This document shows, piece after piece, positions 1 through 64,000 of a stretch of DNA of 64,000 bases. The number at the start of each line of letters is the position of its first letter. The stretch's first letter is position 1. Source of the stretch: a phage. The notes beneath the pieces are model-generated. The model did no database searches. It worked only from the letters and a program-made list of their open reading frames with translations, and was not told where the DNA came from. The translations under genes were made by a program, and so were the position numbers. Where the stretch lies: the sequence record OR896157.1. One strand, written 5' to 3'.

Positions 1-1094
1 AAGCTTATATTCAGTACCTGTCAGATGGGTATGGAACTCAGTACAACAATTTGCTGAATTTAATTCGTAACAAATATCCTCGTGAAAAAGACGCTTGGGA
101 ATATTTGTGGTCTGAAGTTTATAAGCGCAATATCTATTTGAATCCAGATAAACGAGATGCTGTCTCAAGATTCTTTGAAGCTCGTAAGTCTGATTTTTAT
201 TCAACTAAAGGTATTGAAGCTTCTTATCAATTCTTGTTCAAATTGTTATACAATGAAAACGTTGAAATTGAAATTGAATCAAATCCTGGAACAGAATACG
301 ATATTATCATTGAATCTGATTCAGTGAACGACGATTTAGTTGGTCATACAATTTATACAGCGACCGGGCGTACAAACGTTACTTATGTTGAACGTCACTA
401 TAATGAAGGTCGTTTGCAATGGCGAATCACAATTCACAACCTTTTAGGTCGTTTAATTGTGGGACAAGAGATTAAAGCGGAGCGTATGCCCGGATTTAGT
501 GGAACAATTGTCCAAGGCGTTCGTGGTAAAGAATTGGTTGAAAATACCATCGAGTATATCAACCGTAACCGTTCTTACTATGTGATGAAAATTAAATCAA
601 ATCTTCCTACGTCAAGATACAGAAATGATGTTTTAAGATTTGTTCATCCAGTCGGTTTTGGATTTATTGGTATCACGTTATTGACTATGTTCATTAACGT
701 TGGTTTGACCCTTAAACACGTTCAAACTATAATCAATAAATACAAAAACTACAAATGGGATGCAGGACTTCCACTTATTTGGCCTGACCGAGTAGCTCAA
801 TTAGATTCAAATGGAAATATCGAGCATAACGATGTTACTGGAGAGGCTCTTTATTTACCTCATCCAAGAGCAAACGAAGACTTTGATATTCCTGACGACT
901 ATGATGCTGAAAACAATAACTCAGTAATAGCTGGTCAGCTTCCATCGGAAAGACGAAAACCAATGAGCCCTACATTCGACCAAAGTGCAGTAACATTCTC
1001 CAATTGGAGAGATTTGGTTAATTCAAGACTTATTGATAAAGTTAATATCCCTCGTGACCCGGCTAATCCAACACAGGTTAAGATTAATGAATGA
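1..1094 (+). CDS. 7: baseplate wedge protein gp7, C-terminal part (5' end outside window)
   Basis: Frame is open from the window edge (first start-like codon at 51 is TTG); sits directly upstream of gp8-gp12 in T4 order; stop overlaps gene 8 start. Confidence 0.75.
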   Translation, partial: AYIQYLSDGYGTQYNNLLNLIRNKYPREKDAWEYLWSEVYKRNIYLNPDKRDAVSRFFEARKSDFYSTKGIEASYQFLFKLLYNENVEIEIESNPGTEYDIIIESDSVNDDLVGHTIYTATGRTNVTYVERHYNEGRLQWRITIHNLLGRLIVGQEIKAERMPGFSGTIVQGVRGKELVENTIEYINRNRSYYVMKIKSNLPTSRYRNDVLRFVHPVGFGFIGITLLTMFINVGLTLKHVQTIINKYKNYKWDAGLPLIWPDRVAQLDSNGNIEHNDVTGEALYLPHPRANEDFDIPDDYDAENNNSVIAGQLPSERRKPMSPTFDQSAVTFSNWRDLVNSRLIDKVNIPRDPANPTQVKINE

Positions 1095-2097
1095 TTCAAG
1101 CGTAATCTATCGTTCCATAGTGACTTCAAAATTCCGTACTGAAAAGATGCTGAATTTTTATGAGTCAATTGGTGATGGCGATAATCAAAACACAATTTAC
1201 ATCACATTCGGACGAAGTGAACCTTGGTCAGATAACGAATCGGAGGTGGGGTTCGCCCCACCATATCCAGTAGATAATACACAAGGCGTTGAAGATATGT
1301 GGACTCATATGATGGGTTCAGTAAAAGTAATGCCTTCTATGCTGGACGCAATTATTCCCCGTAAAGATTGGGGAGATATTCGTTATCCTAACCCAAGAAA
1401 CTTTTCAATTGGTGAAATTGTTGTTGTAAACAGTGCTCCATATAACGCCACAGAAGTAGGTAGTGGCTGGTTGGTATATCGTTGTATTGATATTCCTGAT
1501 GCAGGCACATGCTCAATTAATACTATCAAAAATAAAGAAGAGTGTATTAAGCTCGGTGGTAAATGGACTTCTTCTGTTCAATCAGCATTTCCTCCAAGAG
1601 GACGTGGCGATGCAATAAACGATAATAAGATTGATATGAAAGACGGATATCTTTGGGAATATCTTTATGAGATTCCACCTGATGTTTCTATCAACCGTTG
1701 CACAAACGAATATATTGTCGTTCCTTGGCCTGATGAAGTTAAAGAAGACCCAGAACGTTGGGGTTACAACAATAACTTGGAATGGGAACACGACGCGTAT
1801 GGAATTATCTATCGCGTAAAAGCATATACTATTCGATTTAAAGCATATTTCGATTCAGTATATTTCCCAGAAGCAGCTTTACCTGGTAACAAAGGCTTCC
1901 GTCAAATTTCAGTTATTACTAATCCATTAGAAGCTAAAAAGATACCTTCTGAGCCAAATAAAAAGGCTAAGAATTTATGGTACAACCCTATTGATTTAAG
2001 CCGTCATTCCGGTGAAATGATTTACATGGAAAACAGGCCTCCTATCATTATGGCTATGGACCAAACCGAAGAAATTAACATCATCTTCGAATTCTAA
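1087..2097 (+). CDS. 8: baseplate wedge protein gp8
   Basis: Start moved to internal ATG giving MNDSSVIYR..., matching the T4 gp8 N-terminus as recalled; 336 aa vs 334 in T4. Confidence 0.9.
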   Translation: MNDSSVIYRSIVTSKFRTEKMLNFYESIGDGDNQNTIYITFGRSEPWSDNESEVGFAPPYPVDNTQGVEDMWTHMMGSVKVMPSMLDAIIPRKDWGDIRYPNPRNFSIGEIVVVNSAPYNATEVGSGWLVYRCIDIPDAGTCSINTIKNKEECIKLGGKWTSSVQSAFPPRGRGDAINDNKIDMKDGYLWEYLYEIPPDVSINRCTNEYIVVPWPDEVKEDPERWGYNNNLEWEHDAYGIIYRVKAYTIRFKAYFDSVYFPEAALPGNKGFRQISVITNPLEAKKIPSEPNKKAKNLWYNPIDLSRHSGEMIYMENRPPIIMAMDQTEEINIIFEF

Positions 2098-2100
2098 TGC

Positions 2101-2118
2101 GGGAGCCTGAGGGCTCCC
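2101..2118 (+). terminator. GC-rich hairpin GGGAGCC-TGAG-GGCTCCC followed by T-run after gene 8
   Basis: Perfect 7-bp inverted repeat read in sequence, then ATTTTT. Confidence 0.5.
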
Positions 2119-2125
2119 ATTTTTG

Positions 2126-2133
2126 TATAAATA
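2126..2133 (+). promoter_or_regulatory. T4-type late promoter box TATAAATA upstream of gene 9
   Basis: Exact TATAAATA 25 nt upstream of gene 9 ATG. Confidence 0.55.
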
Positions 2134-2157
2134 GCATATATCAATAGAGGACTTATT

Positions 2158-3066
2158 ATGTTCGAACAAGAAGCAAAGCAACTAATTGACGTCGGTGAAA
2201 TTGGTAACGCATCGACCGGTGATATTTTGTTCGATGGCGGTAACAAAATTAACAACAACTTCAACGGCATTTATAATGCATTTGGCGACCAAAGAAAAAT
2301 GGCCTTAGACAATGGCCAAGGTTCTGGAGTTGGACAAGTAATTCATGCTACTGGCTATTGGCAGAAATCAAATGACCCATTGGAATTTACCACTCCAGTT
2401 CCTAACGGCTCTCAATATGATATTGACACTTCAGGTGGAGCTGTACAAGTTACTTTAAGTAAAGGCGTTCGTGGGGAAGCAGTATTTTTCTGCAACAGCA
2501 ATGGCTCATTCTCTCCAACTAACCCATTGACTATTGACGCAAACGACACATTTGCAACTGTAACAGGTTCATTAAGAATTACGTCTCCTTATGTATTTGT
2601 AAAATGCTGGTGTATTTCTGATGAAGGCGGCCGTTCTGTTTGGGATTATTCAGTAGAAAGTATGTTTGGTGAAAAACATATTCCAACTGATGGCACTTGG
2701 CAATTAGGAGCTGTTGGTACTTCTGTAGATATTCCGTTGTTCCATAATACTGAATTTACTATAGCGAAATATCTTATTACTGCGGAAACCAGCAATGGTT
2801 CAAAAGCCAAAAGTTGCGAAATAAATATTCACATAGACAGAATTAAGAGAGAAGTTAATAGTGTAGAATATGCAGTAATTCGAATTGGAGCAGTTGACAC
2901 TCCAGCTACTTCTACAACTCCTGAAGTGATAGACAAAATTTTCGTTCCGTCATTTTCTATTAACCCTACCACAGGATATGTAGTCCTGACATTAACGCCA
3001 GGAGTCGCTGGTTTGAGAGCGGCAGTTAAAGCTATCGCTACACAGAAAATTGGGAATCCAAGATGA
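2158..3066 (+). CDS. 9: baseplate wedge / long tail fibre socket protein gp9
   Basis: N-terminus MFEQEAKQLIDVGEIGNASTGDILFDGGNKIN closely matches T4 gp9; AGAGGA Shine-Dalgarno. Confidence 0.9.
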   Translation: MFEQEAKQLIDVGEIGNASTGDILFDGGNKINNNFNGIYNAFGDQRKMALDNGQGSGVGQVIHATGYWQKSNDPLEFTTPVPNGSQYDIDTSGGAVQVTLSKGVRGEAVFFCNSNGSFSPTNPLTIDANDTFATVTGSLRITSPYVFVKCWCISDEGGRSVWDYSVESMFGEKHIPTDGTWQLGAVGTSVDIPLFHNTEFTIAKYLITAETSNGSKAKSCEINIHIDRIKREVNSVEYAVIRIGAVDTPATSTTPEVIDKIFVPSFSINPTTGYVVLTLTPGVAGLRAAVKAIATQKIGNPR

Positions 3067-4871
3067 AGCAAGATATTAAAATTGGTCAAGCTGTTGATGA
3101 CGGCTCCGGCGACTACCTGCGTAAGGGTGGTCAAAAAATTAATGATAACTTTGACGAGTTGTATTACGAGCTTGGCGATGGAGATGTTCCGTTTGCTGCT
3201 GGCGCGTGGAAAAACCACAAGACTTCTACAGCAGCCACGTTAAACGCTGAATGGGGTAAAGCTTATGTGCTTGATACTTCAACTGGTCGTTTAAATGTGC
3301 GTCTTCCTAAAGGTACTGCGAATGATTATAATAAAGTCATTCGTTTACGAGACGTTTATGCAACTTGGCAAGTTAACCCTATAACTATTATTCCTGGTTC
3401 AGGAGATACTTTAAAAGGTGATTCTCGTCCAAGAGAAATTCGCACTCAATTCGCTGACTTGGAAATGGTGTATTGCCCTCCAGGCCGTTGGGAATATGTT
3501 GAAAATAAGCAAATCAACAGAATTTCAAATAGTGAATTGAGCACAGTAGTTCGTAAAGAGTTTTTAGTTAAAACTAACGGACAAACTGATTTCCCTGATG
3601 TGTTCAGTGGAACAGAATATAACATTGGAAATACCCAAGTATTCCATCGTGGTAACATTCTGTATTACGGTGAGAAATTCAGTGCAACTGATTCTGATTT
3701 TGGTTCAATTGGACCAAATGGAACAAGAGTTGCTCTTGATGGTAAAAGCATTAAGCTGAAAAACCCGGCTAATGCAGGTGATACTGTAATTGTAGTATCT
3801 TACTTAGATGGTATTTCTCAATTCCGTAGTTCTTATAATAGACGATCAGTCACTTTGAGAGATTCATCTAAAACTAACCAGACATCTATTGAAGGTTCAT
3901 TGTTAGTTGACGATTTAAAAACTCTTAGATATTTCCCATTAAGTGCATTTGGTATTGATAGTTTCTCTCCTGTAAACCATCAATCTATGGAAGTTCGTTT
4001 TAATGGAATACTTCAGAACGAAGCTGGTACTGCAGGTCTTCCATTAGCTCGTTGTATTGATGCTATTGCAGATGACGCATTTACATGTCAGGCTCTTGGC
4101 GGAACTTGGCAAAACAGTAAACTTGACTATGTTCTTGATATCGATGACAATAATAAATTGATTGGTATCGAAACAGACCGTGAAATGGAAGATGGCGACA
4201 TTATTACTTTAACTTGGTACAACAACCAAATTGGTACAGTAATGGAGCTTGAAGACATTCTTAATGAAACTGACGCAAAATATGTATCTAAAGGCGAAGT
4301 TCTCAATCTCACTGGTCAAGTACGTATTACTAACCAAAACAAACCAGGTTGGCCTAATGTTGCTCCTGAACCAGCTGCTGCTGTTGAAGTAAATAATGTT
4401 CAAAACTTATTTGATTTGGTTTATCCGATTGGAACAATTTACGAAAACGCAGTAAACCCTAATAACCCAGCAACATATATGGGATTTGGTACTTGGGTTC
4501 TGTGGGGACAAGGTAAAGTTGTTGCTGGCTGGAATAACGATACAACCGACCCTAATTTCGCAATGAACAATAACGATTTGGATGTAAATGGTAATCCAAG
4601 TCATACCGCTGGTGGAACTGGTGGTGTAATTAGCAATGAATTAGAAAACGCTCAAATTCCTGCTTCTCAAACAACTGAAAAAGTTTTAGTAGTTGACCCT
4701 AATGGACCTATTGTCGTTGGCGGATGTCAATTTGACCCAGATGAACAAGGGCCTGCTTATACTAAATATCGTGAATCGGTTGCTAACATCAATCCAACTC
4801 ACACACCTCCAAAATCAGTAACTAATATTCAGCCATATGTTACCGCATATCGTTGGTTAAGGGTTTCTTAA
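3063..4871 (+). CDS. 10: baseplate wedge protein gp10
   Basis: 602 aa, same length as T4 gp10; ATGA overlap with gene 9 stop; synteny. Confidence 0.9.
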   Translation: MKQDIKIGQAVDDGSGDYLRKGGQKINDNFDELYYELGDGDVPFAAGAWKNHKTSTAATLNAEWGKAYVLDTSTGRLNVRLPKGTANDYNKVIRLRDVYATWQVNPITIIPGSGDTLKGDSRPREIRTQFADLEMVYCPPGRWEYVENKQINRISNSELSTVVRKEFLVKTNGQTDFPDVFSGTEYNIGNTQVFHRGNILYYGEKFSATDSDFGSIGPNGTRVALDGKSIKLKNPANAGDTVIVVSYLDGISQFRSSYNRRSVTLRDSSKTNQTSIEGSLLVDDLKTLRYFPLSAFGIDSFSPVNHQSMEVRFNGILQNEAGTAGLPLARCIDAIADDAFTCQALGGTWQNSKLDYVLDIDDNNKLIGIETDREMEDGDIITLTWYNNQIGTVMELEDILNETDAKYVSKGEVLNLTGQVRITNQNKPGWPNVAPEPAAAVEVNNVQNLFDLVYPIGTIYENAVNPNNPATYMGFGTWVLWGQGKVVAGWNNDTTDPNFAMNNNDLDVNGNPSHTAGGTGGVISNELENAQIPASQTTEKVLVVDPNGPIVVGGCQFDPDEQGPAYTKYRESVANINPTHTPPKSVTNIQPYVTAYRWLRVS

Positions 4872-5533
4872 TGATTAGTGTATCTTCTTCAAAGGCGGGA
4901 CTTAAGTCCCGCAATGCAGATTTCTTGCAATATGAAATCGCCCCAGGCAGTATTGATGTTATGAATACTCAGCCAATTGGGTCAAATACGATTTCACAAA
5001 AATATAAAGGTGTTGATTTTCCAAATGTTCAATCAGCGATAGAAGATGTTCGTGGATTCGCTATTCTTCCAATTGGAACAATTGTAATTAACGATACTGG
5101 CGTTTCTCCTGAAGGTATTCAACAAATTGATGATTGGACTTTTACCGGAACAGTAGCAGTTGATGGAAAATCTGAAGGTGAATCAGTTTTAGTTGATGTA
5201 TACGGATTTATGGTTCCGGCTTTAATTGGTGACACTGACACTGAATTTGCCGCGAAAGTTAAATTGGTTCTTGAGGACGCTATTACTGCTGGAGATGTAA
5301 TTTCTTCAGTTGAAGTATCTACATCTGCCGGTAATATTTTAAATGTTAAATATATCGACAACCAAGAACATATTCTTCCCTCATATTCTTCATGTGGAGT
5401 TTCCATCTCTGCTTCAATCCAGTCTCCTTCTAAGGTTGGTTATGGGTCATGGGATTTAATCGGTCGTCAATCGTTAACTTTCGATGGAGCTACTTCACCG
5501 ACAGTTTTACAATACTTTAAGAGAATGGGTTAA
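4871..5533 (+). CDS. 11: baseplate wedge protein gp11 (short tail fibre attachment)
   Basis: Start moved to ATG giving MISVSSSKAGL... (T4 gp11 begins MSLLNNKAGV...); TAATG overlap with gene 10. Confidence 0.85.
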   Translation: MISVSSSKAGLKSRNADFLQYEIAPGSIDVMNTQPIGSNTISQKYKGVDFPNVQSAIEDVRGFAILPIGTIVINDTGVSPEGIQQIDDWTFTGTVAVDGKSEGESVLVDVYGFMVPALIGDTDTEFAAKVKLVLEDAITAGDVISSVEVSTSAGNILNVKYIDNQEHILPSYSSCGVSISASIQSPSKVGYGSWDLIGRQSLTFDGATSPTVLQYFKRMG

Positions 5534-7083
5534 TGGCTACTAATACTCTAAACCACATAAGTGACGAATCAAAATATAAAACGTTTAACCCGGCTGGAAC
5601 TAGTTTTCCAGCCAACATAACAAACGTTCAATCGGCATTAGCCGCATTAAAGCCAATAGCAGTTAACGGCGTTCCTGACGCAACTGAAACTGTTAAAGGG
5701 ATAATTCGCATTGCTACCCAACAAGAAGTTAATGATGGTGATTCAGCTAATACTGTAGTTACTCCAAAAACTTTAAAAGAACGTCTTGGTAATCCACAAG
5801 CTTCTACTACAGTAATTGGCTTAACTCGATATGCTACTACAGCTGAAGCTACTGCAGGGTCTATTGGCAATGCTGCTGTTGTTCCAACAGGGTTAAAAGC
5901 TTCAATTGATAATGCGTTTGCTACTCGTATTTCTAAAGAGTCAGTTTTAGGTGTAATTAAAATTGCTACAGTTGCAATGGCTGAAGCCGGTACTGATGAT
6001 ACCTCGGCAATGACTCCATTGAAAACCCAAAGAGCAATTGCAAAAGCAACAGCAGTTCTTCCAGTTTATGGACCAGCGACAGAATCAGTAAGTGGTACTG
6101 TGCGTATTGCTACTAACGGGCAAGTTGCTCAAGGAACTCTAAGAGACGGGTATGCCGTATCTCCAAGTGGATTAGCCTCTTTAACAGCTACATCTTCTCG
6201 CAGAGGTTTAGCTCGTTCCGCTACTATCGCCGAAGTTAATGCAAATACCGCCGGAGATATTTTTGTTACTCCAAATGGATTGAACCAAAGAGTTGGTACT
6301 ACTTCAACAAAAGGTCTTGTTAAATTAACTACTACTGTAGGCTCAGGTGACGCAAATACTGCATTAGCATATAACGCTGACGTTGTTCATACTCGCGGCG
6401 GACAAACAATTAATGGAACCACAACGTTTGGTGCTGCGCGAGTAAATGGTCGTCTTGATGTTGGTTCTGGTTTTATTAACAACCAGCAAATTGCTACAGT
6501 AAACATGTTAGTTGATTCCGTTCCAATTGGAACAATTATCATGTGGCCAGGACATAACCCTCCAAACTCAGATTGGATGCATTGTCATGGAGCGTTATTG
6601 AATAAAGGGGATTCTCAATATTCTACTTTATACAGCATTATTGGCACTATATATGGTGGAGACGCTACTCGGTTCGCTCTTCCTGATATGCGCGGTATGT
6701 TCCCTCGTGGTGTTGGTAAGTCAAACATCATGAACCAGTATTCAGGAAACGATTCAAAAGGTAAACCTGGTTTAGGAGCTGGTTGTGGTAATGCTTCATT
6801 AGGTCAATCAATGCCGCAATCTGTTCGTAAACACAAACATGAATCAGGATGGGGTGAACACTATAAGCGTTCAGATGCAAGAAATGGATGTACTGTACGT
6901 AATGGTTACTTAGGTGCTAATCGTTCAGATTATGATAACTATAAGTATTTTACTAATGATGGTGCTGAAGTTGAAGCAGCTAATATTCGTGATTCATTCG
7001 GTACTATGAATACTGATGGATTAATGGGTGATGAAAACCGTCCTTGGTCAATTGCTCTAAACTTTGTAATAAAAGTAAGATAA
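5533..7083 (+). CDS. 12: short tail fibre protein gp12
   Basis: 516 aa with repetitive beta-rich sequence, position between 11 and wac; TAATG overlap. Confidence 0.9.
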   Translation: MATNTLNHISDESKYKTFNPAGTSFPANITNVQSALAALKPIAVNGVPDATETVKGIIRIATQQEVNDGDSANTVVTPKTLKERLGNPQASTTVIGLTRYATTAEATAGSIGNAAVVPTGLKASIDNAFATRISKESVLGVIKIATVAMAEAGTDDTSAMTPLKTQRAIAKATAVLPVYGPATESVSGTVRIATNGQVAQGTLRDGYAVSPSGLASLTATSSRRGLARSATIAEVNANTAGDIFVTPNGLNQRVGTTSTKGLVKLTTTVGSGDANTALAYNADVVHTRGGQTINGTTTFGAARVNGRLDVGSGFINNQQIATVNMLVDSVPIGTIIMWPGHNPPNSDWMHCHGALLNKGDSQYSTLYSIIGTIYGGDATRFALPDMRGMFPRGVGKSNIMNQYSGNDSKGKPGLGAGCGNASLGQSMPQSVRKHKHESGWGEHYKRSDARNGCTVRNGYLGANRSDYDNYKYFTNDGAEVEAANIRDSFGTMNTDGLMGDENRPWSIALNFVIKVR

Positions 7084-7091
7084 GGAAAAAT

Positions 7092-8504
7092 ATGTCAACT
7101 ATTGATTTAACTCCCCTTCCTTACGTCAACGGCCTTCCGGATGAAGGCCAATCTCGTGTGAACTGGATTAAAAATGGCGAGGAATTAACAGGAGCATCCA
7201 CCAAGAATGGTGTAGACGGTAATTTGAACCGTGGACCGGTACAGGTCCAACAAAACGTGGAAGTGCTCGACGGGAATATCGTAGTTGTCCGTGATTCTCT
7301 TGAGCAATCAAATGTAAGAATTAAGAATGTCGAGGATGCCCTAGGAGTCATTGGGGATGTCGATGTTGTCAAACAAATAGGTATTAACACATCTGCAATT
7401 AAAGTTCTCCAGAGTGACACAGAGGGACTTAAAACCACATCAGATGACCATGGTCTGCGTATAACTCACATCGAAGAAGATGTAGGTGAATATGACCCGT
7501 CACGTGATTCTGTTTATCGTCCAGTTCGTGAAGACTTGCTTTGGATTAAAACTGAGTTAGGCGCTTATCCAGGCCAAGACATCAACGGTATGTCTATTCC
7601 TATGGCCCCTGCGTTAGGTTTGAAGAAGCGTGTTATTGACACTGCTAAAGTTGTAAATGATAACTCAATTCGTATCGCTAATATTGAAAAACAATTCAAT
7701 GACTCAGATGTTGGTTCATTAACGATTGAAGTCCAAAACCTTCGAAATGAAATGGGTTCAAGAGCATCTGCTGGTATTGATAGTGTTTACGTTCGTTTGA
7801 ACAAAATGAATGGAACTATCAGTACTTTAGCAATGGACATGGAAAATGTTTTAGATTCGATTGGGTATAACAATGGAGTTATCGATTTACACAACTTGGT
7901 TGTAATAAACCGCGATGCAATCACCGAGGTTAATCGTAAATTAAGTGACCCTACAATAGGATTAATTCCTCGTGTAGATTTAATTGAATCAGCTATCGGA
8001 AAAGATTCTCAGCCGTCAAGCATCAACGGAAGAATTAAAATTAACCGCGATGAAATTACAGCTCTGAAATCTATTGTTGGTGCAGATACTTCGTCTGGTT
8101 TACGTGGACAAGTTGCATGGATTAACCAAGTAGTTGGTATTAATGAAAGCGGAACTCCTGCTCCGTCTAATTCTTTAATTGGACAAATTAATACTTTGAC
8201 TACCATGCAAAACCAAATGGCTAATACCATTCAGGATATCCAGGTAGATATTGGTAACAATAACGAAGGTTTAAAAGGCCAAGTAATTCGTTTAAATAGT
8301 CTTGTAATGGGTACAAACCCTAACGGTGCTACTGTTGAAGAAAGAGGACTTTTAAACGTAGCAAAAACTCAAGACACTGATATTTCAAATATTAAAACCG
8401 AACTTCAAAACTTAATTCCAGAAGCTCCTCGTGATGGAAAAGCTTATGTTCGTAAAGACGGTGCTTGGGTCGACTTAGACACCATTCTTAATCCTACTCC
8501 ATAA
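7092..8504 (+). CDS. wac: fibritin (whisker) with C-terminal foldon
   Basis: Internal ATG start MSTIDLTPLPYVNGLPDEGQSRVNWIKNGEE matches T4 Wac N-terminus; heptad-rich body; C-terminal IPEAPRDGKAYVRKDGAWV foldon motif. Confidence 0.9.
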   Translation: MSTIDLTPLPYVNGLPDEGQSRVNWIKNGEELTGASTKNGVDGNLNRGPVQVQQNVEVLDGNIVVVRDSLEQSNVRIKNVEDALGVIGDVDVVKQIGINTSAIKVLQSDTEGLKTTSDDHGLRITHIEEDVGEYDPSRDSVYRPVREDLLWIKTELGAYPGQDINGMSIPMAPALGLKKRVIDTAKVVNDNSIRIANIEKQFNDSDVGSLTIEVQNLRNEMGSRASAGIDSVYVRLNKMNGTISTLAMDMENVLDSIGYNNGVIDLHNLVVINRDAITEVNRKLSDPTIGLIPRVDLIESAIGKDSQPSSINGRIKINRDEITALKSIVGADTSSGLRGQVAWINQVVGINESGTPAPSNSLIGQINTLTTMQNQMANTIQDIQVDIGNNNEGLKGQVIRLNSLVMGTNPNGATVEERGLLNVAKTQDTDISNIKTELQNLIPEAPRDGKAYVRKDGAWVDLDTILNPTP

Positions 8505-8508
8505 TAAA

Positions 8509-8522
8509 GGGCCTTCGGGCCC
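8509..8522 (+). terminator. GGGCC-TTCG-GGCCC tetraloop hairpin after wac
   Basis: Perfect 5-bp stem with UUCG loop read in sequence. Confidence 0.5.
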
Positions 8523-8534
8523 TTAGAGGTTTAT

Positions 8535-9473
8535 ATGGCCGCAAATACCGCACGCAATCCAAAAGAATTAAAAGATGTTATTTTGCGTCGTCTTGGCGCA
8601 CCAATCATTAACGTTGAATTAACCGAAGATATGATTTATGATTGTATCCAACGAGCTTTAGAGCTATTCGGTGAATATCATTATGACGGCTTAAATAAAG
8701 GCTATCAAGTAATTCATATTGGCGATGACGAAATCGGTCGTGGTCAATTCAAAAATGGTGTGTTTGATTTTTCAGACCGCAACATTTTCGCAGTCACACA
8801 AATTGTTCGTACTAACGTTGGTTCACTGACAAGTATGGACGGTAATGCTACTTATCCATGGTTCACTGATTTCCTATTAGGAATGGCTGGAATTAATGGC
8901 GGTATGGGTAGCTCTTGTAATAAAGCTTATGGACCAAATGCATTTGGAGCTGATCTTGGCTATTTCACTCAGCTCACAACTTATTGGTCAATGATGCAAG
9001 ACATGCTCGCTCCATTACCAGACTTTTGGTTCAACGATGCTACCGGCCAGCTTAAAATTATGGGCAACTTCCAGTTAGGCGATGTAATTGTAGTTGAATG
9101 CTGGACTAAATCTTATATTGACGTGGACAAAATGGTTGGAAATAAAGCTGGATATGGAACAGCAGGCCCAGAAACATCTTGGGCTCTTCCTGATGTGTAT
9201 GATAATCCAGATAAGCGTTTGACTGGTTACAGGGCTGGTGAAGAACTTTCAATTGTTCAAGGCTCTTATAACAATCGTTGGGTAAAAGATTATGCTCATA
9301 TTCTGGCAAAAGAATTACTTGGTCAAGTATTAGCTCGTCACCAAGGCATGCAGCTTCCAGGTGGTGTCACATTAAATGGTGAACGTTTAATTGAAGAAGC
9401 TCGATTAGAAAAAGAATATGCTTTAGAACAGCTTTACTTACTTGACCCTCCAACAGGAGTACTTGTAGGATGA
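8535..9473 (+). CDS. 13: neck protein gp13
   Basis: 312 aa vs 309 in T4; synteny wac-13-14. Confidence 0.88.
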
Positions 9474-10270
9474 TGAATAAAAATTTGTTCGCGAAGCTCG
9501 AGAACAAATCAGGTTATTCACGCACTAATGAAGAGGAAGTTCTCAATCCATATGTGAACTTCCACAATCATTTTAACACCCAAGCTCTGTTTGATACTCT
9601 TGTGGCTGAAAGTATTCAAATGCGTGGGGTTAAATGTTACTATGTTCCGCGTGAATATGTAAAACCTGACTACGTCTTTGGTGAAGACCTTCAGTCCAAG
9701 TTCACTAAAGCTTGGCAATTTGCAGCTTACATTAACTCATTTGAGGGTTATGAAGGAGCAAATACATTTTATAGCAAGTTCGGAATGCAGGTTAATGATG
9801 AAGTTACTTTGTCAATTAACCCAGGTCTCTTTAAGCATCAAGTAAATGGGCAAGAACCTAAGGAAGGAGACTTAATTTACTTTCCGATGGACAACAGCTT
9901 GTTTGAAATTTCTTGGGTAGAGCCGTATGACCCATTCTATCAAGCTGGACGAAATGCTATTCGTAAGATTACAGCAGAAAAATTCATTTACTCTGGCGAG
10001 CAGCTTAAACCTGAGCTTCAGCGTAATGATGGAATTAACATTCCTGAATTCAGTGAGCTTGATTTAGACCCTATTCATGAATTAGATGGTCTTTCTGATA
10101 TCAATGAAGTTCCGTATCAAGAAGTAGACCAAATGAATGATGAAGCTGATAAAGACGTTAAGCAATATGAAGTCGTTAATGGTACCGGTTCACCCAAGGT
10201 AGAACCACCAAGAAACAGACCACCTGCTAACCATGTAGCATCTCCATTTGATGATGGTTTTATGCTATAA
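9470..10270 (+). CDS. 14: neck protein gp14
   Basis: Contains KNLFAKLEN...ILNPYVN as in T4 gp14; ATGA overlap with gene 13. Confidence 0.85.
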
Positions 10271-10273
10271 ATA
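10266..10273 (+). promoter_or_regulatory. late promoter box TATAAATA upstream of gene 15
   Basis: Exact TATAAATA overlapping gene 14 stop, 43 nt upstream of gene 15 ATG. Confidence 0.55.
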
Positions 10274-10287
10274 GTTAAAAGCATATA

Positions 10288-10303
10288 CGGCTCTTCGGAG
10301 CCG
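10288..10303 (+). promoter_or_regulatory. 5' leader hairpin CGGCTC-TTCG-GAGCCG between late promoter and gene 15 RBS
   Basis: Perfect 6-bp stem with UUCG loop between the TATAAATA box and the AGGAG Shine-Dalgarno. Confidence 0.45.
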
Positions 10304-10315
10304 TTAGGAGAAACA

Positions 10316-11145
10316 ATGTTCGGATATTTTTATAACTCGTCTTTGCGCAGATACATCCTAATGCTGGGTGACTTGTTCTCCAATATTCAAGTTCAGAGAG
10401 TGCGCGAAGACATAGGCAAGACATATATCAGAGTTCCAATTACTTATGCTTCTAAAGAACATTTTATGATGAAGCTGAATAAATGGACTTCTGTTAATAA
10501 TGAAGATGGTCCTGCGAAAGTAGAGACAATTCTTCCGCGTATCAACCTTCATTTAGTTGATATGATGTACAACCCAACTTATAAGACTGGACAACTTAAT
10601 CGTTCAGCAATGAGCAATCCTAATTCGAAGACTGGGACTATTTCTCAATACAACCCAACTCCGATTAAAATGATTTTTGAGCTTGGAATTTTTACTCGTC
10701 ACCAGGACGATATGTTTCAAATTGTAGAGCAAATTATGCCCTACTTCCAACCTCATTTTAACACCACAATGACTGAACTATTCGAAAACGAAATTACATT
10801 TGAAAGAGATATAAGAATAACTTTCCAATCTATTTCAATTGACGAACAAATCGATGGAGACAAACAATCTAGAAGAAGATTAGAATGGTCCATCATGTTT
10901 GAAGTGAATGGTTGGCTTTACCCTCCAGCTTTCGATTTAAGTGGTGAAATCCGTACAATTTATCTTGATTTCCATGCTAACAGTCGTGAATTGGTAAATG
11001 AAGGTGTATTTGAATCTGTGGATTCTGAAGTAGACCCGCGCGATGTTGAAATTGAAGATTGGGACGGAAAATCTATTCAGAAATATGACAGCGATTCAAC
11101 TCCAATTCCAAAAGAGCCTGAACCGCCTGGGCCACGAGGTGTATA

Positions 11146-11146
<1 letters not shown>
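10316..11146 (+). CDS. 15: tail sheath stabiliser / tail completion protein gp15
   Basis: 276 aa vs 272 in T4; synteny. Confidence 0.88.
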
Positions 11147-13462
<2,316 letters not shown>

Positions 13463-13492
13463 TACTAAAGCACACATGTAGAGGAATTCTTA

Positions 13493-15475
13493 ATGGCTTT
13501 ATTATCTCCGGGCGTTGAGCTCAAAGAAACTAGTGTACAAAGCACTATTGTTAATAATGCTACTGGGCGTGCGGCCCTGGCTGGTAAATTCCAGTGGGGT
13601 CCGGTTGGTCAAGTTGTTCAAGTGACTAACGAAGTCGAATTAGTCGATATTTTCGGCACTCCAGATAGCGAAACTGCTGATTACTTTATGTCAGCAATGA
13701 ACTTCCTGCAATATGGCAATGATCTTCGTATTTCTCGTGCAGTAAATCGCGAAGTAGCTAAAAACTCATCTCCAATTGCTGGGAACGTTGAAATTACCAT
13801 TTCTGCTGCGGGTTCAAACTATGCTGTAGGCGATACCGTTCGAGTTAAATACAACGTAAACGTTATTGAATCAGCTGGTAAAGTTACTGCGGTTGATGGT
13901 AACGGTGGTATTGTTTCAGTTTCAGTACCAAGCGCAAAAATTATTGCATACGCAAAATCAATTAATCAATACCCTGGCCTTGGAGCAAACTGGACTGCTG
14001 AAGTTACTTCTGCATCTTCTGGCGTAGCTGCAACTCTGACTGTTGGAAAAATTGTAACTGATTCTGGTGTTCTTTTAACTGAGCCAGAAACTGCTACTGA
14101 GCAAATGACTTCGGTCGAATTCCAAGCTGCTTTGAAAACTTATGGCATGCCAGGTGTCGCTGCTCTTTATCCGGGTGAACTTGGTTCTCAATTAGAACTT
14201 GAAATTGTCTCTAAAGCTGGATTTGAACAGGGCGCTGCTACACAGCTTCCAATTTACCCTGCTGGCGGAACTCGTGTTTCTACTGCTCGTGCAGTATTTG
14301 GATACGGTCCTCAGTCAGATGACCAATATTGCATTATCGTTCGTCGTGACGGAGCAATTGTAGAAAGCTTTGTTCTTTCAACTAAACGCGGTTCTAAGGA
14401 CGTTTACGGAAATAACATCTTCATTGATGATTTCTTCTCTAAGGGTTCAAGCAATTATATCTTCGCTACTGCTGAAGGCTGGCCAACTGGATTCTCCGGT
14501 ATTGTTCAGTTGTCCGGTGGTGTATCTGCAAACGAATCAGTTACAGCTGGTGATGTAATGCAGGCATGGGATTTATTTGCTGACCGTGAAGCTCTGCATG
14601 TTAATCTCTTGATTGCAGGTGCATGTGCTGGTGAAGATGACGAATTTGCATCTACTGTTCAAAAACACGTAGTATCAATTGCTGATGAACGGCAAGACTG
14701 TCTGGCTCTTATTTCTCCTCCACGTAGTGTGTTGGTAAATATTCCTCTGACTCGTGCAATTGATAACTTAGTCGATTGGCGTACAGGTACTGGAACTTAT
14801 GCAGATGCAAATATGAACATCAGTTCTACTTACGCATCTATTGACGGTAACTACAAATATCAGTATGACAAATACAATGATGTTAACCGTTGGGTTCCGT
14901 TAGCTGCTGATATGGCTGGTCTGTGTGCTCGTACTGATAATGTCAGTCAACCTTGGATGTCTCCAGCTGGTTATAACCGTGGACAGATTCTGAACGTCAT
15001 TAAATTGGCAATCGAACCTCGTCAGAGCCAACGTGACCGTCTGTATCAGGAAGCAATTAACCCTGTTACTGGCACCGGTGGTGACGGATTCGTTCTGTTC
15101 GGCGATAAGACTGCAACCAAAGTTCCTACTCCGTTTGACCGCATCAACGTACGTCGTCTGTTCAACATGCTGAAAACGAATATTGGAAACGCTTCTAAAT
15201 ATCGTCTGTTCGAGATGAACGACAACTTCACTCGTTCAAGCTTCCGTATGGAAACTTCTCAGTACCTGTCTGGAATTAAATCTCTGGGTGGTGTATATGA
15301 ATTCCGTGTGGTATGTGATACTACGAACAACACGCCTGCTGTAATCGACCGCAATGAGTTTGTTGCGTCGTTCTACATCAAGCCAGCTCGTTCTATCAAC
15401 TACATCACTCTGAACTTCGTTGCTACTGCTACGGGTGCTGATTTCGATGAACTGATTGGACCACAAGCTCAATAA
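13493..15475 (+). CDS. 18: tail sheath protein gp18
   Basis: 660 aa vs 659 in T4; MALLSPGVELKETSVQ N-terminus. Confidence 0.95.
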   Translation: MALLSPGVELKETSVQSTIVNNATGRAALAGKFQWGPVGQVVQVTNEVELVDIFGTPDSETADYFMSAMNFLQYGNDLRISRAVNREVAKNSSPIAGNVEITISAAGSNYAVGDTVRVKYNVNVIESAGKVTAVDGNGGIVSVSVPSAKIIAYAKSINQYPGLGANWTAEVTSASSGVAATLTVGKIVTDSGVLLTEPETATEQMTSVEFQAALKTYGMPGVAALYPGELGSQLELEIVSKAGFEQGAATQLPIYPAGGTRVSTARAVFGYGPQSDDQYCIIVRRDGAIVESFVLSTKRGSKDVYGNNIFIDDFFSKGSSNYIFATAEGWPTGFSGIVQLSGGVSANESVTAGDVMQAWDLFADREALHVNLLIAGACAGEDDEFASTVQKHVVSIADERQDCLALISPPRSVLVNIPLTRAIDNLVDWRTGTGTYADANMNISSTYASIDGNYKYQYDKYNDVNRWVPLAADMAGLCARTDNVSQPWMSPAGYNRGQILNVIKLAIEPRQSQRDRLYQEAINPVTGTGGDGFVLFGDKTATKVPTPFDRINVRRLFNMLKTNIGNASKYRLFEMNDNFTRSSFRMETSQYLSGIKSLGGVYEFRVVCDTTNNTPAVIDRNEFVASFYIKPARSINYITLNFVATATGADFDELIGPQAQ

Positions 15476-15570
15476 TTCTAAGACACTTAGGGACCTTCGA
15501 GAGGAGGTCCATAAATACAATCATCTTAGGAAAACTAATTCATCTCGGCCGTTCTGGTGAATCAGAACGG

Positions 15571-15578
15571 TATAAATA
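15571..15578 (+). promoter_or_regulatory. late promoter box TATAAATA upstream of gene 19
   Basis: Exact TATAAATA 16 nt upstream of gene 19 ATG, preceded by a hairpin. Confidence 0.55.
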
Positions 15579-15593
15579 TAACAGGAACTCACA

Positions 15594-16085
15594 ATGGAAT
15601 TAACAGATCTCACGAGAGCATTCGAATCCGGTGATTTCGCGCGTCCTAACTTGTTTGAGGTAGAAATTCCTTATCTCGGTAAGAACTTCAGCTTCAAATG
15701 TAAAGCAGCTCCACTGCCTGCTGGTATCGTTGAAAAAATTCCGGTCGGTTATATGAACCGTAAACTTAACGTTGCCGGTGACCGTACATTCGACGATTGG
15801 ACCGTGACTATCTATAACGATGATGCTCATAATACTCGTCAAGCTATTGTTGAATGGCAGGGTATCGCAGCAGGTCAGGGTAATGAAATTACTGGTGGCT
15901 CGCCTGCAGAGTATAAGAAAAAAGCAATTGTCCGTCAATTCGCACGTGATAGTAAAACAATTACTCGTGAAATTGAAATTACGGGCGTTTGGCCAACTAA
16001 CGTTGGTGAAGTCCAGCTCGACTGGGATTCAAACAACGAAGTTGAGACCTTTGAAGTAACATTCTGTCTCGACTGGTGGTTGTAA
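15594..16085 (+). CDS. 19: tail tube protein gp19
   Basis: 163 aa as in T4; near-identical core FESGDFARPNLF...KCKAAPLPAGIVEKIPVG. Confidence 0.95.
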   Translation: MELTDLTRAFESGDFARPNLFEVEIPYLGKNFSFKCKAAPLPAGIVEKIPVGYMNRKLNVAGDRTFDDWTVTIYNDDAHNTRQAIVEWQGIAAGQGNEITGGSPAEYKKKAIVRQFARDSKTITREIEITGVWPTNVGEVQLDWDSNNEVETFEVTFCLDWWL

Positions 16086-16090
16086 AATGT

Positions 16091-16104
16091 GGGCCTTCGG
16101 GCCC
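16091..16104 (+). terminator. GGGCC-TTCG-GGCCC tetraloop hairpin after gene 19
   Basis: Perfect stem with UUCG loop read in sequence. Confidence 0.5.
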
Positions 16105-16105
16105 A

Positions 16106-16113
16106 TATAAATA
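16106..16113 (+). promoter_or_regulatory. late promoter box TATAAATA upstream of gene 20
   Basis: Exact TATAAATA immediately after the hairpin, ~33 nt upstream of gene 20 ATG. Confidence 0.55.
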
Positions 16114-16145
16114 TTAGTATGCTTTAACCCTTATTGGAGACTCTA

Positions 16146-17714
16146 ATGAAATTTGACGTCTTAAGTTTGTTCGCGCCGTGGGCCAAAGTCGACGAACAGG
16201 AATACGACCAGCAGCTAAATAATAATTTAGAGTCTATCACGGCCCCTAAATTTGATGACGGCGCGACAGAGATTGAATCGGAACGTGGAGACATTGCAGG
16301 CGCTGGATTATTCCAGAGAATGTACGGTCAAAATGAACCGGGAATGAAAAACACCAGGGAGCTTATCGATACTTACCGTCAGTTAATGAATAACTACGAA
16401 GTAGATAACGCTGTCCAAGAAATCGTCTTAGATGCAATTGTATACGAAGATGATCATCCAGTTGTTTCATTGGATTTAGATAACACTGATTTTAGCCAGG
16501 CGATTAAAGACCGTTTACAAGAAGAATTTAACGAAGTTCTTACTTGTCTGAATTTTGAAAGAAAGGGTCTTGACCATTTCCGTCGCTGGTATGTCGATTC
16601 TCGTATCTTCTTCCATAAAATTATTAACCCTAAAAAACCGAAAGAAGGTATTCAAGAGCTTCGTCGTTTAGACCCTCGCAATATTCAGTTCGTTCGTGAA
16701 GTTATCACTGACACTGAAGCGGGCGTGAAAATTGTTAAAGGCTACAAAGAATATTTCGTTTATAACACCGGTCACGAGTCTTATCAATGTGACGGTCGAA
16801 TTTACGACGCTGGAACGAAAATTAAAATTCCAAAGGCTGCAGTTGTTTATGCACACTCTGGATTAGTTGATTGTTCAGGAAGAAACATCATCGGTTATTT
16901 GCACCGAGCTGTTAAACCTGCTAACCAGCTTAAACTGCTTGAAGACGCAATGGTGATTTATCGTATTACACGTGCGCCAGACCGTCGAGTATTTTACATT
17001 GACACAGGGAACATGCCTTCCCGTAAAGCTGCTGCTCATATGCAACACATCATGAACACCATGAAAAACCGTGTGGTATATGATGCGTCTACTGGTAAAA
17101 TTAAAAACCAGCAGCACAATATGTCAATGACAGAAGATTATTGGTTACAGCGCCGCGATGGTAAAGCTGTTACTGAAATTGATAATATGCCTGGTGCTTC
17201 AGGCATGAACGAAATGGACGATGTCCGTTGGTTCAAGAACAACCTTTACCAAGCATTACGTGTTCCACTGTCTCGTATCCCGAATGACCAACAAAGTGGA
17301 GTTCAGTTTGATGCTGGAACTGGAATTACACGTGACGAGTTACAATTTGCTAAATTCATTCGTGAACTGCAGCATAAGTTTGAAGAAATTTTCCTCGACC
17401 CTCTTAAAACAAACCTTATTTTGAAAGGCGTAATGAGCGAAGATGATTGGAAAGATGAAATAAATAACATTAAGATAGTATTTCATCGTGACAGTTACTT
17501 CACTGAACTTAAAGATGCTGAAGTCACTGAACGCAGATTCAATATGCTTCAAATGGCCGAACCGTTTATCGGTAAGTATATTTCTCATCAGACTGCAATG
17601 AAGACTATTCTTCAAATGACTGATGAACAAATTGACCAAGAGGCTAAGCAAATTGAGCTAGAGTCTAAAGAGGCTCGTTTCCAAGACCCAGACCAAGAAC
17701 AAGAGGATTTCTAA
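16146..17714 (+). CDS. 20: portal vertex protein gp20
   Basis: Start moved to ATG giving [18 protein letters not shown] (T4 gp20 [18 protein letters not shown]); GGAGA Shine-Dalgarno; 522 aa. Confidence 0.95.
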
Positions 17715-17962
17715 TGGAAGATTTCATCTCCGCACTCAAATCCAACGACCTCGTTAAAGCTAAGAAAGCCTTTGGTGCTATTATGCTTGAACAGACCGCT
17801 GATTTGATTAGCCAACGTCGTGTTGAGATTGCCCAATCTATTATGATTGAAGGCGAAGAAAAAGAAGACGACGAAGACGAGAATGATGATTCTGAAGATG
17901 AAGGTAAAGAAAAACCTGAATCTAAAGATGAAAAAGATTCTGAAGACGAAGACGAAGAATAA
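17714..17962 (+). CDS. 67: prohead core protein gp67
   Basis: 82 aa acidic C-terminal tail; TAATG overlap with 20; synteny. Confidence 0.8.
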   Translation: MEDFISALKSNDLVKAKKAFGAIMLEQTADLISQRRVEIAQSIMIEGEEKEDDEDENDDSEDEGKEKPESKDEKDSEDEDEE

Positions 17963-17971
17963 GGAGTCGCA

Positions 17972-18397
17972 ATGCTGATTGTTCCTGATGAGTACGAAGT
18001 CGTACTTGAAAACATCGAAGCAGCTATTCCTGAAGCCGAATCTCGTTTTAAGCAGTTGTCAGAAGCTCTCGATAAAGCAGACATAAATACAATTGTAGAA
18101 AACATGTTGCCAATTGAACCTGAAGTAGCAATTGCTATGGGTTCACTGAATGAAGAAATGCAGCTCAATGAATTTATCGTTAAGCATGTTTCTTCTCGTG
18201 GAGAAATTACGCGTACTAAAGACCGTAAAACCCGCGAGCGCCAAGCATTCCAAACAACTGGTTTATCTAAAGCTAAACGTCGCGCTATCGCTCGAAAAGT
18301 CGTTAAGTCCAAACGCGCTAATCCGTCTGGTACTGTACGAGGCAACCGCAAACGTAAGAAAGCTATGAAACGTCGTCAGGCGTTAGGATTAAGCTAA
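17972..18397 (+). CDS. 68: prohead core protein gp68
   Basis: 141 aa, same as T4; synteny. Confidence 0.8.
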
Positions 18398-19038
18398 TGA
18401 ATGAACCCCAATTACTCATTGAGCATTGGGGTCAACCCGGCGAAATTTTGAATGGCGTACCGATGCTTGAGTCATACGATGGCTCAGATGCAGGGCTAAA
18501 ACCTGGATTATACATCGAAGGCGTGTTCATGCAAGCCGAAGTAGTTAACCGAAACAAGCGTCTTTATCCAAAGAGAGTATTGGAAAAAGCCGTAGCTAAT
18601 TATATTAAAGAGCAGGTTTCTACTAAACAAGCACTTGGAGAATTAAATCACCCACCACGTGCTAACGTTGACCCGATGCAAGCCGCAATCATCATCGAAG
18701 ATATGTGGTGGAAAGGAAACGATGTTTATGGACGAGCTCGTATTATTGAAGGTGACCATGGTCCTGGAGATAAACTCGCTGCAAACATTCGTGCTGGCTG
18801 GATTCCTGGAGTATCTAGTCGTGGACTAGGCTCATTAACGGAAACCAATAAAGGCTACCGTATCGTAAACGAAGGATTTAAACTCACCGTTGGCGTTGAT
18901 GCTGTGTGGGGACCTTCTGCACCAGATGCTTGGGTAACTCCGAAGCAGATTTCGGAATCCGCTGAGGCGCAAGTCGCCAAAAAGAATGACGATGAGTCAT
19001 TTAAAGCTCTCGTAGAGAGTCTCGAAAAAGCATTATAA
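18397..19038 (+). CDS. 21: prohead core protease gp21
   Basis: 213 aa vs 212 in T4; TAATG overlap with 68. Confidence 0.9.
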   Translation: MNEPQLLIEHWGQPGEILNGVPMLESYDGSDAGLKPGLYIEGVFMQAEVVNRNKRLYPKRVLEKAVANYIKEQVSTKQALGELNHPPRANVDPMQAAIIIEDMWWKGNDVYGRARIIEGDHGPGDKLAANIRAGWIPGVSSRGLGSLTETNKGYRIVNEGFKLTVGVDAVWGPSAPDAWVTPKQISESAEAQVAKKNDDESFKALVESLEKAL

Positions 19039-19041
19039 ATA
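19034..19041 (+). promoter_or_regulatory. late promoter box TATAAATA upstream of gene 22
   Basis: Exact TATAAATA overlapping gene 21 stop, ~30 nt upstream of gene 22 ATG. Confidence 0.55.
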
Positions 19042-19071
19042 ATAATGTAACTTAACAACAGGACTAACAAA

Positions 19072-19887
19072 ATGCTGAAAGACATCCTGCTCCAGGAAGC
19101 TCAGAATATTGAAGCTACCGTAGCTGTGGACAGTATTTTCGAATCGGTCGAGCTTTCTCCGGAAGTAAAAGCGAAGTTCGAAACTGTATTCGAAGCAACT
19201 GTAAAGAAACATGCCGTTGAATTGGCTGAATCCCACATTACCAAAATTGCTGAAATGGCTGACGAAAAGCTGAAAGACGCTAAAGAAGAAGCCGAAGAAA
19301 AAGCTGAAAAGAAACTGACCGAACATGCTTCACGTTTCTTCAATCACATCGCTCAAGAATGGATGAACGAAAACAAACTGGCTGTTGATAAAGGCATCAA
19401 AGCTGAACTGTTTGAATCCATGTTCGCTGGTATGAAAGAACTGTTCGTTGAACACAACGTTGTTCTGCCAGAAGAATCAGTTGATGTAGTTGCTGAAATG
19501 GAAGAAGAACTGGCTGAAGCTCGTGAAGAAATCAGCAATCTGTTCGAAGGTATTTCTGCTCGCGACGAAAAAATTAATACCATGCTGCGTGAAAGCGCTG
19601 TAATGGAATCAACTAAAGACTTGACCGACGTTCAGAAAGAGAAAGTAGCTTCTCTGACCGAAGGTATGGAATATTCCGACGAATTCTCAAGTAAGCTGTC
19701 TGCCATCGTCGAAATGGTTAAAGGCTCCGTCGAGAAAGAGGTAGTAAATGAAAGCATAAATACTACCGACAATGATGCTGACGGTCTCAACTTCATTACT
19801 GAAGAACACATTGAGCCAGAAGAAAAAGTATCAAAACAGCCATCGATGATGGACGCATACGTAGCCTCTGCGGCACGTCTTTCTTAA
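19072..19887 (+). CDS. 22: prohead core scaffold protein gp22
   Basis: 271 aa vs 269 in T4; highly charged coiled-coil-like sequence. Confidence 0.9.
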   Translation: MLKDILLQEAQNIEATVAVDSIFESVELSPEVKAKFETVFEATVKKHAVELAESHITKIAEMADEKLKDAKEEAEEKAEKKLTEHASRFFNHIAQEWMNENKLAVDKGIKAELFESMFAGMKELFVEHNVVLPEESVDVVAEMEEELAEAREEISNLFEGISARDEKINTMLRESAVMESTKDLTDVQKEKVASLTEGMEYSDEFSSKLSAIVEMVKGSVEKEVVNESINTTDNDADGLNFITEEHIEPEEKVSKQPSMMDAYVASAARLS

Positions 19888-19909
19888 TTTTTAAAAGGTT
19901 ATAAAACAC

Positions 19910-21472
19910 ATGAAAAAGATTAATCCGTTAGTAGAAAAATGGACTCCGCTGCTTGAGAACGAAGCACTGCCTGAAATCGTTGGTGCTGGTAAAAAAGCTC
20001 TGATTGCAAAAATCATGGAAAACCAGGAATCAGCTATTAAAACTGAACCTGCATTCCGTGATGAAAAAATCGCTGAAGCATTTGGTTCGTTCCTGACTGA
20101 AGCAGAAATTGGTGGTGACCACGGTTATGATGCTCAAAACATCGCTGCTGGCCAGACATCAGGCGCAGTAACTCAGATTGGACCAGCTGTTATGGGCATG
20201 GTACGTCGTGCAATTCCTAACCTGATTGCTTTCGACATCTGCGGTGTTCAGCCAATGAGTTCTCCAACCGGACAGGTATTCGCTCTGCGTGCTGTTTACG
20301 GTAAAGACCCTCTGGCCGCTGGTGCTAAAGAAGCATTCCACCCAATGTACGCTCCAGATGCAATGTTCTCTGGTCAGGGTGCTGCTCAGAAATTCGCTCC
20401 TGTAAAAGCTGCTGACGTTCTGACTGTTGGTACTATCGTAGTTCACGATTTCGCTGACGTTGGTCGCGCTTACTTCCAGGTTGCTGAAGGTTTCACCGTA
20501 GACGCTGGTGCTACCGATGCTGAAAAACTGGATAAAGCAGTTAAAGCTGCTGAAGAAGCTGGTCAGCTGGTAGAAATCGCTGAAGGTATGGCTACCTCCG
20601 TAGCTGAACTGCAGGAAAACTTCAACGGTTCTACTGATAACCCATGGAATGAAATGGGCTTCCGTATCGATAAGCAAGTTATCGAAGCTAAATCTCGTCA
20701 GCTGAAAGCTCAGTACTCTATTGAACTGGCTCAAGACTTACGTGCTGTTCATGGTATGGACGCGGATGCTGAACTGTCTGGTATTCTGGCTACCGAAATC
20801 ATGCTGGAAATCAACCGTGAAGTTGTAGACTGGATTAACTACTCTGCGCAACTGGGTAAAACCGGTATGACTCAGACCGTTGGTTCTAAAGCTGGTGTAT
20901 TTGACTTCCAGGACCCAGTAGATATTCGTGGCGCTCGTTGGGCAGGTGAAAGCTTCAAAGCTCTTCTGTTCCAAATCGATAAAGAAGCTGCTGAAATCGC
21001 ACGTCAGACTGGTCGTGGTGCTGGTAACTTCATCATCGCTTCTCGTAACGTAGTTAACGCTCTGGCAGCTGTTGACACTGGCGTTACTCCTGCTGCTCAG
21101 GGTCTGGGTCAAGGCTTCAATGCTGATACCACTAAGACTGTGTTCGCAGGTATTCTGGGCGGTCGTTATAAAGTATACATCGACCAGTACGCTCGTCAGG
21201 ACTACTTCACCATTGGTTACAAAGGTGCTAACGAGATGGATGCTGGTATCTACTACGCTCCATACGTTGCTCTGACTCCACTGCGTGGTTCCGACCCGAA
21301 AAACTTCCAGCCGGTCATGGGGTTCAAAACCCGTTACGGTATTGGTATCAACCCGTTTGCTGATAGTGCATCACAGCAGCCGAATGCTCGCATTCAGTCT
21401 GGTATGCCTTCTATCGTCAACTCCGTTGGTAAGAACGCGTACTTCCGTCGCATCTGGGTTAAAGGTCTGTAA
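19910..21472 (+). CDS. 23: major capsid protein gp23
   Basis: 520 aa; long blocks identical to T4 gp23 (e.g. AFGSFLTEAEIGGDHGY, MGFRIDKQVIEAKSRQLKA). Confidence 0.97.
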   Translation: MKKINPLVEKWTPLLENEALPEIVGAGKKALIAKIMENQESAIKTEPAFRDEKIAEAFGSFLTEAEIGGDHGYDAQNIAAGQTSGAVTQIGPAVMGMVRRAIPNLIAFDICGVQPMSSPTGQVFALRAVYGKDPLAAGAKEAFHPMYAPDAMFSGQGAAQKFAPVKAADVLTVGTIVVHDFADVGRAYFQVAEGFTVDAGATDAEKLDKAVKAAEEAGQLVEIAEGMATSVAELQENFNGSTDNPWNEMGFRIDKQVIEAKSRQLKAQYSIELAQDLRAVHGMDADAELSGILATEIMLEINREVVDWINYSAQLGKTGMTQTVGSKAGVFDFQDPVDIRGARWAGESFKALLFQIDKEAAEIARQTGRGAGNFIIASRNVVNALAAVDTGVTPAAQGLGQGFNADTTKTVFAGILGGRYKVYIDQYARQDYFTIGYKGANEMDAGIYYAPYVALTPLRGSDPKNFQPVMGFKTRYGIGINPFADSASQQPNARIQSGMPSIVNSVGKNAYFRRIWVKGL

Positions 21473-21483
21473 TCCAATTAAAT

Positions 21484-21501
21484 GGGAGCCGCAAGGCTCC
21501 C
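21484..21501 (+). terminator. GGGAGCC-GCAA-GGCTCCC hairpin after gene 23
   Basis: Perfect 7-bp stem with GNRA-type loop. Confidence 0.5.
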
Positions 21502-21557
21502 ATTGTTGTTTCTACGGATGATAAATAAAAGTATAATCCACTAGAGGAAAAGCGACG

Positions 21558-22841
21558 ATGGCTAACATCCATGACCTTCTGCGCGAATCAACTACAACGA
21601 CGAGTTCAATTTCTGCCCGTCCTAGCCTCGTTGCATTGACTCGCGCTACTACTAAATTAATTTACTCTGATATTGTAGCTACTCAGCGTACTACTCAACC
21701 TACTGCTGCTTTCTATGGTATCAAATACTTGAACCCTAACAAAGAATTAACGTTCCTTACTGGTGCTACCTACGCAGGTCAAACTGGTACTGAGGACCGT
21801 AAGTCTATTGAAACATTAACTGCTTCAAATAAAGATTCATTTGGCAAGGGCGATTTATTCAAATACAATGACATTGTTTACAAAGTACTTGTAGATAATC
21901 CATTTGACCAGATTACTGAAACTGATTTAGAAGTTGTAATTCAGATTTCTCTGGTTAAACTCACTACTCGTTTAATGTCTGATGCTGCTATCACTTCCAA
22001 GTTTGAAACTGCTGGAGCTGATATCGCTGAAGCTAAATTCCAAATTGATAAATGGCAGACTCAGGTTAAATCTCGTAAACTTAAAACGAGTTTGACTGTT
22101 GAATTGGCCCAGGACCTTGAAGCTAACGGCTTTGATGCTTCTAATTTTATCGATGATTTACTGGCTACTGAAATGGCCGATGAAATTAACAAAGACATTT
22201 TACAAAGTCTTGTGACAGTTTCAAAACGATATAAAGTTGAAGGTATCACAGATACTGGATTCATCGATTTATCTTATGCATCTGCTCCAGAAGCTGGTCG
22301 TTCTCTGTATCGCATGGTATGCGAAATGGTTTCTCATATTCAGCGTTCAACATCCTTTACTGCAACGTTTGCTGTAGCATCTACTCGTGCTGCTGCTGTT
22401 CTTGCTGCATCAGGTTGGTTGAAGCACCAAGCTGGTGACGATGAATATCTGTCAGAGAATGCCTATGGTTTCCTGGCGAATGGTTTGCCTCTGTATTGCG
22501 ATACTAACACTCCACTTGATTATGTAATTGTCGGTGTAGTAGAAGATATTGGTGATAAAGAAGTTGTATCGAGTATTTTCTATGCTCCATACACTGAAGG
22601 TATCGACCTTGATGACCCGGAACATGTTGGTGCATTTAAAGTAATTGTTGACCCAGAAAGCTTACAGCCTTCTGTAGCTTTACTCGTTCGTTATGCACTG
22701 TCTGCTAACCCGTATACTGTAGCTAAAGATGAAAAGGAAGCTCGAATCATTGATGGCGGGGATATGGATAAGATGGCAGGACGTTCTGATTTATCAGTTC
22801 TTCTTGGTGTTAAGTTACCAAAAATCATCATTGAAGACTAA
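21558..22841 (+). CDS. 24: capsid vertex protein gp24
   Basis: 427 aa, same as T4; gp23 paralogue at the expected position. Confidence 0.92.
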   Translation: MANIHDLLRESTTTTSSISARPSLVALTRATTKLIYSDIVATQRTTQPTAAFYGIKYLNPNKELTFLTGATYAGQTGTEDRKSIETLTASNKDSFGKGDLFKYNDIVYKVLVDNPFDQITETDLEVVIQISLVKLTTRLMSDAAITSKFETAGADIAEAKFQIDKWQTQVKSRKLKTSLTVELAQDLEANGFDASNFIDDLLATEMADEINKDILQSLVTVSKRYKVEGITDTGFIDLSYASAPEAGRSLYRMVCEMVSHIQRSTSFTATFAVASTRAAAVLAASGWLKHQAGDDEYLSENAYGFLANGLPLYCDTNTPLDYVIVGVVEDIGDKEVVSSIFYAPYTEGIDLDDPEHVGAFKVIVDPESLQPSVALLVRYALSANPYTVAKDEKEARIIDGGDMDKMAGRSDLSVLLGVKLPKIIIED

Positions 22842-22847
22842 AAGAAA

Positions 22848-22865
22848 GGGAACCTCACGGTTCCC
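22848..22865. terminator. bidirectional hairpin GGGAACC-TCAC-GGTTCCC between convergent gene 24 and the DprA-like ORF
   Basis: Perfect inverted repeat between two convergent stop codons. Confidence 0.5.
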
Positions 22866-22873
22866 TTTTGTAG

Positions 22874-23419
22874 TTATAAAGCAAATATATCGAATGTTGG
22901 CGCGTACTTGTCTTTGAATCTCTGATAGATTTCCTTTTCATACAGATTGTAGCAAGGTATCCCATGACGCTTAGCTATATCAACGGCCACTCGTGTCCCT
23001 CCAGTAACGCTAGAGAGTTTTATTGGAGCATAGAATAGTACCATATCCACGGGTGACTGGCAGTCCTCTCCGAGCACCTGAAGTGCATTGCGGGCAAATA
23101 AAGTCTTCACTATATCCCGGCACTCATCCCAGTAACTTGTCACTTCTCTTACTTTAATTACACTCCTGATTCTCACTTCATTTGGAAAATCTTTCCACAC
23201 CTTTACTCCAACTCCGGTTTTAAGACCATTGAAGCCTTCGTATGGTATGATACGTAATGAACGCTCACGGTCGTATCTACTGAGCCATGATTCATCTGCA
23301 CCAGGAGCTCCTCCCGAATACGAAAAATGGCCCGACTCCGAAAGAGCCTGACCAGTTAATGACATGACATCTAAAACACGACGTGGCGTCTCTCGAGAAC
23401 CGATTAACGCCAAACGCAT
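22874..23419 (-). CDS. DprA/Smf-like Rossmann-fold domain protein (not present at this locus in T4)
   Basis: ATG overlaps rnlB stop (TAATG); motif blocks LIGSRETP, SGGAPGADESW, FARNALQVLG, TGGTRVAVDIAKRHGIPCY resemble the conserved blocks of the DprA Rossmann domain as recalled. Confidence 0.5.
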   Translation of the reverse strand: MRLALIGSRETPRRVLDVMSLTGQALSESGHFSYSGGAPGADESWLSRYDRERSLRIIPYEGFNGLKTGVGVKVWKDFPNEVRIRSVIKVREVTSYWDECRDIVKTLFARNALQVLGEDCQSPVDMVLFYAPIKLSSVTGGTRVAVDIAKRHGIPCYNLYEKEIYQRFKDKYAPTFDIFAL

Positions 23420-24423
23420 TAGTTACTTACCAGTTCAATCCAAACTGGACGAATTACGCCTTGCACGTAATTGACAAGTTCTTTCTTGACTACATCAGGA
23501 TTGTCTGCATCGGTAATGAAGATTTCTTCACGACCAGCTTCTTCCAGAATGTCCTGGACAGTAAGACCCATAACTTTGCCAAAGTCTTTTGGACCAACTT
23601 GACCAATCTTACTGATAACGTTATTGACTCGGTTCAGAGTAGCATAAGCTGCCAGGGTGGAGAAAGTTACCTTATCAACATCAGTCAGTTCAACCTTAGC
23701 TTTAATAGGCTTATCGGATTTAGCTTTCTCAGAGAACTTGGAGTTCTTGCATTTAATAGCTACACGAGAACCGTTAGGGAAGAATTTAGGGTAGCATGGT
23801 TTCAGAACGTAGCCTTCGGCAACATTTTCATTTGATACTACAGCATCGTATGTTGCGGTATTAGCAATTTCCAAACCTGCATCTCTTACAATATCATTAT
23901 AATAATTTACAACTACGGATAAATCGTTTGGAATTTTAGCAAGGTCATCGAATTTACCACGACCCAGTAATGGAGCCATTTTAAACCCAAAAACATTACA
24001 CATGCGTTCCATCATGAAATCATCGACATAAGACGATTCACCGGATTCGGTAGTCACTTTAATATCAAAGACATAGAAGTCTTTTTCACCGTAATCAACA
24101 CCTTTCTGAATTCCGCCACCAGCAAATTCACCAAAGATTTGATAAGCTACAGTAGCACCAGTCAGTGCAGCTTGAACAGCTTTAAATGACTCGTTATAGC
24201 GACCCATGATAACCATATAGCCAAAGAAGTCTTCTGCTGGCAGAATAGGACCAGTACGCTTGGCAGGCTGAATTGAATCTTTAGTTACGATAACAGAGAA
24301 GTTAGTGCCGTGAATTTTCTCACGCGCTACCCAAGTTTCAGAGACATCAAAACCAGCATTACGAATACGCTCAATGAATTTACCGTTGTAGTGGTTCTCG
24401 AGCGTTGAATATTTCTCAAACAT
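23419..24423 (-). CDS. rnlB: RNA ligase 2
   Basis: 334 aa, same as T4 Rnl2; N-terminus [18 protein letters not shown] and KxHGTN ligase motif. Confidence 0.93.
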
Positions 24424-24431
24424 ATTTCACC

Positions 24432-24680
24432 TTAGAATTTAATTTTGAAAGACTGACCTTGATAGTCAGCATTGAACTCATATGAGAAGCCATTTTTAGA
24501 AAAGAATACTTTCATAGCTTCTACATTATTGCTCCATTTTTCTGGAACAATATAAAACGTTTCAAACTTACCACGTTGTGCTGCGTTCCGCAGGTTATCT
24601 TTAATATGAGCTTTAATATCTTCTGGTAGTTCATCACGCACACCCTGTGCCAATGCTCTGTATTCTTGAGCTAGACTCAT
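24432..24680 (-). CDS. hypothetical protein (24.2-like position)
   Basis: 82 aa from first internal ATG (MSLAQEYR...); T4-like codon usage; synteny. Confidence 0.55.
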   Translation of the reverse strand: MSLAQEYRALAQGVRDELPEDIKAHIKDNLRNAAQRGKFETFYIVPEKWSNNVEAMKVFFSKNGFSYEFNADYQGQSFKIKF

Positions 24681-24794
24681 TATAATCACCGTATAAATAT
24701 CAATAATTAGGGAGGGTTCTATCCTTCTATGGTCAAGCGTATGTACTAGAAAGAATCCGTGAAACCATTATACCACGCGGATTCTTTAAGCATA

Positions 24795-25148
24795 TTATAG
24801 AGGGATTACTTTATACTTCTTATTGCCACGAGCATCACGCTTACAAACTAATTTGCACTTCGTACCGCTTGCGATAGTGTAGTCTTCATCAACCTTCATC
24901 CGCATCCAGTCTAATACCATTCCAGATGGGTTAAAAGATTTTTCAACTTCAACCATAATCTTCGTTCCAGATTTATAGAACTTCGATTCTTGTTGTACAT
25001 GGTCAGCCAATGCTCGAGAAAATGCAGACGGACTCAGGAATTTGTTATAACCATGAGCTGCAGCTACAAATGTGTTATCTAATGCATGCTGAATGTTTTT
25101 GATAACTACCTTAGAATATCCAAGGTGTTTTTCAGGATACTGATTCAT
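24795..25148 (-). CDS. hypothetical protein
   Basis: 117-aa ORF; stop followed by a 10-bp stem hairpin; overlaps upstream ORF by 17 nt. Confidence 0.55.
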   Translation of the reverse strand: MNQYPEKHLGYSKVVIKNIQHALDNTFVAAAHGYNKFLSPSAFSRALADHVQQESKFYKSGTKIMVEVEKSFNPSGMVLDWMRMKVDEDYTIASGTKCKLVCKRDARGNKKYKVIPL

Positions 25149-25374
25149 TAAATCCCCTCATATGTTTTACGAGTTGTTGATGACGAGATTCTACATCAGT
25201 ATTAGATAAGCGTTTACGATAGACGATGATTTCTCTTCGTTTAACTCGTGACCGAGCGGCTTCAACCTTTGCGTAATGCAGTGCAGCTTCTTCTGGCTTA
25301 ATGCCAGCTTCTCGAGCGATTTCAATAAAGCTCATGCCGTTTTCATGCTTAAAATGAATCTCAATCGGTGTCAT
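25132..25374 (-). CDS. hypothetical protein with predicted helix-turn-helix segment (24.3-like position)
   Basis: 80-aa ORF; segment MSFIEIAREAGIKPEEAALHYAK looks like an HTH; AGGA Shine-Dalgarno. Confidence 0.5.
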   Translation of the reverse strand: MTPIEIHFKHENGMSFIEIAREAGIKPEEAALHYAKVEAARSRVKRREIIVYRKRLSNTDVESRHQQLVKHMRGFNESVS

Positions 25375-25431
25375 TACTTTATCCTACAGTGAAAGTTGTT
25401 GGTATAATACCACTCTCTAGAAAAAGCAAAA

Positions 25432-25447
25432 GGAGCCCGAAGGCTCC
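25432..25447 (-). terminator. GGAGCC-UUCG-GGCUCC hairpin plus U-run directly after hoc stop
   Basis: Read on minus strand: hairpin followed by TTTTGCTTTTT. Confidence 0.55.
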
Positions 25448-25449
25448 TT

Positions 25450-26853
25450 TTAATAGATGATGCCAGCTTCTAAAGCTGAACGATGAACAATACGTCCATT
25501 CCGTGATTCTTGCACATCAACTTCTGGATAATCATCTAGCATTTTAGCTAGTGTATATCGGTGCAAGTAATAATCGCTGTCGGTGTCATCAAGTTTCCAA
25601 TCTTTTCCTGCGACAGTCATTTCTTGGATTTCATCCATGACCCACCAACCACACCAGATATAGGCTGTTCCTCGGAATGGCAGAGGATGAATATACGGAA
25701 GTTCTCCATCAGGGGCAGGAGCTACCCTTTTAGTAATAGTTACATCACCAGTTGTAGTGACTGTAACAGGAGTGTAATCTTCTGCGGAAACATCAACAGA
25801 AACACCAATCACTTGGGACCCTATATCAGACGTGTCAATCACTAAAGTGCTAGTAGAACCTTCTACAGGAGAACCATCTTTAGTCCAAGAATAAACCCCA
25901 GTTGCACCTTCAGGAGCACCGATAACATTGGCTTTAAAAGACGCCTCAGACCCCTGCTCGGTCGTAATAGACTCAGGAGTCAAAGTAACTGAAACCCCGC
26001 TCATGGTCTTTTTGGTAATCGTTACATTACCGGTTTTAGTAACTGTAACGGGTTTATAATCTGGAGCAGAAACAACAGCAGAAACCTCAATTGCCTGCGA
26101 CCCGATAGTGGATGTATCAATTTCTAGCGTACTTGTTGAGCCTTCTATAGGAGAACCGTCTTTGGCCCATGAGTAAGCTACAGATGCTCCCGCCGGCGCT
26201 CCAGTAACATCGGCTTTAAAAGATGCTTCTGCTCCCTTTTCAGCGGTAATTGAACTAGGCGTCAGAGTAACAGAAACACCACTCATGGTCTTTTTAGTGA
26301 TGGTTACGCTAGCACCTTTGCTTACAGTCACTGGATTGTAATCTGGTGCAGAAACTGTTGCTTCACAATTCAGAGTATAATTAGCCTCTGCTGACTCAGT
26401 TATGGTAATCGTTTTAGCAGTCTGACCTTCAATAACGACAGTACCACGCTTCCAAACATAAGCAATGCTTGCACCTTCTGGAGCACCAACAACGTTAGCC
26501 GTAACTACCTGAGACTGGCCAATTTCTTTAGAAACAGAAGTCGGGCTCAAAGTTAAAGTAATCGCAGGCATAGTTTTGTTCTGAACTGTAAGAGTGGTTT
26601 CTGCCTCAGCAGTTTCTGCCTCACCCTCTGCTGGGGTAACAGTAGCAACTACTTTAACAGTCTTACTGCCGGCAGGTCCTGCAGCAACATAATTCATAGC
26701 TGCGGTGACAGAAGATTGTTTTACGCCATTTACTGTCCATACAAACGTTTCTGTGCCTTCAGCTGCGGCTCCAGAAGTTGTTGCAGTAAAATTGGTTGTT
26801 GCTCCAATGACTGCCGAAGCAGCCAAAGGAGCAATAGATACGCTATAAGCCAT
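25450..26853 (-). CDS. hoc: outer capsid decoration protein Hoc with four Ig-like domains
   Basis: 467 aa; four ~94-aa Ig-like repeats then C-terminal YIHPLPF...WCGWWV capsid-binding region as in T4 Hoc; position between 24.x ORFs and inh. Confidence 0.85.
   Translation of the reverse strand: MAYSVSIAPLAASAVIGATTNFTATTSGAAAEGTETFVWTVNGVKQSSVTAAMNYVAAGPAGSKTVKVVATVTPAEGEAETAEAETTLTVQNKTMPAITLTLSPTSVSKEIGQSQVVTANVVGAPEGASIAYVWKRGTVVIEGQTAKTITITESAEANYTLNCEATVSAPDYNPVTVSKGASVTITKKTMSGVSVTLTPSSITAEKGAEASFKADVTGAPAGASVAYSWAKDGSPIEGSTSTLEIDTSTIGSQAIEVSAVVSAPDYKPVTVTKTGNVTITKKTMSGVSVTLTPESITTEQGSEASFKANVIGAPEGATGVYSWTKDGSPVEGSTSTLVIDTSDIGSQVIGVSVDVSAEDYTPVTVTTTGDVTITKRVAPAPDGELPYIHPLPFRGTAYIWCGWWVMDEIQEMTVAGKDWKLDDTDSDYYLHRYTLAKMLDDYPEVDVQESRNGRIVHRSALEAGIIY
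25723..26286 (-). repeat. tandem duplication of a 282-bp Ig-domain coding unit inside hoc
   Basis: Residues 190-283 and 284-377 of Hoc are ~75 percent identical (MSGVSVTLTP...VTITKKT twice); DNA repeats accordingly. Confidence 0.8.
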
Positions 26854-26862
26854 AGGTGTTCC

Positions 26863-27618
26863 TTATTTTAAAGTTACAAATGAAGAATTACGTGTTTCAC
26901 GAATCATAACAGACCCGTTTCTTTTGATGTAATAAATTAAACTGAACAGTGTCTGGTGTGCTGATGGGTGTCCAAACGATGTTGGACGAGATTTCCAATC
27001 AGGATTGTCTTTAATCCATTGGTAAATCCACCAAGGAAGAGTAACATATCCTGGATTCTTACCTAACAATTGGGTGTTTGGACTAAAGTTTTCAGGAAGT
27101 TCAACAATTTCTTCATTGTTAATAATTTTAACAGCCTTATCCATTTCTTCATTAAACTTTTCTTGGGTGATTGCAGTCACTGGAATAGTATGAACTTTAT
27201 CATCTGCAACTGTAATCACGGAATCACCGATTGGGGCTTCAAGAATAACGCCTTTAACCGGGTCCATTGGCTTACCAAAATGAGGGTCGATATCAGTTAC
27301 TTTCACTTGTGGCGCATCAGAAGATACAGAATCAATCAATAGACGAGCTTCTTCTTTAGCCTCATCTTTAAAAATAGCAGTGCCTTTGGCCTCGTCGTCA
27401 GCTTGAATAAGGTCATAGATTGAAAGACCGTCATTCTGCTCTGGCATGGGTTCATTAGCAAGTTTGGCCAATTCGACTTCAAGGTCAGCGACCATATTGT
27501 CAAAGGCTTTAGTTTTCTTCAGCTTGATGCCGAAGGTTTCAGCGTACTCGGCAAGCTTTTCTTTGGCTTCTTTTTTCTCAAGTGCACCGATTTCAGCAAT
27601 ATAATCTTTATCTAACAT
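26863..27618 (-). CDS. inh: probable Inh (prohead protease inhibitor) homologue
   Basis: Position between hoc and uvsW as in T4; start set at MLDKDYIAE with GAGG Shine-Dalgarno; late promoter upstream; function by synteny only. Confidence 0.6.
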   Translation of the reverse strand: MLDKDYIAEIGALEKKEAKEKLAEYAETFGIKLKKTKAFDNMVADLEVELAKLANEPMPEQNDGLSIYDLIQADDEAKGTAIFKDEAKEEARLLIDSVSSDAPQVKVTDIDPHFGKPMDPVKGVILEAPIGDSVITVADDKVHTIPVTAITQEKFNEEMDKAVKIINNEEIVELPENFSPNTQLLGKNPGYVTLPWWIYQWIKDNPDWKSRPTSFGHPSAHQTLFSLIYYIKRNGSVMIRETRNSSFVTLK

Positions 27619-27633
27619 AGTAGCCTCGTTGTG

Positions 27634-27641
27634 TATAAATA
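27634..27641 (+). promoter_or_regulatory. late promoter box TATAAATA for uvsW
   Basis: Exact TATAAATA ~30 nt upstream of uvsW ATG in a divergent intergenic region. Confidence 0.55.
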
Positions 27642-27647
27642 TAAATG

Positions 27648-27655
27648 TATTTATA
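27648..27655 (-). promoter_or_regulatory. late promoter box TATAAATA (minus strand) for inh/hoc
   Basis: Reverse complement of tatttata gives TATAAATA ~30 nt upstream of inh ATG. Confidence 0.5.
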
Positions 27656-27670
27656 ACTAAGGAATCGGCA

Positions 27671-29173
27671 ATGCACGATATCAATGTAAAATTTCATGAT
27701 TTTAGTCATGTGTTTATTGAGTGTGATGAATCCACATTCCATGAACTAAGAGACTATTTTAGTTTTGAAGCTGATGGCTACAAATTCAATCCAAAGTATC
27801 GTTATGGACATTGGGATGGACGTATTCGTCTTCTGAACTATGACCGTCTGTTACCGTTCGGCCTAGTCGGACAAATCCGTAAATTCGCAAATAGCATGGG
27901 TTATTCAGTTTACTTCGAACCGAAGATTTTTGAGACTGAAGAAATAACTCGCAAAGATTTTGATGACTGGCTTGGTAATCTCAATATTTACTCTGGGAGT
28001 AAAAAGATTGAGCCTCACTGGTATCAGAAAGATGCTGTGTTTGAAGGGTTAGTGAATCGTCGTCGAATTTTGAACCTTCCAACATCTGCTGGTAAATCTT
28101 TAATCCAATGCTTACTTGCGCGTTATTATGTTGAGAACTATGAAGGTAAAATTTTAATCATCGTTCCAACAACAGCATTAGTTGACCAGATGATTAATGA
28201 CTTCTGTGATTATCGTCTGTTTGGCAAACAACATTGTCTTGGTATTCGCTCAGGTACAAAGCGCGATTCAGATGCAATGATTTATGTTGCCACCTGGCAG
28301 ACAGCCGTTAAACAACCAAAAGAATGGTTTCACCAATTCGGCATGATGATGAATGACGAATGTCATCTGGCTACTGGCAAATCTATTTCAACTATCGTTG
28401 CTGGTTTAAATAATTGCATGTTTAAGTTCGGCTTGTCTGGTTCATTAAAAGACGGCAAAGCTAACGTGATGCAGTATGTTGGAATGTTCGGTGAAATTTT
28501 CCGTCCAGTTTCAACATCTCAGCTCATGGAAGATGGTCAAGTAACTGACTTAAAAATTAACTCAATCTTCCTTCGTTACCCAGACGAATTCACCACTAAA
28601 ATGAAAGGTAAAACTTACCAAGAAGAAATCAAGGTAATTACCAGCGCAAAACGTCGTAACAAATGGGTAGCTAATTTAGCTGTAAAACTGGCCAAAAGAA
28701 ATGAAAACGCGTTCTTGATGTTCAAACATGTTGCTCATGGTAAAGAGCTGTTTGAAATGATTAAAGAACTTGGACATGAGAAGGTGTATTACGTTTCAGG
28801 CGAAGTATCAACTGAAGTTCGTAACGCATTGAAGGTAATGGCTGAAAACGGTACGGGGATTATTGTAGTTGCATCTTACGGTGTATTCTCTACTGGTATT
28901 TCCGTTAAGAATCTTCACCATGTTATTTTAGCTCATCCAGTTAAGTCTAAAATTATCGTTCTGCAGACTATCGGTCGTGTACTTCGTAAGCATGATTCTA
29001 AATCAATTGCTACAGTATGGGATATCATCGATGATATGGGTGTTAAACCAAAATCAGCAAATGCCAAGAAGAAATACGTTCATTTGAACTATGCTTTAAA
29101 GCACGCGCTGGAGCGCATTCAGAGATATGCAGACGAAAAATTCAATTACGTAATGAAACAAATCGATATTTGA
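27671..29173 (+). CDS. uvsW: UvsW recombination/repair helicase (SF2)
   Basis: Start moved to ATG giving MHDINVKFHDFSHVFIECDESTFHELRDYF (T4 UvsW MDIKVHFHDFSHVRIDCEE...); Walker A PTSAGKS; AAGGA Shine-Dalgarno. Confidence 0.93.
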   Translation: MHDINVKFHDFSHVFIECDESTFHELRDYFSFEADGYKFNPKYRYGHWDGRIRLLNYDRLLPFGLVGQIRKFANSMGYSVYFEPKIFETEEITRKDFDDWLGNLNIYSGSKKIEPHWYQKDAVFEGLVNRRRILNLPTSAGKSLIQCLLARYYVENYEGKILIIVPTTALVDQMINDFCDYRLFGKQHCLGIRSGTKRDSDAMIYVATWQTAVKQPKEWFHQFGMMMNDECHLATGKSISTIVAGLNNCMFKFGLSGSLKDGKANVMQYVGMFGEIFRPVSTSQLMEDGQVTDLKINSIFLRYPDEFTTKMKGKTYQEEIKVITSAKRRNKWVANLAVKLAKRNENAFLMFKHVAHGKELFEMIKELGHEKVYYVSGEVSTEVRNALKVMAENGTGIIVVASYGVFSTGISVKNLHHVILAHPVKSKIIVLQTIGRVLRKHDSKSIATVWDIIDDMGVKPKSANAKKKYVHLNYALKHALERIQRYADEKFNYVMKQIDI

Positions 29174-29180
29174 GGAAGCT

Positions 29181-29420
29181 ATGAGCAATCTTAAAACTTT
29201 TGAACAAATCATTTACGAGGCATCGATTGATAACTTCATGAGCAAAATTAATTCTTGTCAGACTTTAGATGGTTTGAAAGAGCTTGAGAAGTATTATGAG
29301 AAGCGCTCAAAAGAAGCTGAGCTGGCTGATTCTGATGACATCAGTGTACGGGATGCTTTGGCGGGGCGTCGAGCTGAACTCGAAGCTGCAGATGATTCTG
29401 AGTCGGAAGAAGACTTCTAA
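29181..29420 (+). CDS. uvsW.1: UvsW.1 small acidic protein
   Basis: 79-aa ORF directly after uvsW as in T4. Confidence 0.75.
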   Translation: MSNLKTFEQIIYEASIDNFMSKINSCQTLDGLKELEKYYEKRSKEAELADSDDISVRDALAGRRAELEAADDSESEEDF

Positions 29421-29427
29421 TAAAAAG

Positions 29428-29445
29428 GCCCCTCGAAAGAGGGGC
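29428..29445. terminator. bidirectional hairpin GCCCCTC-GAAA-GAGGGGC between uvsW.1 and convergent minus-strand ORF
   Basis: Perfect 7-bp inverted repeat between convergent genes. Confidence 0.5.
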
Positions 29446-29472
29446 AAACCACAAGTGGCATAAAACACTAGG

Positions 29473-29640
29473 CTACATTAAAAGTTGCGTTTCATTTAAT
29501 TGCTCTTCTGCGCTTTCGCTTACCGGCAATTCAATCGCATAATTATAACAAGCACCTGGATGAACAGGGCCTTTATCTGTTTCAACAACCAACGCCGAAT
29601 CAATCGGTTGCTTACAGACAGCACAAATCTTTTCAGACAT
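29473..29640 (-). CDS. small Cys-rich protein (uvsY.-1-like position), possible zinc ribbon
   Basis: 55 aa from internal ATG with GAGGAG Shine-Dalgarno; CAVC...HPGAC spacing. Confidence 0.5.
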   Translation of the reverse strand: MSEKICAVCKQPIDSALVVETDKGPVHPGACYNYAIELPVSESAEEQLNETQLLM

Positions 29641-29673
29641 GATTGTCTCCTCAGTTATTAACAATTCTATTTA

Positions 29674-30087
29674 TTAGTCACCTGCTTCAAACCTACGCAT
29701 ATCAATAATATGCTTGATTGAGAATCCACGAGATTTGATAGCATCCATCGCATCACGACAGAACTCCAACAAAATACCCCAATATTGCAAACTTGTATCA
29801 ATACGAAGAACTTCTTTATCAGCAGACAGAACAGTCTTCATTTCGGACTTTTCATAACGGTCCATGCTGAACTCGTCACCATCGCCTCTGCCTGTGTAAT
29901 AATCCAACTTCTGCTTTAACGCGGACTTCTTCGAAGCCTCGATGCGAAGCATTTCTTTACGAATAGCAGACAATTTTGTCAACCATTTACCATAAAGAAC
30001 TGGATTATTAGCTGCTTCATACTGCAATTTAGTTGAATCAATAATCAAATCTTGTTTCAACTCTTCCTGTAAATCTTCAAGCTTCAT
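29674..30087 (-). CDS. uvsY: UvsY recombination mediator
   Basis: Start at MKLEDLQEELK (T4 UvsY MRLEDLQEELK); near-identical throughout. Confidence 0.93.
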   Translation of the reverse strand: MKLEDLQEELKQDLIIDSTKLQYEAANNPVLYGKWLTKLSAIRKEMLRIEASKKSALKQKLDYYTGRGDGDEFSMDRYEKSEMKTVLSADKEVLRIDTSLQYWGILLEFCRDAMDAIKSRGFSIKHIIDMRRFEAGD

Positions 30088-30136
30088 AATCACCTTTCTT
30101 TGTTCAATTTGTTACTCTAGCAAGGAACTCAAAACC

Positions 30137-30161
30137 ATTATAACCATCTTGAAATGAAAGC
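30137..30161 (-). promoter_or_regulatory. candidate MotA-dependent middle promoter for uvsY
   Basis: Minus strand reads GCTTTCA-N12-TATAAT, resembling MotA box plus sigma70 -10; T4 uvsY has a middle promoter. Confidence 0.35.
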
Positions 30162-30163
30162 GA

Positions 30164-30562
30164 TTAGTTACGGCTTGAGCTTGCCAACTGAAGCTTAATC
30201 TGCTCAAGGTCGTCCGGGTTGTCAACTACAGAGAACCGAACTTCAACGATAAGCGTATGGTCATCGTAAACCGGAGTAACATTCACTTGTAGACGACGGA
30301 CTCGCGGTTCATAGTTTCTTATAGCAGATATGATATTTCGTTCTACTGTATCAGCTGTCAGAGGAGTCATGTTCTCGAAAAGCTGGTCTTGTAAATCACA
30401 CCCAAAGTTAGGGTCGAATGGACGGCTTCCCTTTCTTGTTGTTATAATACCTAAAAGAGAGTTTTTAATTGCTCGTAACCCACGAGCACGTGCCACGTCT
30501 TTGGACCAATCCATTTTAAGTTCAGGGTCCAAATCCGAATAAAGGTCATTTATATTTGCCAT
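30164..30562 (-). CDS. 25: baseplate wedge protein gp25
   Basis: 132 aa, same as T4; TAATG overlap with gene 26. Confidence 0.9.
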   Translation of the reverse strand: MANINDLYSDLDPELKMDWSKDVARARGLRAIKNSLLGIITTRKGSRPFDPNFGCDLQDQLFENMTPLTADTVERNIISAIRNYEPRVRRLQVNVTPVYDDHTLIVEVRFSVVDNPDDLEQIKLQLASSSRN

Positions 30563-31191
30563 TACAGATACCTGAAGAATTCTTTAAGGCCTTTAATCAC
30601 TTCAACGTGAGTTGCTCCGCATTTCTGACATTTCACAGGAACTGCTAGATAAACGGTAGGCTTTAAAAGCATATTTTTGATGCGGATAATATCCTCTTCA
30701 GTGATAGCTGAGTAAAGGTCATCGATTTCTTTGTCATTCAAATCTTCGATTGAAATGGTTTCACCATTCACATAGATGTACTCGATGCACGTAGCAATCA
30801 TCTGTGCGATGTTCTTATCATCGAATAATTTTGGATAACGAAGCTTAAGTTTAAAATTCGCTAGAGGATACCAGAGTTCCTCTGGTTCATCGATTTGTGC
30901 AGATGTAAAGTTAATCGGTGTTAATGTTTCGTGACCTTCTGGACATATCCAGATGTTCTCATGATTAACCTCACCTAATGAGTGAGACCATAACTGAATC
31001 AGCAGAAGTTCTGATTCTTGCTTGTTAAGGTTTTTCGCTGATGTACAATTATTAATCAGCCGTTTTACTACTTCATCAATGTTTCCATTGATTTTGCCAT
31101 CGATGAGCTCTTTGTATTCTTCTAACGTAAAAGCTCTGCATTGAATATCAGAGCCATTAATCTGGACTTCAAATTTGTAATCGTAGTTCAT
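30562..31191 (-). CDS. 26: baseplate hub assembly protein gp26
   Basis: 209 aa vs 208 in T4; divergent from gene 51 as in T4. Confidence 0.88.
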   Translation of the reverse strand: MNYDYKFEVQINGSDIQCRAFTLEEYKELIDGKINGNIDEVVKRLINNCTSAKNLNKQESELLLIQLWSHSLGEVNHENIWICPEGHETLTPINFTSAQIDEPEELWYPLANFKLKLRYPKLFDDKNIAQMIATCIEYIYVNGETISIEDLNDKEIDDLYSAITEEDIIRIKNMLLKPTVYLAVPVKCQKCGATHVEVIKGLKEFFRYL

Positions 31192-31208
31192 ATTAGCTCC
31201 TTACGGAC

Positions 31209-31216
31209 TATTTATA
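31209..31216 (-). promoter_or_regulatory. late promoter box TATAAATA (minus strand) for genes 26/25
   Basis: Part of the palindromic TATTTATAAATA in the 26/51 divergent intergenic region. Confidence 0.5.
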
Positions 31217-31220
31217 AATA
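31213..31220 (+). promoter_or_regulatory. late promoter box TATAAATA for gene 51
   Basis: Exact TATAAATA ~20 nt upstream of gene 51 ATG. Confidence 0.55.
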
Positions 31221-31240
31221 TTTCAATAAAGGAGACCTCT

Positions 31241-31993
31241 ATGGCCAATATAATTCGTTGTGTACTACCGGACGGGGTCCATCGTTTTAAACCCTTCACG
31301 GTAGCTGATTACAGAGATTTTCTTCTGGTTCGTAACGACATGCAACACAAAACTTACGAAGAGCAGAAGGTGATTATAAAAGAACTTTTAGCTGATTACT
31401 TTGGTGAATATCCAGAGACTTTACGTCCATACATGTTCATGAAGGTATTCACTGGCTCAATCGGTAAAACAAAAATTCCGGTGGCTTTCACTTGTCCGAC
31501 TTGCGAAAAACAAAAGCAAGTTCTGTTTGATATCAGTCAAGAGGATTTGGTTGAACCGACAATCGAAGTAGCTGGAATCACAATAGCTTTTAAATTTCCT
31601 GAGAGGGAATATGAAGATAAAGCTGCAATGATTTACGATTGCATTAAAGCAATTAAATACAACAATCAATGGTATCCTTGGAAAGAGATGTCAGAAGACA
31701 ACCAAATCCAAGTAATAGAAGCAATTGACTTCACAACGTTTGAAAAGATTTACACTCAATTAACTCCGATGAGATTTGAGCTTAAGATGAAATGTTGTGA
31801 GTTGAGAACAAACGTGTATGAAGACATTTTATCAGTCTTTAAGCTTCTGATAAACCCGGATGAAATTTTTAGCTTCTACCAAATCAATCACACTCTTGTT
31901 AAAAGTTCATACGATTTGAATAGTATAATGGGTATGATTCCAATCGAGCGAAGCATCGCCCTTTCGTTAGTAGAGAAGGACAATAAGAAATGA
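31241..31993 (+). CDS. 51: baseplate hub assembly catalyst gp51
   Basis: 250 aa vs 249 in T4; synteny. Confidence 0.88.
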
Positions 31994-33174
31994 CAGTACT
32001 ACAACGTCCAGGTTTTCCTAACTTAAGCATAAAGCTCTATGAAAATTACGATGCTTGGTTAGATAACCGTTTCCTTGAATTAGCAGCAACTGTAACGACA
32101 CTCACTATGCGCGATGGTCTTTATGGAAGAAATGAAGGAATGCTGCAATTCTATGATAACAAAAATATGCATACCAAAATGAATGGTGACCAAATCATTC
32201 AAATTTCTGTGGCCAATGCAAATAGTAAAAGAACATTGAACCGCATTTATGGATGCAAACACTTTTCGGTTTCGGTTGACTCTAAAGGCGATAACATCAT
32301 CGCAATTCAACTTGGATTGGTGCATGAGATTATCAACCTCAAATTTAGTCGTTGTTTCTTCAACGACGCTGGAGAGTCAATTAAAGAGATGATTGGTGTA
32401 ATTTACCAAGACACTCCTCATATTGCTCCAGCTATAAACTCAATTAACACTTACGTTCCACGAGTTCCATGGACGAGTACGTTAAAAGACTATTTAGCTT
32501 GGGTTAGAGAAATATCTCTTGCTGTTGAAAGTGACCAGTTCGTGTTTGTGTGGGAAGATATCTATGGCATCAACATGATGGACTACGCGTTTATGATTGC
32601 CCAAGAGCCTATCCCGGTTGTTGTTGGTGAACCTCGCCAAATTGGCCAAATGATTAATGAACTGAACACCGACCTTGCTTATAATTTCGAGTGGCTTACT
32701 AAAGCTAATCAATTCACGCGTAACCCAATGGCTAATGCTACATTTTATGCCCACAGCTTCTTGGATAACCAATTCCCTCGAATTATTACTGGCGATGGTT
32801 ATAACTCGGTTTTGGTATCTCGCTCAGGTTCATATTCTGAAATGACTTATCGTAATGCATATGAAGAAGCTTTACGATTAGGAACAATGGCGCAATATGA
32901 CGGTTATGCTAAGTGCACTATGGTTGGTAACTTTGAATATACTCCAGGAAAAAAGATAAACTTCTTTGACCCTAAAAACCAATTCCGCACAAACTTTTAC
33001 GTAGATGAAGTTATTCATGAAGTTTCTAACAACCAGTCAATAACTACATTATACATGTTTACTAACGGACAGAACTTAAGTCCAGTAGAACCAATTAAGG
33101 TGAAAAATGAATTTAAACCTAATACTTCCAATGAAAACAATTCAAGTGAACCAGAAGGAAATAAAAATTCCTAA
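31990..33174 (+). CDS. 27: baseplate hub protein gp27
   Basis: 394 aa; [23 protein letters not shown] matches T4 gp27 N-terminus; ATGA overlap with 51. Confidence 0.93.
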
Positions 33175-33634
33175 GCTTGGATTGAAGCATCACAACATGC
33201 TGAAAGAAGTTAAATCTCCGGAAGAGAATTTATCGCTGCTGATTAATTCAATTCATCCAGGTTTAACACCAGCCGAAATCGATTACGTTTCAATTCATTT
33301 ACTTGAGTTCAACGGTAAGATTAAAAGTAAGGTAGTCAAAGATGATTTTGAATATGACCTTTCAACTTTAAGAATTGTTCAACGATTAGAATTTCAATTC
33401 GCTGGTCATACTTTCAAATTCAGAGCTCCTAAGCAGTTTGAAGGATTTGGCGGTGTTGATAAGATGCTTTCAAAATGCCTTGAAACGGTAGACGGTAAAA
33501 AAGAAGATGTCGACTTCATGAAGATGCCAGCATTTGTAACTAAATGGGCAGACGACATTTCAAGTACCGTAGCAGTAAGCGGCCCTAATGGCGACATCAG
33601 AGGAGTTGCCAAAATCATAGGAATTTTTGAATGA
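33107..33634 (+). CDS. 28: baseplate hub distal subunit gp28
   Basis: 175 aa vs 177 in T4; AAGGTGA Shine-Dalgarno; start overlaps gene 27 by 68 nt in another frame, so start is less certain. Confidence 0.8.
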
Positions 33635-35391
33635 AAACCGAAAACATGAAGACGATGCGTCGGAAGGTTATTGAAGAGGGTCGTAGTGAAAGAGATGCAG
33701 CGAAAGCTGCATCAACTCAAGCCGAATCTTTATCAGTTCTTTCTTCCCAGCTTGATGATTTACAAACTCAAGCTGAGCTTACGTCTGAAGTAATTGAGGA
33801 TAAAGGTAATCAAGTTATTGATGCCTTGAATCGCGTTGACCAAAGCATAATTGATACTACAGCCGGAGCTGAATTAACAGCCGAAGCATCTGAAAGAACT
33901 ACAGAAGCTGTTAAGCAGCAGACTGAAGTATCAAACAAGATTTCAGATAAGCTCAGTAAGCTAACAGAACTTTTAAATGAACGTCTTTCAGCTATCACTC
34001 CGAATCTTCCACAGATATCTGTTCCAGATACATCACTGTCTGTAGTTGAAGATGCAGTACCTGTTGATATAGTGACACCAGGGTTACCAGAATTACTTCA
34101 GGAGTTAATTCCGGACCCGGTCAATAATACCAATAACCCTAATGATGCGTTCTTCCCTACCGTTCCAGAGAACCCAGAGAGTGATTCTAAAAAGGGAGCT
34201 GATGAGGAACGTAAGAAGAAAGACTCTGACACTCTGAGCAATCTGCTTAAAGCGACAAAAAGCGGATTCAAAGCTTCAATGAGCATTACAGACAGAATAG
34301 CTGGAATGCTTTTCAAGTACACTGTAACTGCTGTGATTGAAGCTGCTAAAACAGCTGCACTGCTGTTCTCTATCGTGCTCGGTATAGATGTTATAATGAA
34401 GCACTTCAAGTATTGGTCAGATAAATTCACTTCTGATTTTGATAAGTTCTCCGAAGAAGCTGGAGCGTGGGGAAGCACATTATCATCTATATTTGGAACA
34501 CTTGAAAATATTCAGAAGTTCTGGGAAGCTGGAGATTGGTCTGGATTAACTGTGGCTATTGTAAAAGGCGTAACTGAAATCATTTACAACCTCGGCGAAC
34601 TCATTTCTTTGGGAATGTCAAAAGTGGCTGCTGCTATTCTTTCACTTATTCCTGGTTTAGGAGATGCTGCATTATCTGTTGAAGGAGCTGCATTGGAAGG
34701 TTTCCAAGAAAGAACGGGTAACTCTCTTTCAAAAGAAGACCAAGACACATTAGCTAAGTATCAATCATCTAAGATTGAAAAAGGCGAAAACTTCTTCGAT
34801 AAAGTATCTCAAGGTAAAACTTGGATTGTTAACAAAATAACTGGAGATGCTAACATTTCTGATTTTGTTACAGATGAAGAAAGAGAATCCCAGAATGAAA
34901 AACTTCGTCAGATGAAACCTGAAGAAAGGGAACAAGTTCTGAAGAAAGGGAATGAAGCTCGTGCTGCTATTGTTAGATTTGAAAAATACATGGAACAAAT
35001 CAACCCTGATGATAAACGCTCAGTTGAATCAGCTGATAAAGCATATGCTAATCTTCAAACGCAGTTAAACGACACTGACCTGAATAATTCTCCTGTAACT
35101 AAAAAAGAATTAAGTGCTCGTATGAATATTGTTACTGCTAAGTATGATAAGCTCAAAGGTAAAGAACCTCAGCCTGCTCCATCGTCTCAATCTGAGGATG
35201 TTAAAAAAGTCGAAAGCATTGAGAAGAATAAAGCGGCTAAAGAGGCTTCATTAGGTACTAGTGCTGGAGCTGCTGCGGCTAACTTGTTCAATACAAATAA
35301 CGTCATTAACAACAGTAGAACTATAAATACTGTTAGTCCTGTAACGAGCACTAATGCTCCAGGCGTATTTGGTGCAACTGGTGTTAACTAA
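33631..35391 (+). CDS. 29: baseplate hub / tail length determinator gp29
   Basis: 586 aa vs 590 in T4; ATGA overlap with 28. Confidence 0.9.
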   Translation: MKTENMKTMRRKVIEEGRSERDAAKAASTQAESLSVLSSQLDDLQTQAELTSEVIEDKGNQVIDALNRVDQSIIDTTAGAELTAEASERTTEAVKQQTEVSNKISDKLSKLTELLNERLSAITPNLPQISVPDTSLSVVEDAVPVDIVTPGLPELLQELIPDPVNNTNNPNDAFFPTVPENPESDSKKGADEERKKKDSDTLSNLLKATKSGFKASMSITDRIAGMLFKYTVTAVIEAAKTAALLFSIVLGIDVIMKHFKYWSDKFTSDFDKFSEEAGAWGSTLSSIFGTLENIQKFWEAGDWSGLTVAIVKGVTEIIYNLGELISLGMSKVAAAILSLIPGLGDAALSVEGAALEGFQERTGNSLSKEDQDTLAKYQSSKIEKGENFFDKVSQGKTWIVNKITGDANISDFVTDEERESQNEKLRQMKPEEREQVLKKGNEARAAIVRFEKYMEQINPDDKRSVESADKAYANLQTQLNDTDLNNSPVTKKELSARMNIVTAKYDKLKGKEPQPAPSSQSEDVKKVESIEKNKAAKEASLGTSAGAAAANLFNTNNVINNSRTINTVSPVTSTNAPGVFGATGVN

Positions 35392-35400
35392 GGAATAATC

Positions 35401-36450
35401 ATGGCTATAAGAGCTACAGAAATTCTAGATAAAGATTTCGGCAGTGGAGAAAAGACCTCTGCCGGTCAAAGTTCTATTTCGTCAACTCGAAGAAGTACTA
35501 TAGTAGCTCAATACCCGGCACAACGTGCCGCCGGTAACGATGCTGCAGGAGACCTTCGTGTTCATGACCTTTATAAAAATGGATTGCTTTTTACCGCATA
35601 TGATATGAGTTCAAGAACATCTCCGGACCTTCGTAATATGCGTCAATCCCAATTGAGTAAATCAGCGAGTTCTATTCTTAATAGCCTCGGAATTAAAAAT
35701 AACGGCCAAGTTGATAAATCTCCGATTGCGAATATTTTACTTCCACGTTCTAAATCTGACGTTGAATCAACTTCTCACAAGTTCAATGACGTTGGTGAAT
35801 CATTAATTACTCGTGGAAATAATTCAGCTACTGGAGTATTGAGTAACGTTGCATCCACAGCAGTATTTGGTGCATTAGATTCAGTCACTCAAGGTCTGAT
35901 GGCCGACAATAACGAGCAAATCTATAATACTGCGCGAAGCATGTATGCGGGAGCAGATAACAGAACAAAAGTATTCACTTGGGATTTGACTCCTCGTTCA
36001 GTAGCTGATTTAGTTTCAATTATTCAGATATACGAGTGCTTTAATTATTTCAGCTATGGCGAAACTGGCAATTCAAGTTACGCTAAAGAATTAAAAGGCC
36101 AATTAGATGAGTGGTACAAAACAACTCTGCTGTCTCCATTAACTCCAGATGGAGCTGATTTGAACAACACGATGTTTGAAAATATCACTTCATTCTTAAG
36201 TAACGTTATTGTTGTAACTAACCCAACGGTGTGGTTCATCAGAAACTTTGGTAAGACATCTAAATTTGATGGAAGAACCGAGTTGTTTGGTCCATGCCAG
36301 ATTCAGAGTATTCGCTTTGATAAAACTCCGAATGGTCAATTCAATGGTTTAGCAATTGCTCCTAATATGCCAAGCACTTTTACTCTGGAAATTACTTTCC
36401 GTGAAATCTTGACATTAAGCAGGGCATCACTTTATGCAGAAGGTTTCTAA
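35401..36450 (+). CDS. 48: baseplate tail tube cap gp48
   Basis: 349 aa; position between 29 and 54. Confidence 0.88.
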   Translation: MAIRATEILDKDFGSGEKTSAGQSSISSTRRSTIVAQYPAQRAAGNDAAGDLRVHDLYKNGLLFTAYDMSSRTSPDLRNMRQSQLSKSASSILNSLGIKNNGQVDKSPIANILLPRSKSDVESTSHKFNDVGESLITRGNNSATGVLSNVASTAVFGALDSVTQGLMADNNEQIYNTARSMYAGADNRTKVFTWDLTPRSVADLVSIIQIYECFNYFSYGETGNSSYAKELKGQLDEWYKTTLLSPLTPDGADLNNTMFENITSFLSNVIVVTNPTVWFIRNFGKTSKFDGRTELFGPCQIQSIRFDKTPNGQFNGLAIAPNMPSTFTLEITFREILTLSRASLYAEGF

Positions 36451-37412
36451 TGCTTAATTTAGATGAATTCAACAACCAAGTAATGAACGTTGATTTTCAA
36501 CGTACAAATATGTTTAGTTGTGTATTCGCAACGACTCCATCTGCAAAGTCTCAATTATTGTTGGACCAATTCGGTGGAATGCTTTATAATAACTTGCCAG
36601 TCTCAGGAGACTGGCTTGGATTATCTCAAGGCGAATTTACACAAGGAATTACATCAATTATCACTGCAGGTACTCAAGAACTAGTTCGTAAATCGGGTGT
36701 ATCTAAGTACCTTATCGGTGCAATGACAAACCGTGTTGTTCAATCTTTATTGGGAGAATTTGAAGTTGGTACTTATTTACTTGACTTCTTCAATATGGCT
36801 TTCCCAACATCAGGATTGATGATTTATTCAGCTAAAATTCCTGATAACAGACTGTCACACGAAACAGATTGGCTTCATAACTCTCCGAATATTCGTATCA
36901 CCGGAAGAGAATTGGAACCACTTACATTAAGTTTCCGAATGGATTCTGAAGCAAGCAACTGGAGAGCAATGCAAGACTGGGTTAACTCTGTACAAGACCC
37001 AGTCACTGGATTAAGAGCTCTTCCTGTTGACGTTGAAGCCGATATTCAAGTTAACTTACATGCACGTAATGGATTACCTCATACCGTGTGTATGTTTACC
37101 GGGTGTGTTCCAGTTTCATGCGGTTCACCTGAATTTACTTGGGATGGTGACAACCAAATTGCTGTATTTGACGTTCAGTTTGCTTATCGCGTTATGCAGG
37201 TGGGTGCTGTTGGTCGTCAAGCTGCTGCTGATTGGGTTGAAGATAGGCTTGTTCATGCTATTGGAAATATTTCTGATGACATGGGTCTTGACCCATCATT
37301 GTCAAGACTTAGTAGATTAGGGGGCGCTGGCGGTGGCATTACTCAGATGGGTAATGCAATAGGGCGTAAGACTGGAATGTGGAATAGTACTTCCAAGATA
37401 CTTGGACTATAG
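36450..37412 (+). CDS. 54: baseplate tail tube initiator gp54
   Basis: 320 aa, same as T4; TAATG overlap with 48. Confidence 0.9.
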   Translation: MLNLDEFNNQVMNVDFQRTNMFSCVFATTPSAKSQLLLDQFGGMLYNNLPVSGDWLGLSQGEFTQGITSIITAGTQELVRKSGVSKYLIGAMTNRVVQSLLGEFEVGTYLLDFFNMAFPTSGLMIYSAKIPDNRLSHETDWLHNSPNIRITGRELEPLTLSFRMDSEASNWRAMQDWVNSVQDPVTGLRALPVDVEADIQVNLHARNGLPHTVCMFTGCVPVSCGSPEFTWDGDNQIAVFDVQFAYRVMQVGAVGRQAAADWVEDRLVHAIGNISDDMGLDPSLSRLSRLGGAGGGITQMGNAIGRKTGMWNSTSKILGL

Positions 37413-37417
37413 AAAAA

Positions 37418-37435
37418 GGGAGCCGAAAGGCTCCC
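37418..37435. terminator. bidirectional hairpin GGGAGCC-GAAA-GGCTCCC between gene 54 and convergent minus-strand ORF
   Basis: Perfect 7-bp inverted repeat with GNRA loop. Confidence 0.5.
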
Positions 37436-37441
37436 TTTGTT

Positions 37442-37732
37442 TTATTTACGGAACACCACGAAAGCATTAATAACAACTTCCGAAGACTGCTCAACGTTAG
37501 TTACAGTGATTTTAAACGGAACTTCACCATCGAATTTACCATTCAGAGTATAAGCGATATACCCTTCACATTTATCTTCTGGAATTCCGAACGGTGCCAG
37601 TGGAACCATTTCAACCATTCCTTTAGCAATCTTTTGAATCTCATTAAAGACCATGTTGTTGAATTCGTCAGATACTGGAACTACGCCTTCAACTACAGTT
37701 TCTTGGCCATTCATACGCAGAATCGATTTCAT
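37442..37732 (-). CDS. hypothetical early protein (alt.-1-like position)
   Basis: 96 aa from ATG (MKSILRMNGQ...) with GAGGAG Shine-Dalgarno directly downstream of a conserved early promoter. Confidence 0.6.
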   Translation of the reverse strand: MKSILRMNGQETVVEGVVPVSDEFNNMVFNEIQKIAKGMVEMVPLAPFGIPEDKCEGYIAYTLNGKFDGEVPFKITVTNVEQSSEVVINAFVVFRK

Positions 37733-37759
37733 GATGTTCTCCTCAGTTAGTGTAAGTCT

Positions 37760-37789
37760 ATAGTAACACACTTCCATGTGCGTGTAAAC
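37760..37789 (-). promoter_or_regulatory. T4-type early promoter (GTTTAC -35, TGn-extended TACTAT -10)
   Basis: Minus strand GTTTAC-N14-GTGT-TACTAT; one of 7 near-identical copies in this window. Confidence 0.55.
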
Positions 37790-37791
37790 GG

Positions 37792-39927
37792 TTAAAGAAC
37801 GAACTTCTCTGGAGTGTCTTCAACATCAATCATTGAAGCCAGCAGAGCAAGAATCTTGTTACTTTCCGACGTCTTTGTGGACTTCACAAATCCTTCAAAA
37901 TCAAATGGACCTGATTCAGGCTGAGGTTCGTCACTGTATTCTACTACTTCACCAGTTTCCATCAGAACATCACCGTCATAAACAACAGCTTCGTCTAATT
38001 GGTCAGCAGTCATTACTTCGCCTTGGATGAATTTCTGATTGTCATGCACGAGACCATCACTATAAGAAGCATCTACAATGTTGTTGACTTTCAGCATGGT
38101 ACCACGAGGCAGAATAACTTCCATTTCACCTGACATATTACTTAAGTCGCCAGGATAAACCACGTTAACTTTCTCGCCGCCAGTAATAGCCCAACCAATC
38201 ATGACTCTTGTGCTTTCAGCTTGCTGAACATCTTTAGCTGCATGAACCTCATCAGTAAGACCTAATTCAGCATAAGTCATAGAAGCTAACTTGACAGTTT
38301 CTGCACTGTTATCTGGCTGATTCAATACTGCACGAGTATTATCAGAAGCCATTGCAACCGCTTGGTTACCTTTCCAACCGCCAAAGATAATTGGAGATAA
38401 AGATGTTGAAACATAGTTTCTGAAATAGAATACTCTGTTCTTAACCATAGCTTCAAAAATTGGTTTACGAACTGACTGTGAACGCCATAAGGTAAGTCCT
38501 TCTGGAATTCTGTCGCCGCGTTTAAATGCATCGTCCAAATTTTTGATAGCAGTAGTAACTTCTTTATAAGACAGTGTATCGTAATTGTCAGCTCTATAAC
38601 GACCTAAAAGCATATTGTTGATGTCTGAATAACCGGAACCAACATACTCTTTAATGCCACGTTTTTCTGCATTTGTATATTGAAGAGGCGTACGAGTACG
38701 AGTAATATCTTCAATAGTAGCAGAAACGTTTTTAGCATAACCTTGAAGAGCTGCTTTAATCATTTTGGTACGTTCAATGTTCCAAAGATTGTTAGCCATT
38801 TGCTCTTTATCTTTTGGCTCAAGGTATTGTGGAACTTTAGTCATGATATGTTCCATTGCTTCATGTTTACGTTCTTCTAAAGAGTCCAAAAGAGTTTGAG
38901 TATATGCCTGCATACTCTTAACAGAAGTTAATGGAGCATTGCCAATTCTTGATTCAAGTTCTTTTACGAATCTTTGTTCAAATTTCTCAGATTGGCTCAA
39001 TTTAATCGTAGTCAACGATTTTAAATGGAAAATAGCACCAGTAGCTGCTAATTGAGCAGAACGAGCTTTAGCCGCTTTAGATTCTACTGCATCCTTCAAT
39101 TGCTGAGCTTCTGGAATAGGATTTGCCGTTGCGGGTTTACTGAATTCGGCAGCAGTAGCTTCGTATTTTTCAAATTCTTCTGGGTCATGAATAATGTCAG
39201 AAGTTAAAGATTGACTTGCTGCTACTTGACGACGAGATACCTTAGCACGAGCAATAACAGATTGGTCGGTACGTTTGTCGTTCTCTTGAGCAATAGTAGC
39301 TGCTAACGCTTCTGATTTAGAAACCTGTTTACCTGACTTATTGTTGATGTAAACATCGCCAACATCAGTATCAACCTTGGTGAACTCTTCTGTTGATATC
39401 TCTGGGATGCCAGGGACGGTTGAGAGGTCAACATTCTTACGATGAATAAGAACATACACGTACTTCTTATCGTAATCATAGAGTTCTTTCAGGATAACAA
39501 AACGACCGCCCAAACGACTCATCACCAAACGGTTGATAATCATCTGAACTGCTCGAGCTTGTCCACCCATTTTGCTTTTAGCAATACGGAACATAACTGC
39601 ATCCATTTTGTATTTCTTCACAGTTTGAGATACTAAGTCAAACATGGTAGAAATAACACCCAATGGATTACCACCAAGATTTTTCAGCTTAACCAAAGTA
39701 CCTTTTTCAGATACACCAAGCACAATAGCATGCATCATTTTATCGCCAGGTTTAACGTTCTTGTTAACGTCGCCACCGCCGGTGTAAGAACACATACGAA
39801 GAGCTACTGAACCTTCTGGAGCAGCAATTGCAAAAATCTGTGGAATTTTAGTTTTCGGATAAAGATTAGTGACCGGAAGCATTTCTGAATCCGCGTCAAA
39901 AATCTCATTTAATTGAAATTCGGTCAT
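37792..39927 (-). CDS. alt: Alt ADP-ribosyltransferase (virion-packaged)
   Basis: Start MTEFQLNEIFDADSEMLPVTNLYPKTKIPQIF matches T4 Alt N-terminus; R...STS...EME ADP-ribosyltransferase triad; own late promoter upstream. Confidence 0.85.
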   Translation of the reverse strand: MTEFQLNEIFDADSEMLPVTNLYPKTKIPQIFAIAAPEGSVALRMCSYTGGGDVNKNVKPGDKMMHAIVLGVSEKGTLVKLKNLGGNPLGVISTMFDLVSQTVKKYKMDAVMFRIAKSKMGGQARAVQMIINRLVMSRLGGRFVILKELYDYDKKYVYVLIHRKNVDLSTVPGIPEISTEEFTKVDTDVGDVYINNKSGKQVSKSEALAATIAQENDKRTDQSVIARAKVSRRQVAASQSLTSDIIHDPEEFEKYEATAAEFSKPATANPIPEAQQLKDAVESKAAKARSAQLAATGAIFHLKSLTTIKLSQSEKFEQRFVKELESRIGNAPLTSVKSMQAYTQTLLDSLEERKHEAMEHIMTKVPQYLEPKDKEQMANNLWNIERTKMIKAALQGYAKNVSATIEDITRTRTPLQYTNAEKRGIKEYVGSGYSDINNMLLGRYRADNYDTLSYKEVTTAIKNLDDAFKRGDRIPEGLTLWRSQSVRKPIFEAMVKNRVFYFRNYVSTSLSPIIFGGWKGNQAVAMASDNTRAVLNQPDNSAETVKLASMTYAELGLTDEVHAAKDVQQAESTRVMIGWAITGGEKVNVVYPGDLSNMSGEMEVILPRGTMLKVNNIVDASYSDGLVHDNQKFIQGEVMTADQLDEAVVYDGDVLMETGEVVEYSDEPQPESGPFDFEGFVKSTKTSESNKILALLASMIDVEDTPEKFVL

Positions 39928-39950
39928 TATGAGTCCTCTATTGTTTCTTA

Positions 39951-39958
39951 TATTTATA
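39951..39958 (-). promoter_or_regulatory. late promoter box TATAAATA (minus strand) for alt
   Basis: Reverse complement of tatttata ~25 nt upstream of alt ATG; consistent with Alt being a late virion protein. Confidence 0.55.
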
Positions 39959-39966
39959 GACAATTA

Positions 39967-39982
39967 AAGCCCCGAAGGGCTT
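39967..39982 (-). terminator. AAGCCC-UUCG-GGGCUU hairpin at the stop of the 72-aa ORF
   Basis: Perfect 6-bp stem with UUCG loop on the minus transcript. Confidence 0.45.
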
Positions 39983-40199
39983 AGACTGCAATAATATTCC
40001 TGAAGATTTCAACTTTTCCACCGCCACGAGTAGCAATGACCTCGTGTTTGTTGATTCCTGAAACTCGACCATCTGTAAATGATTCTACTTCACCTTGTGG
40101 GCGGAATGGTAATTCGACCAAGCTCTGTGTTACATTAGCGGCTCGTCCTGAGCCTTCACCTGGGTGAGCAATTGTGATAATCTCTAAATAGAATTTCAT
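39981..40199 (-). CDS. hypothetical protein, translationally coupled to DNA ligase
   Basis: 72-aa ORF whose ATG overlaps the ligase stop (ATGA); Gly-rich. Confidence 0.5.
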   Translation of the reverse strand: MKFYLEIITIAHPGEGSGRAANVTQSLVELPFRPQGEVESFTDGRVSGINKHEVIATRGGGKVEIFRNIIAV

Positions 40200-41641
40200 A
40201 GACCAGTAACCTCATGGAAATCGCCCCAGATATCAGCAAACGTATTTGCTACATCTTTGTCACGACGCATTTTAATTGCAATAGGCAAGAACAGTTTGAC
40301 ATAATCTGTCCGGCCTTCAGCAGCTAACCAACCATTACATTCGGATTCAAGAATACCACCGATGTATTCATTTTTATTCAGCCAAATACGAGTACGGTCT
40401 AACTCGTGCCAATCTGAAATTTTGTCTTTAAGACCTGAACCAGCTTTAACTTTAATCAGACCACATTCTGATTCAAGATAAAAACCACCGGCTTTGCCTG
40501 GTTGTTTACTATGCTCATATATATCAACAATGCGAAGGTCAATCGTAATAACTTCTTTGAACTTATAAAGGTTTTTAGAACGAGTGTTTTCCCAGAAAGC
40601 ACCAATGTTCTTCAGGATAATACCTTCAAGGCCTTCATCAACATATTTGCGATAAATGACCTTGGCTTCATCAAGATTATGAACGATGTGGTTCTCAATC
40701 AGAATCATCTGAGAGTAACCTTTAACCATCAGTTCTAATGCACGGAAGCGAACATCATACGCAAATCCAGATTCTTTACCTTCGGAATAAACAACATCCA
40801 ACGGAACGTAATCCCATACCTGGAATTTCATACCAGCAGCTTCTTTAGCTGAGATAGTTCCTTTCAGAGATTTATTGGCCAACCCGTTTGACATTGTACG
40901 GGATTCTTCTTTGAATTCCTTAGCTTCACTTAACTCAGGTAAATCGCCAAAGATATCGTCCAACGGACCAGCAGGTTCAACGATAGCATGATAAACGAGT
41001 TCACCGTCAATCATTACACCGCCAGGATGGCGTTCACGAGCTTCTTTAGTCATTTCGATGAGCTGTTGTTTCAGCAAATCTAAACCAAGATACTCGTTAC
41101 CAGCACGAGACAGAATTTTTACATCGTCTAATTCATCACCACGGATTTCAGCAAATGCTCGTGCGCCATCAGCCTTCAGCTGCGCAAATGCAGGGAACTT
41201 AATGTTCTTTTTAATGCCTTTTTCATCGTAAGATGAAGCAAGCATTTGAGGTTGTTCAGGAATTAGATTTTTCCATACTTTATTCGCAATACTACGGGAT
41301 GCGCCACAGCGCAAATCACGAAGCAGAACTTTCTTAATAACTTCTGCATCCGCATCAGATGTTTGAGATAAAGCAATTTCAAGTTTTTCCTTTGCGGCAT
41401 TACCGGTCACAACTCGCTTAGCTAATTTTTCTTCTAGCAAATAAAGCATGTCTTCAAGAGTAAGATGAATATCACCTTTAGGTCTCGTATCCCACTTCTT
41501 GATGTAATACTGGAGCTTACCATCATAAGTCATTCTGAATACTCGCTTCAAAAGCTCATTATCTTTATGACGACGAATGATAGCTTCTTTTTCTTTTGTA
41601 GAGCCAATTGAAGCAATTTCATTGATAATATCTAAAATCAT
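40196..41641 (-). CDS. 30: ATP-dependent DNA ligase gp30
   Basis: Start MILDIINEIASIGSTKEKEAI (T4 MILKILNEIASIGSTKQKQAI); KADGAR adenylation motif; GAGGTGA Shine-Dalgarno; 481 aa. Confidence 0.96.
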   Translation of the reverse strand: MILDIINEIASIGSTKEKEAIIRRHKDNELLKRVFRMTYDGKLQYYIKKWDTRPKGDIHLTLEDMLYLLEEKLAKRVVTGNAAKEKLEIALSQTSDADAEVIKKVLLRDLRCGASRSIANKVWKNLIPEQPQMLASSYDEKGIKKNIKFPAFAQLKADGARAFAEIRGDELDDVKILSRAGNEYLGLDLLKQQLIEMTKEARERHPGGVMIDGELVYHAIVEPAGPLDDIFGDLPELSEAKEFKEESRTMSNGLANKSLKGTISAKEAAGMKFQVWDYVPLDVVYSEGKESGFAYDVRFRALELMVKGYSQMILIENHIVHNLDEAKVIYRKYVDEGLEGIILKNIGAFWENTRSKNLYKFKEVITIDLRIVDIYEHSKQPGKAGGFYLESECGLIKVKAGSGLKDKISDWHELDRTRIWLNKNEYIGGILESECNGWLAAEGRTDYVKLFLPIAIKMRRDKDVANTFADIWGDFHEVTGL

Positions 41642-41666
41642 ATTCACCTCGTTTATTGTCCCGAGC

Positions 41667-41690
41667 GGGTATGACAATTATATCATACCC
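41667..41690 (-). terminator. hairpin GGGTATGA-N8-TCATACCC between the 30.1-like ORF and gene 30, containing a possible middle-promoter -10
   Basis: 8-bp inverted repeat; minus strand reads GCTTTAC-N11-TATAAT across it (MotA-box-like). Confidence 0.4.
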
Positions 41691-41699
41691 TTTGTAAAG

Positions 41700-41930
41700 C
41701 TATTGACCGCGATACTCACGAATGAGTTCAGCCAAAGTTCGGTGGTAAAGTACTCCACCATTTTTACGAGTAATGTAGATTGCGCCATTGAACATTGCAT
41801 CAATCATTTCACGTTGCTTTTGATTATCAGCATGAATGTTGCGCGCCTTGAAGAACTCTTCTTTGTTTGCGAAACTTTCAATACGCTTGGTTGCGTCTGT
41901 TTGAGGGAACCATTCAATTACGTTAATCAT
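41700..41930 (-). CDS. hypothetical protein (30.1-like position)
   Basis: 76-aa ORF with ATGA overlap to upstream ORF. Confidence 0.55.
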   Translation of the reverse strand: MINVIEWFPQTDATKRIESFANKEEFFKARNIHADNQKQREMIDAMFNGAIYITRKNGGVLYHRTLAELIREYRGQ

Positions 41931-42790
41931 ACTTTACCTATAGTAGTTTTAGCTGTAGGCTGACGATTCAGATATTCGATACCTGTCCCGATTCCAAAGT
42001 TTGGACGATGCACAGGAAGATTTCCTGGATGCTCATACCACGGCTTATAATCAGAAGGACCTGGATTTACCCATTTCTTTGGAAATTCTGGAAACTTATC
42101 AAATGGCCAATTCGGAGTAGTCTTTTCAACCTTTTTGAATAAGTCGCTCAGCTTATCACCAAGGCTTTCCTGGAATTCGCGCTGATTCATCAGACGCTGA
42201 ACATGTTCCCAGTTATGCACCTTTTCTCCATATTTAGAGGAGGTGTCTCGCTGACCACGAGGCATAAACATGCAATTGACTTCGCCGCCAAAGACTTCAT
42301 AAGCTGAATCTACGTGATGAGGAAGGTCATCAATATAAGCAACAACTCTGTCGCCATATTTTTCTTTTATTTTCTCGAAGAGCTTGGTTTTTGGCTCAGA
42401 GTGGTCGCAGATGAAAGTTTCAAGAAAAGCACCTGGGAACAAAGCGTTCAAGTTGAATTGACGATTCAGTTTAGCATCAACAGAAGTACCAAGCGCAGTA
42501 ACCGCAACGAAGTCATACTTATCTTTCAGAGCATTGACAACTTTCAGAGCATCGTCGTATGCTGCCAGATAGCGAATGAAATCTGAGCAATTATATTTGA
42601 CCATCAGCTGTTGAGCAAATTCTTCGTCTACACCAAACAGATCTTTTGGCGCAACGAATTGGTCATCAATAATCATTTCAAGAATGTGGTGAACAGGCAG
42701 ATTGTACTTCTGAGCGAAGTAAGGCAAGCCTGATTGCCACTTTACTAATACACCGTCTACATCAGTAGAGATAATTGGTTTATTTGACAT
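41927..42790 (-). CDS. HAD-superfamily phosphatase-like protein (30.2-like position)
   Basis: N-terminal ISTDVDGVL resembles HAD motif I (DxDGx); 287 aa. Confidence 0.55.
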   Translation of the reverse strand: MSNKPIISTDVDGVLVKWQSGLPYFAQKYNLPVHHILEMIIDDQFVAPKDLFGVDEEFAQQLMVKYNCSDFIRYLAAYDDALKVVNALKDKYDFVAVTALGTSVDAKLNRQFNLNALFPGAFLETFICDHSEPKTKLFEKIKEKYGDRVVAYIDDLPHHVDSAYEVFGGEVNCMFMPRGQRDTSSKYGEKVHNWEHVQRLMNQREFQESLGDKLSDLFKKVEKTTPNWPFDKFPEFPKKWVNPGPSDYKPWYEHPGNLPVHRPNFGIGTGIEYLNRQPTAKTTIGKV

Positions 42791-42956
42791 TTTTAGCCTT
42801 CATTTTAGCAATCATGTAAGCCGCGATACAAGATTTACCCGGCAGTGATGGTTGTCCAACTCCACTTAATAGAGTAGTTAACTCTCCTACTTTAATACCG
42901 CCTTGATTTAAGCGTTTTAAAACATCAAGACCTTTCATATCATATTTGACTTGCAT
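42780..42956 (-). CDS. small hypothetical protein (58 aa)
   Basis: ORF below the 60-aa track threshold found by hand; A/T-rich third positions; competes with an overlapping 73-aa frame (42935..43156). Confidence 0.3.
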   Translation of the reverse strand: MQVKYDMKGLDVLKRLNQGGIKVGELTTLLSGVGQPSLPGKSCIAAYMIAKMKAKNVK

Positions 42957-43103
42957 AACATTTTCTCAAAGGTTGTGATACTGTTAGCTGGGCCACTTAG
43001 AGTTATCTCTATGAACCCAGGCTGACTTGAAGGACCAATTCTGTATATACATATGGCTAATGTTCTTGCGTATTCCAGAAGGTCCTTCGTTAACCCTCTT
43101 ACA

Positions 43104-43307
43104 TTAAACTGTTTCATAAACTTCGTCATTAGCAGCTTTAAGAGGCTCGATTTCACATTCTAAACGAATATCAGTATTCCCGTCAACCCATTGTACTTCA
43201 TAAGCAGGTTGAACACCATATTCTGGAATTGATTCAGCAGTATCACAGATGACTCCCGGAATACCGCCTTTGCGCAGCTGTACTGGTTGTAAAATGTGGT
43301 ATTTCAT
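43104..43307 (-). CDS. hypothetical protein
   Basis: 67-aa ORF with GGTGG Shine-Dalgarno. Confidence 0.5.
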   Translation of the reverse strand: MKYHILQPVQLRKGGIPGVICDTAESIPEYGVQPAYEVQWVDGNTDIRLECEIEPLKAANDEVYETV

Positions 43308-43470
43308 TCTGCCACCGCATAAGTTAGAATTTGATGAAAGAAATCAGGGCATTCAAGCTGATACTTGACTTCTGTATCAGAGACAGTTACGCCCAGCACT
43401 TCAATCATCGGATTGCTCAACATGCCGCGTTCAAATTCAGGTGCTTTATTAAGAGGAATAGTGATAATCA

Positions 43471-43941
43471 TTACAGAGTCTCCAATACAGTTTTAACTTT
43501 AGCTTCAGCAACTTGTTTAACAACCAGAACACGAACACCTTCAACTGCATTACGAATTTGCTTTTGAGCTGCTTGGTTGGCTTCCTCTTCAGTGTAAGGA
43601 CCAACGCAGAAAGGCTGTTGAGAGCGATTAGTTGGAATAGTCATCATCCAGAAATCTTTTGCATCAGACTCTGTTGGTTTAACTTCTTCAAGGTACTTGT
43701 GAACATCAGTAGCCAAGAAGAAGCACCATACTATATTGAATACACCAACATTAGCATGATGAAGTTTACCATCAACATCGATTGCAATGATATTTCCACC
43801 ACTATCAACCTTTTTGACTGTGAATGGAGTTAGTCCATTATTCAACAGCTTAAGAAGTTCTTCAGAATAAGAACTTCCGCGATTTTTAAGACTACCAATA
43901 CCAGTTTCAGTCAACTTAAACTCTTTATCAACAATACACAT
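43471..43941 (-). CDS. hypothetical protein
   Basis: 156 aa from ATG (MCIVDKEF...) with GAGGAAA Shine-Dalgarno just downstream of a tetraloop hairpin. Confidence 0.6.
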   Translation of the reverse strand: MCIVDKEFKLTETGIGSLKNRGSSYSEELLKLLNNGLTPFTVKKVDSGGNIIAIDVDGKLHHANVGVFNIVWCFFLATDVHKYLEEVKPTESDAKDFWMMTIPTNRSQQPFCVGPYTEEEANQAAQKQIRNAVEGVRVLVVKQVAEAKVKTVLETL

Positions 43942-43960
43942 AACTATTTCCTCAAGTAGA

Positions 43961-43974
43961 GGGCCCGAAGGCCC
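43961..43974 (-). terminator. GGGCC-UUCG-GGCCC hairpin
   Basis: Perfect stem between two minus-strand ORFs. Confidence 0.5.
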
Positions 43975-43979
43975 TAAAT

Positions 43980-44342
43980 TTAGATTACGAATTCGTTTGA
44001 AACGATATCCCAAATTGCTTCACGCTGTTCTTCAGTTGTTTTCTGACCAAGAACGTGACGCAGATAAAGTTTAACCAGAAGTTTGCGATTGTCTCCGTTC
44101 CAAGAAGGATGAGTTCCTAAATCGCGTTTACGGTGGTCATCATGAAAACCAACAGAAATGACTGAACCTTTGAGTTTAACATCTAAAGTTGGGCCATTTT
44201 CAAAACTGATGAAGACGTAGTTATCTTCCCAGTACATATCGATTTGAGCAACTGTGCCATTTTTATGTTCCCAGAGTAAAGTTGTTGAAACGTCCCATGC
44301 ATTATCTTGAACGTATTTCTTTTTGAAGTTAGTGTAATCCAT
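43980..44342 (-). CDS. hypothetical early protein
   Basis: 120 aa from ATG (MDYTNFKKKYV...) with GGAG Shine-Dalgarno, downstream of a conserved early promoter. Confidence 0.6.
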   Translation of the reverse strand: MDYTNFKKKYVQDNAWDVSTTLLWEHKNGTVAQIDMYWEDNYVFISFENGPTLDVKLKGSVISVGFHDDHRKRDLGTHPSWNGDNRKLLVKLYLRHVLGQKTTEEQREAIWDIVSNEFVI

Positions 44343-44380
44343 TTTGTTCTCCGTTGTATCTGTTTGTTTATTGAGTTTAT

Positions 44381-44410
44381 ATACTAACACATACAACGGA
44401 GGATGTAAAC
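44381..44410 (-). promoter_or_regulatory. T4-type early promoter
   Basis: Minus strand GTTTAC-N14-GTGT-TAGTAT. Confidence 0.5.
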
Positions 44411-44413
44411 GGT

Positions 44414-44941
44414 TTAGTTCACTTCTGTGAAAATTGTTTGAGGAACGTACTCGGTTTTGGCAGTTGCAATCATCTTCATAATGATAGCTTTACCTTCAAT
44501 GTTTTTACGCAAGAACGACTTGCACGCATCATGAGCTTCTTCAGATGTCATAAGAATAGCTATGGAACGCTCGTCCCCTACTTGGTCCAGATTCAACCAA
44601 ACGTTTTCTTTCTTAGTCTGGCCTAAAGCTACATACATCACTTCAACGGTCTTTTCTTCAACCTCAACCTCAACCAGGAAATTTCTGACTTCAGTGCCGG
44701 TGAACCAAGGACATGAATCACCATTCATACCGTCAATTTCAGCACCTTTTGGGCTTATCCAGCTTTCATTTTCAAATCGGATAAGACCTACAGAACCACT
44801 TGCAATAGCTTCGCCTTTTGCAATGTAAAAAGACTTATCACCGATATACTCAGCAATAAGCTGATTCACTCTCTGATTACAGCCTTCGGTGGATTTTAAA
44901 AAGCCTTCTTTTTCTAAGCGGTACAGAACATCACTTTTCAT
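44414..44941 (-). CDS. hypothetical protein
   Basis: 175-aa ORF with GAGGAAA Shine-Dalgarno. Confidence 0.6.
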   Translation of the reverse strand: MKSDVLYRLEKEGFLKSTEGCNQRVNQLIAEYIGDKSFYIAKGEAIASGSVGLIRFENESWISPKGAEIDGMNGDSCPWFTGTEVRNFLVEVEVEEKTVEVMYVALGQTKKENVWLNLDQVGDERSIAILMTSEEAHDACKSFLRKNIEGKAIIMKMIATAKTEYVPQTIFTEVN

Positions 44942-44953
44942 AGTTTCCTCATA

Positions 44954-44967
44954 AGGCCCGAAGGCCT
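44954..44967 (-). terminator. AGGCC-UUCG-GGCCU hairpin
   Basis: Perfect stem between two minus-strand ORFs. Confidence 0.45.
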
Positions 44968-45340
44968 AGAACATTTTACGTTCGGTCCAGTTATCAAGAT
45001 TAACTGTACCAGTTTTCTTCATTTTTTCAATCAAGTTATCTGCACGAGTGCGTCCATTTTCATACCACACTACATCTTCAGAATAACCATCTTCGTCTTC
45101 ATAAGTTTCAGAACGAATATGACCATGAATGCTTGTTTTCAAAACGTATTCAGTGCCGGTGAACCAATTAGTCAGAATAATGTACCAGCAGAAATCAGTA
45201 GATGGACCTTCAGGAGTCATGCAGTGAACTACATCTCCTTGCCACGAAGACAGATGCCACATTGGCTCTTCTACTTCGATTGCTTTGTATCCATCGTGGT
45301 CTTTCGTTTTGATAGTAGCATTCAGATTAATTGTGTTCAT
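44966..45340 (-). CDS. hypothetical early protein
   Basis: 124 aa from ATG (MNTINLNATIK...) with GGAG Shine-Dalgarno downstream of a conserved early promoter; earlier start-like codons fall inside the promoter. Confidence 0.6.
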   Translation of the reverse strand: MNTINLNATIKTKDHDGYKAIEVEEPMWHLSSWQGDVVHCMTPEGPSTDFCWYIILTNWFTGTEYVLKTSIHGHIRSETYEDEDGYSEDVVWYENGRTRADNLIEKMKKTGTVNLDNWTERKMF

Positions 45341-45376
45341 TTTATTCTCCGTTACCATATTGGTTATTGAGATTCT

Positions 45377-45406
45377 ATCATAACACAACTTTTGGCAGAT
45401 GTAAAC
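45377..45406 (-). promoter_or_regulatory. T4-type early promoter
   Basis: Minus strand GTTTAC-N14-GTGT-TATGAT. Confidence 0.5.
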
Positions 45407-45408
45407 GG

Positions 45409-45612
45409 TTAGAGTTTTTCGCAACTATGGTATTCAGCATCTGCCCAAATGCCGAATGCTGGCAATGATTCTAGCATTGAGTTTCCAACTTCAATTGGGT
45501 CTTCCCACGGCCAAAGTGTAGCAATCTTTTCATAGAAAAAGACTGAATCCATATGTGAATATTCTGCAGGGTATTCTGATATAACTTTGAAAATAAATTT
45601 ACGTTTAAACAT
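45409..45612 (-). CDS. hypothetical protein
   Basis: 67 aa from ATG (MFKRKFIF...) with GAGG Shine-Dalgarno. Confidence 0.5.
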   Translation of the reverse strand: MFKRKFIFKVISEYPAEYSHMDSVFFYEKIATLWPWEDPIEVGNSMLESLPAFGIWADAEYHSCEKL

Positions 45613-45634
45613 ATGAACCTCTGGATGCAAAAAA

Positions 45635-45654
45635 GGGACTCCCGAAGGAGTCCC
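45635..45654 (-). terminator. GGGACUCC-UUCG-GGAGUCCC hairpin
   Basis: Perfect 8-bp stem with UUCG loop on the minus transcript. Confidence 0.5.
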
Positions 45655-45665
45655 GAACTTATGCT

Positions 45666-45845
45666 TTATGCTTTCTTACGTGGATTACCAAATGCAGCAT
45701 CATGAGCAATAACTTTGCGAGCGCGAGATGCTAGCTGGTCAGCCAATGGATTAATACGAGAGTTAGACCCACGCTTGTAGCCAGCGCGTTTAGAGGTACC
45801 AACAACTTCTTTTACTGCAGTTTTTGCTTTAGCTTGTTTAGCCAT
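45666..45845 (-). CDS. small highly basic protein (30.9-like position)
   Basis: 59 aa from internal ATG: MAKQAKAKTAVKEVVGTSKRAGYKRGSNSRINPLADQLASRARKVIAHDAAFGNPRKKA. Confidence 0.5.
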   Translation of the reverse strand: MAKQAKAKTAVKEVVGTSKRAGYKRGSNSRINPLADQLASRARKVIAHDAAFGNPRKKA

Positions 45846-46162
45846 TTTTAGTCTTCCATTTTGGAGAAATACATGGGAGCACGTTCTTCCGAGTTTCAAC
45901 TTCTTTCGACAGTTCTTTCGGTTGTAGCTCCCGCAAGCCCTCAAAGGGTACTTTGTGAGTTTTGTATATTTAACGTTCCGGTTCTCACAACCTTAACTTC
46001 ATACGCTCTTATCTGTTGCACACCGTTAGCTTAAAGGTTCCGGGTCCGATTTCTCGAGGATAAGATATACACTGATGGATGCATAGGCCTTGAGGCGTAC
46101 TCCCGATTGGCCATCACCTCGGGGTAGCATGCACTTGCCGCGTAACTTGCCTTACAGCAACA

Positions 46163-46417
46163 TTACTTCAGAGTCACTACGAAATGACGAACCGCTTTAC
46201 GAGCTGCTGAACACAGAGGTTTAGCAAACTTCAGCTCATCTTTCAGAGCAAGTACATCGCGGAGGTCTGCCTGAACAGGATTCAGATGTTTGAAACCTTT
46301 CAGAACTTCCAGTGCTTCGGCGTAAACGTCGATTGATGCACCGTAGTTATCGTGACCTGCGTTCCAGGAGTTGCGCTGCAGATGCAGAGCGTGTTCAAGT
46401 TGTTTGTTCATTGACAT
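46163..46417 (-). CDS. rIII: rIII lysis-inhibition accessory protein
   Basis: 84 aa from internal ATG with GAGGAA Shine-Dalgarno; position next to gene 31 and size as in T4 (82 aa). Confidence 0.8.
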   Translation of the reverse strand: MSMNKQLEHALHLQRNSWNAGHDNYGASIDVYAEALEVLKGFKHLNPVQADLRDVLALKDELKFAKPLCSAARKAVRHFVVTLK

Positions 46418-46534
46418 TATGTCATTCCTCAATACGAGGTTAATAAAAGGTAGACGGTACCAGAATTTAAGCTGCGCGTCTACCACCTTGTAATTTCTCC
46501 GGTTAACTTTTGTCCGGCAGCCAAATTACAATAA

Positions 46535-46542
46535 TATTTATA
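46535..46542 (-). promoter_or_regulatory. late promoter box TATAAATA (minus strand) downstream of gene 31, upstream of rIII
   Basis: Reverse complement of tatttata immediately after gene 31 stop. Confidence 0.45.
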
Positions 46543-46866
46543 TCACCCGTAGATGCACGGAATTGACTTCCAATGACAAGTAACAAATTTCTGTGCAATT
46601 TCTTTTGGTTTTTTCATACCAGCAGCGACAAGCGGATGAGGTACATTACGAATCTGACCAGTTGGCAGCGGCACTAACATACCGACTTCGAAAATACCTT
46701 CAGGAACATCCGCGCCGATTGAATAGATTTCACACATATCAGGGATTTGTCCGGTTTCTTGTTTGCCGATAACAATACCGCCAGAAGAAACGATTTCATC
46801 ACCTTGCTGAGGAGGTTCAGAAACCAAGATAACATGTTCGCCGATAGCTTTAATTGGTAAATCCAT
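46543..46866 (-). CDS. 31: co-chaperonin gp31 (GroES analogue)
   Basis: [16 protein letters not shown]...GQIRNVPHP...[14 protein letters not shown] closely matches T4 gp31; start is either this ATG or one 24 nt upstream (46890). Confidence 0.88.
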
Positions 46867-46922
46867 TGTTACACCTTGTTGTTTGAGCATGAAATAATAT
46901 TATCATGCTCATATTTAAGCAA

Positions 46923-47252
46923 TTAACCTTTAACCTGAACCAGTTTCAGCAGATGCTCTACTTTAACACCATTTACTGAAACGATAGAATCTAGTTTGAA
47001 TGAACGCCATGCGTGTTTTTCAGTGTCCCACACTGGAATAGCTTCAGTAGATTCTTTACGAGACACCTGAGAGCCAACGCTTTCAACCAAGTCGCTTGGA
47101 ATGATGTCATGGTCACGAGTACAACGCAGAGAACGGATAGTACCGTCTACTTTCTCAAATACTACTTGAGATTCGCCACGAGCCAGAATTGGTTTCAGAG
47201 TATCACGAATTTGTACTTTTTCAGCTTCAGTCAGTTTAGTTTTCTTAGTCAT
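46923..47252 (-). CDS. hypothetical protein (31.1-like position)
   Basis: 109 aa from internal ATG; start overlaps cd stop by 8 nt. Confidence 0.5.
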   Translation of the reverse strand: MTKKTKLTEAEKVQIRDTLKPILARGESQVVFEKVDGTIRSLRCTRDHDIIPSDLVESVGSQVSRKESTEAIPVWDTEKHAWRSFKLDSIVSVNGVKVEHLLKLVQVKG

Positions 47253-47811
47253 TTTCAACACCACAGTAGTTTTCAACATTATACCAATTGAGTTTATTCA
47301 AGTTCGTCTTAGGAACATGATGAATCTCAATACCAGCATCGCGGAGGATGTTATCCCAACCGTCGGCATTTTTATCGTATGTTTCACAATATACGAGTTT
47401 CTTAATTCCAGATTGAGCAATAGCTTTGGCGCAGTCTGGGCATGGTGAAAGTGTAACGTACATCGTAGCGCCTTCAATTGAAGAACCATTACGTGCTGCG
47501 AACAGAATAGCATTCAATTCAGCATGTATTTCGTTAATTTTCGACCACTTAGAATGTTCAGCTCGGAATTTAGTGTCTAATCCATATTTTGGAATTGGTC
47601 CATCTTGACGAAGACCACTTCCAGGTTTCTTAACTAACCACCCTTTATCTTCGGCATGGTCACAGCAGTTAACTCCACCGGCAGGAGAACCATTATAGCC
47701 GGTAGAAATGATACGACCATTTTTCTCAATAACTGCACCGACTTTCCAGGAGCAGCATTTCGATTCTTGGGAAATCAGATAAGCGATTTGTAAGACGGTG
47801 CTAGCTTTCAT
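47245..47811 (-). CDS. cd: dCMP deaminase
   Basis: 188 aa; zinc-binding deaminase motifs HAE and PCxxC (SPCPDCAKAI); TAATG overlap upstream. Confidence 0.93.
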   Translation of the reverse strand: MKASTVLQIAYLISQESKCCSWKVGAVIEKNGRIISTGYNGSPAGGVNCCDHAEDKGWLVKKPGSGLRQDGPIPKYGLDTKFRAEHSKWSKINEIHAELNAILFAARNGSSIEGATMYVTLSPCPDCAKAIAQSGIKKLVYCETYDKNADGWDNILRDAGIEIHHVPKTNLNKLNWYNVENYCGVEND

Positions 47812-48155
47812 TATTGAATCACCAAATAGTTTGAACGGTCAGTTTTAATCAGTGTAATTTCAGTATGAAGAGGAATAATCTCTTGTACCGTACCAGTGAT
47901 TATAAACACCCCATCTTTAAAGCGTTTCTTTCCGTCGAAGAAAACATCACCGTAAAAACGTTCACCTACGATAGGAGAAGTCTGGTCTTTAGAAGTGATA
48001 AGGATTCCATCATACCCGTCGCAAGAATTCACCAGACGGTCACACGCTAATACAGAACGAACGAATCCAACACCATCTTCAGTGAATTGAGATTTATCAC
48101 CACAAGCATTGTAATGTTCTTTTCGGACACCATCGAAGATGTCAGTTAAATTCAT
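47811..48155 (-). CDS. hypothetical protein (cd.1-like position)
   Basis: 114 aa from the ATG at the second codon of the tracked ORF; one of five small ORFs between cd and pseT as in T4. Confidence 0.55.
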   Translation of the reverse strand: MNLTDIFDGVRKEHYNACGDKSQFTEDGVGFVRSVLACDRLVNSCDGYDGILITSKDQTSPIVGERFYGDVFFDGKKRFKDGVFIITGTVQEIIPLHTEITLIKTDRSNYLVIQ

Positions 48156-48385
48156 CAAATTATATCACCTAAAACGTTAGTCATTGTAACATGTCCATAA
48201 CGGTCAAGAGTTAACAAAGCTGTTTGGTCCTTTCCATTATGAGTGATTGTAATTAAAGCTCCATTAGAAACGCGGTCAGGACGGAGCTGAACCTCAGCTC
48301 CTGGTACTTTATTTGCTAAAGCCTGCGCGAATTCTTTAAGCTTTTCCAGAAATTCAATCCGGCTAAAAGTTTTATCAGAAGTCAC
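48155..48385 (-). CDS. hypothetical protein (cd.2-like position)
   Basis: 76-aa ORF; first codon appears to be GTG and no internal ATG, so start is uncertain. Confidence 0.4.
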   Translation of the reverse strand: MTSDKTFSRIEFLEKLKEFAQALANKVPGAEVQLRPDRVSNGALITITHNGKDQTALLTLDRYGHVTMTNVLGDII

Positions 48386-48668
48386 TGTTGTCCCAGCTGT
48401 AAATTACAGAGAAGAAAATAGGGTCATCTTTATCAATGTCTAAACGGAAATCAAAAGTCATTGAATAGCTATTGAAAGATGGCGTAACTTTAAATTTAAT
48501 GCCTTTCCACAGAATTTGTAAAGCACCTACAATATCCGCATGAATTTGCGCATGAGTTGGTGCTGTTGACGGAACAAACAGAAAGTTATCTGCAACCTGA
48601 GCTACAACAACTTCAGCTACTTTACGAAAACTTGAAAGACCTGGACGTACTTCAGTATGAATTCCCAT
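48375..48668 (-). CDS. hypothetical protein (cd.3-like position)
   Basis: 97-aa ORF with TAATG overlap to upstream ORF. Confidence 0.55.
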   Translation of the reverse strand: MGIHTEVRPGLSSFRKVAEVVVAQVADNFLFVPSTAPTHAQIHADIVGALQILWKGIKFKVTPSFNSYSMTFDFRLDIDKDDPIFFSVIYSWDNSDF

Positions 48669-48886
48669 TAGTGCACCGTATGTACTTTAACGTTAACGAC
48701 AAAGTGAGTAACAACCTCACCAATTGGAACGAACTCTACATAATACTCATCTTTGTATCTAGAGTTCATATCGGTGCGAATTTGAGCAAGCTTATTGATG
48801 AGCTCAGGTGTCATATTCATACCGACGATTTCACGAAGAAGCTTGTAAGCTTCCTCTTTGACCTGTTCGTGTTTATTATACATCAT
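48668..48886 (-). CDS. hypothetical protein (cd.4-like position)
   Basis: 72-aa ORF with AAGGTG Shine-Dalgarno. Confidence 0.55.
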   Translation of the reverse strand: MMYNKHEQVKEEAYKLLREIVGMNMTPELINKLAQIRTDMNSRYKDEYYVEFVPIGEVVTHFVVNVKVHTVH

Positions 48887-48899
48887 TTCACCTTATGCA

Positions 48900-49091
48900 T
48901 TATTGACGATACCATGGAAGCATGAGCTTAGTTTTCTTTACAGTAAAATTTAGCTCTGGATTGGTTTTACGAGCTTTCAAACATACTTCCCAAGCCGAAC
49001 CTTCATCCATATACGCGCAATACTGTTTTTCAAATACAACTACACAGCCTGTGCTACTATTAATGATAACCCAACATTCATGCTTACCCAT
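48900..49091 (-). CDS. hypothetical Cys-rich protein (cd.5-like position)
   Basis: 63 aa from ATG overlapping pseT stop (TAATG). Confidence 0.5.
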   Translation of the reverse strand: MGKHECWVIINSSTGCVVVFEKQYCAYMDEGSAWEVCLKARKTNPELNFTVKKTKLMLPWYRQ

Positions 49092-49978
49092 TAGAAATCT
49101 CCATGAGCAACTTGCCAACATTCAACGCCGATACGACGCCACATTTCAACTACTTGCGCTCGGTCATCTACTGCAAGCTTAATGTTATAATGAGGAGCAA
49201 TATCGCGCCAGAAGATTTCTTCTTTTACGATATCATCTTTACGAGAATCGCCCTGCTGACGCTGCCAATGCCCATGAGTTTCACCGACATGGTCTAATAC
49301 CCATTTCTGAGTCATGCGACGATAAACAGTTTCATCTTCTTTTGTACCAGATTCGCGCCCAGATACAGTAAGAATTTTAAACCCTTTCTGCCGAAGCATT
49401 TTCAGGAGTTCAATAACCATTTCTTTTGGAGCATCTTCAGCACATTTATCAAGGTCAAATGGTGAACGATGATGGTTATCTGCAAGAGTTCCATCAAGGT
49501 CAAAGATAACCGCTTTTGGTTTAGACAAATCAGGAACGTAAACTTTCTCAACTTCCATCAGCGCATAAAAATGGCGCAGAACATCAATCGGAACTGCTTT
49601 ATCACCACGATATTGGTTGCGCTTAACCAGTTCAGTCCAAGGAACATGGAAGTCCTGGAAAGACATTTCATACAGACCTTTGAAACGAAGTTCCCACTTC
49701 TCGACGGTTTTAGGGTTCAAGTTAGTGTCGCAGACGATAACACCTTTGGTGTGTTCAAGGTCAAGCAGAGACACTGCAGCAGAAATTTGAGCAGCTGTTA
49801 CTGCACGCTCTTTATGCTTAGAATATTTGTAAGCATTGCGAGCATCAAGGCCAAACAGCTTTTCACGGAAATCATCACGAGACAGAATGTACCAACCAGG
49901 ATTTTTAGCGACATATTCATTTGCCCAAGTTGACTTTCCACAACCCGGCGCACCACGAGTCAAAATAATCTTTTTCAT
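49091..49978 (-). CDS. pseT: polynucleotide 5'-kinase / 3'-phosphatase
   Basis: MKKIILTRGAPGCGKSTWA P-loop N-terminus and DxDGT phosphatase motif (VIFDLDGTLA) as in T4 Pnk; 295 aa. Confidence 0.96.
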   Translation of the reverse strand: MKKIILTRGAPGCGKSTWANEYVAKNPGWYILSRDDFREKLFGLDARNAYKYSKHKERAVTAAQISAAVSLLDLEHTKGVIVCDTNLNPKTVEKWELRFKGLYEMSFQDFHVPWTELVKRNQYRGDKAVPIDVLRHFYALMEVEKVYVPDLSKPKAVIFDLDGTLADNHHRSPFDLDKCAEDAPKEMVIELLKMLRQKGFKILTVSGRESGTKEDETVYRRMTQKWVLDHVGETHGHWQRQQGDSRKDDIVKEEIFWRDIAPHYNIKLAVDDRAQVVEMWRRIGVECWQVAHGDF

Positions 49979-50316
49979 TCAAGTTCCTTTACAAAATCAT
50001 TAAGGTCGGATTTAGACTTATTATAATCTTCCAGAGTTTTAGCTAACCATTCTTCTTTGCGGCTGTTTAGTAGAGCAGATATATACGAGCCTTGAGCAAA
50101 CACATGATTACACATTAAACTCGTCATGCGATTAGATAAAGAAATTGACCCACGGGATTCAATAGCTCTACGTAAATTTGCTCCAGCTTCGTCTAAGTCT
50201 CGAGCAATGCTTTCAAGTTCTTGATCTGCGCGAACTGAACCATCATCTACACGAAGCCCATACGAATAAGCATATGAAGCTTTGCGATATTTTTCGAGTA
50301 GAATTTTAATGGGCAT
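49975..50316 (-). CDS. hypothetical protein (pseT.1-like position)
   Basis: 113 aa from ATG (MPIKILLEKY...) with GAGGAAA Shine-Dalgarno after a tetraloop hairpin. Confidence 0.55.
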   Translation of the reverse strand: MPIKILLEKYRKASYAYSYGLRVDDGSVRADQELESIARDLDEAGANLRRAIESRGSISLSNRMTSLMCNHVFAQGSYISALLNSRKEEWLAKTLEDYNKSKSDLNDFVKELE

Positions 50317-50347
50317 TAGCAATTTCCTCAAAGTTTATTATCCCGAT

Positions 50348-50363
50348 GAGGCCCGAAGGCCTC
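50348..50363 (-). terminator. GAGGCC-UUCG-GGCCUC hairpin
   Basis: Perfect 6-bp stem with UUCG loop on the minus transcript. Confidence 0.45.
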
Positions 50364-50445
50364 AATTAAAACGTAACGACAATTACGAGAACTGCGGAGC
50401 ATACAATTGCAGCGATGAACAGACCAAAACAAAACAGCTTTGCAC

Positions 50446-50748
50446 CTAACGTGAATTTACGCATTTTGGTTCCTTTAATTCGGAGCGATAGTAACATATC
50501 ATACCATTAGCATCTTTGGTATAACGAAGAACATCATTCAACCAAATTCTAAACTCCTGAGAATCAGAATAGGGCATTCCTACAAACGGACGACCATCAA
50601 CTTCAACGATAGTCCAATGTCCATTCCAAGTCTTAATTTGGTCAGGCCAAGATGGATGCACTGCCGTTGGCTGGGGTAACTCTGGTGTCTTCTGGGAACA
50701 TCCAGCCAATAGTCCAATTGATAATACAGCGGCTACTAAGAGTTTCAC
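50446..50748 (-). CDS. outer-membrane lipoprotein, probable o-spanin (pseT.2-like)
   Basis: Signal peptide with lipobox LLAGC; first codon appears to be GTG overlapping the upstream stop (GTGA) with GGAGG Shine-Dalgarno; T4 pseT.2/pseT.3 are the spanin pair. Confidence 0.65.
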   Translation of the reverse strand: MKLLVAAVLSIGLLAGCSQKTPELPQPTAVHPSWPDQIKTWNGHWTIVEVDGRPFVGMPYSDSQEFRIWLNDVLRYTKDANGMICYYRSELKEPKCVNSR

Positions 50749-51101
50749 TTGGTGGCCTCCTGGAACTCTAGAGTCAATTTGTTGAAAGACTCATTTAACT
50801 GTTTTTCAACCAGCTTAGGCTTAGCTTTGACCACGTGCTCGCGTTTAGCATCTTTAGCCATTTTAGCGTCAGACTTATCAGCCTCCGCTCTGTTTTCTTT
50901 ACGTACTTCATCGTACGTATTCAAATTTTTGATATCTAGCTTCAGCTTATCAATAGCTTTATCTTGAGCTTCTGCTACCTCTTGAACTTCTTTTAGTCCA
51001 AGTTTTAAGTTATCGATTCGCATTGACTGGAATTGGATGAATCCATAAGCTGCCAGTCCTAGTGCTACTACAATAACATGTGTGTTTGTTATTTTGAACA
51101 T
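50745..51101 (-). CDS. inner-membrane coiled-coil protein, probable i-spanin (pseT.3-like)
   Basis: N-terminal hydrophobic anchor (VIVVALGLAAYGFIQF) followed by charged coiled-coil region; immediately upstream of the lipoprotein. Confidence 0.65.
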   Translation of the reverse strand: MFKITNTHVIVVALGLAAYGFIQFQSMRIDNLKLGLKEVQEVAEAQDKAIDKLKLDIKNLNTYDEVRKENRAEADKSDAKMAKDAKREHVVKAKPKLVEKQLNESFNKLTLEFQEATK

Positions 51102-51595
51102 AATTTGATGATTGCCTGTACAATATCGTCCTGAGAAAGACCATTGATAAGAATATGGTGTTCAGCAGGAGAGTTTTGAATTTTGAAGCAGGGATCCACC
51201 ATCTCTGCCATTTCAGAAGCAGACAGACGAGGATTTGAAACACCCAGACGATGCTTTCCATAGATTGGGTCTACAATGATGTAGCACTTACAACCATTTA
51301 CATGAACGTTTGGTTGGGAAATGTTAATCATCACTTCTGCACCGTACTTGGTCAGATGATTATCTAAGAAGCTGCGCATTTCTTCTACTGCTTCAGGCAT
51401 CTTCTCAGCGCGTTCTTCATTTACGCGGTTGCTATATTCTTTACGAGCCTTTTGACGCTTTTGGTCGCGAGAGTAAGCTACACGTAAATCTGTGATGTAA
51501 CCCAGAGGACGAGAATTTTTGAAAATACGAATCCCGTCATGATGAGTGCCACCGTAAATTTCTATTAGTTCTTCAGCAGTGATTAAGTTCAGCAT
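51089..51595 (-). CDS. alc: probable Alc (host transcription unfolding/termination protein)
   Basis: 168 aa vs 167 in T4 at the identical position between pseT.3 and rnlA; downstream of a conserved early promoter; function by synteny. Confidence 0.6.
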   Translation of the reverse strand: MLNLITAEELIEIYGGTHHDGIRIFKNSRPLGYITDLRVAYSRDQKRQKARKEYSNRVNEERAEKMPEAVEEMRSFLDNHLTKYGAEVMINISQPNVHVNGCKCYIIVDPIYGKHRLGVSNPRLSASEMAEMVDPCFKIQNSPAEHHILINGLSQDDIVQAIIKLCSK

Positions 51596-51626
51596 TTCGT
51601 TTTCTCCATTTGGTTAGTGTAGAGAC

Positions 51627-51656
51627 ATAGTAACACAACCAAATGGAGATGTAAAC
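51627..51656 (-). promoter_or_regulatory. T4-type early promoter upstream of alc
   Basis: Minus strand GTTTAC-N14-GTGT-TACTAT followed by GGAG Shine-Dalgarno and alc ATG. Confidence 0.55.
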
Positions 51657-51658
51657 GG

Positions 51659-52789
51659 TTAGATGTACTTAGCCGGAATGAACGGCTTAGAGTTCTTCAA
51701 GAACGCAGCGTTCAGCTTCGTGATGAGCTGGTCGTCATCAAGGTCTCCTGCATACATTTTCATGATGATACCGAAAATCTGAGGTAGACCCGCTGCGGCA
51801 GTAGCCGCTTGAGCATTTGCTGCATAAGTCTTACGATCTTTACCACGATGAGTAGAGTAGAAGTCTTGGCACAGTTTAAGAGCTGAACGAAGATAGTCTA
51901 AGTACTGGGTTTCAAAGGCATTAATCTTATCGATAGCTACTTTATCATTATCAAACATGCCACGAAGGTCATCAGCAGCATTGTTCACGATGCATTCAAA
52001 CAGACGTTGGTTGTTGATAATAGAATCCTTTGTGTGGTGTAGAGCACAATACCATTCTGTTTTCAGTTTGAAACGAAGACCATCTTCCATTACGCAAACA
52101 TAACCTTCAATTTGTTCTTCAGCACGAATCTTGGAAACGAAATCTCCATTAGGAACTTCAAATGCTTCTACCAGATACTTACGAAGAACTGGATGTGCCA
52201 AAAGGTCTTCGTAATCAATGTACTCACCTGTGTCATTTTCGCGAACGTTCAGAAGAATAAGCATCTTTTCATGGTAGTTCAGAACAATTCGGTTTTGTGG
52301 AGAACAGTATTCAAAGTTAGCAGTGAAACCATCTTTTGCTAAATCAATCAGAGCTTCAGCCAAATCCAGATGATCGATACTTGCCAGCATTGCAGAAGCT
52401 TCAACAGCCTGCTCAGATTTGATAGAAGTCTTAGACTTAAAGCGAATACGATTTTCACCGTCCAAATAAGTAGAAACCAAGGAGCCATCTTCTTTGGCTA
52501 ACATATACTTAATCTTAGAAAGGTCCAGATTCATAGTGAATGGAGTTTCATTAAGATTGAAGAACTTTTCCATTGGACGAGATGCGATACGCACCGGGGC
52601 ATCGTCTGAATCAAGTTCAAACATAATGCCACGACACTCTAATGCAGACGGCAGGAGCCAGTCAGAGTAAGATGCGTAATGGTAAGAAAACGTGCGATAT
52701 TTGTACCCCATTGGAGATACATCATCACAGTAGAAGAAACGAGTTTCATCGTTACATAGAGTCATGAGCTCATTGAATAATTTTTTCAC
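51659..52789 (-). CDS. rnlA: RNA ligase 1 (gp63, tail fibre attachment catalyst)
   Basis: KKLFNELMTLCNDETRFFYCDDVS...KEDGSL matches T4 Rnl1; first codon appears to be GTG overlapping denA stop (GTGA); 376 aa. Confidence 0.92.
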   Translation of the reverse strand: MKKLFNELMTLCNDETRFFYCDDVSPMGYKYRTFSYHYASYSDWLLPSALECRGIMFELDSDDAPVRIASRPMEKFFNLNETPFTMNLDLSKIKYMLAKEDGSLVSTYLDGENRIRFKSKTSIKSEQAVEASAMLASIDHLDLAEALIDLAKDGFTANFEYCSPQNRIVLNYHEKMLILLNVRENDTGEYIDYEDLLAHPVLRKYLVEAFEVPNGDFVSKIRAEEQIEGYVCVMEDGLRFKLKTEWYCALHHTKDSIINNQRLFECIVNNAADDLRGMFDNDKVAIDKINAFETQYLDYLRSALKLCQDFYSTHRGKDRKTYAANAQAATAAAGLPQIFGIIMKMYAGDLDDDQLITKLNAAFLKNSKPFIPAKYI

Positions 52790-53199
52790 TTTTTACCCTT
52801 ATGTTGAGTATTCCACGGAGGATTGAATTTTTTGATGAACATCGGTTCTTCAAGGTCCATCGTTGAGATTGACATTTCACCGAGTTCATTGTTTATCAGG
52901 AGATTAAAGCATTGTCGAGCATAGAAGCTAACAGTCTTTCCTGACATCAGAGCATCGTAAATCTTTGCTGATTTAGTTGAATCTGATGTCTGGTCTTTGC
53001 GATTAATCGCTGTCCTGTAATAATTTATTCTCTTTCTGAGATTCTTGGTCTTACCGATGTAGACCAACTCATTATCAACTGCTATTGCATAAACCACATT
53101 CAACTTGTTTGGAACTTGGACGTGGTCTATCGTACAATCCGGTAGCAGCTTCAGTTGAGTGTATTCTATAAAAGAAAACTCGTTAGCAATATCTTTCAT
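52786..53199 (-). CDS. denA: endonuclease II (GIY-YIG family)
   Basis: 137 aa vs 136 in T4; VVYAIAVDNELVYIGKTKNLRKRINYYR block nearly identical to T4 DenA. Confidence 0.9.
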   Translation of the reverse strand: MKDIANEFSFIEYTQLKLLPDCTIDHVQVPNKLNVVYAIAVDNELVYIGKTKNLRKRINYYRTAINRKDQTSDSTKSAKIYDALMSGKTVSFYARQCFNLLINNELGEMSISTMDLEEPMFIKKFNPPWNTQHKGKK

Positions 53200-53206
53200 A
53201 ACAGAA

Positions 53207-53220
53207 GGGCCCGAAGGCCC
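53207..53220 (-). terminator. GGGCC-UUCG-GGCCC hairpin between nrdB and denA
   Basis: Perfect stem with UUCG loop on the minus transcript. Confidence 0.5.
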
Positions 53221-53225
53221 TCTCC

Positions 53226-54401
53226 TTACAAATACTTTCTGAATTTCAACAGCACATCAGCATCTACATCGTTATCAATCTGTGCTACAAGGTAACTTGA
53301 GATTTCAACTTCTTGTGGAGCAGATTGTACCGCATCTGAGTTTAAGTATTCACGAATCCATGGGATTGGGTGACGAACAGGAGCGTCAGTAATCGGGCAT
53401 GGAAGACCACAGCTACGCATACGTGAAACAGTCAGATAGTCGATGAAGTCATGAAGGATTTTCACTGAAAGACCAGGAACTCCACCATCACGCCACAGAT
53501 GAACTGCCCATTCTTTTTCTTGGCGGTTGATTTCCATGAAGATATCAACGGCTTCTTGTTCGCATTCACGAGCAATCTGAACCCATTCTTCGCCATCAGT
53601 GCCAAGTTGAAGCTGACGAATAATGTACTGCGTGCCTTTCAGATGAAGCTGTTCATCGCGTGCAATGAACTTCATAATCTTGGAGTTACCTTCCATGATT
53701 TCCATGTTCTTATGGAAATTGAAGGTACATGCGAAAGATACGTAAAAACGAATTGCTTCAAGACCATTGATGACATGCAGACACAGATAAAGTGCTTTCA
53801 TTAGTTCACGTTTAGCATCAATGACATATCCTTCATACATTTCAATGTCATTTTGTTGGCATGAACCAAGAGATTCTTCATACCGCTCTTTAGCGTTTTC
53901 CCACAGACGAGTCTTCAGAATTACATCGTCATAATAATGACCAATTGTCTCAGCTCGTTTCATAATTGCTTCATCGAGAACAATCTCATCAAACACCTTT
54001 GCCGGGTCATTCAGCAGGTTACGCATGATGTGAGTATATGAACGAGAGTGAATCGTTTCAGAGAACGTCCAGGTCTGGTTCCATGTATCGAGTGATGGGT
54101 CAGAAATCAGAGCAGAAAGAACAGCAGCTGGAGCTCGGCCTTGGATTGAATCCAGAAGGCTTTGATATTTCAAATTATCAAGGAATACGTTTTGCTGGCC
54201 AACTGGAAGCTTTTCAAATTGAGCTCGGTCAGTCATCAGGTTAACTTCTTCAGGACGCCAGAAGAACGAGAGTTGTTTCTCAATCAATTCTTCAAATGTA
54301 CGGTGACGCTGAATATCATATCGTGCAATACCAAGCCCACTTCCGAAGAACATCGGCTCGGTCATCAAATCTACTTGTTGCGTATTAAAAACTGTGCTCA
54401 T
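53226..54401 (-). CDS. nrdB: aerobic ribonucleotide reductase small subunit, uninterrupted
   Basis: 391 aa vs 388 in T4 NrdB; continuous ORF, no intron. Confidence 0.95.
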   Translation of the reverse strand: MSTVFNTQQVDLMTEPMFFGSGLGIARYDIQRHRTFEELIEKQLSFFWRPEEVNLMTDRAQFEKLPVGQQNVFLDNLKYQSLLDSIQGRAPAAVLSALISDPSLDTWNQTWTFSETIHSRSYTHIMRNLLNDPAKVFDEIVLDEAIMKRAETIGHYYDDVILKTRLWENAKERYEESLGSCQQNDIEMYEGYVIDAKRELMKALYLCLHVINGLEAIRFYVSFACTFNFHKNMEIMEGNSKIMKFIARDEQLHLKGTQYIIRQLQLGTDGEEWVQIARECEQEAVDIFMEINRQEKEWAVHLWRDGGVPGLSVKILHDFIDYLTVSRMRSCGLPCPITDAPVRHPIPWIREYLNSDAVQSAPQEVEISSYLVAQIDNDVDADVLLKFRKYL

Positions 54402-54619
54402 TTAACTTCCTCAAATTCAAATTCAACATTCACCTGAGCAATAGCTTCAGCTGCGCAACGATAACCTTCAAGAAACATTGCAAGACTGTGATCGTCGTCG
54501 TTTACCATTAAAGGTGGAACTTCGTTTAATGCAGAACGAATGATGAATGTTTTCATTTGTTCGCCATTATTATAAACGGCATAAATGTCGTACCATTTTG
54601 CTTCTGTTCTGTGGCTCAT
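54398..54619 (-). CDS. hypothetical protein
   Basis: 73-aa ORF with ATGA overlap to nrdB. Confidence 0.5.
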   Translation of the reverse strand: MSHRTEAKWYDIYAVYNNGEQMKTFIIRSALNEVPPLMVNDDDHSLAMFLEGYRCAAEAIAQVNVEFEFEEVK

Positions 54620-54792
54620 AAATTGTATGTCCTATTAAGTAATTCTGACGTAACTTTAGTTGATTCTGAATAAATTCTAAACTCTTCGTCTAGCTTTTTA
54701 AGACGTTTTCTTAATTTTTCAATAAATTCAGGCGTCAACTCTATTGTTTTAACTATTTCCAAAAGTTCTTGAATACTCATAGTTTGCTTCAT
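54616..54792 (-). CDS. hypothetical protein
   Basis: 58 aa from ATG (MKQTMSIQELL...) with AGGAGG Shine-Dalgarno. Confidence 0.5.
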   Translation of the reverse strand: MKQTMSIQELLEIVKTIELTPEFIEKLRKRLKKLDEEFRIYSESTKVTSELLNRTYNL

Positions 54793-54804
54793 AAATCCTC
54801 CTAA

Positions 54805-54820
54805 GGACCATCCGTGGTCC
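54805..54820 (-). terminator. GGACCA-UCCG-UGGUCC hairpin after nrdA
   Basis: Perfect 6-bp inverted repeat 19 nt after nrdA stop. Confidence 0.45.
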
Positions 54821-54838
54821 AATTATAAACTGAAAGAA

Positions 54839-57094
54839 TTAAAGCTTACATGCAGAACAATCTTCGGCTTTTGGTTTTTCGATTTCGAAATCATCGTTAC
54901 CGGAACCATCACGAGTGTTATGATAGTACAATGTCTTACCACCAAAGTACCAGAAGTAAAGCAAGTCGTCCATCATAACAGACATTGGCACTTTACCTTT
55001 CTCATAATTCTGAGGGTCATAGTAAGTATTAGCTGATGCAGATTGGCATACCCACTTCAACATAATAGCTACTTGAGTCAGATAAGGCTTGTTACCCTGC
55101 TTAGCAAGTTTCCATGCATAATCATAGAGGTCAGCATTCAGTTCAACATTCGGAACTACTTGGTTGAAGCTTCCTTCTTTAGACTCTTTAATAGAGACTG
55201 GACCTCGTGGCGGCTCAATACCGTTTGTGCTGTTGGAAACCTGGGAGGAGGACTCACATGGCATGAGTGCGGACAATGTACTGTTACGGATGCCATATTG
55301 CTTGAGTTCTGCACGGAGTGCTTCCCAGTCACAAACGTAATTCGGGGCCGCGAGCTGGTCAATTCTTTTATTGTACCAGTCGATAGGTAATTCGCCTCGA
55401 GACCAACGAGTGTCTTTATAATACTCGCAAGGTCCTTTTTCTTTTGCAAGTTTAATTGATGCTTTGATAAGTGCATATTGCAGCCTTTCAAACAGTTCGT
55501 GAGTCAAGTCATTTGCATCAGCATATGTAGCAAAGTTATCTGCTAACCAAGCAGCGTAGTTTGTTACACCAACACCCAATGCTCGACGTTTAAGAGCTTT
55601 CAAAGCTTCTTTAACCGGATAACCTTGATAACTCAAGAGGTTGTCGAGTGCTCGGACTTGGACTTCTGCGAGCTCGTTAATAGTTTCTTGGTCTTGCCAA
55701 TCGAAGTTGCCGAGCACGAACGCAGACAACGTACACAGCGCAATTTCTGCGTCTTCTGAGTAGACGTCTTTAGTAGGTAACGCAATTTCTGCGCAGAGGT
55801 TCGATTGCTTAATCGTAGCCACATCACGAATAAAAGGACCATAATTACCAACGTTATCTACGAAGTAAGGGTAAATTCGAGCAGTGCCTGAACGCTCAGT
55901 TAAGAATAACTCAATCAGTTCACGAGCTTTGACACGCTTCTTACGAACATCTGGATTCTTTTCAAGAGCTTCATATTGTTCACGGAACGCAGCAGCATCT
56001 TTGAAATAGTTCTCATAAAGGCGACCAGCATCAATGTCCGGAGAGAACAGAGTGATGTAATCATCTTTAATCAGACGTTCAAACATCAGGTCGTTGATTT
56101 GAACACCGTAGTCCAAGTGACGAATTCGGTTTTCATCTACGCCTTTGTTGTTCTTGAGTACGAGGAGGTTTTCAACTTCCAAGTGCCAGATTGGATAGTA
56201 CAATGTCGCCGCGCCACCACGAACTCCGCCTTGGGAACAAGATTTAACTGCTGTTTGGATGTGTTTCCAGAAAGGAATAACTCCAGTATGCTTGACTTCT
56301 CCGAAGCCGATTTTTGAACCTTCTGCACGAATCATACCTGCGTTAATGCCGATACCAGCACGTTTAGAGATGTACTCTACAATTGATTCAGCAGATTTGT
56401 TAATTGATTTCAGTGAATCACCAGCTTCAATAACAACGCAAGAGCTGAATTGACGAGTAGGAGTACGAGCACCTGCCATAATAGGAGTAGGCAGAGAAAT
56501 TTTCTTAGTTGACACGGCATCATAAAAACGAATAGTGTTCACCAAACGATTTTCACCATCGTCCTGATGCAGAGTCATACCGATGAGCATGAATGCAAAC
56601 TGAGGAGTTTCGATGATTTGACCGGTGCTACGGTCTTTGACCAGGTATTTTTCAATGAGCTGCATTGTGCCAGCATACGTCATTTCAAAATCGCGATCAT
56701 GAACAATTTTACTTTCAAGCAGAGCAATTTCTTCAGCAGACCATTTGGCAAGAATTTCTTTGTCATATTTGTTGTGATTAACACCAAATGAAATCTGGTC
56801 AATAAACGAACGAGGTTCAAACTGCCCATAAACTTGCTTACGGAGATTGAACATCGCCAGATTACTTGCTACATATTGATAATCTGGTTCTTCAATTGAA
56901 ATCATTGAAGCTGCAACTTTAGTAGCTGCGCGTTGAATGTCATAAGTTGTCATTCCATCTTGTAGATGCGGAACGATAGCTTGATATAGCTCATATGGGT
57001 CAACTCGGGTGTTTTCACAACCCCATTCCAGAACTTTGATAAGTTTTTCTGGAGTAAATTCCTGAGAGGTACCACTGGACTTAATTACTTTCAT
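54839..57094 (-). CDS. nrdA: aerobic ribonucleotide reductase large subunit
   Basis: 751 aa vs 754 in T4 NrdA; C-terminal CxxC. Confidence 0.96.
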   Translation of the reverse strand: MKVIKSSGTSQEFTPEKLIKVLEWGCENTRVDPYELYQAIVPHLQDGMTTYDIQRAATKVAASMISIEEPDYQYVASNLAMFNLRKQVYGQFEPRSFIDQISFGVNHNKYDKEILAKWSAEEIALLESKIVHDRDFEMTYAGTMQLIEKYLVKDRSTGQIIETPQFAFMLIGMTLHQDDGENRLVNTIRFYDAVSTKKISLPTPIMAGARTPTRQFSSCVVIEAGDSLKSINKSAESIVEYISKRAGIGINAGMIRAEGSKIGFGEVKHTGVIPFWKHIQTAVKSCSQGGVRGGAATLYYPIWHLEVENLLVLKNNKGVDENRIRHLDYGVQINDLMFERLIKDDYITLFSPDIDAGRLYENYFKDAAAFREQYEALEKNPDVRKKRVKARELIELFLTERSGTARIYPYFVDNVGNYGPFIRDVATIKQSNLCAEIALPTKDVYSEDAEIALCTLSAFVLGNFDWQDQETINELAEVQVRALDNLLSYQGYPVKEALKALKRRALGVGVTNYAAWLADNFATYADANDLTHELFERLQYALIKASIKLAKEKGPCEYYKDTRWSRGELPIDWYNKRIDQLAAPNYVCDWEALRAELKQYGIRNSTLSALMPCESSSQVSNSTNGIEPPRGPVSIKESKEGSFNQVVPNVELNADLYDYAWKLAKQGNKPYLTQVAIMLKWVCQSASANTYYDPQNYEKGKVPMSVMMDDLLYFWYFGGKTLYYHNTRDGSGNDDFEIEKPKAEDCSACKL

Positions 57095-57392
57095 GCAAAT
57101 CCTCTAGCGTAAATGTGTCTTTGAATAGTCTGTTTACTATATGAGCTATTATATCACCATGGCAAGCTTTAGGTTTACAAGTGCATCCTAATCTCATTCC
57201 ACGGAGGGTCTCCAAGTGCTCACGTTTTATTTCACCACTCCTAATACGCTTAATGAAGTCCTCTTTAAAGGCTTCAATGGCAGCCTCCCGGCTGCCAGCA
57301 TTTTTACCAACGTCATTACCCCACATTGTACCTCGTTGGATATTAACGTCGAAATCGGAATGGTATTTATTAACCACTCGACAAGCTCTCAT
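57081..57392 (-). CDS. hypothetical protein with CxC-x4-CHGD motif (nrdA.1-like position)
   Basis: 103-aa ORF; motif RLGCTCKPKACHGDII. Confidence 0.55.
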   Translation of the reverse strand: MRACRVVNKYHSDFDVNIQRGTMWGNDVGKNAGSREAAIEAFKEDFIKRIRSGEIKREHLETLRGMRLGCTCKPKACHGDIIAHIVNRLFKDTFTLEDLHESN

Positions 57393-57622
57393 TTAACTTC
57401 CACAATAAACCATGTATCATGAATTAATTGATTAGATTCAAGTCCGAATTCTTCAAAACCGTGCGCTTTTTCGTATGCATGGACAACGTTACGAACATAG
57501 AGACGCGCTCCACGAACTTGAATAATTGAACCGACCTTTGGAATTTCAGAATCACGGATGTTATAAACTTCTGCGATAGGGTCTTCTTCATTATTTTGAA
57601 TTACAATTCTAAGATGTGGCAT
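57389..57622 (-). CDS. hypothetical protein (nrdA.2-like position)
   Basis: 77-aa ORF with ATGA overlap. Confidence 0.5.
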   Translation of the reverse strand: MPHLRIVIQNNEEDPIAEVYNIRDSEIPKVGSIIQVRGARLYVRNVVHAYEKAHGFEEFGLESNQLIHDTWFIVEVK

Positions 57623-57810
57623 TATGCTTTACTCACAATAACAACGCGTTCAGTAGATTCACCAACAATTTCAATGTGATGAGCCAGAACTATATGAAAA
57701 TAGCCATTAATCATAATAGAAGAGTTTAATTTGAAGTCAGCATCGCACAGTTGCTCATCAGTTTGAGCATAAACGATACTTCCCAAAGCATTTGTAAATT
57801 TAGTAATCAT
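57622..57810 (-). CDS. hypothetical protein
   Basis: 62-aa ORF with TAATG overlap upstream and ATGA overlap with td. Confidence 0.45.
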   Translation of the reverse strand: MITKFTNALGSIVYAQTDEQLCDADFKLNSSIMINGYFHIVLAHHIEIVGESTERVVIVSKA

Positions 57811-58667
57811 ACAGCCATTTTTCCTTTGATTGTTGGGTGACTTTCATAGTTAACTAACTTGAAGTCTTCGATAACAGCAAATCGGTTTATCCACTTAAGC
57901 TGAGATGAAGTTTGCCAGCGCTCAAACTCAATTGGAAAATCAATTTCAAGCTCACAGAGTTCTTTTGGCTCTCGACGAAGAATTTCTTCGCACTGCTCAA
58001 TATGATTTGAGTAGATGTGAGTGTTGCCCCCAGTAAATATCAAATGACCAGGTTTTAAGCCAGTCATTTTAGCTACGATATGAATCAAAGCAGCATATGA
58101 TGCAATATTGAATGGTAGACCAAGGAATACATCTACCGACCTCTGGTACCACTGGAGGTCCAGAAACCCATTGCGTACGTTAAACTGATATATCATATGG
58201 CATGGTGGAAGCGCCATCTTAGGGATGTCTAGAGGGTTCCAGGCAGTCACAATTTGACGACGGTCATTAGGCAGTTCTTTAATTCGGTCAATAACCAAAG
58301 TCAATTGGTCAACACCCATAAAGTCTCGCCATTGCTTACCGTAGACAGGACCAAGCTCACCATCAACGTATCCCATTGAACGAGCTTGATTTTCGTAATT
58401 GTCGTCCCAGACAGTTTTACCATTTGTCGGAGAACCATGCTGACGAAGACGTAAATCGTTTACATTTGTTGAACCAGATAGGAACCACAAAAGTTCTGCA
58501 ATACATGCTTTCCAGGCAAGCTTCTTAGTAGTTACTGCTGGAAAACCTTGTTGCAAATCAAAACGAAGCTGAGTGCCAAACACAGCACAAGTGCCAGTTC
58601 CTGTGCGGTCATCAGTCACGTAACCTTCATCAAAGATATGCTGAATTAGCTGTTGATATTGTTTCAT
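57807..58667 (-). CDS. td: thymidylate synthase, uninterrupted
   Basis: 286 aa, same as T4 Td; continuous ORF, no intron or intron-encoded endonuclease. Confidence 0.96.
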   Translation of the reverse strand: MKQYQQLIQHIFDEGYVTDDRTGTGTCAVFGTQLRFDLQQGFPAVTTKKLAWKACIAELLWFLSGSTNVNDLRLRQHGSPTNGKTVWDDNYENQARSMGYVDGELGPVYGKQWRDFMGVDQLTLVIDRIKELPNDRRQIVTAWNPLDIPKMALPPCHMIYQFNVRNGFLDLQWYQRSVDVFLGLPFNIASYAALIHIVAKMTGLKPGHLIFTGGNTHIYSNHIEQCEEILRREPKELCELEIDFPIEFERWQTSSQLKWINRFAVIEDFKLVNYESHPTIKGKMAV

Positions 58668-59014
58668 TATTTTCCTGGGCGAAAGAAGATTTCACGGCCT
58701 TGTTTATCAAACCGACCAAAAACAGTCATCGTATTACCAGTGATGACTACATTACCTTTAGCAATATGATGAATTGTTTGACGAGTGTTCATCATAATTT
58801 TAACACCTAAGCCACGAGCAATTCTGATGCCTTCATCAGCTGCCCAAGTGTCATTGATTTCAACATCAATGCGATACAATCCATGTGGAATTGTTTTGTA
58901 TAACTCAGGCTTTCGCTTATATTGCTCAATAGTAGGAGCATTACCCTCGATTACTAAAGCCCAGTTTTTCTGGGTCTCTTCTTGTAACAGAGTCAAATGA
59001 TTATTGATTTTCAT
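58667..59014 (-). CDS. hypothetical protein, paralogue B of a tandem pair inserted between frd and td
   Basis: 115 aa from internal ATG; shares LTLLQEETQKNW, HGLYRIDVEIND and NVVITGNTMTVFGRFDKQGREIFFRP blocks with the upstream ORF. Confidence 0.5.
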   Translation of the reverse strand: MKINNHLTLLQEETQKNWALVIEGNAPTIEQYKRKPELYKTIPHGLYRIDVEINDTWAADEGIRIARGLGVKIMMNTRQTIHHIAKGNVVITGNTMTVFGRFDKQGREIFFRPGK

Positions 59015-59321
59015 ATTGTTCTTCCAACGGATTGAAGAATACTTGACTTCCGCTTTTAAAGAAGTCTCCAATCATTGTAACATAGCCATTTGAAAAGCTA
59101 ACATTACCATTCATTGAAGCAAGTAGCACTGATTTCATTGAACGACAAAGTTCAATTGGGTTATTTCCATTGCTATCATAGATAGTGTACTCTGCATTAC
59201 GATACTCTCTGATATCTTCAATCGCAAAGGATAACTCATACACACCGTGAACTTTATTCCAGTTCTTCCATTTCTTTTGAGTTTTATAGGTCTCTAACAG
59301 ACGAAGATTATACCCTTTCAT
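59001..59321 (-). CDS. hypothetical protein, paralogue A of a tandem pair inserted between frd and td
   Basis: 106-aa ORF with GGAG Shine-Dalgarno; start overlaps frd 3' end; LRLLETYKTQKKW, HGVYELSFAIED, NVSFSNGYVTMIGDFFKSGSQVFFNP. Confidence 0.55.
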   Translation of the reverse strand: MKGYNLRLLETYKTQKKWKNWNKVHGVYELSFAIEDIREYRNAEYTIYDSNGNNPIELCRSMKSVLLASMNGNVSFSNGYVTMIGDFFKSGSQVFFNPLEEQYENQ

Positions 59322-59901
59322 AGACAGTCTCCGTTAATGAAGTTAGTTCATCACAACGAACCCAAGACGTTTCTACCATTTGAAACGCATTTTCCCATGC
59401 CGGATATGAAATAAAGCTCATGTCCAGAGTGACATCAGAGTTAACCCGATGTTTCTTCTGTATTGACGTTTGGATAATACGGTCTGCGTATGGCTGAGCC
59501 GTCTCTAGAATCCTCTTGCCACCAATAACAGAATAGTTATCATTCGGAAGAAGACGAATACGAATGCCACCGTGATTTGTGTAGTAGTTATTGGTTTTGT
59601 CAAGGAAAGCTTTAAATTCTTCTGGACTCATGTAGCCGTCGGGAAATAAACCATCTTTTGCTTGAGCAAATGGACGATTCATATCTTGTACAACAATGCA
59701 CTTGCGGCCTTTAAGGGCAGTAGGCATGCTCATCCAAGTTTTTGCACCCATGATAACGACAGTGTCTTTGGTACGTTTTGCAAAGTTCTGCATATCACGC
59801 TTGATATGACCCCACGGCAATCCGTCTTTAAGACCAAAAGCATATTCGTTTTGACCATTAACTGTCTTGGTTCCACAATAAGCATATACAAGTTGTAGCA
59901 T
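59308..59901 (-). CDS. frd: dihydrofolate reductase
   Basis: Start MLQLVYAYCGTKTVNGQNEYAFGLKDGLPWG (T4 Frd [31 protein letters not shown]); AGGAAA Shine-Dalgarno; 197 aa. Confidence 0.92.
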   Translation of the reverse strand: MLQLVYAYCGTKTVNGQNEYAFGLKDGLPWGHIKRDMQNFAKRTKDTVVIMGAKTWMSMPTALKGRKCIVVQDMNRPFAQAKDGLFPDGYMSPEEFKAFLDKTNNYYTNHGGIRIRLLPNDNYSVIGGKRILETAQPYADRIIQTSIQKKHRVNSDVTLDMSFISYPAWENAFQMVETSWVRCDELTSLTETVYERV

Positions 59902-60113
59902 TATGATTTCCTGCATTTAATGAGAGCATTGTAAAGACGGCGCGTAAATTCAATATTAGCTTCACGACCAATGCGAGATAAAAAGTTTTTAGTCATATCA
60001 TCATATGACTGTTTTAGCCCAGTCGTAATATTATCAACGGCTTCATTATAACCGTCTTTACGAGCTTTGGCTTTAGCTTCTTCAAACTCTTCAAGAGTCA
60101 TTGTGATTTGCAT
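59901..60113 (-). CDS. hypothetical early protein (frd.1-like position)
   Basis: 70 aa from internal ATG with GAGG Shine-Dalgarno; TAATG overlap with frd. Confidence 0.45.
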   Translation of the reverse strand: MQITMTLEEFEEAKAKARKDGYNEAVDNITTGLKQSYDDMTKNFLSRIGREANIEFTRRLYNALIKCRKS

Positions 60114-60191
60114 TAACCTTGCCTCATTCCGCATTTGATACAACGACCACCAGCAAACATCAGATTAGTCCCGCAATACTTGCATTCCCAA

Positions 60192-60515
60192 TCAGAAAGA
60201 ATTCGAATCATAACCAGCAGCCCTTACAAGACGACGCATCATTTCCATTCCATCTTCAACAGCACCAGCGAGTTCTTCAAATGCAGTTTTAGTGAAGATG
60301 AAAGCCGCACCTACTTTCTGACGCTGAAGATAACCGTTGATGATTTGGTCATCCAGCGGGAAGGTGCCATATCCAGTTTCAATTATGCCTGACACTCGGT
60401 TACCACGGGAGTGTGGGTCATACTCCATAGTAATCCAAGATACACCTGGAAAATTCTCAAACTGACAACGTACTTTAACTTTAGGATATGCAATTGAGTG
60501 AATATCGTTAGACAT
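60192..60515 (-). CDS. hypothetical early protein
   Basis: 107-aa ORF with TAATG overlap upstream. Confidence 0.55.
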   Translation of the reverse strand: MSNDIHSIAYPKVKVRCQFENFPGVSWITMEYDPHSRGNRVSGIIETGYGTFPLDDQIINGYLQRQKVGAAFIFTKTAFEELAGAVEDGMEMMRRLVRAAGYDSNSF

Positions 60516-60799
60516 TATTTTGGCTCCTTTTTAGCAATTTTCCAGGCAGCTTTGAAAGCTTCGACTTCAGAAATTTCAATCCAAAAACCGCTACCAAAGC
60601 CATCGTTATAGCAGGGACAGCCATCGCAGTAATGGTCCCAAGTAAGTACCAGACCATCACCACGAACAGCACCAGTTTCCATTTCGCGAAGGCGGTCTTC
60701 AGCAGCTTCAATAGCTTCCGGGTCATTCCCTTCGATGATAAAGTACCACTTGCCATTGTATTCACTTCCGAGTTTAATTGATTGACGTTGAAGTTTCAT
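60515..60799 (-). CDS. hypothetical early protein with CDGCPC motif
   Basis: 94 aa from ATG (MKLQRQSIKLG...) with AAGGAG Shine-Dalgarno directly downstream of a conserved early promoter. Confidence 0.55.
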   Translation of the reverse strand: MKLQRQSIKLGSEYNGKWYFIIEGNDPEAIEAAEDRLREMETGAVRGDGLVLTWDHYCDGCPCYNDGFGSGFWIEISEVEAFKAAWKIAKKEPK

Positions 60800-60826
60800 T
60801 TTATTCTCCTTTGTTTTGATAGGGCT

Positions 60827-60856
60827 ATAGTAACACACCATAGCCCTGATGTAAAC
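60827..60856 (-). promoter_or_regulatory. T4-type early promoter
   Basis: Minus strand GTTTAC-N14-GTGT-TACTAT; -10 flanked by inverted repeat AGGGCTAT/ATAGCCCT. Confidence 0.55.
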
Positions 60857-60858
60857 GG

Positions 60859-61107
60859 TTAGTCGTCTACTTTTAGCAACTTTTTGAAAGCATCAAATGA
60901 TTTCATGTGCTTTGGTTCAAGATACACATGCTTAACCATCTTGCCTTCAAGGGAGAAGACTTCAACTACCATGTCATAACACTCGTCTTCAACGAGATGC
61001 ATGCATTTTGGAGTACAAGCTTTGTCAAACAACTGAACCAAGTTGTTGCCAGCCCAGATGTTTTTGCTGCCGTCATAGCTATAATCTTCAGAAAGAACAT
61101 AAAACAT
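60859..61107 (-). CDS. hypothetical early protein
   Basis: 82 aa from ATG (MFYVLSEDY...) with GGAG Shine-Dalgarno. Confidence 0.5.
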   Translation of the reverse strand: MFYVLSEDYSYDGSKNIWAGNNLVQLFDKACTPKCMHLVEDECYDMVVEVFSLEGKMVKHVYLEPKHMKSFDAFKKLLKVDD

Positions 61108-61120
61108 TTTAATCTCCAAA

Positions 61121-61134
61121 GGGCCCGAAGGCCC
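61121..61134 (-). terminator. GGGCC-UUCG-GGCCC hairpin
   Basis: Perfect stem between two minus-strand ORFs. Confidence 0.5.
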
Positions 61135-61139
61135 TATTA

Positions 61140-61412
61140 TTAAGCGGTGTAATCTTCCACCATTTCCATGATGTATTCATAATCTTCTTCGTCTTGGGCA
61201 TAAAAATCTTTAACCCAAAGACCAATGTCTACTTGATGACCAATTAATTTAATTTCTGGCCAGCCGCCGCCTTGACCACTTTCATTTACAACTTCAAATT
61301 TCAAACCACTAAATGGACTATTGAAACGAGAGCCGTCATCAAACTCTAAATCAACTACTTTACCGTTTTCTTTAACGAGATCGCATACAATGTCAATTAC
61401 AAGTTGTTTCAT
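61140..61412 (-). CDS. hypothetical acidic early protein
   Basis: 90-aa ORF downstream of a conserved early promoter. Confidence 0.55.
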   Translation of the reverse strand: MKQLVIDIVCDLVKENGKVVDLEFDDGSRFNSPFSGLKFEVVNESGQGGGWPEIKLIGHQVDIGLWVKDFYAQDEEDYEYIMEMVEDYTA

Positions 61413-61444
61413 TTTGATTTACTCTCTGTTGTTTTGATAGTGCT

Positions 61445-61474
61445 ATAATACCACATCCATGCGGTGATGTAAAC
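61445..61474 (-). promoter_or_regulatory. T4-type early promoter
   Basis: Minus strand GTTTAC-N14-GTGG-TATTAT. Confidence 0.5.
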
Positions 61475-61476
61475 GG

Positions 61477-61701
61477 TTAGTTGCAAATTTCAGAAATAGT
61501 GTCAGCCAAGAATTCGCCAGTTTCGTCAGCGCCTACGCAGTAAGATTCAGTTAAGAATTTTACAATTTTCTCACGAGGACCGAATACTTTGTATTCATAT
61601 CCCCATTCTACATCGCCTGCTAATTCACAGTTTAGACCGAATTTTTCAACTTCAGCTTCAAAATGTTCTTCATCTGCAACGCCGAGATAGATATGTGCCA
61701 T
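61477..61701 (-). CDS. hypothetical acidic early protein
   Basis: 74-aa ORF with GGAG Shine-Dalgarno downstream of a conserved early promoter. Confidence 0.55.
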   Translation of the reverse strand: MAHIYLGVADEEHFEAEVEKFGLNCELAGDVEWGYEYKVFGPREKIVKFLTESYCVGADETGEFLADTISEICN

Positions 61702-61733
61702 TTTGTTTTACTCCGTTTGGTTGGTGTAAGAGT

Positions 61734-61763
61734 ATAGTAACACAGCTTAAAGCGGATGTAAAC
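61734..61763 (-). promoter_or_regulatory. T4-type early promoter
   Basis: Minus strand GTTTAC-N14-GTGT-TACTAT. Confidence 0.55.
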
Positions 61764-61770
61764 GGCAGAA

Positions 61771-61832
61771 TTAACGTAACGTAAAAGTTACTTTAGGTGG
61801 GACTTGGGAGGTTAATGTAACGTAAACGTTAC
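61771..61832. repeat. two copies of a 21-bp near-palindromic element TTAA(C/T)GTAACGTAAA(A/C)GTTAC, 41 bp apart
   Basis: Copies at 61771-61791 and 61812-61832 match at 19 of 21 positions; each has the inverted repeat GTAAC...GTTAC. Confidence 0.6.
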
Positions 61833-61852
61833 TTAGTTCAAAAACAACAAAA

Positions 61853-61868
61853 GGAGCCCGAAGGCTCC
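61853..61868 (-). terminator. rho-independent terminator after gene 32 (GGAGCC-UUCG-GGCUCC then U-run)
   Basis: Hairpin followed on the minus strand by TTTTGTTGTTTTT, 10 nt after gene 32 stop. Confidence 0.6.
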
Positions 61869-61877
61869 TTCTTTTTA

Positions 61878-62798
61878 TTACAGACCGTTCAGCAGTTCGT
61901 CGAGGTCTTCATCACCGCTGGAGGCAGAACCGCCAGTTTCCATGAAGTCTTCAGCCGGTGCTGATTTCTGAGAACCTGCGTTAAAGTTCGCGAGGTCATC
62001 TTCAAAGTTGTCCAGGTCTTCACCAACCTTATCAGCCTGGGCAGAAGCGCGAGACGCGGCAGTACCCATAGCAGATGTACCCATAACCTGAAGGAATTTC
62101 TTCTGGTTATCTTCGAAAGATTTGAACTGGTCTTTCGCAGTCAGAGTAGACAGGTCAACCATTTGTTCCTGCAGCTGTGCTTGATAAGCTTCATCTTCGA
62201 TGTTAGGAATCTCAGATTGGCCAAGGAACTTGGATTCATCGTAGTTGCTGAAACCAGATACTTTCTTAACTTTCAGAACGAAGTTAGCACCTTCAAACGC
62301 ACAAGTTACGTCGATTGGTGTTTCGCCCATTTCAACGTCAACGGCAACCATTGCATTGATTTTGTCCCAAATTTTCTTACCGAAACGATATTTGAAGACT
62401 TTACCTTCGTTTTCTGGAGCAGCCGGGTCTTTAACAACCAGGATGTTCGCGTAGTAAGAAGTTTTGCGTTTCAACAGCTTGTATTCTTCGTTGTTGGTGT
62501 TATATGAATCATTCTTGGACAGATATTGACATACTGGGCAAGAATCATAATCACCGTGGGTAGAAGTACAGTTTTCAATGTACCATTTACCACCTTTCTT
62601 GAAGCCGTGATTCACTAGAACAGCGAATGGTACGCCTTCATCACCTTTACCTGGCAGGAAACGGATGACCGCTTGACCGTTACCAGCATTATCCAACTTC
62701 AGTTTCCATTCACCTTTATCTTCGGAGTTAAAACCTTTAGAACCAGACAGGGAAGCCAGTTGGGAAGCCAGGGCAGCAGGATTTTTACGCTTAAACAT
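61878..62798 (-). CDS. 32: single-stranded DNA-binding protein gp32
   Basis: [13 protein letters not shown]...[23 protein letters not shown]...[12 protein letters not shown] closely matches T4 gp32; acidic C-terminal tail. Confidence 0.97.
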
Positions 62799-62873
62799 AG
62801 ATTTTTACCTTTTTAATATTGACAGTTGGTGCTGCAACGTTTGTCCTTGCAGCTGGACGACGAGATAATTATA

Positions 62874-63512
62874 TCAATGTATAATTAAAGCGTTCTTGAA
62901 TATCTGAAAATCTTTATCTAACTTAGGATTCCATCCATTCTTAAACATATTTATTATGCAATTTCCGGTTGTAGAAGTGCAATATTTACCAGTTTCTTTA
63001 CTCATTAAAACCGGGCCTAAACGAGAATGTCGATGAGGACCGAAATACCAATCATAATAAATTTCAGAATTCAGCCAGTATAAATGAGCATTCCTTTTTA
63101 TAGTATGTGGATGCTCCCATGGTTTAAGTCCCTTTAAATGAGAAGATTCTTTCATTTTAGACTTATGTTTTTCGGTCTTTGGAACTCCCTTTAAGCACGA
63201 TTTAAAAGTTCCTTTTGCTTGAGATTTATTGAAAAACATTTCTGATTTAACAACATTCCACTTAATGTGGAGCTCTTCTTCAATATCTAATGAAGAATCA
63301 CCTTCATATAAAATATGAACTTTTGGTTTTTCCAATTCAATAGCATCTAAAAATCTTTGTTGATAGCAAGAGCTCCAATATTCTTTACCAGATGAATCAT
63401 ATATTACATTGTTTTCAATATAGCATTCTTGTTTTGAACCGATATAAAAATATGGAGGAGTTCTTGCATTTAATCTTGATTCAAAGGTGAACCAATAAGT
63501 TACTCCTTTCAA
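62874..63512 (-). CDS. hypothetical protein at the gene 32 / gene 59 junction (T4 segG locus); possible free-standing endonuclease
   Basis: 212-aa ORF between 59 and 32 where I recall T4 carries segG; weak GIY..YIG-like N-terminus (GVTYW...YFYIGSK); ATGA overlap with the gene 59 stop. Confidence 0.5.
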   Translation of the reverse strand: MKGVTYWFTFESRLNARTPPYFYIGSKQECYIENNVIYDSSGKEYWSSCYQQRFLDAIELEKPKVHILYEGDSSLDIEEELHIKWNVVKSEMFFNKSQAKGTFKSCLKGVPKTEKHKSKMKESSHLKGLKPWEHPHTIKRNAHLYWLNSEIYYDWYFGPHRHSRLGPVLMSKETGKYCTSTTGNCIINMFKNGWNPKLDKDFQIFKNALIIH

Positions 63513-64000
63513 TACTTACAATCCTTAACAGTTTTAATAAATAACTGCTTTGCTTCTTCTCTATCTACATTCAATATCTTTCGATACGCATGCAACTTCG
63601 TAGAGTAGTTTGACCAAACTAAGTTATTGGTTGCAGTGTCATGTTTATCTATCAAATCCAGAAACGAGTCCAGAATTATAAAAGTCTCGAAAGAGATGAT
63701 ATTACTTTGAAGTAATTTGAATATGTATGACGAGTTAACCTTATCATTATAATCAAATAATTCATTAAGCGATTTAACTTCAACTTTCTTGCTGAAATAG
63801 TAAATATTGCGAACATCTTCTTCGAAGTTCGACTTGATTAATTTCAGCTTACCAATATATTCACGATAAAACACTAACGCATCTGCATCGGAAATTTCAC
63901 CAATCCAGGCGTCCTGGTTAGCTACCAGGTTACTGATGAATATCAAGGTCAATTCTTTTAATGTGTACTTCTCAGATAACTTCTTGAAGAAGTATTTGTC
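63509..64000 (-). CDS. 59: gp59 helicase-loading protein, C-terminal part (5' end outside window)
   Basis: LIFISNLVANQDAWIGEISDADALVFYREYIG...YIFKLLQSNIISFETF matches T4 gp59; frame stays open to the window edge. Confidence 0.88.
   Translation of the reverse strand, partial: DKYFFKKLSEKYTLKELTLIFISNLVANQDAWIGEISDADALVFYREYIGKLKLIKSNFEEDVRNIYYFSKKVEVKSLNELFDYNDKVNSSYIFKLLQSNIISFETFIILDSFLDLIDKHDTATNNLVWSNYSTKLHAYRKILNVDREEAKQLFIKTVKDCKY

What the first reader, a model, noticed from the sequence alone, without database searches (positions are those of the whole stretch)
22874..23419. DprA/Smf-like Rossmann-domain gene translationally coupled to RNA ligase 2
As far as I recall, T4 has nothing between gene 24 and rnlB; here a 181-aa ORF sits in that gap, with its ATG overlapping the rnlB stop (TAATG) and its stop bracketed by a bidirectional hairpin. 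Its sequence blocks (LIGSRETP, SGGAPGADESW, FARNALQVLG, TGGTRVAVDIAKRHGIPCY) line up in order with the conserved blocks of the DprA Rossmann domain, but it lacks the flanking DprA domains. A minimal DprA/SLOG-type fold in a phage could be a recombination mediator alongside UvsY, or a nucleotide-binding protein; coupling to an RNA-repair ligase is unexplained.
Basis: partly seen in the sequence, partly recalled or inferred. Interest (0 to 1): 0.65.

Follow-up and report, generated by a model that had tools for sequence, protein, structure and literature searches.

The report
Phage DprA-like SLOG gene beside RNA ligase 2
A real 181-residue gene, fused by overlapping stop and start codons to the RNA ligase 2 gene of a T4-like Enterobacter phage, encodes a stand-alone DprA-type nucleotide/nucleic-acid-binding domain; databases already name this very common phage family, but I found no experimental test of its function.

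Summary
ORF 22874-23419(-) encodes 181 aa. Its ATG overlaps the rnlB stop (TAATG), and a hairpin lies between it and convergent gene 24. T4 has only 29 bp at this position.

The family is large (1356 phage records; 6391 clusters at 50% identity). It lies next to Rnl2 in 428 phage records, including at a different genome site in RB16-like phages. In phiM12-like phages it lies near a different RNA ligase type. Elsewhere the domain is fused to NADAR, Macro, DUF4326 and RecJ.

Best reading: a single-stranded nucleic-acid/nucleotide-pocket module that assists phage nucleic-acid repair or counter-defence. The main rival is an ADP-ribose-derivative sensor or hydrolase. The gene is already annotated and computationally described, so novelty is low. 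The function and the ligase link are untested.

The parts
22874..23419 (-). Gene for a 181-aa stand-alone DprA-type SLOG domain (PHROG 768); coordinates include the stop codon
23417..23421 (-). TAATG junction: the rnlB stop TAA (23421-23419) and the SLOG start ATG (23419-23417) share one base
   Evidence: Read from the sequence. Three other Karamvirus loci (L004-L006) carry the identical junction GTAACTAATGCGT, and loci L011 and L014 also have a 1-nt TAATG overlap with different flanking bases. Other loci show ORF-call overlaps of 4, 11 or 22 nt or a 9-nt gap; these values depend on the mechanical start-codon choice.
23419..24423 (-). rnlB, T4-type RNA ligase 2 (334 aa)
   Evidence: PF09414 and PF18043 above their cut-offs. 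PHROG 548 E 3.8e-123. About 68% identity to the rnlB of T4-type (Tequatrovirus-like) Escherichia phages.
22845..22868 (.). 10-bp stem / 4-nt loop hairpin between the convergent stops of gene 24 (+) and the SLOG gene (-); probable terminator of the leftward unit
   Evidence: Terminator-like site on the minus strand. Plus-strand function is inferred only (sequence).
21558..22841 (+). Gene 24 (head vertex protein), the convergent neighbour
   Evidence: ORF. Annotated as gp24 in phage PG7 at the homologous position.
24432..24689 (-). 85-aa ORF directly upstream of rnlB in the same leftward unit (PHROG 3012, unknown function; sits where T4 has 24.2)
24767..24792 (-). Promoter-like sequence: TGCTTA, 14 nt, TGgTATAAT (MotA-box-like element plus extended -10)
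   Evidence: Read by eye. The sigma-70 scan did not report it. Inference only.
25404..25428 (-). Promoter-like sequence: TGCTTT, 13 nt including TGg, TATTAT. It lies just downstream of the hoc terminator and is the likely start of the leftward unit that ends with rnlB and the SLOG gene
   Evidence: Read by eye. The hoc terminator at 25452-25427(-) is. Inference only.

Best explanation
The gene encodes a stand-alone DprA-type SLOG domain.

Proposed mechanism (inferred): its conserved pocket holds one nucleotide unit of a single-stranded or nicked nucleic acid, as the equivalent pocket does in H. pylori DprA. The pocket residues are G7-S8-R9, S35-G-G-A-P-G-A-D42, P59/F63, L107-x-x-R110-N111-x-x-Q114 and G140-G-T142. 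The protein is not a LOG-type N-glycosidase.

Expression (partly shown): it is made together with RNA ligase 2 from the same leftward pre-replicative transcript, by coupled translation. The TAATG overlap is shown; the promoters are inferred.

Role (inferred): it acts as a substrate-handling accessory in phage nucleic-acid repair or counter-defence. It would bind or present damaged strands to enzymes that mend them. Here that enzyme is Rnl2. In other phages the same domain is fused or linked to NADAR and Macro de-ADP-ribosylases, RecJ, or an Rnl5-type ligase.

Shown: gene, fold, motif conservation, linkage and fusion patterns. Inferred: nucleic-acid binding, any contact with Rnl2, and the biological role.

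For: **Motifs.** Both DprA signature motifs, defined from the HpDprA-ssDNA complex and mutagenesis (PMC3950713), are invariant or nearly invariant in 48 family members. The motif order and spacing match those of E. coli Smf.

**Closest profile families.**
- 43 of 48 members give their only recurrent Pfam match to PF02481. None matches LOG (PF03641).
- The only PADLOC matches to the SLOG domain are the DprA-like antitoxins PsyrA and ShosA. ThsA is not matched.

**Fusions.** Among 49 longer family members: NADAR x8, DUF4326 x9, Macro x2, and RecJ (DHH-DHHA1-OB) x2 in both domain orders. RecJ acts on ssDNA (established knowledge). Phage NADAR (T4 gp30.3, AdfN) is experimentally an ADP-ribosyl-DNA hydrolase (PMC11825919).

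**Ligase linkage.**
- 428 phage records carry Rnl2 and the SLOG gene side by side. That is at least about 70% of the roughly 600 records that have both.
- The pair stays together at a different genome site in RB16/RB43-like phages.
- phiM12-like phages and one metagenomic contig place the SLOG gene one to two genes from an Rnl5-type ligase (PHA02142 OB + RNA_ligase).

**Charge.** The family is mildly basic, median pI 8.7.
Against: - No binding or activity data exist; no experimental paper on the phage family was found.
- The conserved pocket is the generic SLOG ligand site, so the same residues could hold a free nucleotide or an ADP-ribose derivative.
- Sequence similarity to DprA is below Pfam's cut-off and confined to the first beta-alpha-beta unit.
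- About 750 phage records have the SLOG gene without Rnl2. About 800, including T4, have Rnl2 without it. Neither protein therefore needs the other.
- In non-T4 phages the neighbours are heterogeneous.
- Much of the adjacency may be inherited from one ancestor rather than repeatedly selected.
Confidence: 0.4

Rival explanations
1. The domain senses, sequesters or hydrolyses ADP-ribose or NAD+ derivatives. It would bind or cleave a soluble ADP-ribose-derived molecule: a host immune signal such as a cADPR isomer, or a by-product of NAD+-dependent RNA-end repair such as ADPr>P. This is the published computational prediction for viral SLOG domains.
For: - Iyer et al. 2022 (PMC9503650) place most viral SLOG domains in the YpsA-like clade. 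From fusions to Macro, NADAR and DUF4326 they predict action on ADPr derivatives.
- The same fusions were recovered here.
- The GxD/E signature of that clade is present as G40-A-D42.
- NAMPT, SIR2 and MazG genes lie within a few kb of the SLOG gene in RB16, KoPa-4, ALITA and Kimel.
- Fourteen invariant columns at about 30% identity look like a specific ligand or active site.
- RNA-ligase repair pathways are tied to NAD+ through KptA or sirtuin.
Against: - The LOG catalytic motif PGGxGTxxE is absent. The position of the catalytic Glu is a nearly invariant Ala145.
- No ThsA or LOG profile match.
- DprA, not ThsA or LOG, is the top structural and sequence neighbour.
- Phage NADAR has since been shown to act on ADP-ribosylated DNA rather than soluble signals. 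The fusions therefore no longer argue specifically for soluble ligands.
- RecJ fusions in both domain orders are more simply explained by ssDNA binding.
Confidence: 0.33
2. The protein is a classical recombination mediator. Like bacterial DprA, it would load the phage RecA homologue UvsX (or host RecA) onto gp32/SSB-coated ssDNA, alongside or instead of UvsY.
For: - Database annotation (PHROG 768; RefSeq for PG7).
- Conserved DprA ssDNA-pocket motifs.
- Iyer et al. 2021 suggest an extra single-strand-binding role in jumbo phages (PMC7824862).
- uvsW and uvsY lie about 4-6 kb away in PG7.
Against: - The annotation is by name transfer only.
- The phage already has UvsY.
- The gene is linked to RNA ligases and fused to de-ADP-ribosylases, not to recombinases.
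- The protein lacks the SAM-like and winged-helix domains of DprA.
- T4 recombines without it.
- Nothing here tests a UvsX or RecA interface.
Confidence: 0.12
3. The protein is an orphan antitoxin mimic. It would substitute for the DprA-like antitoxins ShosA or PsyrA and so neutralise host PRTase-toxin defence systems, as the orphan NADAR AdfN neutralises DarT1.
For: - The only PADLOC hits for the SLOG domain are PsyrA and ShosA (E down to 4e-5).
- ShosA works through ssDNA binding, dimerisation and RecA binding rather than by binding its toxin (PMC12961424). A free-standing homologue could therefore in principle replace it.
- There is precedent for orphan antitoxins in T4-like phages.
Against: - The matches are weak, cover only the shared N-terminal motif, and are no better than those to DprA itself.
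- ShosA is 303-308 aa with extra regions.
- The idea does not explain the RNA-ligase linkage or the NADAR, Macro and RecJ fusions.
Confidence: 0.08

Closest known systems
Bacterial DprA/Smf Rossmann domain (PF02481; e.g. H. pylori DprA 4LJK/4LJR, R. palustris 3MAJ)
   Same: - Same order and similar spacing of the motifs GSR, SGxAxGxD, [FLY]xxRN and a small-residue G-x-x-T/A loop.
- Both published ssDNA-binding signature motifs are conserved.
   Different: - About 16-20% identity and below Pfam's gathering score.
- 181 aa with no SAM-like N-domain and no C-terminal winged helix.
- Family-specific invariants: P12, A38-P39, Q114, T142.
- Encoded by lytic phages next to an RNA ligase, not in a competence or recombination context.
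- ssDNA and RecA binding are untested.
PHROG 768 / RefSeq 'DprA-like DNA recombination-mediator protein' of phages (e.g. PG7 gp249, RB16p235, JSE_00169, phiM12)
   Same: This is the family the gene belongs to: full-length match, E 4e-57. Deposited Karamvirus genomes carry 98-99% identical copies in the same position.
   Different: None in kind. The name is an annotation by similarity, and no member was found to have been tested experimentally.
Viral YpsA-like SLOG domains described by Iyer, Burroughs, Anantharaman and Aravind (2021, 2022)
   Same: - Stand-alone phage SLOG domains enriched in larger phages.
- Fused to Macro, NADAR and DUF4326.
- GxD/E signature present.
   Different: - Those papers predict action on soluble ADPr derivatives.
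- In the passages retrieved they do not mention the linkage to Rnl2 or Rnl5-type ligases.
- The conserved DprA ssDNA-pocket motifs and the RecJ fusions seen here point at least as much to nucleic-acid binding.
ShosA / PsyrA, the DprA-like antitoxins of ShosTA and PsyrTA defence systems
   Different: They are host or prophage defence components of about 300-400 aa, paired with a PRTase toxin. The matches are weak and cover the N-terminal part only.
LOG / PpnN nucleotide 5'-monophosphate N-glycosidases and the ThsA SLOG sensor domain
   Different: The PGGxGTxxE catalytic motif is absent. No Pfam LOG match and no PADLOC ThsA match.

Membership tests
SLOG superfamily (SMF/DprA-LOG Rossmannoid fold) | Three-layer alpha/beta Rossmannoid fold with its closest structural relatives among SLOG proteins | tested here: met
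   [not shown]
SLOG superfamily (YpsA-like clade) | Polar/Gly loop after strand 1 and a GxD/E signature after strand 2 | tested here: met
   I6-G7-S8-R9 and G37-A-P-G40-A-D42 are invariant in 48 sequences. The GxD/E signature is described in PMC6459960.
PHROG 768 (phage DprA-like proteins) | Full-length profile match | tested here: met
   E 4.1e-57, 193.8 bits, residues 2-174 against profile positions 5-181 of 191.
DprA/Smf (Pfam PF02481 DNA_processg_A) | Score above Pfam's gathering threshold | tested here: not met
   13.5 bits against a 29.6-bit cut-off, residues 3-43 only. 43 of 48 relatives match weakly, best E 1.1e-5. hhalign against enterobacterial DprA gives E 9e-4, probability 23%.
DprA/Smf | Signature motif 1, G-S/T/A-R, in the loop after the first strand (HpDprA G50-R52) | tested here: met
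   G7-S8-R9 is invariant. Motif defined in PMC3950713. This segment is aligned to HpDprA by hmmsearch.
DprA/Smf | Signature motif 2, F/L/Y-x-x-R-N/D, in the pocket helix (HpDprA F140-N144) | tested here: met
   L107-F-A-R110-N111. L107, R110 and N111 are each at least 90% conserved. The low-stringency hhalign places this motif collinear with Smf F208-x-x-R211-N212 but one residue out of register, in a low-confidence stretch; the exact correspondence is by motif inspection.
DprA/Smf | Flanking SAM-like N-terminal and winged-helix C-terminal domains (typical, not universal) | tested here: not met
   The 181-aa protein has one domain and no other Pfam hit. E. coli DprA has PF25317 + PF02481 + PF17782.
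DprA/Smf | ssDNA binding, dimerisation, and loading of RecA-type recombinase | not testable with these tools
   Needs biochemistry. Only a mildly basic pI (8.96; family median 8.7) was computed.
LOG / PpnN phosphoribohydrolases (PF03641) | Catalytic motif P-G-G-x-G-T-x-x-E | tested here: not met
   The family has G140-G-T142-x-x-A145 (Ala nearly invariant) and no Glu. No PF03641 hit in 48 members.
ThsA-type SLOG sensor of cADPR isomers | Profile match to the ThsA SLOG domain; binding of 3'cADPR | tested here: inconclusive
   [not shown]
T4 Rnl2 family (the upstream partner gene) | Nucleotidyltransferase domain plus the Rnl2-specific C-terminal domain | tested here: met
   PF09414 at 77 bits and PF18043 at 65.2 bits, both above their cut-offs.

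The most novel reading that the evidence does not exclude
The DprA-type SLOG protein and the nick-sealing RNA ligase form a two-gene repair and counter-defence module that has not been tested experimentally. The SLOG pocket would recognise a damaged or modified nucleotide (for example an ADP-ribosylated, adenylylated or otherwise blocked one) in single-stranded or nicked RNA or DNA. It would hand the strand to Rnl2 in this phage, or to NADAR, Macro or RecJ in fusion proteins. This would give T4-type Rnl2 its first defined biological partner and pathway.
Probability: 0.15. Interest if true: 0.7.

Novelty: already known. Interest (0 to 1): 0.33.

Why it matters
The biological role of T4-type RNA ligase 2 has, to my knowledge, stayed open since the enzyme was described in 2002. 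This SLOG family is among the commoner phage accessory proteins without a tested function (1356 of 50,697 phage records; 6391 clusters at 50% identity).

Three observations together give a concrete, cheap experimental lead:
- The two genes are translationally coupled in hundreds of phages.
- The pair survives relocation to another genome site.
- The same domain is linked to another ligase type and fused to ADP-ribosyl-nucleic-acid hydrolases and RecJ.

The obvious experiment is a knockout or expression screen against DarTG, ShosTA/PsyrTA, Thoeris and RNA-targeting defences, combined with binding assays. As a sequence finding it is ordinary: the gene is already annotated in near-identical genomes, and the family has been discussed computationally.

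Tried and rejected
**Sequence comparisons that gave little**
- phmmer against PDB with the single sequence gave only chance hits to glycosyl hydrolase and dockerin.
- NCBIfam gave no hit.
- hhalign of the family profile against E. coli Smf alone (probability 8.8%) and against 18 enterobacterial DprAs (probability 23%, E 9e-4) aligned only the first 64 columns.
- Forced global mode (-glob) gave a meaningless alignment. Low-mact mode gave a collinear 159-column alignment at E 4e-4, one residue out of register at the RN motif.
- The DprA search returned only sequences at least 68% identical to the query, so the DprA profile was shallow.

**Leads that went nowhere**
- P0024, a 299-aa 'Rnl2-SLOG fusion', has internal deletions in Rnl2 and lacks the GSR and GGAPGAD motifs. 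I rejected it as a deletion or assembly chimera and not a true fusion.
- A PHROG scan of the immediate neighbours in 43 non-T4 loci showed no recurrent partner.
- I rejected LOG-type catalysis because the motif is absent.
- I did not adopt the ThsA-type sensor reading because there is no profile match.

**Resources not available**
- The afdb50 fold library was not on the machine.
- Burroughs et al. 2015, the paper that defines SLOG clades, is not held.
- The sigma-70 scan found no convincing promoter for the unit, and no late-promoter TATAAATA lies on the minus strand between 22.8 and 25.4 kb.
- Literature searches for an experimental study of the phage family found none.

Full report
**1. The observation**

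The ORF finder lists 22874..23419 on the minus strand, 181 aa with an ATG start. It also lists 23419..24423(-), 334 aa. The upstream ORF is a genuine RNA ligase 2: Pfam RNA_ligase 2.6e-21, T4_Rnl2_C 7e-18, PHROG 548 3.8e-123.

The plus strand at 23417-23421 reads CATTA, which is TAATG on the coding strand. The rnlB stop and the ORF start therefore share one base.

Gene 24 (21558-22841, +) converges on the ORF. In the 32-nt gap between the two stops lies AAAGGGAACC-TCAC-GGTTCCCTTT (22845-22868). The scan scores it as a terminator on the minus strand. Plus-strand function is plausible only with a shorter stem.

In T4, gene 24 ends at 108606 and rnlB ends at 108636, with nothing between them.

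**2. Origin and reality of the gene**

The region is 98% identical to Enterobacter phage EnA02 and 93-96% identical to PG7-like phages (Karamvirus, Straboviridae). Some of these records already annotate the ORF as 'DprA-like DNA recombination-mediator protein'.

tblastn finds the protein in 1356 of 50,697 phage records, almost always full length. They span Klebsiella, Pseudomonas, Escherichia, Aeromonas, Vibrio, Acinetobacter and other phages. An exhaustive profile search finds 6391 cluster representatives at 50% identity, 5045 of them at E <= 1e-10. It is a real, widespread, conserved gene.

**3. What the protein is**

*Sequence.* PHROG 768 matches at 4e-57. Pfam DNA_processg_A scores only 13.5 bits against a 29.6-bit cut-off, over residues 3-43. 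NCBIfam gives nothing. Of 48 aligned relatives, 43 match PF02481 weakly and 10 match the SLOG family LDcluster4. None matches LOG. A family profile against PDB sequences hits a LOG-type protein and DprAs at E about 0.02, over the N-terminal part only.

*Structure.* The AF2 model built on the 48-sequence alignment is confident (pLDDT 93.6, pTM 0.88).
- Foldseek puts HpDprA first.
- BFVD shows many phage homologues at TM 0.7-0.86.

*Residues.* Invariant columns are I6 G7 S8 R9 P12, G37 A38 P39 G40 D42, Q114 and G140 G141 T142. Nearly invariant are S35 G36 P59 F63 L107 R110 N111 A145 N158 L159. Wang et al. defined two DprA signatures from the HpDprA-ssDNA complex and mutagenesis: G-S/T/A-R and F/L/Y-x-x-R-N/D. 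They contrasted these with LOG's PGGxGTxxE (PMC3950713). Here the first is G7-S8-R9 and the second is L107-x-x-R110-N111. The LOG Glu position is Ala145.

The fold is therefore SLOG, and the nearest clade is DprA-type. Formal Pfam membership fails, and the flanking DprA domains are absent (compare E. coli DprA). PADLOC supports this placement: the SLOG domain matches only the DprA-like antitoxins PsyrA and ShosA, weakly, and not ThsA.

**4. Linkage to RNA ligases**

In RB16 (Pseudotevenvirus) the rnlB-SLOG pair overlaps by 11 nt. It sits between srd and dam, far from gene 24. In JSE (Krischvirus) the SLOG gene sits next to gene 24 and no rnlB lies within the roughly 4 kb examined on either side.

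Of the 83 loci examined (80 from IMG/VR plus the PG7, JSE and RB16 records), 30 have an RNA ligase within three genes upstream: 28 have Rnl2 and 2 have another ligase type. Junctions are overlaps of 1 (TAATG), 4, 11 or 22 nt, or a 9-nt gap; these values depend on the start codon chosen by the mechanical ORF call.

Counts in the phage collection:

| Set | Records |
|---|---|
| SLOG gene | 1356 |
| Rnl2 | 1410 |
| Either gene | 2159 |
| Both genes in one place | 428 |

Roughly 600 records therefore have both genes, and at least about 70% of those have them adjacent. About 750 have the SLOG gene alone, and about 800 have Rnl2 alone, T4 among them.

Independently, Sinorhizobium phiM12-like phages (7 records) have an Rnl5-type ligase (PHA02142 OB + RNA_ligase) 391 nt upstream of the SLOG gene, with one gene between; a metagenomic contig (L055) has one about 1.1 kb upstream, with two ORFs between.

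The simplest history is an ancestral g24|SLOG-rnlB arrangement, with the SLOG gene lost in T4-type phages and rnlB lost in Krischvirus. The persistence of the pair after relocation, and the second ligase type, suggest a functional tie. Shared ancestry could still explain much of the adjacency.

**5. Other context**

Among the best 150 representatives, 49 are longer than about 225 aa. Their extra domains are DUF4326 (9), NADAR (8), Macro (2), RecJ DHH-DHHA1-OB (2, in both orders), a second SLOG type YAcAr (2), and weak sub-threshold Phage_30_3 matches overlapping the NADAR domain (2). Locus L036 is a DUF4326-SLOG fusion.

Iyer et al. 2022 had already reported the SLOG-Macro-NADAR-DUF4326 theme. 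They predicted that viral SLOG domains act on soluble ADPr derivatives (PMC9503650). Since then T4 gp30.3 (AdfN), a NADAR, was shown to counter DarT1 by de-ADP-ribosylating DNA (PMC11825919). The common denominator of NADAR, Macro, RecJ and the ligases can now be read as damaged single-stranded or nicked nucleic acid.

In non-T4 phages the gene sits among early accessory genes. These include NAMPT in RB16 and KoPa-4, MazG in KoPa-4 and Kimel, and SIR2 in ALITA. No immediate neighbour recurs.

**6. Expression**

No late promoter lies on the minus strand between the hoc terminator (25452-25427) and the ORF. By eye, two MotA-box-like/extended -10 sequences occur: TGCTTT-N13-TATTAT at 25428-25404 and TGCTTA-N14-TATAAT at 24792-24767. 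They suggest a middle-mode leftward unit: 80-aa DUF2774, 117-aa ORF, 85-aa ORF, rnlB, SLOG, terminator. This is inference.

**7. Mechanism**

I commit, at about 0.4, to a non-LOG, DprA-type pocket that grips one nucleotide of single-stranded or nicked nucleic acid. The protein would serve as an accessory to repair and counter-defence enzymes, here Rnl2.

| Reading | Confidence |
|---|---|
| ss nucleic-acid pocket module assisting repair or counter-defence | about 0.40 |
| ADPr-derivative sensor or hydrolase | about 0.33 |
| Classical UvsX/RecA mediator | about 0.12 |
| ShosA/PsyrA antitoxin mimic | about 0.08 |

Sequence alone cannot separate the first two, because DprA holds its nucleotide in the generic SLOG ligand site.

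**8. Novelty and score**

The gene is 98-99% identical to deposited and annotated genes. The family has a PHROG and has been discussed in two comparative papers. As a finding it is already known.

What is modestly new is the quantified ligase linkage, which holds across a genome rearrangement, and the second ligase type. To this I add the re-reading of the fusions in the light of DNA de-ADP-ribosylation. Interest is 0.33. If the SLOG-Rnl2 pair proves to be a defined repair pathway (probability about 0.15), interest would be about 0.7.

Noticed in passing
L001 5603-5720 (PG7 NC_023561, 112696-112815); same in L007: In the PG7 reference genome the homologous gene has one extra G (TCGGGAGTCGGG against TCGGAGTCGGG in the window). 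This frameshifts the N-terminus, so RefSeq annotates only a 142-aa CDS and leaves a 118-nt 'gap' before rnlB. hoc and uvsW are also split in that record, which suggests sequencing errors rather than pseudogenes.
   Followed up: partly
P0024 (NCBI protein, 299 aa, from a 100-kb contig): An apparent Rnl2-SLOG fusion protein. It consists of Rnl2 with internal deletions joined to the C-terminal two thirds of the SLOG protein and lacks the GSR and GGAPGAD motifs. It is probably a deletion variant or an assembly artefact.
   Followed up: partly
L074 4515-6504 (Sinorhizobium phage phiN3) and L055 3723-6474: An Rnl5-type RNA ligase (N-terminal PHA02142 OB domain plus RNA_ligase) lies upstream of the SLOG gene: one gene (a 131-aa PHROG 24154 protein) intervenes in L074, and two ORFs in L055. 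In L055 an AAA_28 ATPase gene precedes the ligase. Only 7 phage records (phiM12-like) show this arrangement.
   Followed up: partly
P0178, P0179, P0221, P0289, P0190, P0208, P0320; L036 5611-6579: Multidomain relatives of the family:
- SLOG-NADAR
- SLOG-Macro
- Macro-NADAR-DUF4326-SLOG
- RecJ-SLOG and SLOG-RecJ
- DUF4326-SLOG
- About 1480-aa proteins with three different SLOG domains plus NADAR
   Followed up: partly
P0031 residues 1-123: An N-terminal domain of unknown function (PHROG 9995, no Pfam hit) is fused to the SLOG domain in a metagenomic protein.
   Followed up: no
L003 5837-7270 (RB16), L085 1-295 (KoPa-4), and cluster 6 (L049): A nicotinamide phosphoribosyltransferase (NAMPT) gene lies within a few genes of the SLOG gene in Pseudotevenvirus phages and in Pseudomonas phage KoPa-4. 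In L049 a homologue of the same neighbour cluster lies two genes away (assigned by clustering only). SIR2 (ALITA) and MazG (KoPa-4, Kimel) are also nearby.
   Followed up: no
window 25427-25452 (-) and 25404-25428 (-): A strong hairpin terminator directly after the 467-aa Hoc-like gene (25450-26853, three or more Ig-like repeats) overlaps a MotA-box-like/extended -10 promoter-like sequence. This would restart leftward transcription into the rnlB-SLOG unit.
   Followed up: partly
window, whole (e.g. 19034, 24692, 27634 on +): The T4 late-promoter octamer TATAAATA occurs 14 times against 3.6 expected. One copy (24692-24699, +) lies in the intergenic region of the leftward unit, pointing antisense to it.
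   Followed up: no
window 24432-24689 (-): The ORF finder starts the 85-aa ORF at a GTG (MIIMSLAQ...). An ATG three codons downstream (MSLAQ...) is the more likely start.
   Followed up: no

Follow-up and report, generated by a model that had tools for sequence, protein, structure and literature searches.

Mosaic hoc gene in a Karamvirus: a four-Ig capsid-fibre array probably acquired by recombination with Jiaodavirus-type alleles

The hoc locus and its genomic surroundings

The stretch of phage DNA considered here (the window; sequence record OR896157.1) is 64,000 nt long and carries, on its minus strand, a gene that is identified by homology as hoc, whose product is the non-essential fibre on the outer capsid of T4-like phages. 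The protein encoded by this reading frame (25450..26853) matches PHROG 1149, 'Hoc-like head decoration' (E = 3.8e-129), and a phmmer search of PDB sequences finds it homologous over its whole length to T4 Hoc (PDB 5vf3_Z, 376 aa; E = 7e-150), with an overall amino acid identity of ~54%. These matches agree with the C-terminal domain and with the position of the gene, so that the identification as a Hoc homologue in the preliminary description of this DNA is upheld. The features of the locus are as follows.

25450..26853, minus strand: hoc coding sequence, 467 aa plus stop, ATG start, reading frame intact
26863..27618, minus strand: inh (inhibitor of prohead protease), the gene immediately upstream of hoc, with its final ~100 nt inside the probably imported tract described below
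27648..27655, minus strand: TATAAATA (consensus of T4 late promoters), upstream of inh; a putative promoter, by sequence match only
25427..25452, minus strand: terminator-like hairpin with a stem of 11 bp and a T run after it; overlaps the hoc stop codon

The divergent gene uvsW lies beyond inh, and the gene order is that of T4, PG7, and KPV15. On the high-coordinate side, the 20 kb from 27000 to 47000 are 98% identical to PG7, vB_VIPECLUMC02, SonariX, and other Karamvirus genomes; downstream of hoc, the 750 nt at 24700-25449 are 99.6% identical to PG7. Because these backbone flanks are 98-100% identical to Karamvirus such as PG7, the window phage is assigned by sequence to Karamvirus, the Enterobacter-type T4-like phages. 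Jiaodavirus genomes share only 68-75% identity with the window outside hoc. A Logan contig (L011, run ERR10682451) matches the window at 99.94% identity (4 differences in 6855 nt), and its hoc differs by 1 nt.

Domain organization of the Hoc protein

The window Hoc consists of four Ig-like units of 94-95 aa each, followed by a capsid-binding domain at the C-terminus. These units are named here after the reference cassettes (A, B1, B2, C, and D) against which the units of related proteins were classed.

26572..26853, minus strand: Ig-like unit 1, cassette A, residues 1-94; AlphaFold2 beta domain 4-91
26287..26571, minus strand: Ig-like unit 2, cassette B2, residues 95-189; AlphaFold2 domain 99-186
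26005..26286, minus strand: Ig-like unit 3, cassette C, residues 190-283; Pfam I-set/Ig_3; AlphaFold2 domain 194-280
25723..26004, minus strand: Ig-like unit 4, cassette D, residues 284-377; AlphaFold2 strands 288-374
25450..25722, minus strand: C-terminal capsid-binding domain and stop, residues 378-467; native Karamvirus type

The Pfam families I-set and Ig_3 match the protein above their cut-offs. The AlphaFold2 model, for which an alignment of 22 homologues served as input, has four separate all-beta domains (4-91, 99-186, 194-280, and 288-374) with pLDDT mostly 86-96; the string of Ig beta-sandwiches is N-terminal, and the alpha/beta C-terminal domain is modelled less confidently. The best Foldseek matches of the model in the PDB are four-Ig fragments (Sidekick, Dscam1, and ICAM-5 D1-D4), and RB49 Hoc (3shs) is also among the matches. 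Domain prediction, which the preliminary description had proposed as a check, thus yields four Ig-like domains rather than three, in agreement with the unit alignment and with the repeat length of ~94 aa given there.

T4 Hoc (PDB 5vf3, 8t1x; PMC10385173), although homologous over its full length, has three Ig units where the window Hoc has four. T4 hoc is 1131 bp long and encodes 376 aa, which bears out the length and the domain count given for it in the preliminary description. The third Ig unit of T4 Hoc aligns with units 3 and 4 alike in the window Hoc, and unit 3 (cassette C) is the 'extra' unit relative to T4 Hoc and to the Hoc of PG7-type Karamvirus.

In the same phmmer comparison, residues 378-467 pair with T4 Hoc 284-373 as part of an aligned stretch with E = 2.8e-88. 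PHROG 21694 and PHROG 1149 both match the C-terminus, and among 25 homologues the WCGWWVMD motif region is part of the invariant residues of the C-terminal domain. Because this domain is homologous to that of T4 Hoc, it would be expected to anchor one Hoc monomer at the centre of each hexamer of the major capsid protein (gp23*). For PG7, a second Hoc-like protein has been mentioned (Fokine et al., PMC10385173); a search of the window found no second protein with the Hoc anchor domain.

An old duplication behind units C and D

Units 3 and 4 form a direct repeat of 282 nt (25728-26009 and 26010-26291, 74% identity), with a weaker third copy upstream. Compared as protein domains, residues 190-283 and 284-377 (DNA 25723-26286) share 70 of 94 residues (74.5%) and 72.3% of their nucleotides, which confirms the ~75 percent identity and the 282-bp period first reported for them. 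Aligned by tblastn to the window with an offset of one unit, units 3 and 4 together retain 60.6% identity over 188 aa (E = 1e-62), well above what chance would give. The other units are more distant: unit 2 and unit 3 share 46% amino acid identity, and unit 1 shares 20-25% with the others. Tandem Repeats Finder reports no array at hoc, as is expected because two copies at ~73% identity fall below its threshold.

The preliminary description had taken this repeat for a recent duplication. The divergence at silent sites speaks against a recent date: units C and D agree at only 49% of third codon positions, and Nei-Gojobori estimates for the pair are dS 1.51 and dN 0.16, so that synonymous divergence is saturated. 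The same comparison within KP185, AShe-2020a, and a Jiaodavirus-like contig (L010) gives dS 1.1-1.5 and dN 0.12-0.16, whereas each window unit, C or D, differs from its orthologue in these three by dS of only 0.10-0.20 and dN of 0.015-0.037 (dS 0.10-0.15 for AShe-2020a and KP185); nucleotide identity to the Jiaodavirus orthologues is 95-97%. On these estimates both copies are under purifying selection (dN/dS ~0.1).

The C-D divergence of the window is also typical of its relatives, since its 74.5% identity sits within their range of 58-81% (median 75.5% within the same protein; n = 84 related proteins with both units). Many related phages therefore carry the same four-domain arrangement with equally diverged repeats, which is much of what the preliminary description had named as grounds for its refutation, and the C-D pair, which 80 of 120 homologue clusters and 28 INPHARED records contain, is not private to the lineage of the window.

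A neighbour-joining tree of the units from 54 representatives, with targeted bootstraps, places the D units of different phages in one clade (90% bootstrap) and separates C, D, and the third unit of T4 from the B units (92%). The T4 third unit falls outside C+D at 69% bootstrap, which weakly supports a C/D duplication later than the split from that unit; the T4 domain would then be co-orthologous to both C and D. Bootstrap values for a clade of C units are weak (22-44%), and the orthology of C units is accordingly based on pairwise identity and dS. By these combined measures, C and D are tandem paralogues from an old duplication, and the comparison of paralogues with orthologues is taken to show that this duplication took place before the Jiaodavirus and Karamvirus alleles of today diversified.

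Hoc forms among related phages

Three length classes of Hoc occur among the best 120 homologue clusters: 83 clusters have a Hoc of 467-472 aa, 33 one of 373-377 aa, and 4 one of 563-565 aa. Classed by cassette, the clusters are distributed as follows.

A-B1-C-D: 76 of the best 120 clusters
A-B1-D: 30
A-B1-B2-C-D: 4
A-B2-C-D (form of the window; also P0006 and Salmonella phage SG1): 3
A-B2-D: 1
A-B1-B2-D: 1
Diverged or unclassified: 5

KPV15 is a named example of A-B2-D and Kpn6N of A-B1-B2-D. All six classified architectures are order-preserving subsets of A-B1-B2-C-D, and loss of a unit is evident within Jiaodavirus from the comparison of A-B1-D with A-B1-C-D.

The commonest Hoc of the Jiaodavirus Klebsiella phages is a four-Ig protein of 468 aa with the C-D pair. 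It is A-B1-C-D where the window is A-B2-C-D, and the window differs further in that its C-terminal domain and genome are of Karamvirus type. A published instance is the Hoc-like protein of Klebsiella phage PMBT63, described, together with AlphaFold modelling, as a 468-aa protein with four Ig-like domains, one more than T4; retention of the phage in a mucin assay was reported in the same study (PMC13435897). The window Hoc shares the four Ig domains of the PMBT63 protein, including the C-D pair, at 91% amino acid identity (91-93% when other Jiaodavirus phages are included).

Karamvirus phages present a different picture. A 3.4-kb query over hoc and its flanks listed about 30 Karamvirus-type records, and in every one of them the hoc locus falls short of that in the window, by about 282 nt (three Ig units; PG7, SonariX, KaAlpha, fGh-Ecl01, and others), 560 nt (two units; vB_VIPECLUMC02, Hoc of 273 aa), or 820 nt (one unit; vB_Ent31, Hoc of 185 aa). 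PG7, whose Hoc is frameshifted in the deposited record, thus has three units, vB_VIPECLUMC02 two, and vB_Ent31 one, against four in the window. A contiguous match to C+D occurs in 28 records, all of them from phages of Klebsiella, Raoultella, or Salmonella; in the records of Enterobacter phages, two overlapping match pieces fall on one and the same unit. No genome other than the window was found with a four-Ig Hoc on a Karamvirus backbone. The comparison of Hoc lengths suggested at the outset therefore has two sides: the window Hoc exceeds T4 Hoc by one Ig domain and the Hoc of the listed Karamvirus by one to three, but four-Ig Hoc is common in Jiaodavirus.

Mosaic structure of the locus

The whole hoc gene has its best nucleotide matches in Jiaodavirus Klebsiella phages (90-91%), while Karamvirus sequences match at ~87% and lack one unit. 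Sliding identity, nucleotide alignments, and segment identities concur in resolving the gene into a mosaic with sharp breakpoints, in which a ~1.2-kb tract, covering the final ~100 nt of inh and the hoc sequence up to ~45 nt short of the Ig4 end, matches Jiaodavirus at 95-99% identity.

25778..26965, minus strand: putative recombinant tract of Jiaodavirus type, comprising the inh 3' end, Ig1-Ig3, and most of Ig4; breakpoints ~ +/-10 nt

Nucleotide identities by segment:
26966-27618, inh 5' part, of Karamvirus type: Pet-CM3-4 95.3%; PG7 91.6% (PG7 lacks 36 nt there); Jiaodavirus ≤89%, over 184 nt only
26519-26965, inh 3' end and unit A: AShe-2020a 99.3%; PG7 88.6%
26572..26853, unit A alone: AShe-2020a 99.6%; Karamvirus PG7 88.3%
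Unit B2: Kpn6N 98.5%, KPV15 96.5%; PG7 82%; B1 of AShe-2020a and KP185 79-81%
Unit C: AShe-2020a 96.5%, KP185 95%
Unit D, first 227 nt: Jiaodavirus D units 96-97%; KP185 96.9%
25450-25777, last ~47 nt of D and C-terminal domain: PG7 98.8%; Jiaodavirus 85-86%

Sites that distinguish PG7 (the Karamvirus reference) from AShe-2020a (the Jiaodavirus reference) divide 99 Jiaodavirus-like to 28 Karamvirus-like within 25778-26965 and 8 to 543 in the flanks (Fisher P = 2e-82); the Karamvirus-like sites within the tract cluster in B2, where AShe-2020a has B1. The last ~47 nt of unit D are identical to PG7. PG7 and the window thus have in common the backbone, with flanks at 98-100%, and the segment of the C-terminal domain.

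Since the nearest relatives of the tract differ from those of both flanks and the breakpoints are discrete, the simplest reading is that the window phage gained its four-Ig array by homologous recombination with Jiaodavirus-type alleles and not by duplication of its own DNA; the capsid-binding domain would have stayed native because the crossover fell just before it. Set against more than 100 Jiaodavirus records, the tract nests inside their diversity, and the direction of transfer was therefore probably from Jiaodavirus to Karamvirus. The donor clade consists of Jiaodavirus-type alleles at 95-99% identity, among which the best match changes from segment to segment: AShe-2020a for A, C, and D, and Kpn6N or KPV15 for B2. 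For units C and D, no known allele comes closer than 95-97% identity. P0006 (contig L010), a Jiaodavirus-like contig that has the A-B2-C-D form, was considered as a single donor and rejected at 91% identity and 118 differences. As a single donor allele was not found, the array may have been imported from an unsampled A-B2-C-D allele or in several events. A literature search for hoc recombination in Karamvirus returned nothing specific.

Conserved junctions between units

The boundaries between units share a conserved sequence of ~41 nt, which occurs twice in the window Hoc (a slash marks the boundary).

26258..26298, minus strand: inter-unit junction B2/C, …TKKT/MSGVSVTLTP…, ~41 nt
25976..26016, minus strand: inter-unit junction C/D, ~41 nt, same conserved sequence

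This sequence recurs at B/C, C/D, B1/B2, and B2/D boundaries in all six alleles compared. The start of B2 depends on the unit that precedes it, reading MPAITLTL after A (window, KPV15) and MSGVSVTL after B1 (Kpn6N), and this places the exchange points within or just beyond the junction. At this junction, whole Ig units could thus be gained, lost, or exchanged in register, and unequal or inter-allelic homologous recombination there would give rise to variation in Ig copy number; such a junction-mediated mechanism is suggested by the alignments.

The third unit of PG7 carries a mosaic of its own, at the nucleotide level first D-like (89-94%), then C-like (91-94%), and D-like again at its end. 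Retention of ancestral C/D states in this unit was considered and rejected, as the nucleotide identities of the blocks are 91-94% against 72-74%, which points to recombination. The three-Ig alleles of PG7 type would accordingly be products of C x D recombination themselves.

Alternative origins of the array

A recent 282-bp tandem duplication within the phage's own hoc, as the preliminary description had it, would explain why two adjacent in-frame 282-nt copies are present and why PG7 and the other closest relatives in backbone carry one unit less. It is hardly credible all the same, and is rejected on the dS values and on the occurrence of orthologous C and D units elsewhere: the copies have only 72% of their nucleotides and 49% of their third positions in common (dS ~1.5), each has a 95-97% identical orthologue in many Jiaodavirus phages, and the tract around them is foreign to the backbone. 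An in-gene event in this lineage is thus replaced by the arrival, through recombination, of an array that already held the C-D pair. Vertical inheritance of a four-Ig array ancestral in Karamvirus, with the three-Ig form of PG7, the two-Ig form of vB_VIPECLUMC02, and the one-Ig form of vB_Ent31 as later losses, draws on the D-C-D mosaic of the PG7 third unit, which implies that PG7-type alleles derive from sequences with both C and D, and on the unit loss that clearly happens in Jiaodavirus. Vertical descent predicts equal divergence of tract and flanks from Jiaodavirus, however, and this is not observed: the tract shares 95-99% identity with Jiaodavirus, whereas the adjacent backbone shares only 68-75% with Jiaodavirus against 98-100% with Karamvirus, and the breakpoints between them are sharp. 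This origin is consequently given very little probability.

The record could also be an assembly chimera, in which Karamvirus and Jiaodavirus reads of one sample were joined at conserved hoc sequence. Both breakpoints do lie in conserved sequence, and the right-hand recombinant junction has no exact match in IMG/VR, JGI metagenomes, or GTDB genomes; its only other instance is the Logan contig from run ERR10682451, which has the same structure with 4 differences in 6855 nt and possibly comes from the same source as the window. To the extent that it is separate, this contig tells against a chimera, as does the intact hoc reading frame. The tract, moreover, is itself a mosaic that equals no single known phage, with B2 of the KPV15/Kpn6N type and A, C, and D of the AShe-2020a type (95-99%). 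An assembly artefact is therefore quite unlikely. The reading preferred here, that the gene is a hoc of A-B2-C-D form in which C and D stem from an old duplication and the array was imported from Jiaodavirus-type alleles, is highly probable as a whole.

Implications for the capsid fibre and the Hoc family

It has been proposed that the Ig domains of Hoc mediate the adherence of phages to mucus and bacterial surfaces, and they also serve as a display platform. The number and type of Ig domains set the reach of the fibre and its binding surface. By analogy with T4, the Ig string of the window Hoc would project outwards from the capsid. The four-domain fibre of T4 Hoc is 180 Å long (Fokine et al. 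2023, PMC10385173), and since four domains span this length, the window fibre would be longer by about one Ig domain, or roughly 4-5 nm. The imported A-B2-C-D surface also differs from the PG7-type surface at many residues. A longer fibre or an altered adhesive surface may plausibly change adhesion, as had been supposed from the domain count.

Hoc homologues range from one or two to ten Ig domains (Fokine et al. 2023, PMC10385173). The Hoc of Serratia phage Muldoon, 1174 aa with 10 Ig domains, has a much larger array than the window Hoc; likened here by its description only, it follows the same principle of a variable number of Ig domains on a conserved capsid anchor (PMC10385173). Four-Ig Hoc is already a known and published form, and the window Hoc is an ordinary variant of a known protein, so that understanding of the Hoc family is left unchanged.

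What is new is that an array has, on the reading preferred here, moved between phage genera by homologous recombination with the capsid anchor spared; that five old cassettes, in ordered subsets and linked by a conserved junction, make up the Hoc alleles of this group; and that a four-Ig Hoc is found on a Karamvirus backbone, in the window alone. A wider proposal, whose chances we put at about even, is that hoc in Jiaodavirus, Karamvirus, and related phages is a combinatorial adhesin-cassette locus, in which five cassettes of fixed order, bounded by ~41-nt junctions, are exchanged in register within and between genera while each genome keeps its cognate anchor, allowing quick retuning of fibre length and surface specificity. 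If this holds, the window would be a caught example of the transfer of a whole Ig array between genera. These points may be of use in comparing therapeutic Enterobacter and Klebsiella phages and in engineering Hoc.

Variability of hoc within Karamvirus, and frameshifted hoc genes

Within Karamvirus, hoc is a hypervariable locus. In the genomes of vB_VIPECLUMC02 and vB_Ent31 the flanks are 98-100% identical to those of the window and the Hoc proteins are very different, their likeness to the window Hoc being limited to the last ~25-70 residues.

Hoc of two Karamvirus genomes (coordinates internal to the compared loci)
L002, 5428-6249: vB_VIPECLUMC02 Hoc, 273 aa, two divergent Ig units
L009, 1322-1879: vB_Ent31 Hoc, 185 aa, one Ig unit

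Several deposited genomes contain a frameshifted hoc, and the laboratory-evolved phages K65_evo1 and K65_evo10 have two Hoc features. These frameshifts and splits are consistent with a non-essential gene or with sequencing errors. In PG7, the downstream fragment of the split hoc corresponds to the "short Hoc" of 233 residues treated in PMC10385173.

Frameshifted hoc genes (locus-internal coordinates)
L001, 4848-5970: PG7 (NC_023561.1), one extra nucleotide, annotated as two "split" Hoc proteins
L003, 3998-5405: AShe-2020a (CP062992.1), one extra nucleotide, start ATG replaced by ATT

The adjacent inh gene

27655-27648: TATAAATA, a sequence match to the T4 late-promoter consensus
26863-27618 (-): inh, prohead protease inhibitor gene, from the favored ATG

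In the mechanical ORF list, inh begins with a TTG at 27684 (26863-27684). The 756-bp length of the annotated inh in the relatives L002 and L011 (a Logan contig, run ERR10682451), together with the position of the TATAAATA motif, favors the ATG at 27618 as the probable start instead. The window inh also contains 36 nt (12 codons; 27118-27153) that are missing in PG7 and most PG7-like records; the segment is found in fGh-Ecl01, UMC02, and Jiaodavirus phages as well. This difference is an in-frame indel polymorphism, positioned just outside the recombinant tract.

Hoc length in other phages

The hoc of Klebsiella phage TNG87 (PV402692.1; locus L006, 2501-4018) encodes a product of 505 aa, a length due to a perfect 37-aa (111-bp) duplication within cassette C (Ig-like unit 3 in the window), in which ITAEKGAEASFKADVTGAPAGASVAYSWTKDGSPVEG is present twice. 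Unless it is an assembly artefact, the repeat reflects a partial-domain duplication of truly recent date; it would probably disrupt the Ig fold of the cassette.

A T4-type Hoc, with N-terminus MAFTVDITPKTPTGVID… and C-terminus …GIIYTYP, is encoded by locus L020 (IMGVR_UViG_3300010279_000005, 2001-3407). Its length of 472 aa is that expected for four Ig units and suggests an independent expansion of Hoc in a Tequatrovirus-like lineage.

Follow-up and report, generated by a model that had tools for sequence, protein, structure and literature searches.

The analyzed window, 64,000 nucleotides of sequence record OR896157.1, contains seven sites that are very probably T4-type early promoters dependent on sigma-70, located in compact intergenic cassettes, three of which carry a stem-loop of the PeSL (promoter-early stem-loop) type. 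The window is a Karamvirus sequence similar to Enterobacter phage PG7 (about 98% identical), and the genes of the closest relative include Alt, a ModA-like protein, AsiA, MotA and a RegB-type endoribonuclease. The element is of an already known kind, and the current understanding of T4-like gene expression remains unchanged. The value of the sites for annotation is that with them the correct start codons of seven small early genes and the boundaries of transcription units can be set; the records of the genus give coding sequences only. In addition, Karamvirus phages of Enterobacter and Erwinia are shown to follow the grammar of T4 early promoters and the design of PeSL cassettes.

Motif and layout of the seven cassettes

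The motif GTTTAC-N14-GTGKTANNAT has seven exact matches in the window, exclusively on the minus strand, and all sites of the original prediction lie at the coordinates given there. When up to two mismatches were allowed, the 11 matches observed compared with an expectation of 0.95 based on dinucleotide shuffling, and a count of 11 was not obtained in any of 100 shuffled sequences. A scan with a position weight matrix (PWM), as had been proposed together with the prediction, was performed on the window with a matrix built from the seven sites. In 128 kb (both strands together) the sites scored 39.6-48.8 bits and the next-best match 17.4 bits, revealing a sharply bounded class; with a threshold of 15 bits, shuffled sequence yielded 0.0 matches per strand. 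Generic sigma-70 scans remained at chance level (48 matches versus 49.7 expected, and 25 versus 22.2 in a second scan), showing that the signal is present only in the extended, phage-specific motif. A looser motif search added only two weak matches in the window, at 49765 and 41011, which lie inside coding sequence, are not followed by a Shine-Dalgarno sequence (SD) and ATG, and were judged to be chance matches.

The cassettes and their signals are listed below, together with a terminator that precedes the last of them:

37730..37794, minus strand: cassette 1, upstream of alt.-3 (ORF 37732..37442, DUF5498); alt stop codon TAA 37794-37792; -35 GTTTAC 37789-37784; -10 TACTAT 37765-37760; predicted +1 A 37753; SD GGAG 37742-37739; ATG 37732
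44340..44416, minus strand: cassette 2, upstream of 30.7 (ORF 44342..43980, PF06919); upstream TAA 44416-44414; -35 44410-44405; -10 TAGTAT 44386-44381; SD GGAG 44352-44349; ATG 44342
45338..45411, minus strand: cassette 3, upstream of 30.8 (ORF 45340..44966, PF06019); upstream TAA 45411-45409; -35 45406-45401; -10 TATGAT 45382-45377; SD GGAG 45350-45347; ATG 45340
51593..51661, minus strand: cassette 4, upstream of alc (ORF 51595..51089, PF17527); rnlA stop codon TAA 51661-51659; -35 51656-51651; -10 TACTAT 51632-51627; predicted +1 A 51620; SD GGAG 51607-51604; ATG 51595
60797..60861, minus strand: cassette 5, upstream of frd.1 (ORF 60799..60515, DUF5417); upstream TAA 60861-60859; -35 60856-60851; -10 TACTAT 60832-60827; predicted +1 A 60820; SD GGAG 60809-60806; ATG 60799
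61410..61479, minus strand: cassette 6, upstream of an unknown ORF (61412..61140, phrog_5922); stop codon TAA of the frd.3-like gene 61479-61477; -35 61474-61469; -10 TATTAT 61450-61445; predicted +1 A 61438; SD GAGAG 61426-61422; ATG 61412
61699..61773, minus strand: cassette 7, upstream of a weakly frd.3-like ORF (61701..61477); -35 61763-61758; -10 TACTAT 61739-61734; predicted +1 A 61727; SD GGAG 61714-61711; ATG 61701
61849..61872, minus strand: canonical intrinsic terminator after gene 32, AGAAGGAGCCTTCGGGCTCCTTTT followed by GTTGTTTTTG

The -35 element GTTTAC is exact at all seven sites, and so is the extended -10 element GTG(T/G)-TAnnAT with its TGn, A-11 and T-7. The designation of the sites as near-identical was overstated, because the 30-nt cores share only 57-80% pairwise identity (mean 71%) and 15 of the 30 columns are invariant. 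The predicted pattern AACC-GTTTAC-AT is mostly present, with the exceptions that site 37760 has AC instead of AT and that site 61734 has TGCC instead of AACC. The distance to the -10 hexamer is invariably 17 nt when counted from the sigma-70-aligned TTTACA, and 18 nt when counted from GTTTAC, for which a 17-bp spacer had been claimed. The SD was expected together with the ATG within about 30 nt; this is true for the SD (17-28 nt after the -10), while the ATG follows at 27-38 nt. Transcription is predicted to start about 7 nt past the -10, with an A at five of the seven sites, and would result in a leader of 21-32 nt with a GGAG-type SD ahead of the ATG (GGAG in six cases, GAGAG in one). As to gene starts, the automatic ORF start was said often to fall inside the promoter; this is the case at three sites, whereas at one site it lies upstream of the -35 and at three it already is the SD-preceded ATG. 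Furthermore, two instead of three 30.x-type ORFs were found (30.7 and 30.8), and three of the sites belong to the frd-32 cluster.

At six of the seven sites the conserved AACC takes in the TAA stop codon of the upstream gene, and GTTTAC follows 2-3 nt later, so that each gap of 65-77 nt forms one compact cassette. The overlap with the stop codon had been missed in the original prediction, as had the embedding of some promoters in conserved hairpins. The seventh site, which does not have this layout, comes after the gene-32 terminator, which precedes promoter 7 by about 85 nt and behind which a new early transcription unit begins. In five of six T4-like genomes, a terminator following gene 32 is reported to be conserved (PMC1524935). 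The ORF behind promoter 7 scored 25.8 bits against PF05798, below the cut-off of 28.1.

Relation to early promoters of T4 and of further phages

The consensus of T4 early promoters places GTTTAC at -36 to -31 and a GT-rich/TGn extension ahead of -12, and contains A-11/T-7 (PMC1524935, PMC2988021). The seven sites match these T4 promoters (Pe), which form the UP/-35/TGn/-10 class used by the host E-sigma70, in the position of GTTTAC, the 17-bp sigma-70 spacing, the GT-rich/TGn extension, the TAnnAT, the C/T before the (here predicted) +1 A and the GGAG SD. They appear to differ from them in the upstream extension, a lineage-specific (T)AACC where T4 has an A-rich, UP-like stretch from -40 to -44; here, this region is taken up by the last part of the preceding coding sequence and its TAA, with the consensus cTAACC and no A-tract.

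The gene junctions are the same as well. The sites lie 5' of, and co-oriented with, orthologues of the early genes alt.-3, 30.7, 30.8, alc and frd.1, and also 5' of a weakly frd.3-like ORF. In T4 the motif GTTTAC-N14-TGnTAnnnT precedes alt.-3, 30.7, 30.8, alc, frd.1 and frd.3; five of the seven sites have T4 counterparts carrying it. The RefSeq and GenBank records of T4 do not contain promoter features apart from one note, which names an early promoter Pe133295; the -10 of the motif ends 7 nt before this coordinate, at 133302, in line with the start-site distance expected in the original prediction. For T4 frd.3, an abundant primary transcript with an NAD cap (+1A) is known. Erwinia phage COW86c retains all seven sites at matching gene junctions, and three orthologous sites are conserved in a Jiaodavirus. 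The agreement of consensus and synteny supports the reading as T4-type early promoters for the host RNA polymerase, which had been part of the original prediction. Host RNA polymerase would start at the seven sites immediately after infection, and the promoter-proximal genes, i.e., alt.-3, 30.7, 30.8, alc, frd.1 and two small ORFs, would be expressed early.

Stem-loops within the promoters

Strong hairpins were found at three of the seven sites in the window, i.e., at 44381, 51627 and 60827, and at 12 of the 27 family members genome-wide:

44349..44401, minus strand: hairpin of cassette 2 (30.7), minimum free energy -27.3 kcal/mol, z=-6.4; 5' arm CTCCGTTGTAT 44401-44391 (promoter spacer), 3' arm ATACAACGGAG 44359-44349 (includes the SD)
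51604..51648, minus strand: hairpin of cassette 4 (alc), minimum free energy -26.4, z=-6.9; 5' arm CTCCATTTGGTT 51648-51637 (spacer), 3' arm AACCAAATGGAG 51615-51604 (includes the SD)
60821..60847, minus strand: hairpin of cassette 5 (frd.1), 12-bp stem, z=-2.5, self-duplex -19.2 kcal/mol; arms AGGGCTATGGTG 60847-60836 and TACTATAGCCCT 60832-60821

The loop of the cassette 2 hairpin holds the -10 and the predicted transcription start. The hairpin of cassette 5 closes over the -10 and lies entirely upstream of the predicted +1, leaving the SD untouched; hairpins closing over the -10 generally leave the SD exposed. Cassettes 1 and 3 do not form a significant hairpin (fold z=+1.1 and z=-0.6, respectively), and folding of cassette 6 did not yield one either. 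In cassette 7 a weak pairing of CCGTTT in the -35 region with AAACGG in the SD region was seen, with a marginal fold z=-2.1. An Rfam search of 37000-64000 retrieved no families.

The structure of the hairpins is conserved across genera while the sequences of their arms change, and thus the stem-loop is under selection. For the 30.7 hairpin, 97% of the positions are paired in the orthologues, two compensatory pairs are present, and the stem is kept in five of six unrelated arm classes. For the alc hairpin the value is 87.5%, compared to at most 46% in slid registers, and the stem is kept with other sequences in T4 (GTCCCTCGTGTT pairing with AACATGAGGAC) and in the Jiaodavirus (TCCTCATCAG with CTGATGAGGA). 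Also the frd.1 hairpin has covarying versions, AGGGTA with TACCCT in T4 and GGAGCTAT with ATAGCTCC in the Jiaodavirus. The hairpins are a clean natural example of a conserved structure with changing sequence inside a promoter. Genome-wide, the duplexes of each spacer with its own downstream region average -11.6 kcal/mol for the 27 family members, versus -8.15 +/- 0.53 for permuted pairings, and none of 20,000 permutations was as low as the own pairings. The sense strand folded better than the antisense strand in 34 versus 8 of 43 cases, the sequences being related and not independent.

The three hairpin cassettes have the PeSL architecture of Arbiol, Comeau and Krisch. PeSL cassettes are described for RB49/phi1, T4/PST and KVP40/nt-1 in Arbiol et al. 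2010 (PMC2839356) and Comeau et al. 2014 (PMC4122927); their promoter consensus is TTTACW-N17-TAYWAT (PMC4122927), and most often their stem-loops are located between the two promoter boxes or extend over the -10 (PMC2839356). The cassettes of the window share this consensus and the combination of an early promoter with a stem-loop between the boxes or over the -10, and there are possible signs of exchange between cassettes. In contrast to PeSL, a strong stem-loop is present in only three of the seven, the stems are not of the polyG/polyC type, a U-tract is missing, and in a comparison of a single pair of genomes (window versus COW86c) indel breakpoints do not occur at the cassettes. A further difference is that in two cassettes the 3' arm is the SD itself, a constellation whose consequence is not discussed in the available text of PMC2839356 and PMC4122927. 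A role of the hairpins as intrinsic terminators was not supported; because a U-tract is absent after all three stems they are not canonical intrinsic terminators, and none was scored as terminator-like.

Possible roles and origin of the cassettes

The stem in the 30.7, alc and frd.1 cassettes consists of the promoter spacer as 5' arm and a 3' arm downstream of the -10. As the 5' arm is in the promoter spacer, the stem can form only in read-through RNA or melted DNA, whereas RNA started at the cassette's own promoter cannot form it. At 44381 and 51627, and only there, the 3' arm includes the SD, with the 5' arm upstream of the start predicted for the internal promoter. For 30.7, the computed probability of an unpaired SD dropped from 0.56 in RNA from its own promoter to 0.00 in read-through RNA, and for alc from 0.60 to 0.00; for cassette 7 the values were 0.36 and 0.08. 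Read-through RNA of alc and 30.7 would then be translationally silent and shielded from the GGAG-cutting RegB nuclease, and the transcript from the own promoter would stay open. It is conceivable, if rather doubtful, that the promoter-embedded hairpin of alc, 30.7 and about one third of the family genome-wide acts in this way as a transcript-origin switch. The spacer would hide the SD (GGAG, the RegB motif) in upstream-derived RNA and leave it free in own-promoter RNA, so that translation and RegB sensitivity would be strictly tied to the brief early-promoter window. Masking of the SD by the spacer was rejected as a family-wide feature by a spacer-swap control (0.25 native versus 0.28 swapped, P=0.23).

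The T4 genes e, soc, 49 and I-TevI have hairpins that sequester the ribosome binding site in long transcripts, with an internal promoter inside the hairpin. This promoter is a late one, which results in late-only translation. The alc and 30.7 cassettes resemble these cases in that the 5' arm precedes the start of the internal promoter and the SD can be masked only in read-through RNA, and differ in that the internal promoter is predicted to be early. If true, the switch would parallel the late-promoter-in-hairpin logic of e, soc and 49, and with alc and 30.7 a dependence of translation on the origin of the transcript can be put to the test. A ribosome binding site hairpin of mobE is also cited in PMC3014915.

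The inverted repeats might instead act as DNA, i.e., as cruciforms, as non-template hairpins exposing a single-stranded -10, or as operators for a shut-off factor. It would fit that all strong hairpins have the -10 within their loop or their 3' arm, and the mechanism of early-promoter shut-off has been described as incompletely understood (PMC3014915). Against this stands that arm sequences are wholly different between promoters and genera, which excludes a sequence-specific operator, and that more than half of the family has no hairpin. With a length of 12-30 nt the loops disfavour the extrusion of cruciforms, and the G.U pairs in the stems, together with the better folding of the sense strand, favour RNA; action at the DNA level is thus quite improbable. 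It has even less probability that the sites are MotA/AsiA-dependent middle, or dual early/middle, promoters, for which it speaks that the closest relative encodes both proteins and that about half of the T4 middle promoters also have a TGn (PMC2988021). All seven sites have the full GTTTAC -35, none has a MotA box, (a/t)(a/t)TGCTT(t/c)a with its centre at -30, and the sole GCTT is found at -26 to -23 of site 61734.

It also appears unlikely, although less so, that the repeats are primarily recombination modules, i.e., mobile cassettes of the PeSL type that are similar due to copy exchange and for which promoter activity is real but secondary. An identical 18-nt spacer core at two unrelated loci argues for this, and so do the different 5'UTRs of the orthologous alt.-3 cassettes of the window and COW86c and the identical repeats of about 55 bp that make up the alt.-3 and alc cassettes of T4. 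However, the spacers diverge strongly (the cores being 57-80% identical) and only the positions contacted by RNA polymerase are invariant, which is a signature of selection on promoter function. In addition, the sites have stayed at their gene junctions (seven of seven in COW86c, five of seven with T4 counterparts), and the idea that cassettes serve as indel breakpoints was not supported, as zero indels between the window and COW86c end at a cassette. Early promoters in compact cassettes thus remain the preferred reading, and exchange may have occurred among them, as the hairpin-less cassettes look like inter-cassette recombinants with a crossover near the -10. At L005:19008 and at COW86c alt.-3 the 18-nt spacer core of cassette 1 is followed by a 5'UTR unlike that of cassette 1, and the 5'UTR sequence agcactatc of cassette 6 is complementary not to its own spacer but to that of another cassette (L006:1467).

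Seven probable early promoters on the minus strand

It had been predicted that the window contains seven near-identical early promoters, and the observation was confirmed, as all seven sites were found in place. The following list gives the 30-nt cores and the downstream genes.

37760-37789, minus strand, putative early promoter ahead of alt.-3 (DUF5498)
44381-44410, minus strand, putative early promoter ahead of 30.7 (PF06919)
45377-45406, minus strand, putative early promoter ahead of 30.8 (PF06019)
51627-51656, minus strand, putative early promoter ahead of alc (PF17527)
60827-60856, minus strand, putative early promoter ahead of frd.1 (DUF5417)
61445-61474, minus strand, putative early promoter ahead of an ORF without assigned function (phrog_5922)
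61734-61763, minus strand, putative early promoter ahead of a weakly frd.3-like ORF (PF05798, 25.8 bits, under its cut-off)

The pattern GTTTAC-N14-GTGKTANNAT had seven exact matches in the window, all on the minus strand, and when two mismatches were tolerated 11 matches were found versus 0.95 expected by chance. With a position weight matrix (PWM) derived from the seven sites, these scored 39.6-48.8 bits, the highest-scoring other position in the window 17.4 bits, and shuffled sequence gave no match of at least 15 bits; therefore, the class is sharply bounded. A generic TTGACA/TATAAT scan of the window yielded chance level only, and, thus, the signal resides in the extended phage-specific motif. 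"Near-identical" was an overstatement, as the cores are 57-80% identical; 15 columns are invariant, and these are the polymerase-contact positions. The 17.4-bit match (51296-51325, plus strand, caaccATTTAC...) was the only one outside the family above background. It lies antisense within alc, lacks a -10 element, and is probably due to chance.

The assignment to the T4-type early promoters is supported by sequence and by synteny, with minor corrections to the original prediction. The sites match the published features, i.e., GTTTAC at -36 to -31, a GT-rich run 5' of -12, A-11/T-7, and C residues immediately ahead of +1 (PMC1524935, PMC2988021). For the promoter-early stem-loops (PeSL) of T4 and PST, the promoter consensus is TTTACW-N17-TAYWAT (PMC4122927). 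A scan of the T4 genome revealed the motif ahead of alt.-3, 30.7, 30.8, cd.2, alc, frd.1, and frd.3. An early promoter in the T4 record is called Pe133295, and the -10 element of the motif at this place ends at 133302, which is exactly 7 nt upstream of that coordinate. T4 frd.3 ranks with the most abundant NAD-capped primary transcripts (bioRxiv 10.1101/2024.04.04.588121), and hence has a +1A. Erwinia phage COW86c, with an identity of about 92%, has kept all seven sites, and orthologous sites precede alt.-3, alc, and frd.1 in a Jiaodavirus phage. A MotA box was found at none of the seven sites.

Across 37000-47000, the window shares 98% identity with the Enterobacter phages vB_VIPECLUMC02 and PG7 (Karamvirus, Tevenvirinae). 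The gene order is T4-like: the plus strand carries the late genes 7 to 54, and the minus strand alt, 30, 30.x, rIII, 31, cd, pseT, alc, rnlA, nrdB, nrdA, td, frd, 32, and 59. Genes for Alt, a ModA-like ADP-ribosylase, AsiA, MotA, and a RegB-type endoribonuclease are present in the closest relative. In the stretches examined, both Enterobacter phage records contain CDS and tRNA features only and no promoters. The seven elements, new and unannotated, probably belong to the T4 early promoters and PeSL cassettes, both of which are well described.

Organization of the promoter cassettes

Each cassette occupies a single gap of 65-77 nt between two genes, in the order stop codon, -35 element, 18-nt interval ending in GTG(T/G), TAnnAT, predicted +1 (an A in five of seven cases), predicted leader of 21-32 nt, Shine-Dalgarno sequence (SD; GGAG, at one site GAGAG), and ATG. 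At six sites the TAA of the upstream gene is located 5 or 6 nt ahead of the G of GTTTAC, and therefore the "AACC" of the original prediction consists of the last bases of a stop codon and CC. At the seventh site, 61734-61763, the upstream neighbour is the canonical intrinsic terminator that follows gene 32 (61872-61849), and the TAA 10 nt upstream closes a mere 45-codon open frame overlapping this terminator. Domain assignments revealed two 30.x genes instead of the predicted three, and three sites in the frd-32 cluster. Naive ORF starts inside the promoters were verified for three sites (37777, 44396, 60841) and not for the other four; at one site the first start codon is upstream of the -35 element (45424), and at three it is the ATG preceded by the SD.

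Two strong terminator-like hairpins were also observed. One, with a T-tract, lies between the convergent genes 54 and alt.-3 (37415-37438, plus strand; 10 bp stem, 6 GC pairs), and the other, GGGACTCCTTCGGGAGTCCC followed by TTTTTT, precedes the 30.8 promoter by about 230 nt (45654-45635, minus strand).

Hairpins within the promoters

In a near-complete genome assembled from the closest relative and the window, the family has 27 members, every one of them on the early-gene strand. The pairing of each spacer with its own downstream sequence averaged -11.6 kcal/mol, versus -8.15 +/- 0.53 kcal/mol with the sequence of other members (0/20000 permutations as low), and the distribution was bimodal (12 strong hairpins, 15 members without). 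Strong hairpins in the window are at 44381 (z=-6.4), 51627 (z=-6.9), and 60827 (z=-2.5). Upstream of 30.7, IMG/VR orthologues and T4 have six unrelated spacer classes, five of which keep the stem (-18 to -23 kcal/mol). The arm pairs of alc in the window, T4, and the Jiaodavirus phage are all unrelated to each other, and for frd.1 the pairs in these three are AGGGCTAT::ATAGCCCT, AGGGTA::TACCCT, and GGAGCTAT::ATAGCTCC, respectively. In two close-relative alignments 97% and 88% of cells were paired, compared to at most 59% in slid registers, and each contains two compensatory pairs. Promoter-embedded hairpins have previously been described as PeSL, and stem-loops between -35 and -10, or overlapping -10, are the commonest arrangement according to Arbiol et al. 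(PMC2839356).

The sense strand folded better than the antisense strand (34 versus 8 of 43, P=0.004) and had more G.U pairs, which speaks modestly for a function in read-through mRNA as opposed to a DNA cruciform. With its 5' arm ahead of the predicted start site, the stem would form only in transcripts that enter from upstream. The SD is part of the 3' arm at 44381 and 51627, and its unpaired probability was 0.56-0.60 for the own-promoter transcript and 0.00 for read-through RNA. At these two sites, the SD would be masked in read-through RNA and open in the own-promoter transcript. This predicted masking by transcript origin, in the alc and 30.7 subset only, is the only mildly novel angle. 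RegB cleaves GGAG in early SDs, and secondary structure is protective (PMC3014915). Masking as a trait of the whole family was rejected (spacer-swap control, 0.25 versus 0.28, P=0.23), because a generic CTCC-like stretch is present in many spacers, and because hairpins closing over the -10 element use up the spacer, so that the SD stays exposed. All of the stems lack a U-tract behind them, which makes canonical termination unlikely; the PeSL authors demonstrated terminator activity for only a single G/C-rich RB49 stem.

A family member upstream of the endonuclease V gene (OQ721913, L006:13869-13800) has its hairpin wholly in its own leader (gtcctcc...ggaggac). With SD unpaired probabilities of 0.18 (own) and 0.00 (read-through), the SD would be masked even in the own-promoter transcript.

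Possible cassette exchange, and insertions

An exact copy of the alt.-3 promoter's 18-nt spacer is joined to a different leader at a second locus of the same genome, and the 30-nt cores of these unrelated loci (37760-37789 and L005:19008-18979) are identical. In COW86c, the alt.-3 cassette (L037:2993) carries the leader/5'UTR of the other locus, which points to a recent recombination event between cassettes, the crossover being at the -10 element. For each of the leaders "tacctcatacc" and "agcactatc", one copy has a complementary spacer and forms a hairpin, and one or more copies have an unrelated spacer and no hairpin, e.g., at 61445. Therefore, hairpin-less cassettes look like recombinants with a crossover near -10, in line with reported crossovers in the loop in RB49 (PMC2839356). 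In T4, the alt.-3 (123093-123040) and alc (136336-136283) cassettes, 13 kb apart, are repeats with essentially the same sequence over about 55 bp, which span promoter and leader as far as the SD; they are a possible deletion/duplication substrate or trace of cassette exchange.

None of the indels that distinguish COW86c from the window has an end at a cassette. A segment of about 684 bp (62827-63511), located between genes 32 and 59, is missing in COW86c. The T4 gene 32/59 junction harbors the homing endonuclease SegG, so this segment may be a mobile endonuclease insertion. COW86c contains two additional segments of about 600-675 bp (L037 15482-16157 and 18634-19232), inserted at window positions of about 50325 and 52800. 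One is annotated as a MobD-like endonuclease and adjoins rnlA/denA, and promoter cassettes adjoin neither. The offset between the window and PG7 shifts by about 1250 nt from alc to frd.1 (window 53800-54800), and therefore PG7 has extra sequence in the nrdB-nrdA region, possibly an intron or insertion; its nrdB is annotated as 1662 nt.

Follow-up and report, generated by a model that had tools for sequence, protein, structure and literature searches.

The rIII-30.9 intergenic region

The window, by which we mean the whole 64,000-nucleotide stretch of phage DNA that was analysed (OR896157.1), is in this region that of a T4-type, Karamvirus-like myovirus, and is ~98% identical here to Enterobacter phages of the PG7 group. 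All of the local genes are on the minus strand (Table 1). Positions 45846-46162 are an intergenic gap that runs from the rIII stop codon (46163-46165, minus) to the gene 30.9 ATG at 45845, so the limits given to the gap in a preliminary description of this DNA are right. The same description held that the gap is richer in GC than its surroundings and poor in ORFs, and it is both: its GC content is 46.4% compared with a window mean of 40.2% (just 3.8% of 317-nt windows are equally GC-rich), and no ORF of at least 60 aa lies within it. The single long ORF that touches the gap, a 92-aa minus-strand frame at 45666-45944, is the 30.9 frame extended to an upstream TTG. The 143-nt core discussed below has a GC content of 51.7%, in the top 0.7% of windows of its size.

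The late-promoter box upstream of rIII is the sole minus-strand copy of TATAAATA within several kb, and such boxes are enriched in the window (14 observed and 3.6 expected). A scan for sigma-70-type sites found no promoter-like site within the gap. Judged by its match and position, the box is likely the start of a late transcript that would carry rIII, the RNA described below and 30.9.

Table 1. Features of the rIII-30.9 region, listed 5' to 3' along the minus strand
Feature	Position	Strand	Evidence and remarks
cd	47245-47811	minus	
Gene 31	46543-46890	minus	
T4-type late-promoter box TATAAATA, upstream of rIII	46535-46542	minus	Exact consensus; putative promoter
rIII, lysis-inhibition accessory protein (upstream flank)	46163-46417	minus	phrog_1457, E = 7.6e-41; rIII annotation in relatives
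Linker UGUUGCUGUAAGGCAAGU, directly 3' of the rIII stop, lineage-specific	46145-46162	minus	Kept in closest relatives only (alignments)
Core structured RNA, 143 nt, seven helices, perfect four-way junction	46002-46144	minus	Model R1, 178 bits, E = 1.5e-37; 44 pairs
H1, closing helix	46140-46144 with 46002-46006	minus	
Arm H2-H3, with conserved internal loop AAGNGCAU opposite CUNANG	46086-46139	minus	Loop nucleotides invariant or nearly so
H2, GGC/GCC	46137-46139 with 46086-46088	minus	Invariant, hence unproven
H3, holds CCCGA/TCGGG	46116-46128 with 46095-46111	minus	8/10 pairs compensatory, plus a 3-pair tip
H4, hairpin, 7 bp, 6-nt loop	46079-46085 with 46066-46072 (span 46066-46085)	minus	4/7 pairs compensatory
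Arm H5/H6/H7	46007-46065	minus	H7 loop GGAMCC..GCUAAC and joining strand GCAACR invariant
H5, opens into three-way junction	46059-46065 with 46007-46013	minus	5/7 pairs compensatory
H6, loop mostly GAAA, loop not conserved	46054-46057 with 46046-46049	minus	4/4 pairs compensatory
H7, invariant loop	46041-46045 with 46020-46025	minus	2/5 pairs compensatory; other 3/5 invariant, hence unproven
Module S, hairpin UUGUGAG...CUCACAA, conserved loop ACGUUAAAUAUACAAAAC	45953-45990	minus	Alignments; single copy in window
Module h, GUACCCUUUGAGGGCUUG, small hairpin, conserved flanks	45934-45951	minus	One copy in window; in 23 fetched loci
Module B, three-tier hairpin with GGGAGC/GCUCCC as its closing stem, immediately 5' of the 30.9 ribosome-binding site	45876-45930	minus	17 pairs, 3 compensatory
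U-rich spacer and ribosome-binding region (..UCUCCAAAAUGGAAGACUAAAA) of gene 30.9	45846-45875	minus	GGAAGA..AUG context kept in alignment; annotated RBS in Moon and Merlin
gp30.9 homologue, 59-aa basic protein (downstream flank)	45666-45845	minus	phrog_1427, E = 4.1e-29; T4 gp30.9-like annotation in phages CC31 and Muldoon
Intrinsic terminator 3' of 30.9, GGGACUCC-UUCG-GGAGUCCC then U6	45635-45654	minus	Terminator scan; annotated terminator in phage Merlin

Fold of the core RNA

Helices H1, H2, H4 and H5 of the core abut with no unpaired nucleotides between them, and the four-way junction is therefore perfect. About 50 of the unpaired nucleotides of the core are invariant and the stems vary; the invariant nucleotides fall into two clusters, one in the internal loop between H2 and H3 and the other in the H5/H6/H7 junction and the H7 loop. 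Folded by itself, the window sequence gives a centroid structure of the same architecture. In single-sequence calculations the folding energies of the gap (z = -0.58) and of the core (z = -0.35) are no better than those of shuffled sequences, on either strand, and so the support for the structure is comparative and not thermodynamic. Inspection by eye of the diverged members Cronus, EcL8g, K41P2 and L075 supported none of the candidate pseudoknots between the invariant loops (GGCC/GGCC, GAGG/CCUC and AAG/CUU).

The comparative support was obtained as follows: homologues were collected from GenBank phages, IMG/VR and metagenomes, with the invariant stretch CCNGGANCC...GCUAACNGUGNGCAAC of the H5/H6/H7 arm as the search pattern, giving 32 distinct sequences and later 38 when diverged forms were included. 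RNAalifold finds 44 pairs in seven helices among the 32 sequences, 27 of them compensatory. In the MAFFT alignment of these, 98.6% of the pair cells are canonical and 27 pairs are compensatory, compared with 26-42% and 2-7 when the partners are slid by 1-3 columns. None of 500 shuffles matches the observed pairing values, and although shuffle statistics overstate the independence of related sequences, the slid-partner control, which retains their relatedness, is equally clear. With all 38 sequences the canonical cells are 98.8% (25-43% when slid), 29 of the 44 pairs are compensatory, and the compensatory cells number 155 compared with 3-24 when slid. Compensatory pairs thus lie far above the controls, on one strand, as is generally asked of a conserved structured RNA. 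The suggestion in the preliminary description that the gap might be a structured RNA, to be checked by covariation across related phages, is borne out by this conserved fold, in which 29/44 pairs covary on the gene-sense strand. The CCCGA/TCGGG stem that it pointed out near 46100-46125 is real and is part of helix H3, with compensatory change in relatives.

The strand is given by the wobble pairs. Our own tally of the pair table for the 38 sequences has 84 G-U cells; for example, H4 has a conserved U-G wobble (46079/46072) in 31 of the 38 sequences that would be an A-C mismatch if read on the plus strand, and H6 shows a C-G / U-G / U-A series whose G-U members would likewise be A-C mismatches there. 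The RNA is therefore read from the minus strand, co-directionally with the genes.

The core is also better conserved than its neighbours. Phages Moon, KR8 and PYPS2T share with the window a DNA identity of 92.5-94.6% in the core, 72-83% in rIII, 77-82% in 30.9 and 68-71% in gp31, and the core differences sit mainly in stems, where they are compensated. Taken together, these measurements demonstrate the fold of the core, its minus-strand sense and its purifying selection. The high core identity across genera might in part reflect recent recombinational spread and not selection alone.

Other RNA modules of the gap

The remainder of the gap is also built of hairpins. Module S is found in phages that have no core, including T4, and by eye its stem covaries (GCAAG/CUUGU in MHG19 and GGUUUAUGG/CCAAAAACC in T4). 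Module h adjoins the core at both of the genomic sites where the core occurs (below), either upstream or downstream of it, and persists where the core is absent. The GGGAGC/GCTCCC stem noticed earlier (45876-45881 with 45925-45930) proved to be genuine: it closes the module B hairpin and shows compensatory change in relatives. The interior of module B is homologous to a hairpin in the rIII 5'UTR of T4-type phages, and window positions 45880-45927 match, by blastn, the T4 gap between gene 31 and rIII.

Writing C for the core, X, Y and Z for lineage-specific stretches and t for a terminator-like hairpin, the module order is C-S-h-B in the window, X-C-h-B in KR8, Y-S-h-t in T4, Y-C-S-h-t in PYPS2T, h-C-S in L075 and EcL8g, h-S in Pet-CM3-4 and C-h-Z in K41P2. 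From 1 to ~130 nt, with differing modules, separate the core from 30.9. The island is non-coding, a minus-strand chain of the hairpin modules S, h and B around one large selected domain.

Distribution of the core and a second genomic site

Blastn matches the gap in 800 phage records and its central core (135-175 nt) in 408, of which 344 are at 95-99% identity; the hosts of the matching phages include Klebsiella, Escherichia, Enterobacter, Shigella, Yersinia, Citrobacter, Salmonella, Serratia and Erwinia. In Tevenvirinae carriers the core always follows rIII, and in IMG/VR it is present in 18 of 43 rIII loci, always 4-140 nt past the rIII stop, with no weaker copy found in the remaining scanned rIII loci. 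It lies upstream of 30.9 in >95% of its occurrences, including every Tevenvirinae carrier. A cis-regulatory role would also explain this >95% figure.

The alignments show the core to be a sharp presence/absence unit within a gap that is a mosaic of modules. T4 lacks exactly the core and its relative PYPS2T has it, and Pet-CM3-4 and CC31 lack it although their rIII genes are 98-100% identical to that of the window; the boundaries are sharp when T4 is compared with PYPS2T, Pet-CM3-4 with L075 and PMBT1 with K41P2. Core remnants are present in CT01 and MHG19, and since these are truncated cores, loss by deletion is indicated. No core copy was found in the first 50 kb of T4, whose tRNA and rIII regions were also scanned. 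Model R1 finds a single core in the 64-kb window, and the motifs h, S, m1 and core are nowhere repeated in it, each being single-copy or absent.

In 20 records a diverged core (108-126 bits with model R1, with many compensatory changes) occupies the gap between uvsY.-2 and the convergent uvsW.1; the carriers include the Slopekvirus K41P2, the Pseudotevenvirus GAP161 and the Yersinia phage JC221; most Slopekviruses have no core. Neither a conserved ORF nor an annotated gene lies between this second-site core and the bidirectional terminator (the longest K41P2 ORF is broken in PMBT1). A late-promoter-like box, CATAAATA or AGTAAATA, is found 2-4 nt upstream of H1 at this site in three distinct versions that match at 6-7 of the 8 positions; we take it as a lead and not as a finding, and the second-site core might perhaps be transcribed from such a late-type promoter of its own. 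The sequence of H1 differs by lineage while closing the same domain, and the small modules m1 and h are common to both intergenic regions, so that shared RNA modules make up both the rIII-30.9 and the uvsY-uvsW gap. No linked partner gene is evident, the neighbours being the same in carriers and non-carriers. The core is dispensable and independent of any one neighbouring gene.

Comparison with databases and the literature

No part of the window has a gathering-level match among the 4227 models of Rfam 15 (riboswitches, ribozymes, group I/II introns, tmRNA, 6S, RNase P and sRNAs among them), and at E<=10 neither the window region nor seven diverse members are matched at the RNA, so the Rfam scan that had been recommended ties the gap RNA to no known family. 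An intron, which had been suggested as well, is not supported: the ORFs on either side are intact, and neither group I/II nor other Rfam models match. ARAGORN finds no tRNA or tmRNA in the window, and a tRNA-like identity was rejected by eye (the four-way junction has no unpaired linkers, and T-loop and D-loop motifs are absent). A hairpin ribozyme was set aside for lack of an Rfam match and because, by eye, the loops AAGNGCAU/CUNANG and GCAACR/GGAMCC..GCUAAC are unlike the loop A/B consensus, in which loop A has the cleavage site N|GUC opposite AGAA. Homology to T4 rnaC/rnaD was likewise dismissed: model R1, run with its filters off on T4 69.5-73.5 kb, matches neither, and its best score there is 6.9 bits, on the wrong strand and in the wrong place.

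Blastn against 5,426 E. coli genomes and the PLSDB plasmids did not find the core. Of two motif scans over 185,579 bacterial and archaeal species genomes, one gave 0 matches and the other 2, both due to chance and failing model R1. On these negatives a host-derived mimic was rejected, and the core occurs in phages only. Full-text searches of the literature open without subscription, made also with exact sequence strings, found no description of the core RNA, and it is not mentioned in the T4 rIII/S1 paper or in the papers on PeSL cassettes.

Possible roles of the core RNA

The observations above make it almost certain that the core is a real, new and selected structured RNA, and it is probably a new functional one, but what might it do? 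Our best explanation, for which we judge the chances to be even, is a self-contained accessory structured RNA, co-transcribed with rIII and 30.9, that has a putative pocket. It would be made within the late (and read-through) rIII - RNA - 30.9 transcript; its four-way junction would bring the two invariant loop regions together to form a specific pocket, which may bind a protein or a small ligand or may be catalytic; and the folded domain would act as an accessory RNA in its own right, not as the regulator of one particular gene. We infer the pocket and a trans-acting mode from architecture and context, and the corresponding mechanism, an autonomous, trans-acting binding module, could as easily be wrong as right. 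A role in phage-host conflict or in RNA metabolism would seem likeliest. More speculative, and less likely than not, is that the core represents a class of RNA that is new and peculiar to lytic T4-type phages, either catalytic or sensing a ligand or protein, and carried as an accessory "RNA moron" that is exchanged between genera by recombination; it might be, for example, a new self-cleaving ribozyme, or a decoy or sponge against a host defence or RNA-metabolism factor.

Several other explanations were weighed against the self-contained accessory RNA. Were the core a cis-acting leader or riboswitch, it would be the sensor in the 30.9 5'UTR and would control 30.9 translation or read-through by way of hairpins h and B, and its aptamer-like build (a multi-helix junction closed by P1, whose junction nucleotides are invariant and whose stems vary), its place upstream of 30.9 in every Tevenvirinae carrier and the hairpin B and U-rich tract directly before the 30.9 RBS all agree with this. 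We nevertheless think it unlikely: at the second site no conserved ORF or annotated gene comes between the core and the terminator and convergent gene, the distance (1 to ~130 nt) and the modules between core and 30.9 vary, module h is sometimes upstream of the core, T4, CC31 and Pet-CM3-4 retain h, S and 30.9 with no core, and no Rfam riboswitch matches. The absence of a following gene at the second site and the variable spacing and modules before 30.9 also led us to reject classification as a riboswitch. A self-cleaving ribozyme of a new class, which would cut the mRNA between rIII and 30.9 or trim the 3' end at the uvsY site, seems to us about as improbable. Phage intergenic DNA often contains small ribozymes, and in its natural form the hairpin ribozyme is built around a perfect four-way junction, two neighbouring arms of which carry conserved loops; the core has such a junction and such loops, and its invariant unpaired nucleotides would fit an active site, but the hairpin, hammerhead, twister, twister-sister, pistol, hatchet, HDV and glmS models are unmatched at E<=10 in eight members, the hairpin-ribozyme loop A/B consensus is unmatched by eye, and no cleavage site is indicated in silico. 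Hairpin-chain regions are known sites of T4 mRNA processing, and the core might instead be a stability or processing element with no function of its own, a 3'-UTR structure that shields the rIII or uvsY-operon message or directs RNase E/G processing. That the core lies directly 3' of the last upstream gene's stop at both sites, and that the whole gap is a hairpin chain, fits such an element; simple hairpins would suffice for protection, however, which leaves ~50 invariant unpaired nucleotides and the four-way junction over, and the core is better conserved than the genes it supposedly protects while close relatives manage with none. We therefore hold this explanation also to be rather unlikely.

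The two remaining explanations deny the RNA a role. A selfish or neutral recombination cassette, mobile non-coding DNA that would spread by recombination, comparable to the promoter/stem-loop cassettes of T4-type phages, and whose RNA fold is incidental, would account for the sharp presence/absence boundaries, the two genomic sites with common modules m1 and h and the near-identity across genera. The mobile-element remnant that had been proposed is not supported as stated (there are no conserved termini and only one copy in the window), yet the core does behave as a presence/absence module. The cassette is very improbable in light of the 29 compensatory pairs and the G-U series, which signify selection on one-strand RNA pairing, the H1 ends that differ between lineages and so provide no conserved termini, the one copy in the window, the lack of a sigma-70-type promoter-like site in the gap and the lack of an annotated endonuclease or transposase gene beside the core in any examined record. 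Finally, a protein-coding role for either the plus-strand 53/57-aa ORF (45861/45873-46034) or the sense 34-aa ORF that begins in an invariant GCAUG (AUG 46130) is scarcely credible. The ORFs exist, the 53-aa one as the preliminary description had it, and in some GenBank records this DNA carries antisense "hypothetical protein" annotations. That the 53-aa ORF is a real gene is refuted: among homologues the open frame over the same DNA turns up in each of the three frames, at lengths of 25 to 102 codons (in phage Moon it has 29 codons though the core is 94% identical to that of the window). The sense ORF has 34 codons in the window, 11 in K41P2 and 7 in Muldoon. Neither Pfam nor PHROG matches any ORF of the gap, the substitutions track base-pairing and not codon positions, and inspection of relatives for a conserved protein-coding ORF at the gap found none.

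Relationship to known systems

In >400 genomes of well-studied T4-type phages the core RNA is either unannotated or mis-annotated as antisense "hypothetical proteins", which its recognition corrects, and some of the carriers infect clinically important hosts (Klebsiella, Enterobacter and Yersinia). As a 143-nt four-way junction with ~50 invariant unpaired nucleotides it is as elaborate as riboswitch aptamers and small ribozymes, and its presence or absence among near-identical phages provides natural isogenic pairs. Were it truly to work as a ribozyme, to sense a ligand or to act as an anti-defence decoy, it would be an RNA-based accessory function in a phage group that is thought to be largely catalogued.

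Orphan phage RNAs such as GOLLD and ROOL, and other RNA motifs known from comparative genomics, are alike with the core in having been found by covariation in non-coding phage DNA, in their complex folds and invariant loops, in not being tied to one downstream gene and in having no known function. The core differs from them in being far smaller (143 nt), in its lack of any sequence or structure match in Rfam 15, and in having been found only in T4-type phages that are strictly lytic and have Enterobacterales-type hosts (Escherichia, Klebsiella, Yersinia, Serratia, Erwinia and relatives), never in the bacterial genomes scanned. With the hairpin ribozyme the core has in common a perfect four-way junction and two adjacent arms with conserved loops that could dock; this likeness is architectural only. 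One arm of the core ends in a three-way junction, and the Rfam hairpin model is not matched. Riboswitch aptamers have, like the core, a variable closing P1, invariant junction and loop nucleotides, covarying stems and usually a 5'UTR position, here that of 30.9, but the core has a second site with no downstream gene and no consistent expression platform, it matches no known class, and the same gene is expressed in close relatives that have no core. T4 rnaC and rnaD (the species 1 and 2 RNAs) resemble the core as small, stable, non-tRNA RNAs of T-even phages that have no known function; they sit in the tRNA cluster, however, and are not homologous to it.

The PeSL cassettes (Arbiol et al. 2010, PMC2839356; Comeau et al. 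2014, PMC4122927) are, like the core, short non-coding modules tied to indels and module shuffling between close T4-type phages. A PeSL is a sigma-70-type early promoter fused to a simple stem-loop and is present in many copies per genome (PMC4122927). The core, in contrast, was rejected as a PeSL cassette since there is no sigma-70-type promoter-like site in the gap and it is present as a single copy in 64 kb, 143 nt long, with a selected seven-helix fold.

Structured RNA at the uvsY-uvsW site

The diverged (type-2) form of the core RNA, which lies between uvsY.-2 and the convergent uvsW.1 in phages K41P2, GAP161 and JC221, has a T4 late-promoter-like box 2-4 nt upstream of its closing helix H1 that reads CATAAATA in K41P2 and JC221 and AGTAAATA in GAP161 (the late-promoter consensus used for comparison was TATAAATA). 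The location of this box just upstream of H1 suggests that the type-2 RNA at this site may be transcribed late as a unit of its own, with a putative start at the base of H1. The uvsY.-2 to uvsW.1 stretch of Yersinia phage JC221 is unusually long, ~830 nt, and only doubtful short ORFs are annotated in it. It holds the type-2 core, the small modules m1 and h (below) and more conserved-looking hairpins, and possibly constitutes a larger locus of non-coding RNA. 'Hypothetical protein' CDSs lie over or antisense to the structured RNA in the GenBank records of JC221, KR8 and further phages; these are probably spurious gene calls, because their reading frames are not conserved.

Coordinates of features in the window and in fetched loci of relatives (L numbers)
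Feature	Location	Strand	Detail
Module B	window 45876-45930	minus	closing stem GGGAGC/GCUCCC
Module B counterpart, T4	L001 1486-1556	minus	rIII 5'UTR; closing stem GGUAGUC/GACUACC
Module h	window 45934-45951		GUACCC-loop-GGGCUUG
Module S	window 45953-45990		loop ACGUUAAAUAUMCAAAA
Small modules, JC221	L103 1055-1110		
Small modules, T4	L001 973-1216		h, S and m1 all present
rIII 5'UTR	window 46418-46534	minus	hairpin GGUAGACG...CGUCUACC
Late box	window 46535-46542	minus	upstream of rIII
Late-promoter-like boxes, type-2 cores	L012 679-700; L103 870-900; L091 1187-1200		
uvsY.-2 to uvsW.1, JC221	L103 600-1434		
Degenerate core, CT01	L013 536-679		
Core remnant, MHG19	L008 728-760		ACCUUUAAGCAAAGGUU
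CDS, KR8	L003 1222-1365		BCGALACO_00106
CDS, JC221	L103 802-978		JC221_170

Loss and carriage of the core

Shigella phage CT01 has a degenerate core of which only the 3' half is present (69 bits with the covariance model of the core), and Yersinia phage MHG19 retains a remnant of ~25 nt; these indicate that the core has been lost repeatedly, by internal deletion. Among Klebsiella phages 162 records match the 901-nt rIII-region query versus 161 that match the core, while among Escherichia phages the core is matched by only 130 records versus 278-406 for either the rIII region or the gap as a whole. These are record totals per query from separate record sets, not paired records, and on this basis the presence of the core may follow the genus of the phage or its host.

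Hairpin modules near the core

Many T4-type phages have small conserved hairpins (h, S and m1) in their rIII-30.9 gap, and in JC221 and K41P2 such modules recur between uvsY and uvsW as well; their order is shuffled. The stem of m1 (GGUGAUUCGCUACCUUAGUGCGGCUAGAAAAU) covaries (CGC/GCG, CAC/GUG, UGC/GCA).

In the window's own rIII 5'UTR, downstream of the late box, a different hairpin occupies the place where T4 has module B. Module B of the window, upstream of 30.9, is homologous to the three-tier hairpin in the rIII 5'UTR of T4-type phages; the closing stems differ between the window and T4, and the inner stems covary. Module B is a shared hairpin of 5'UTRs that precedes different genes.
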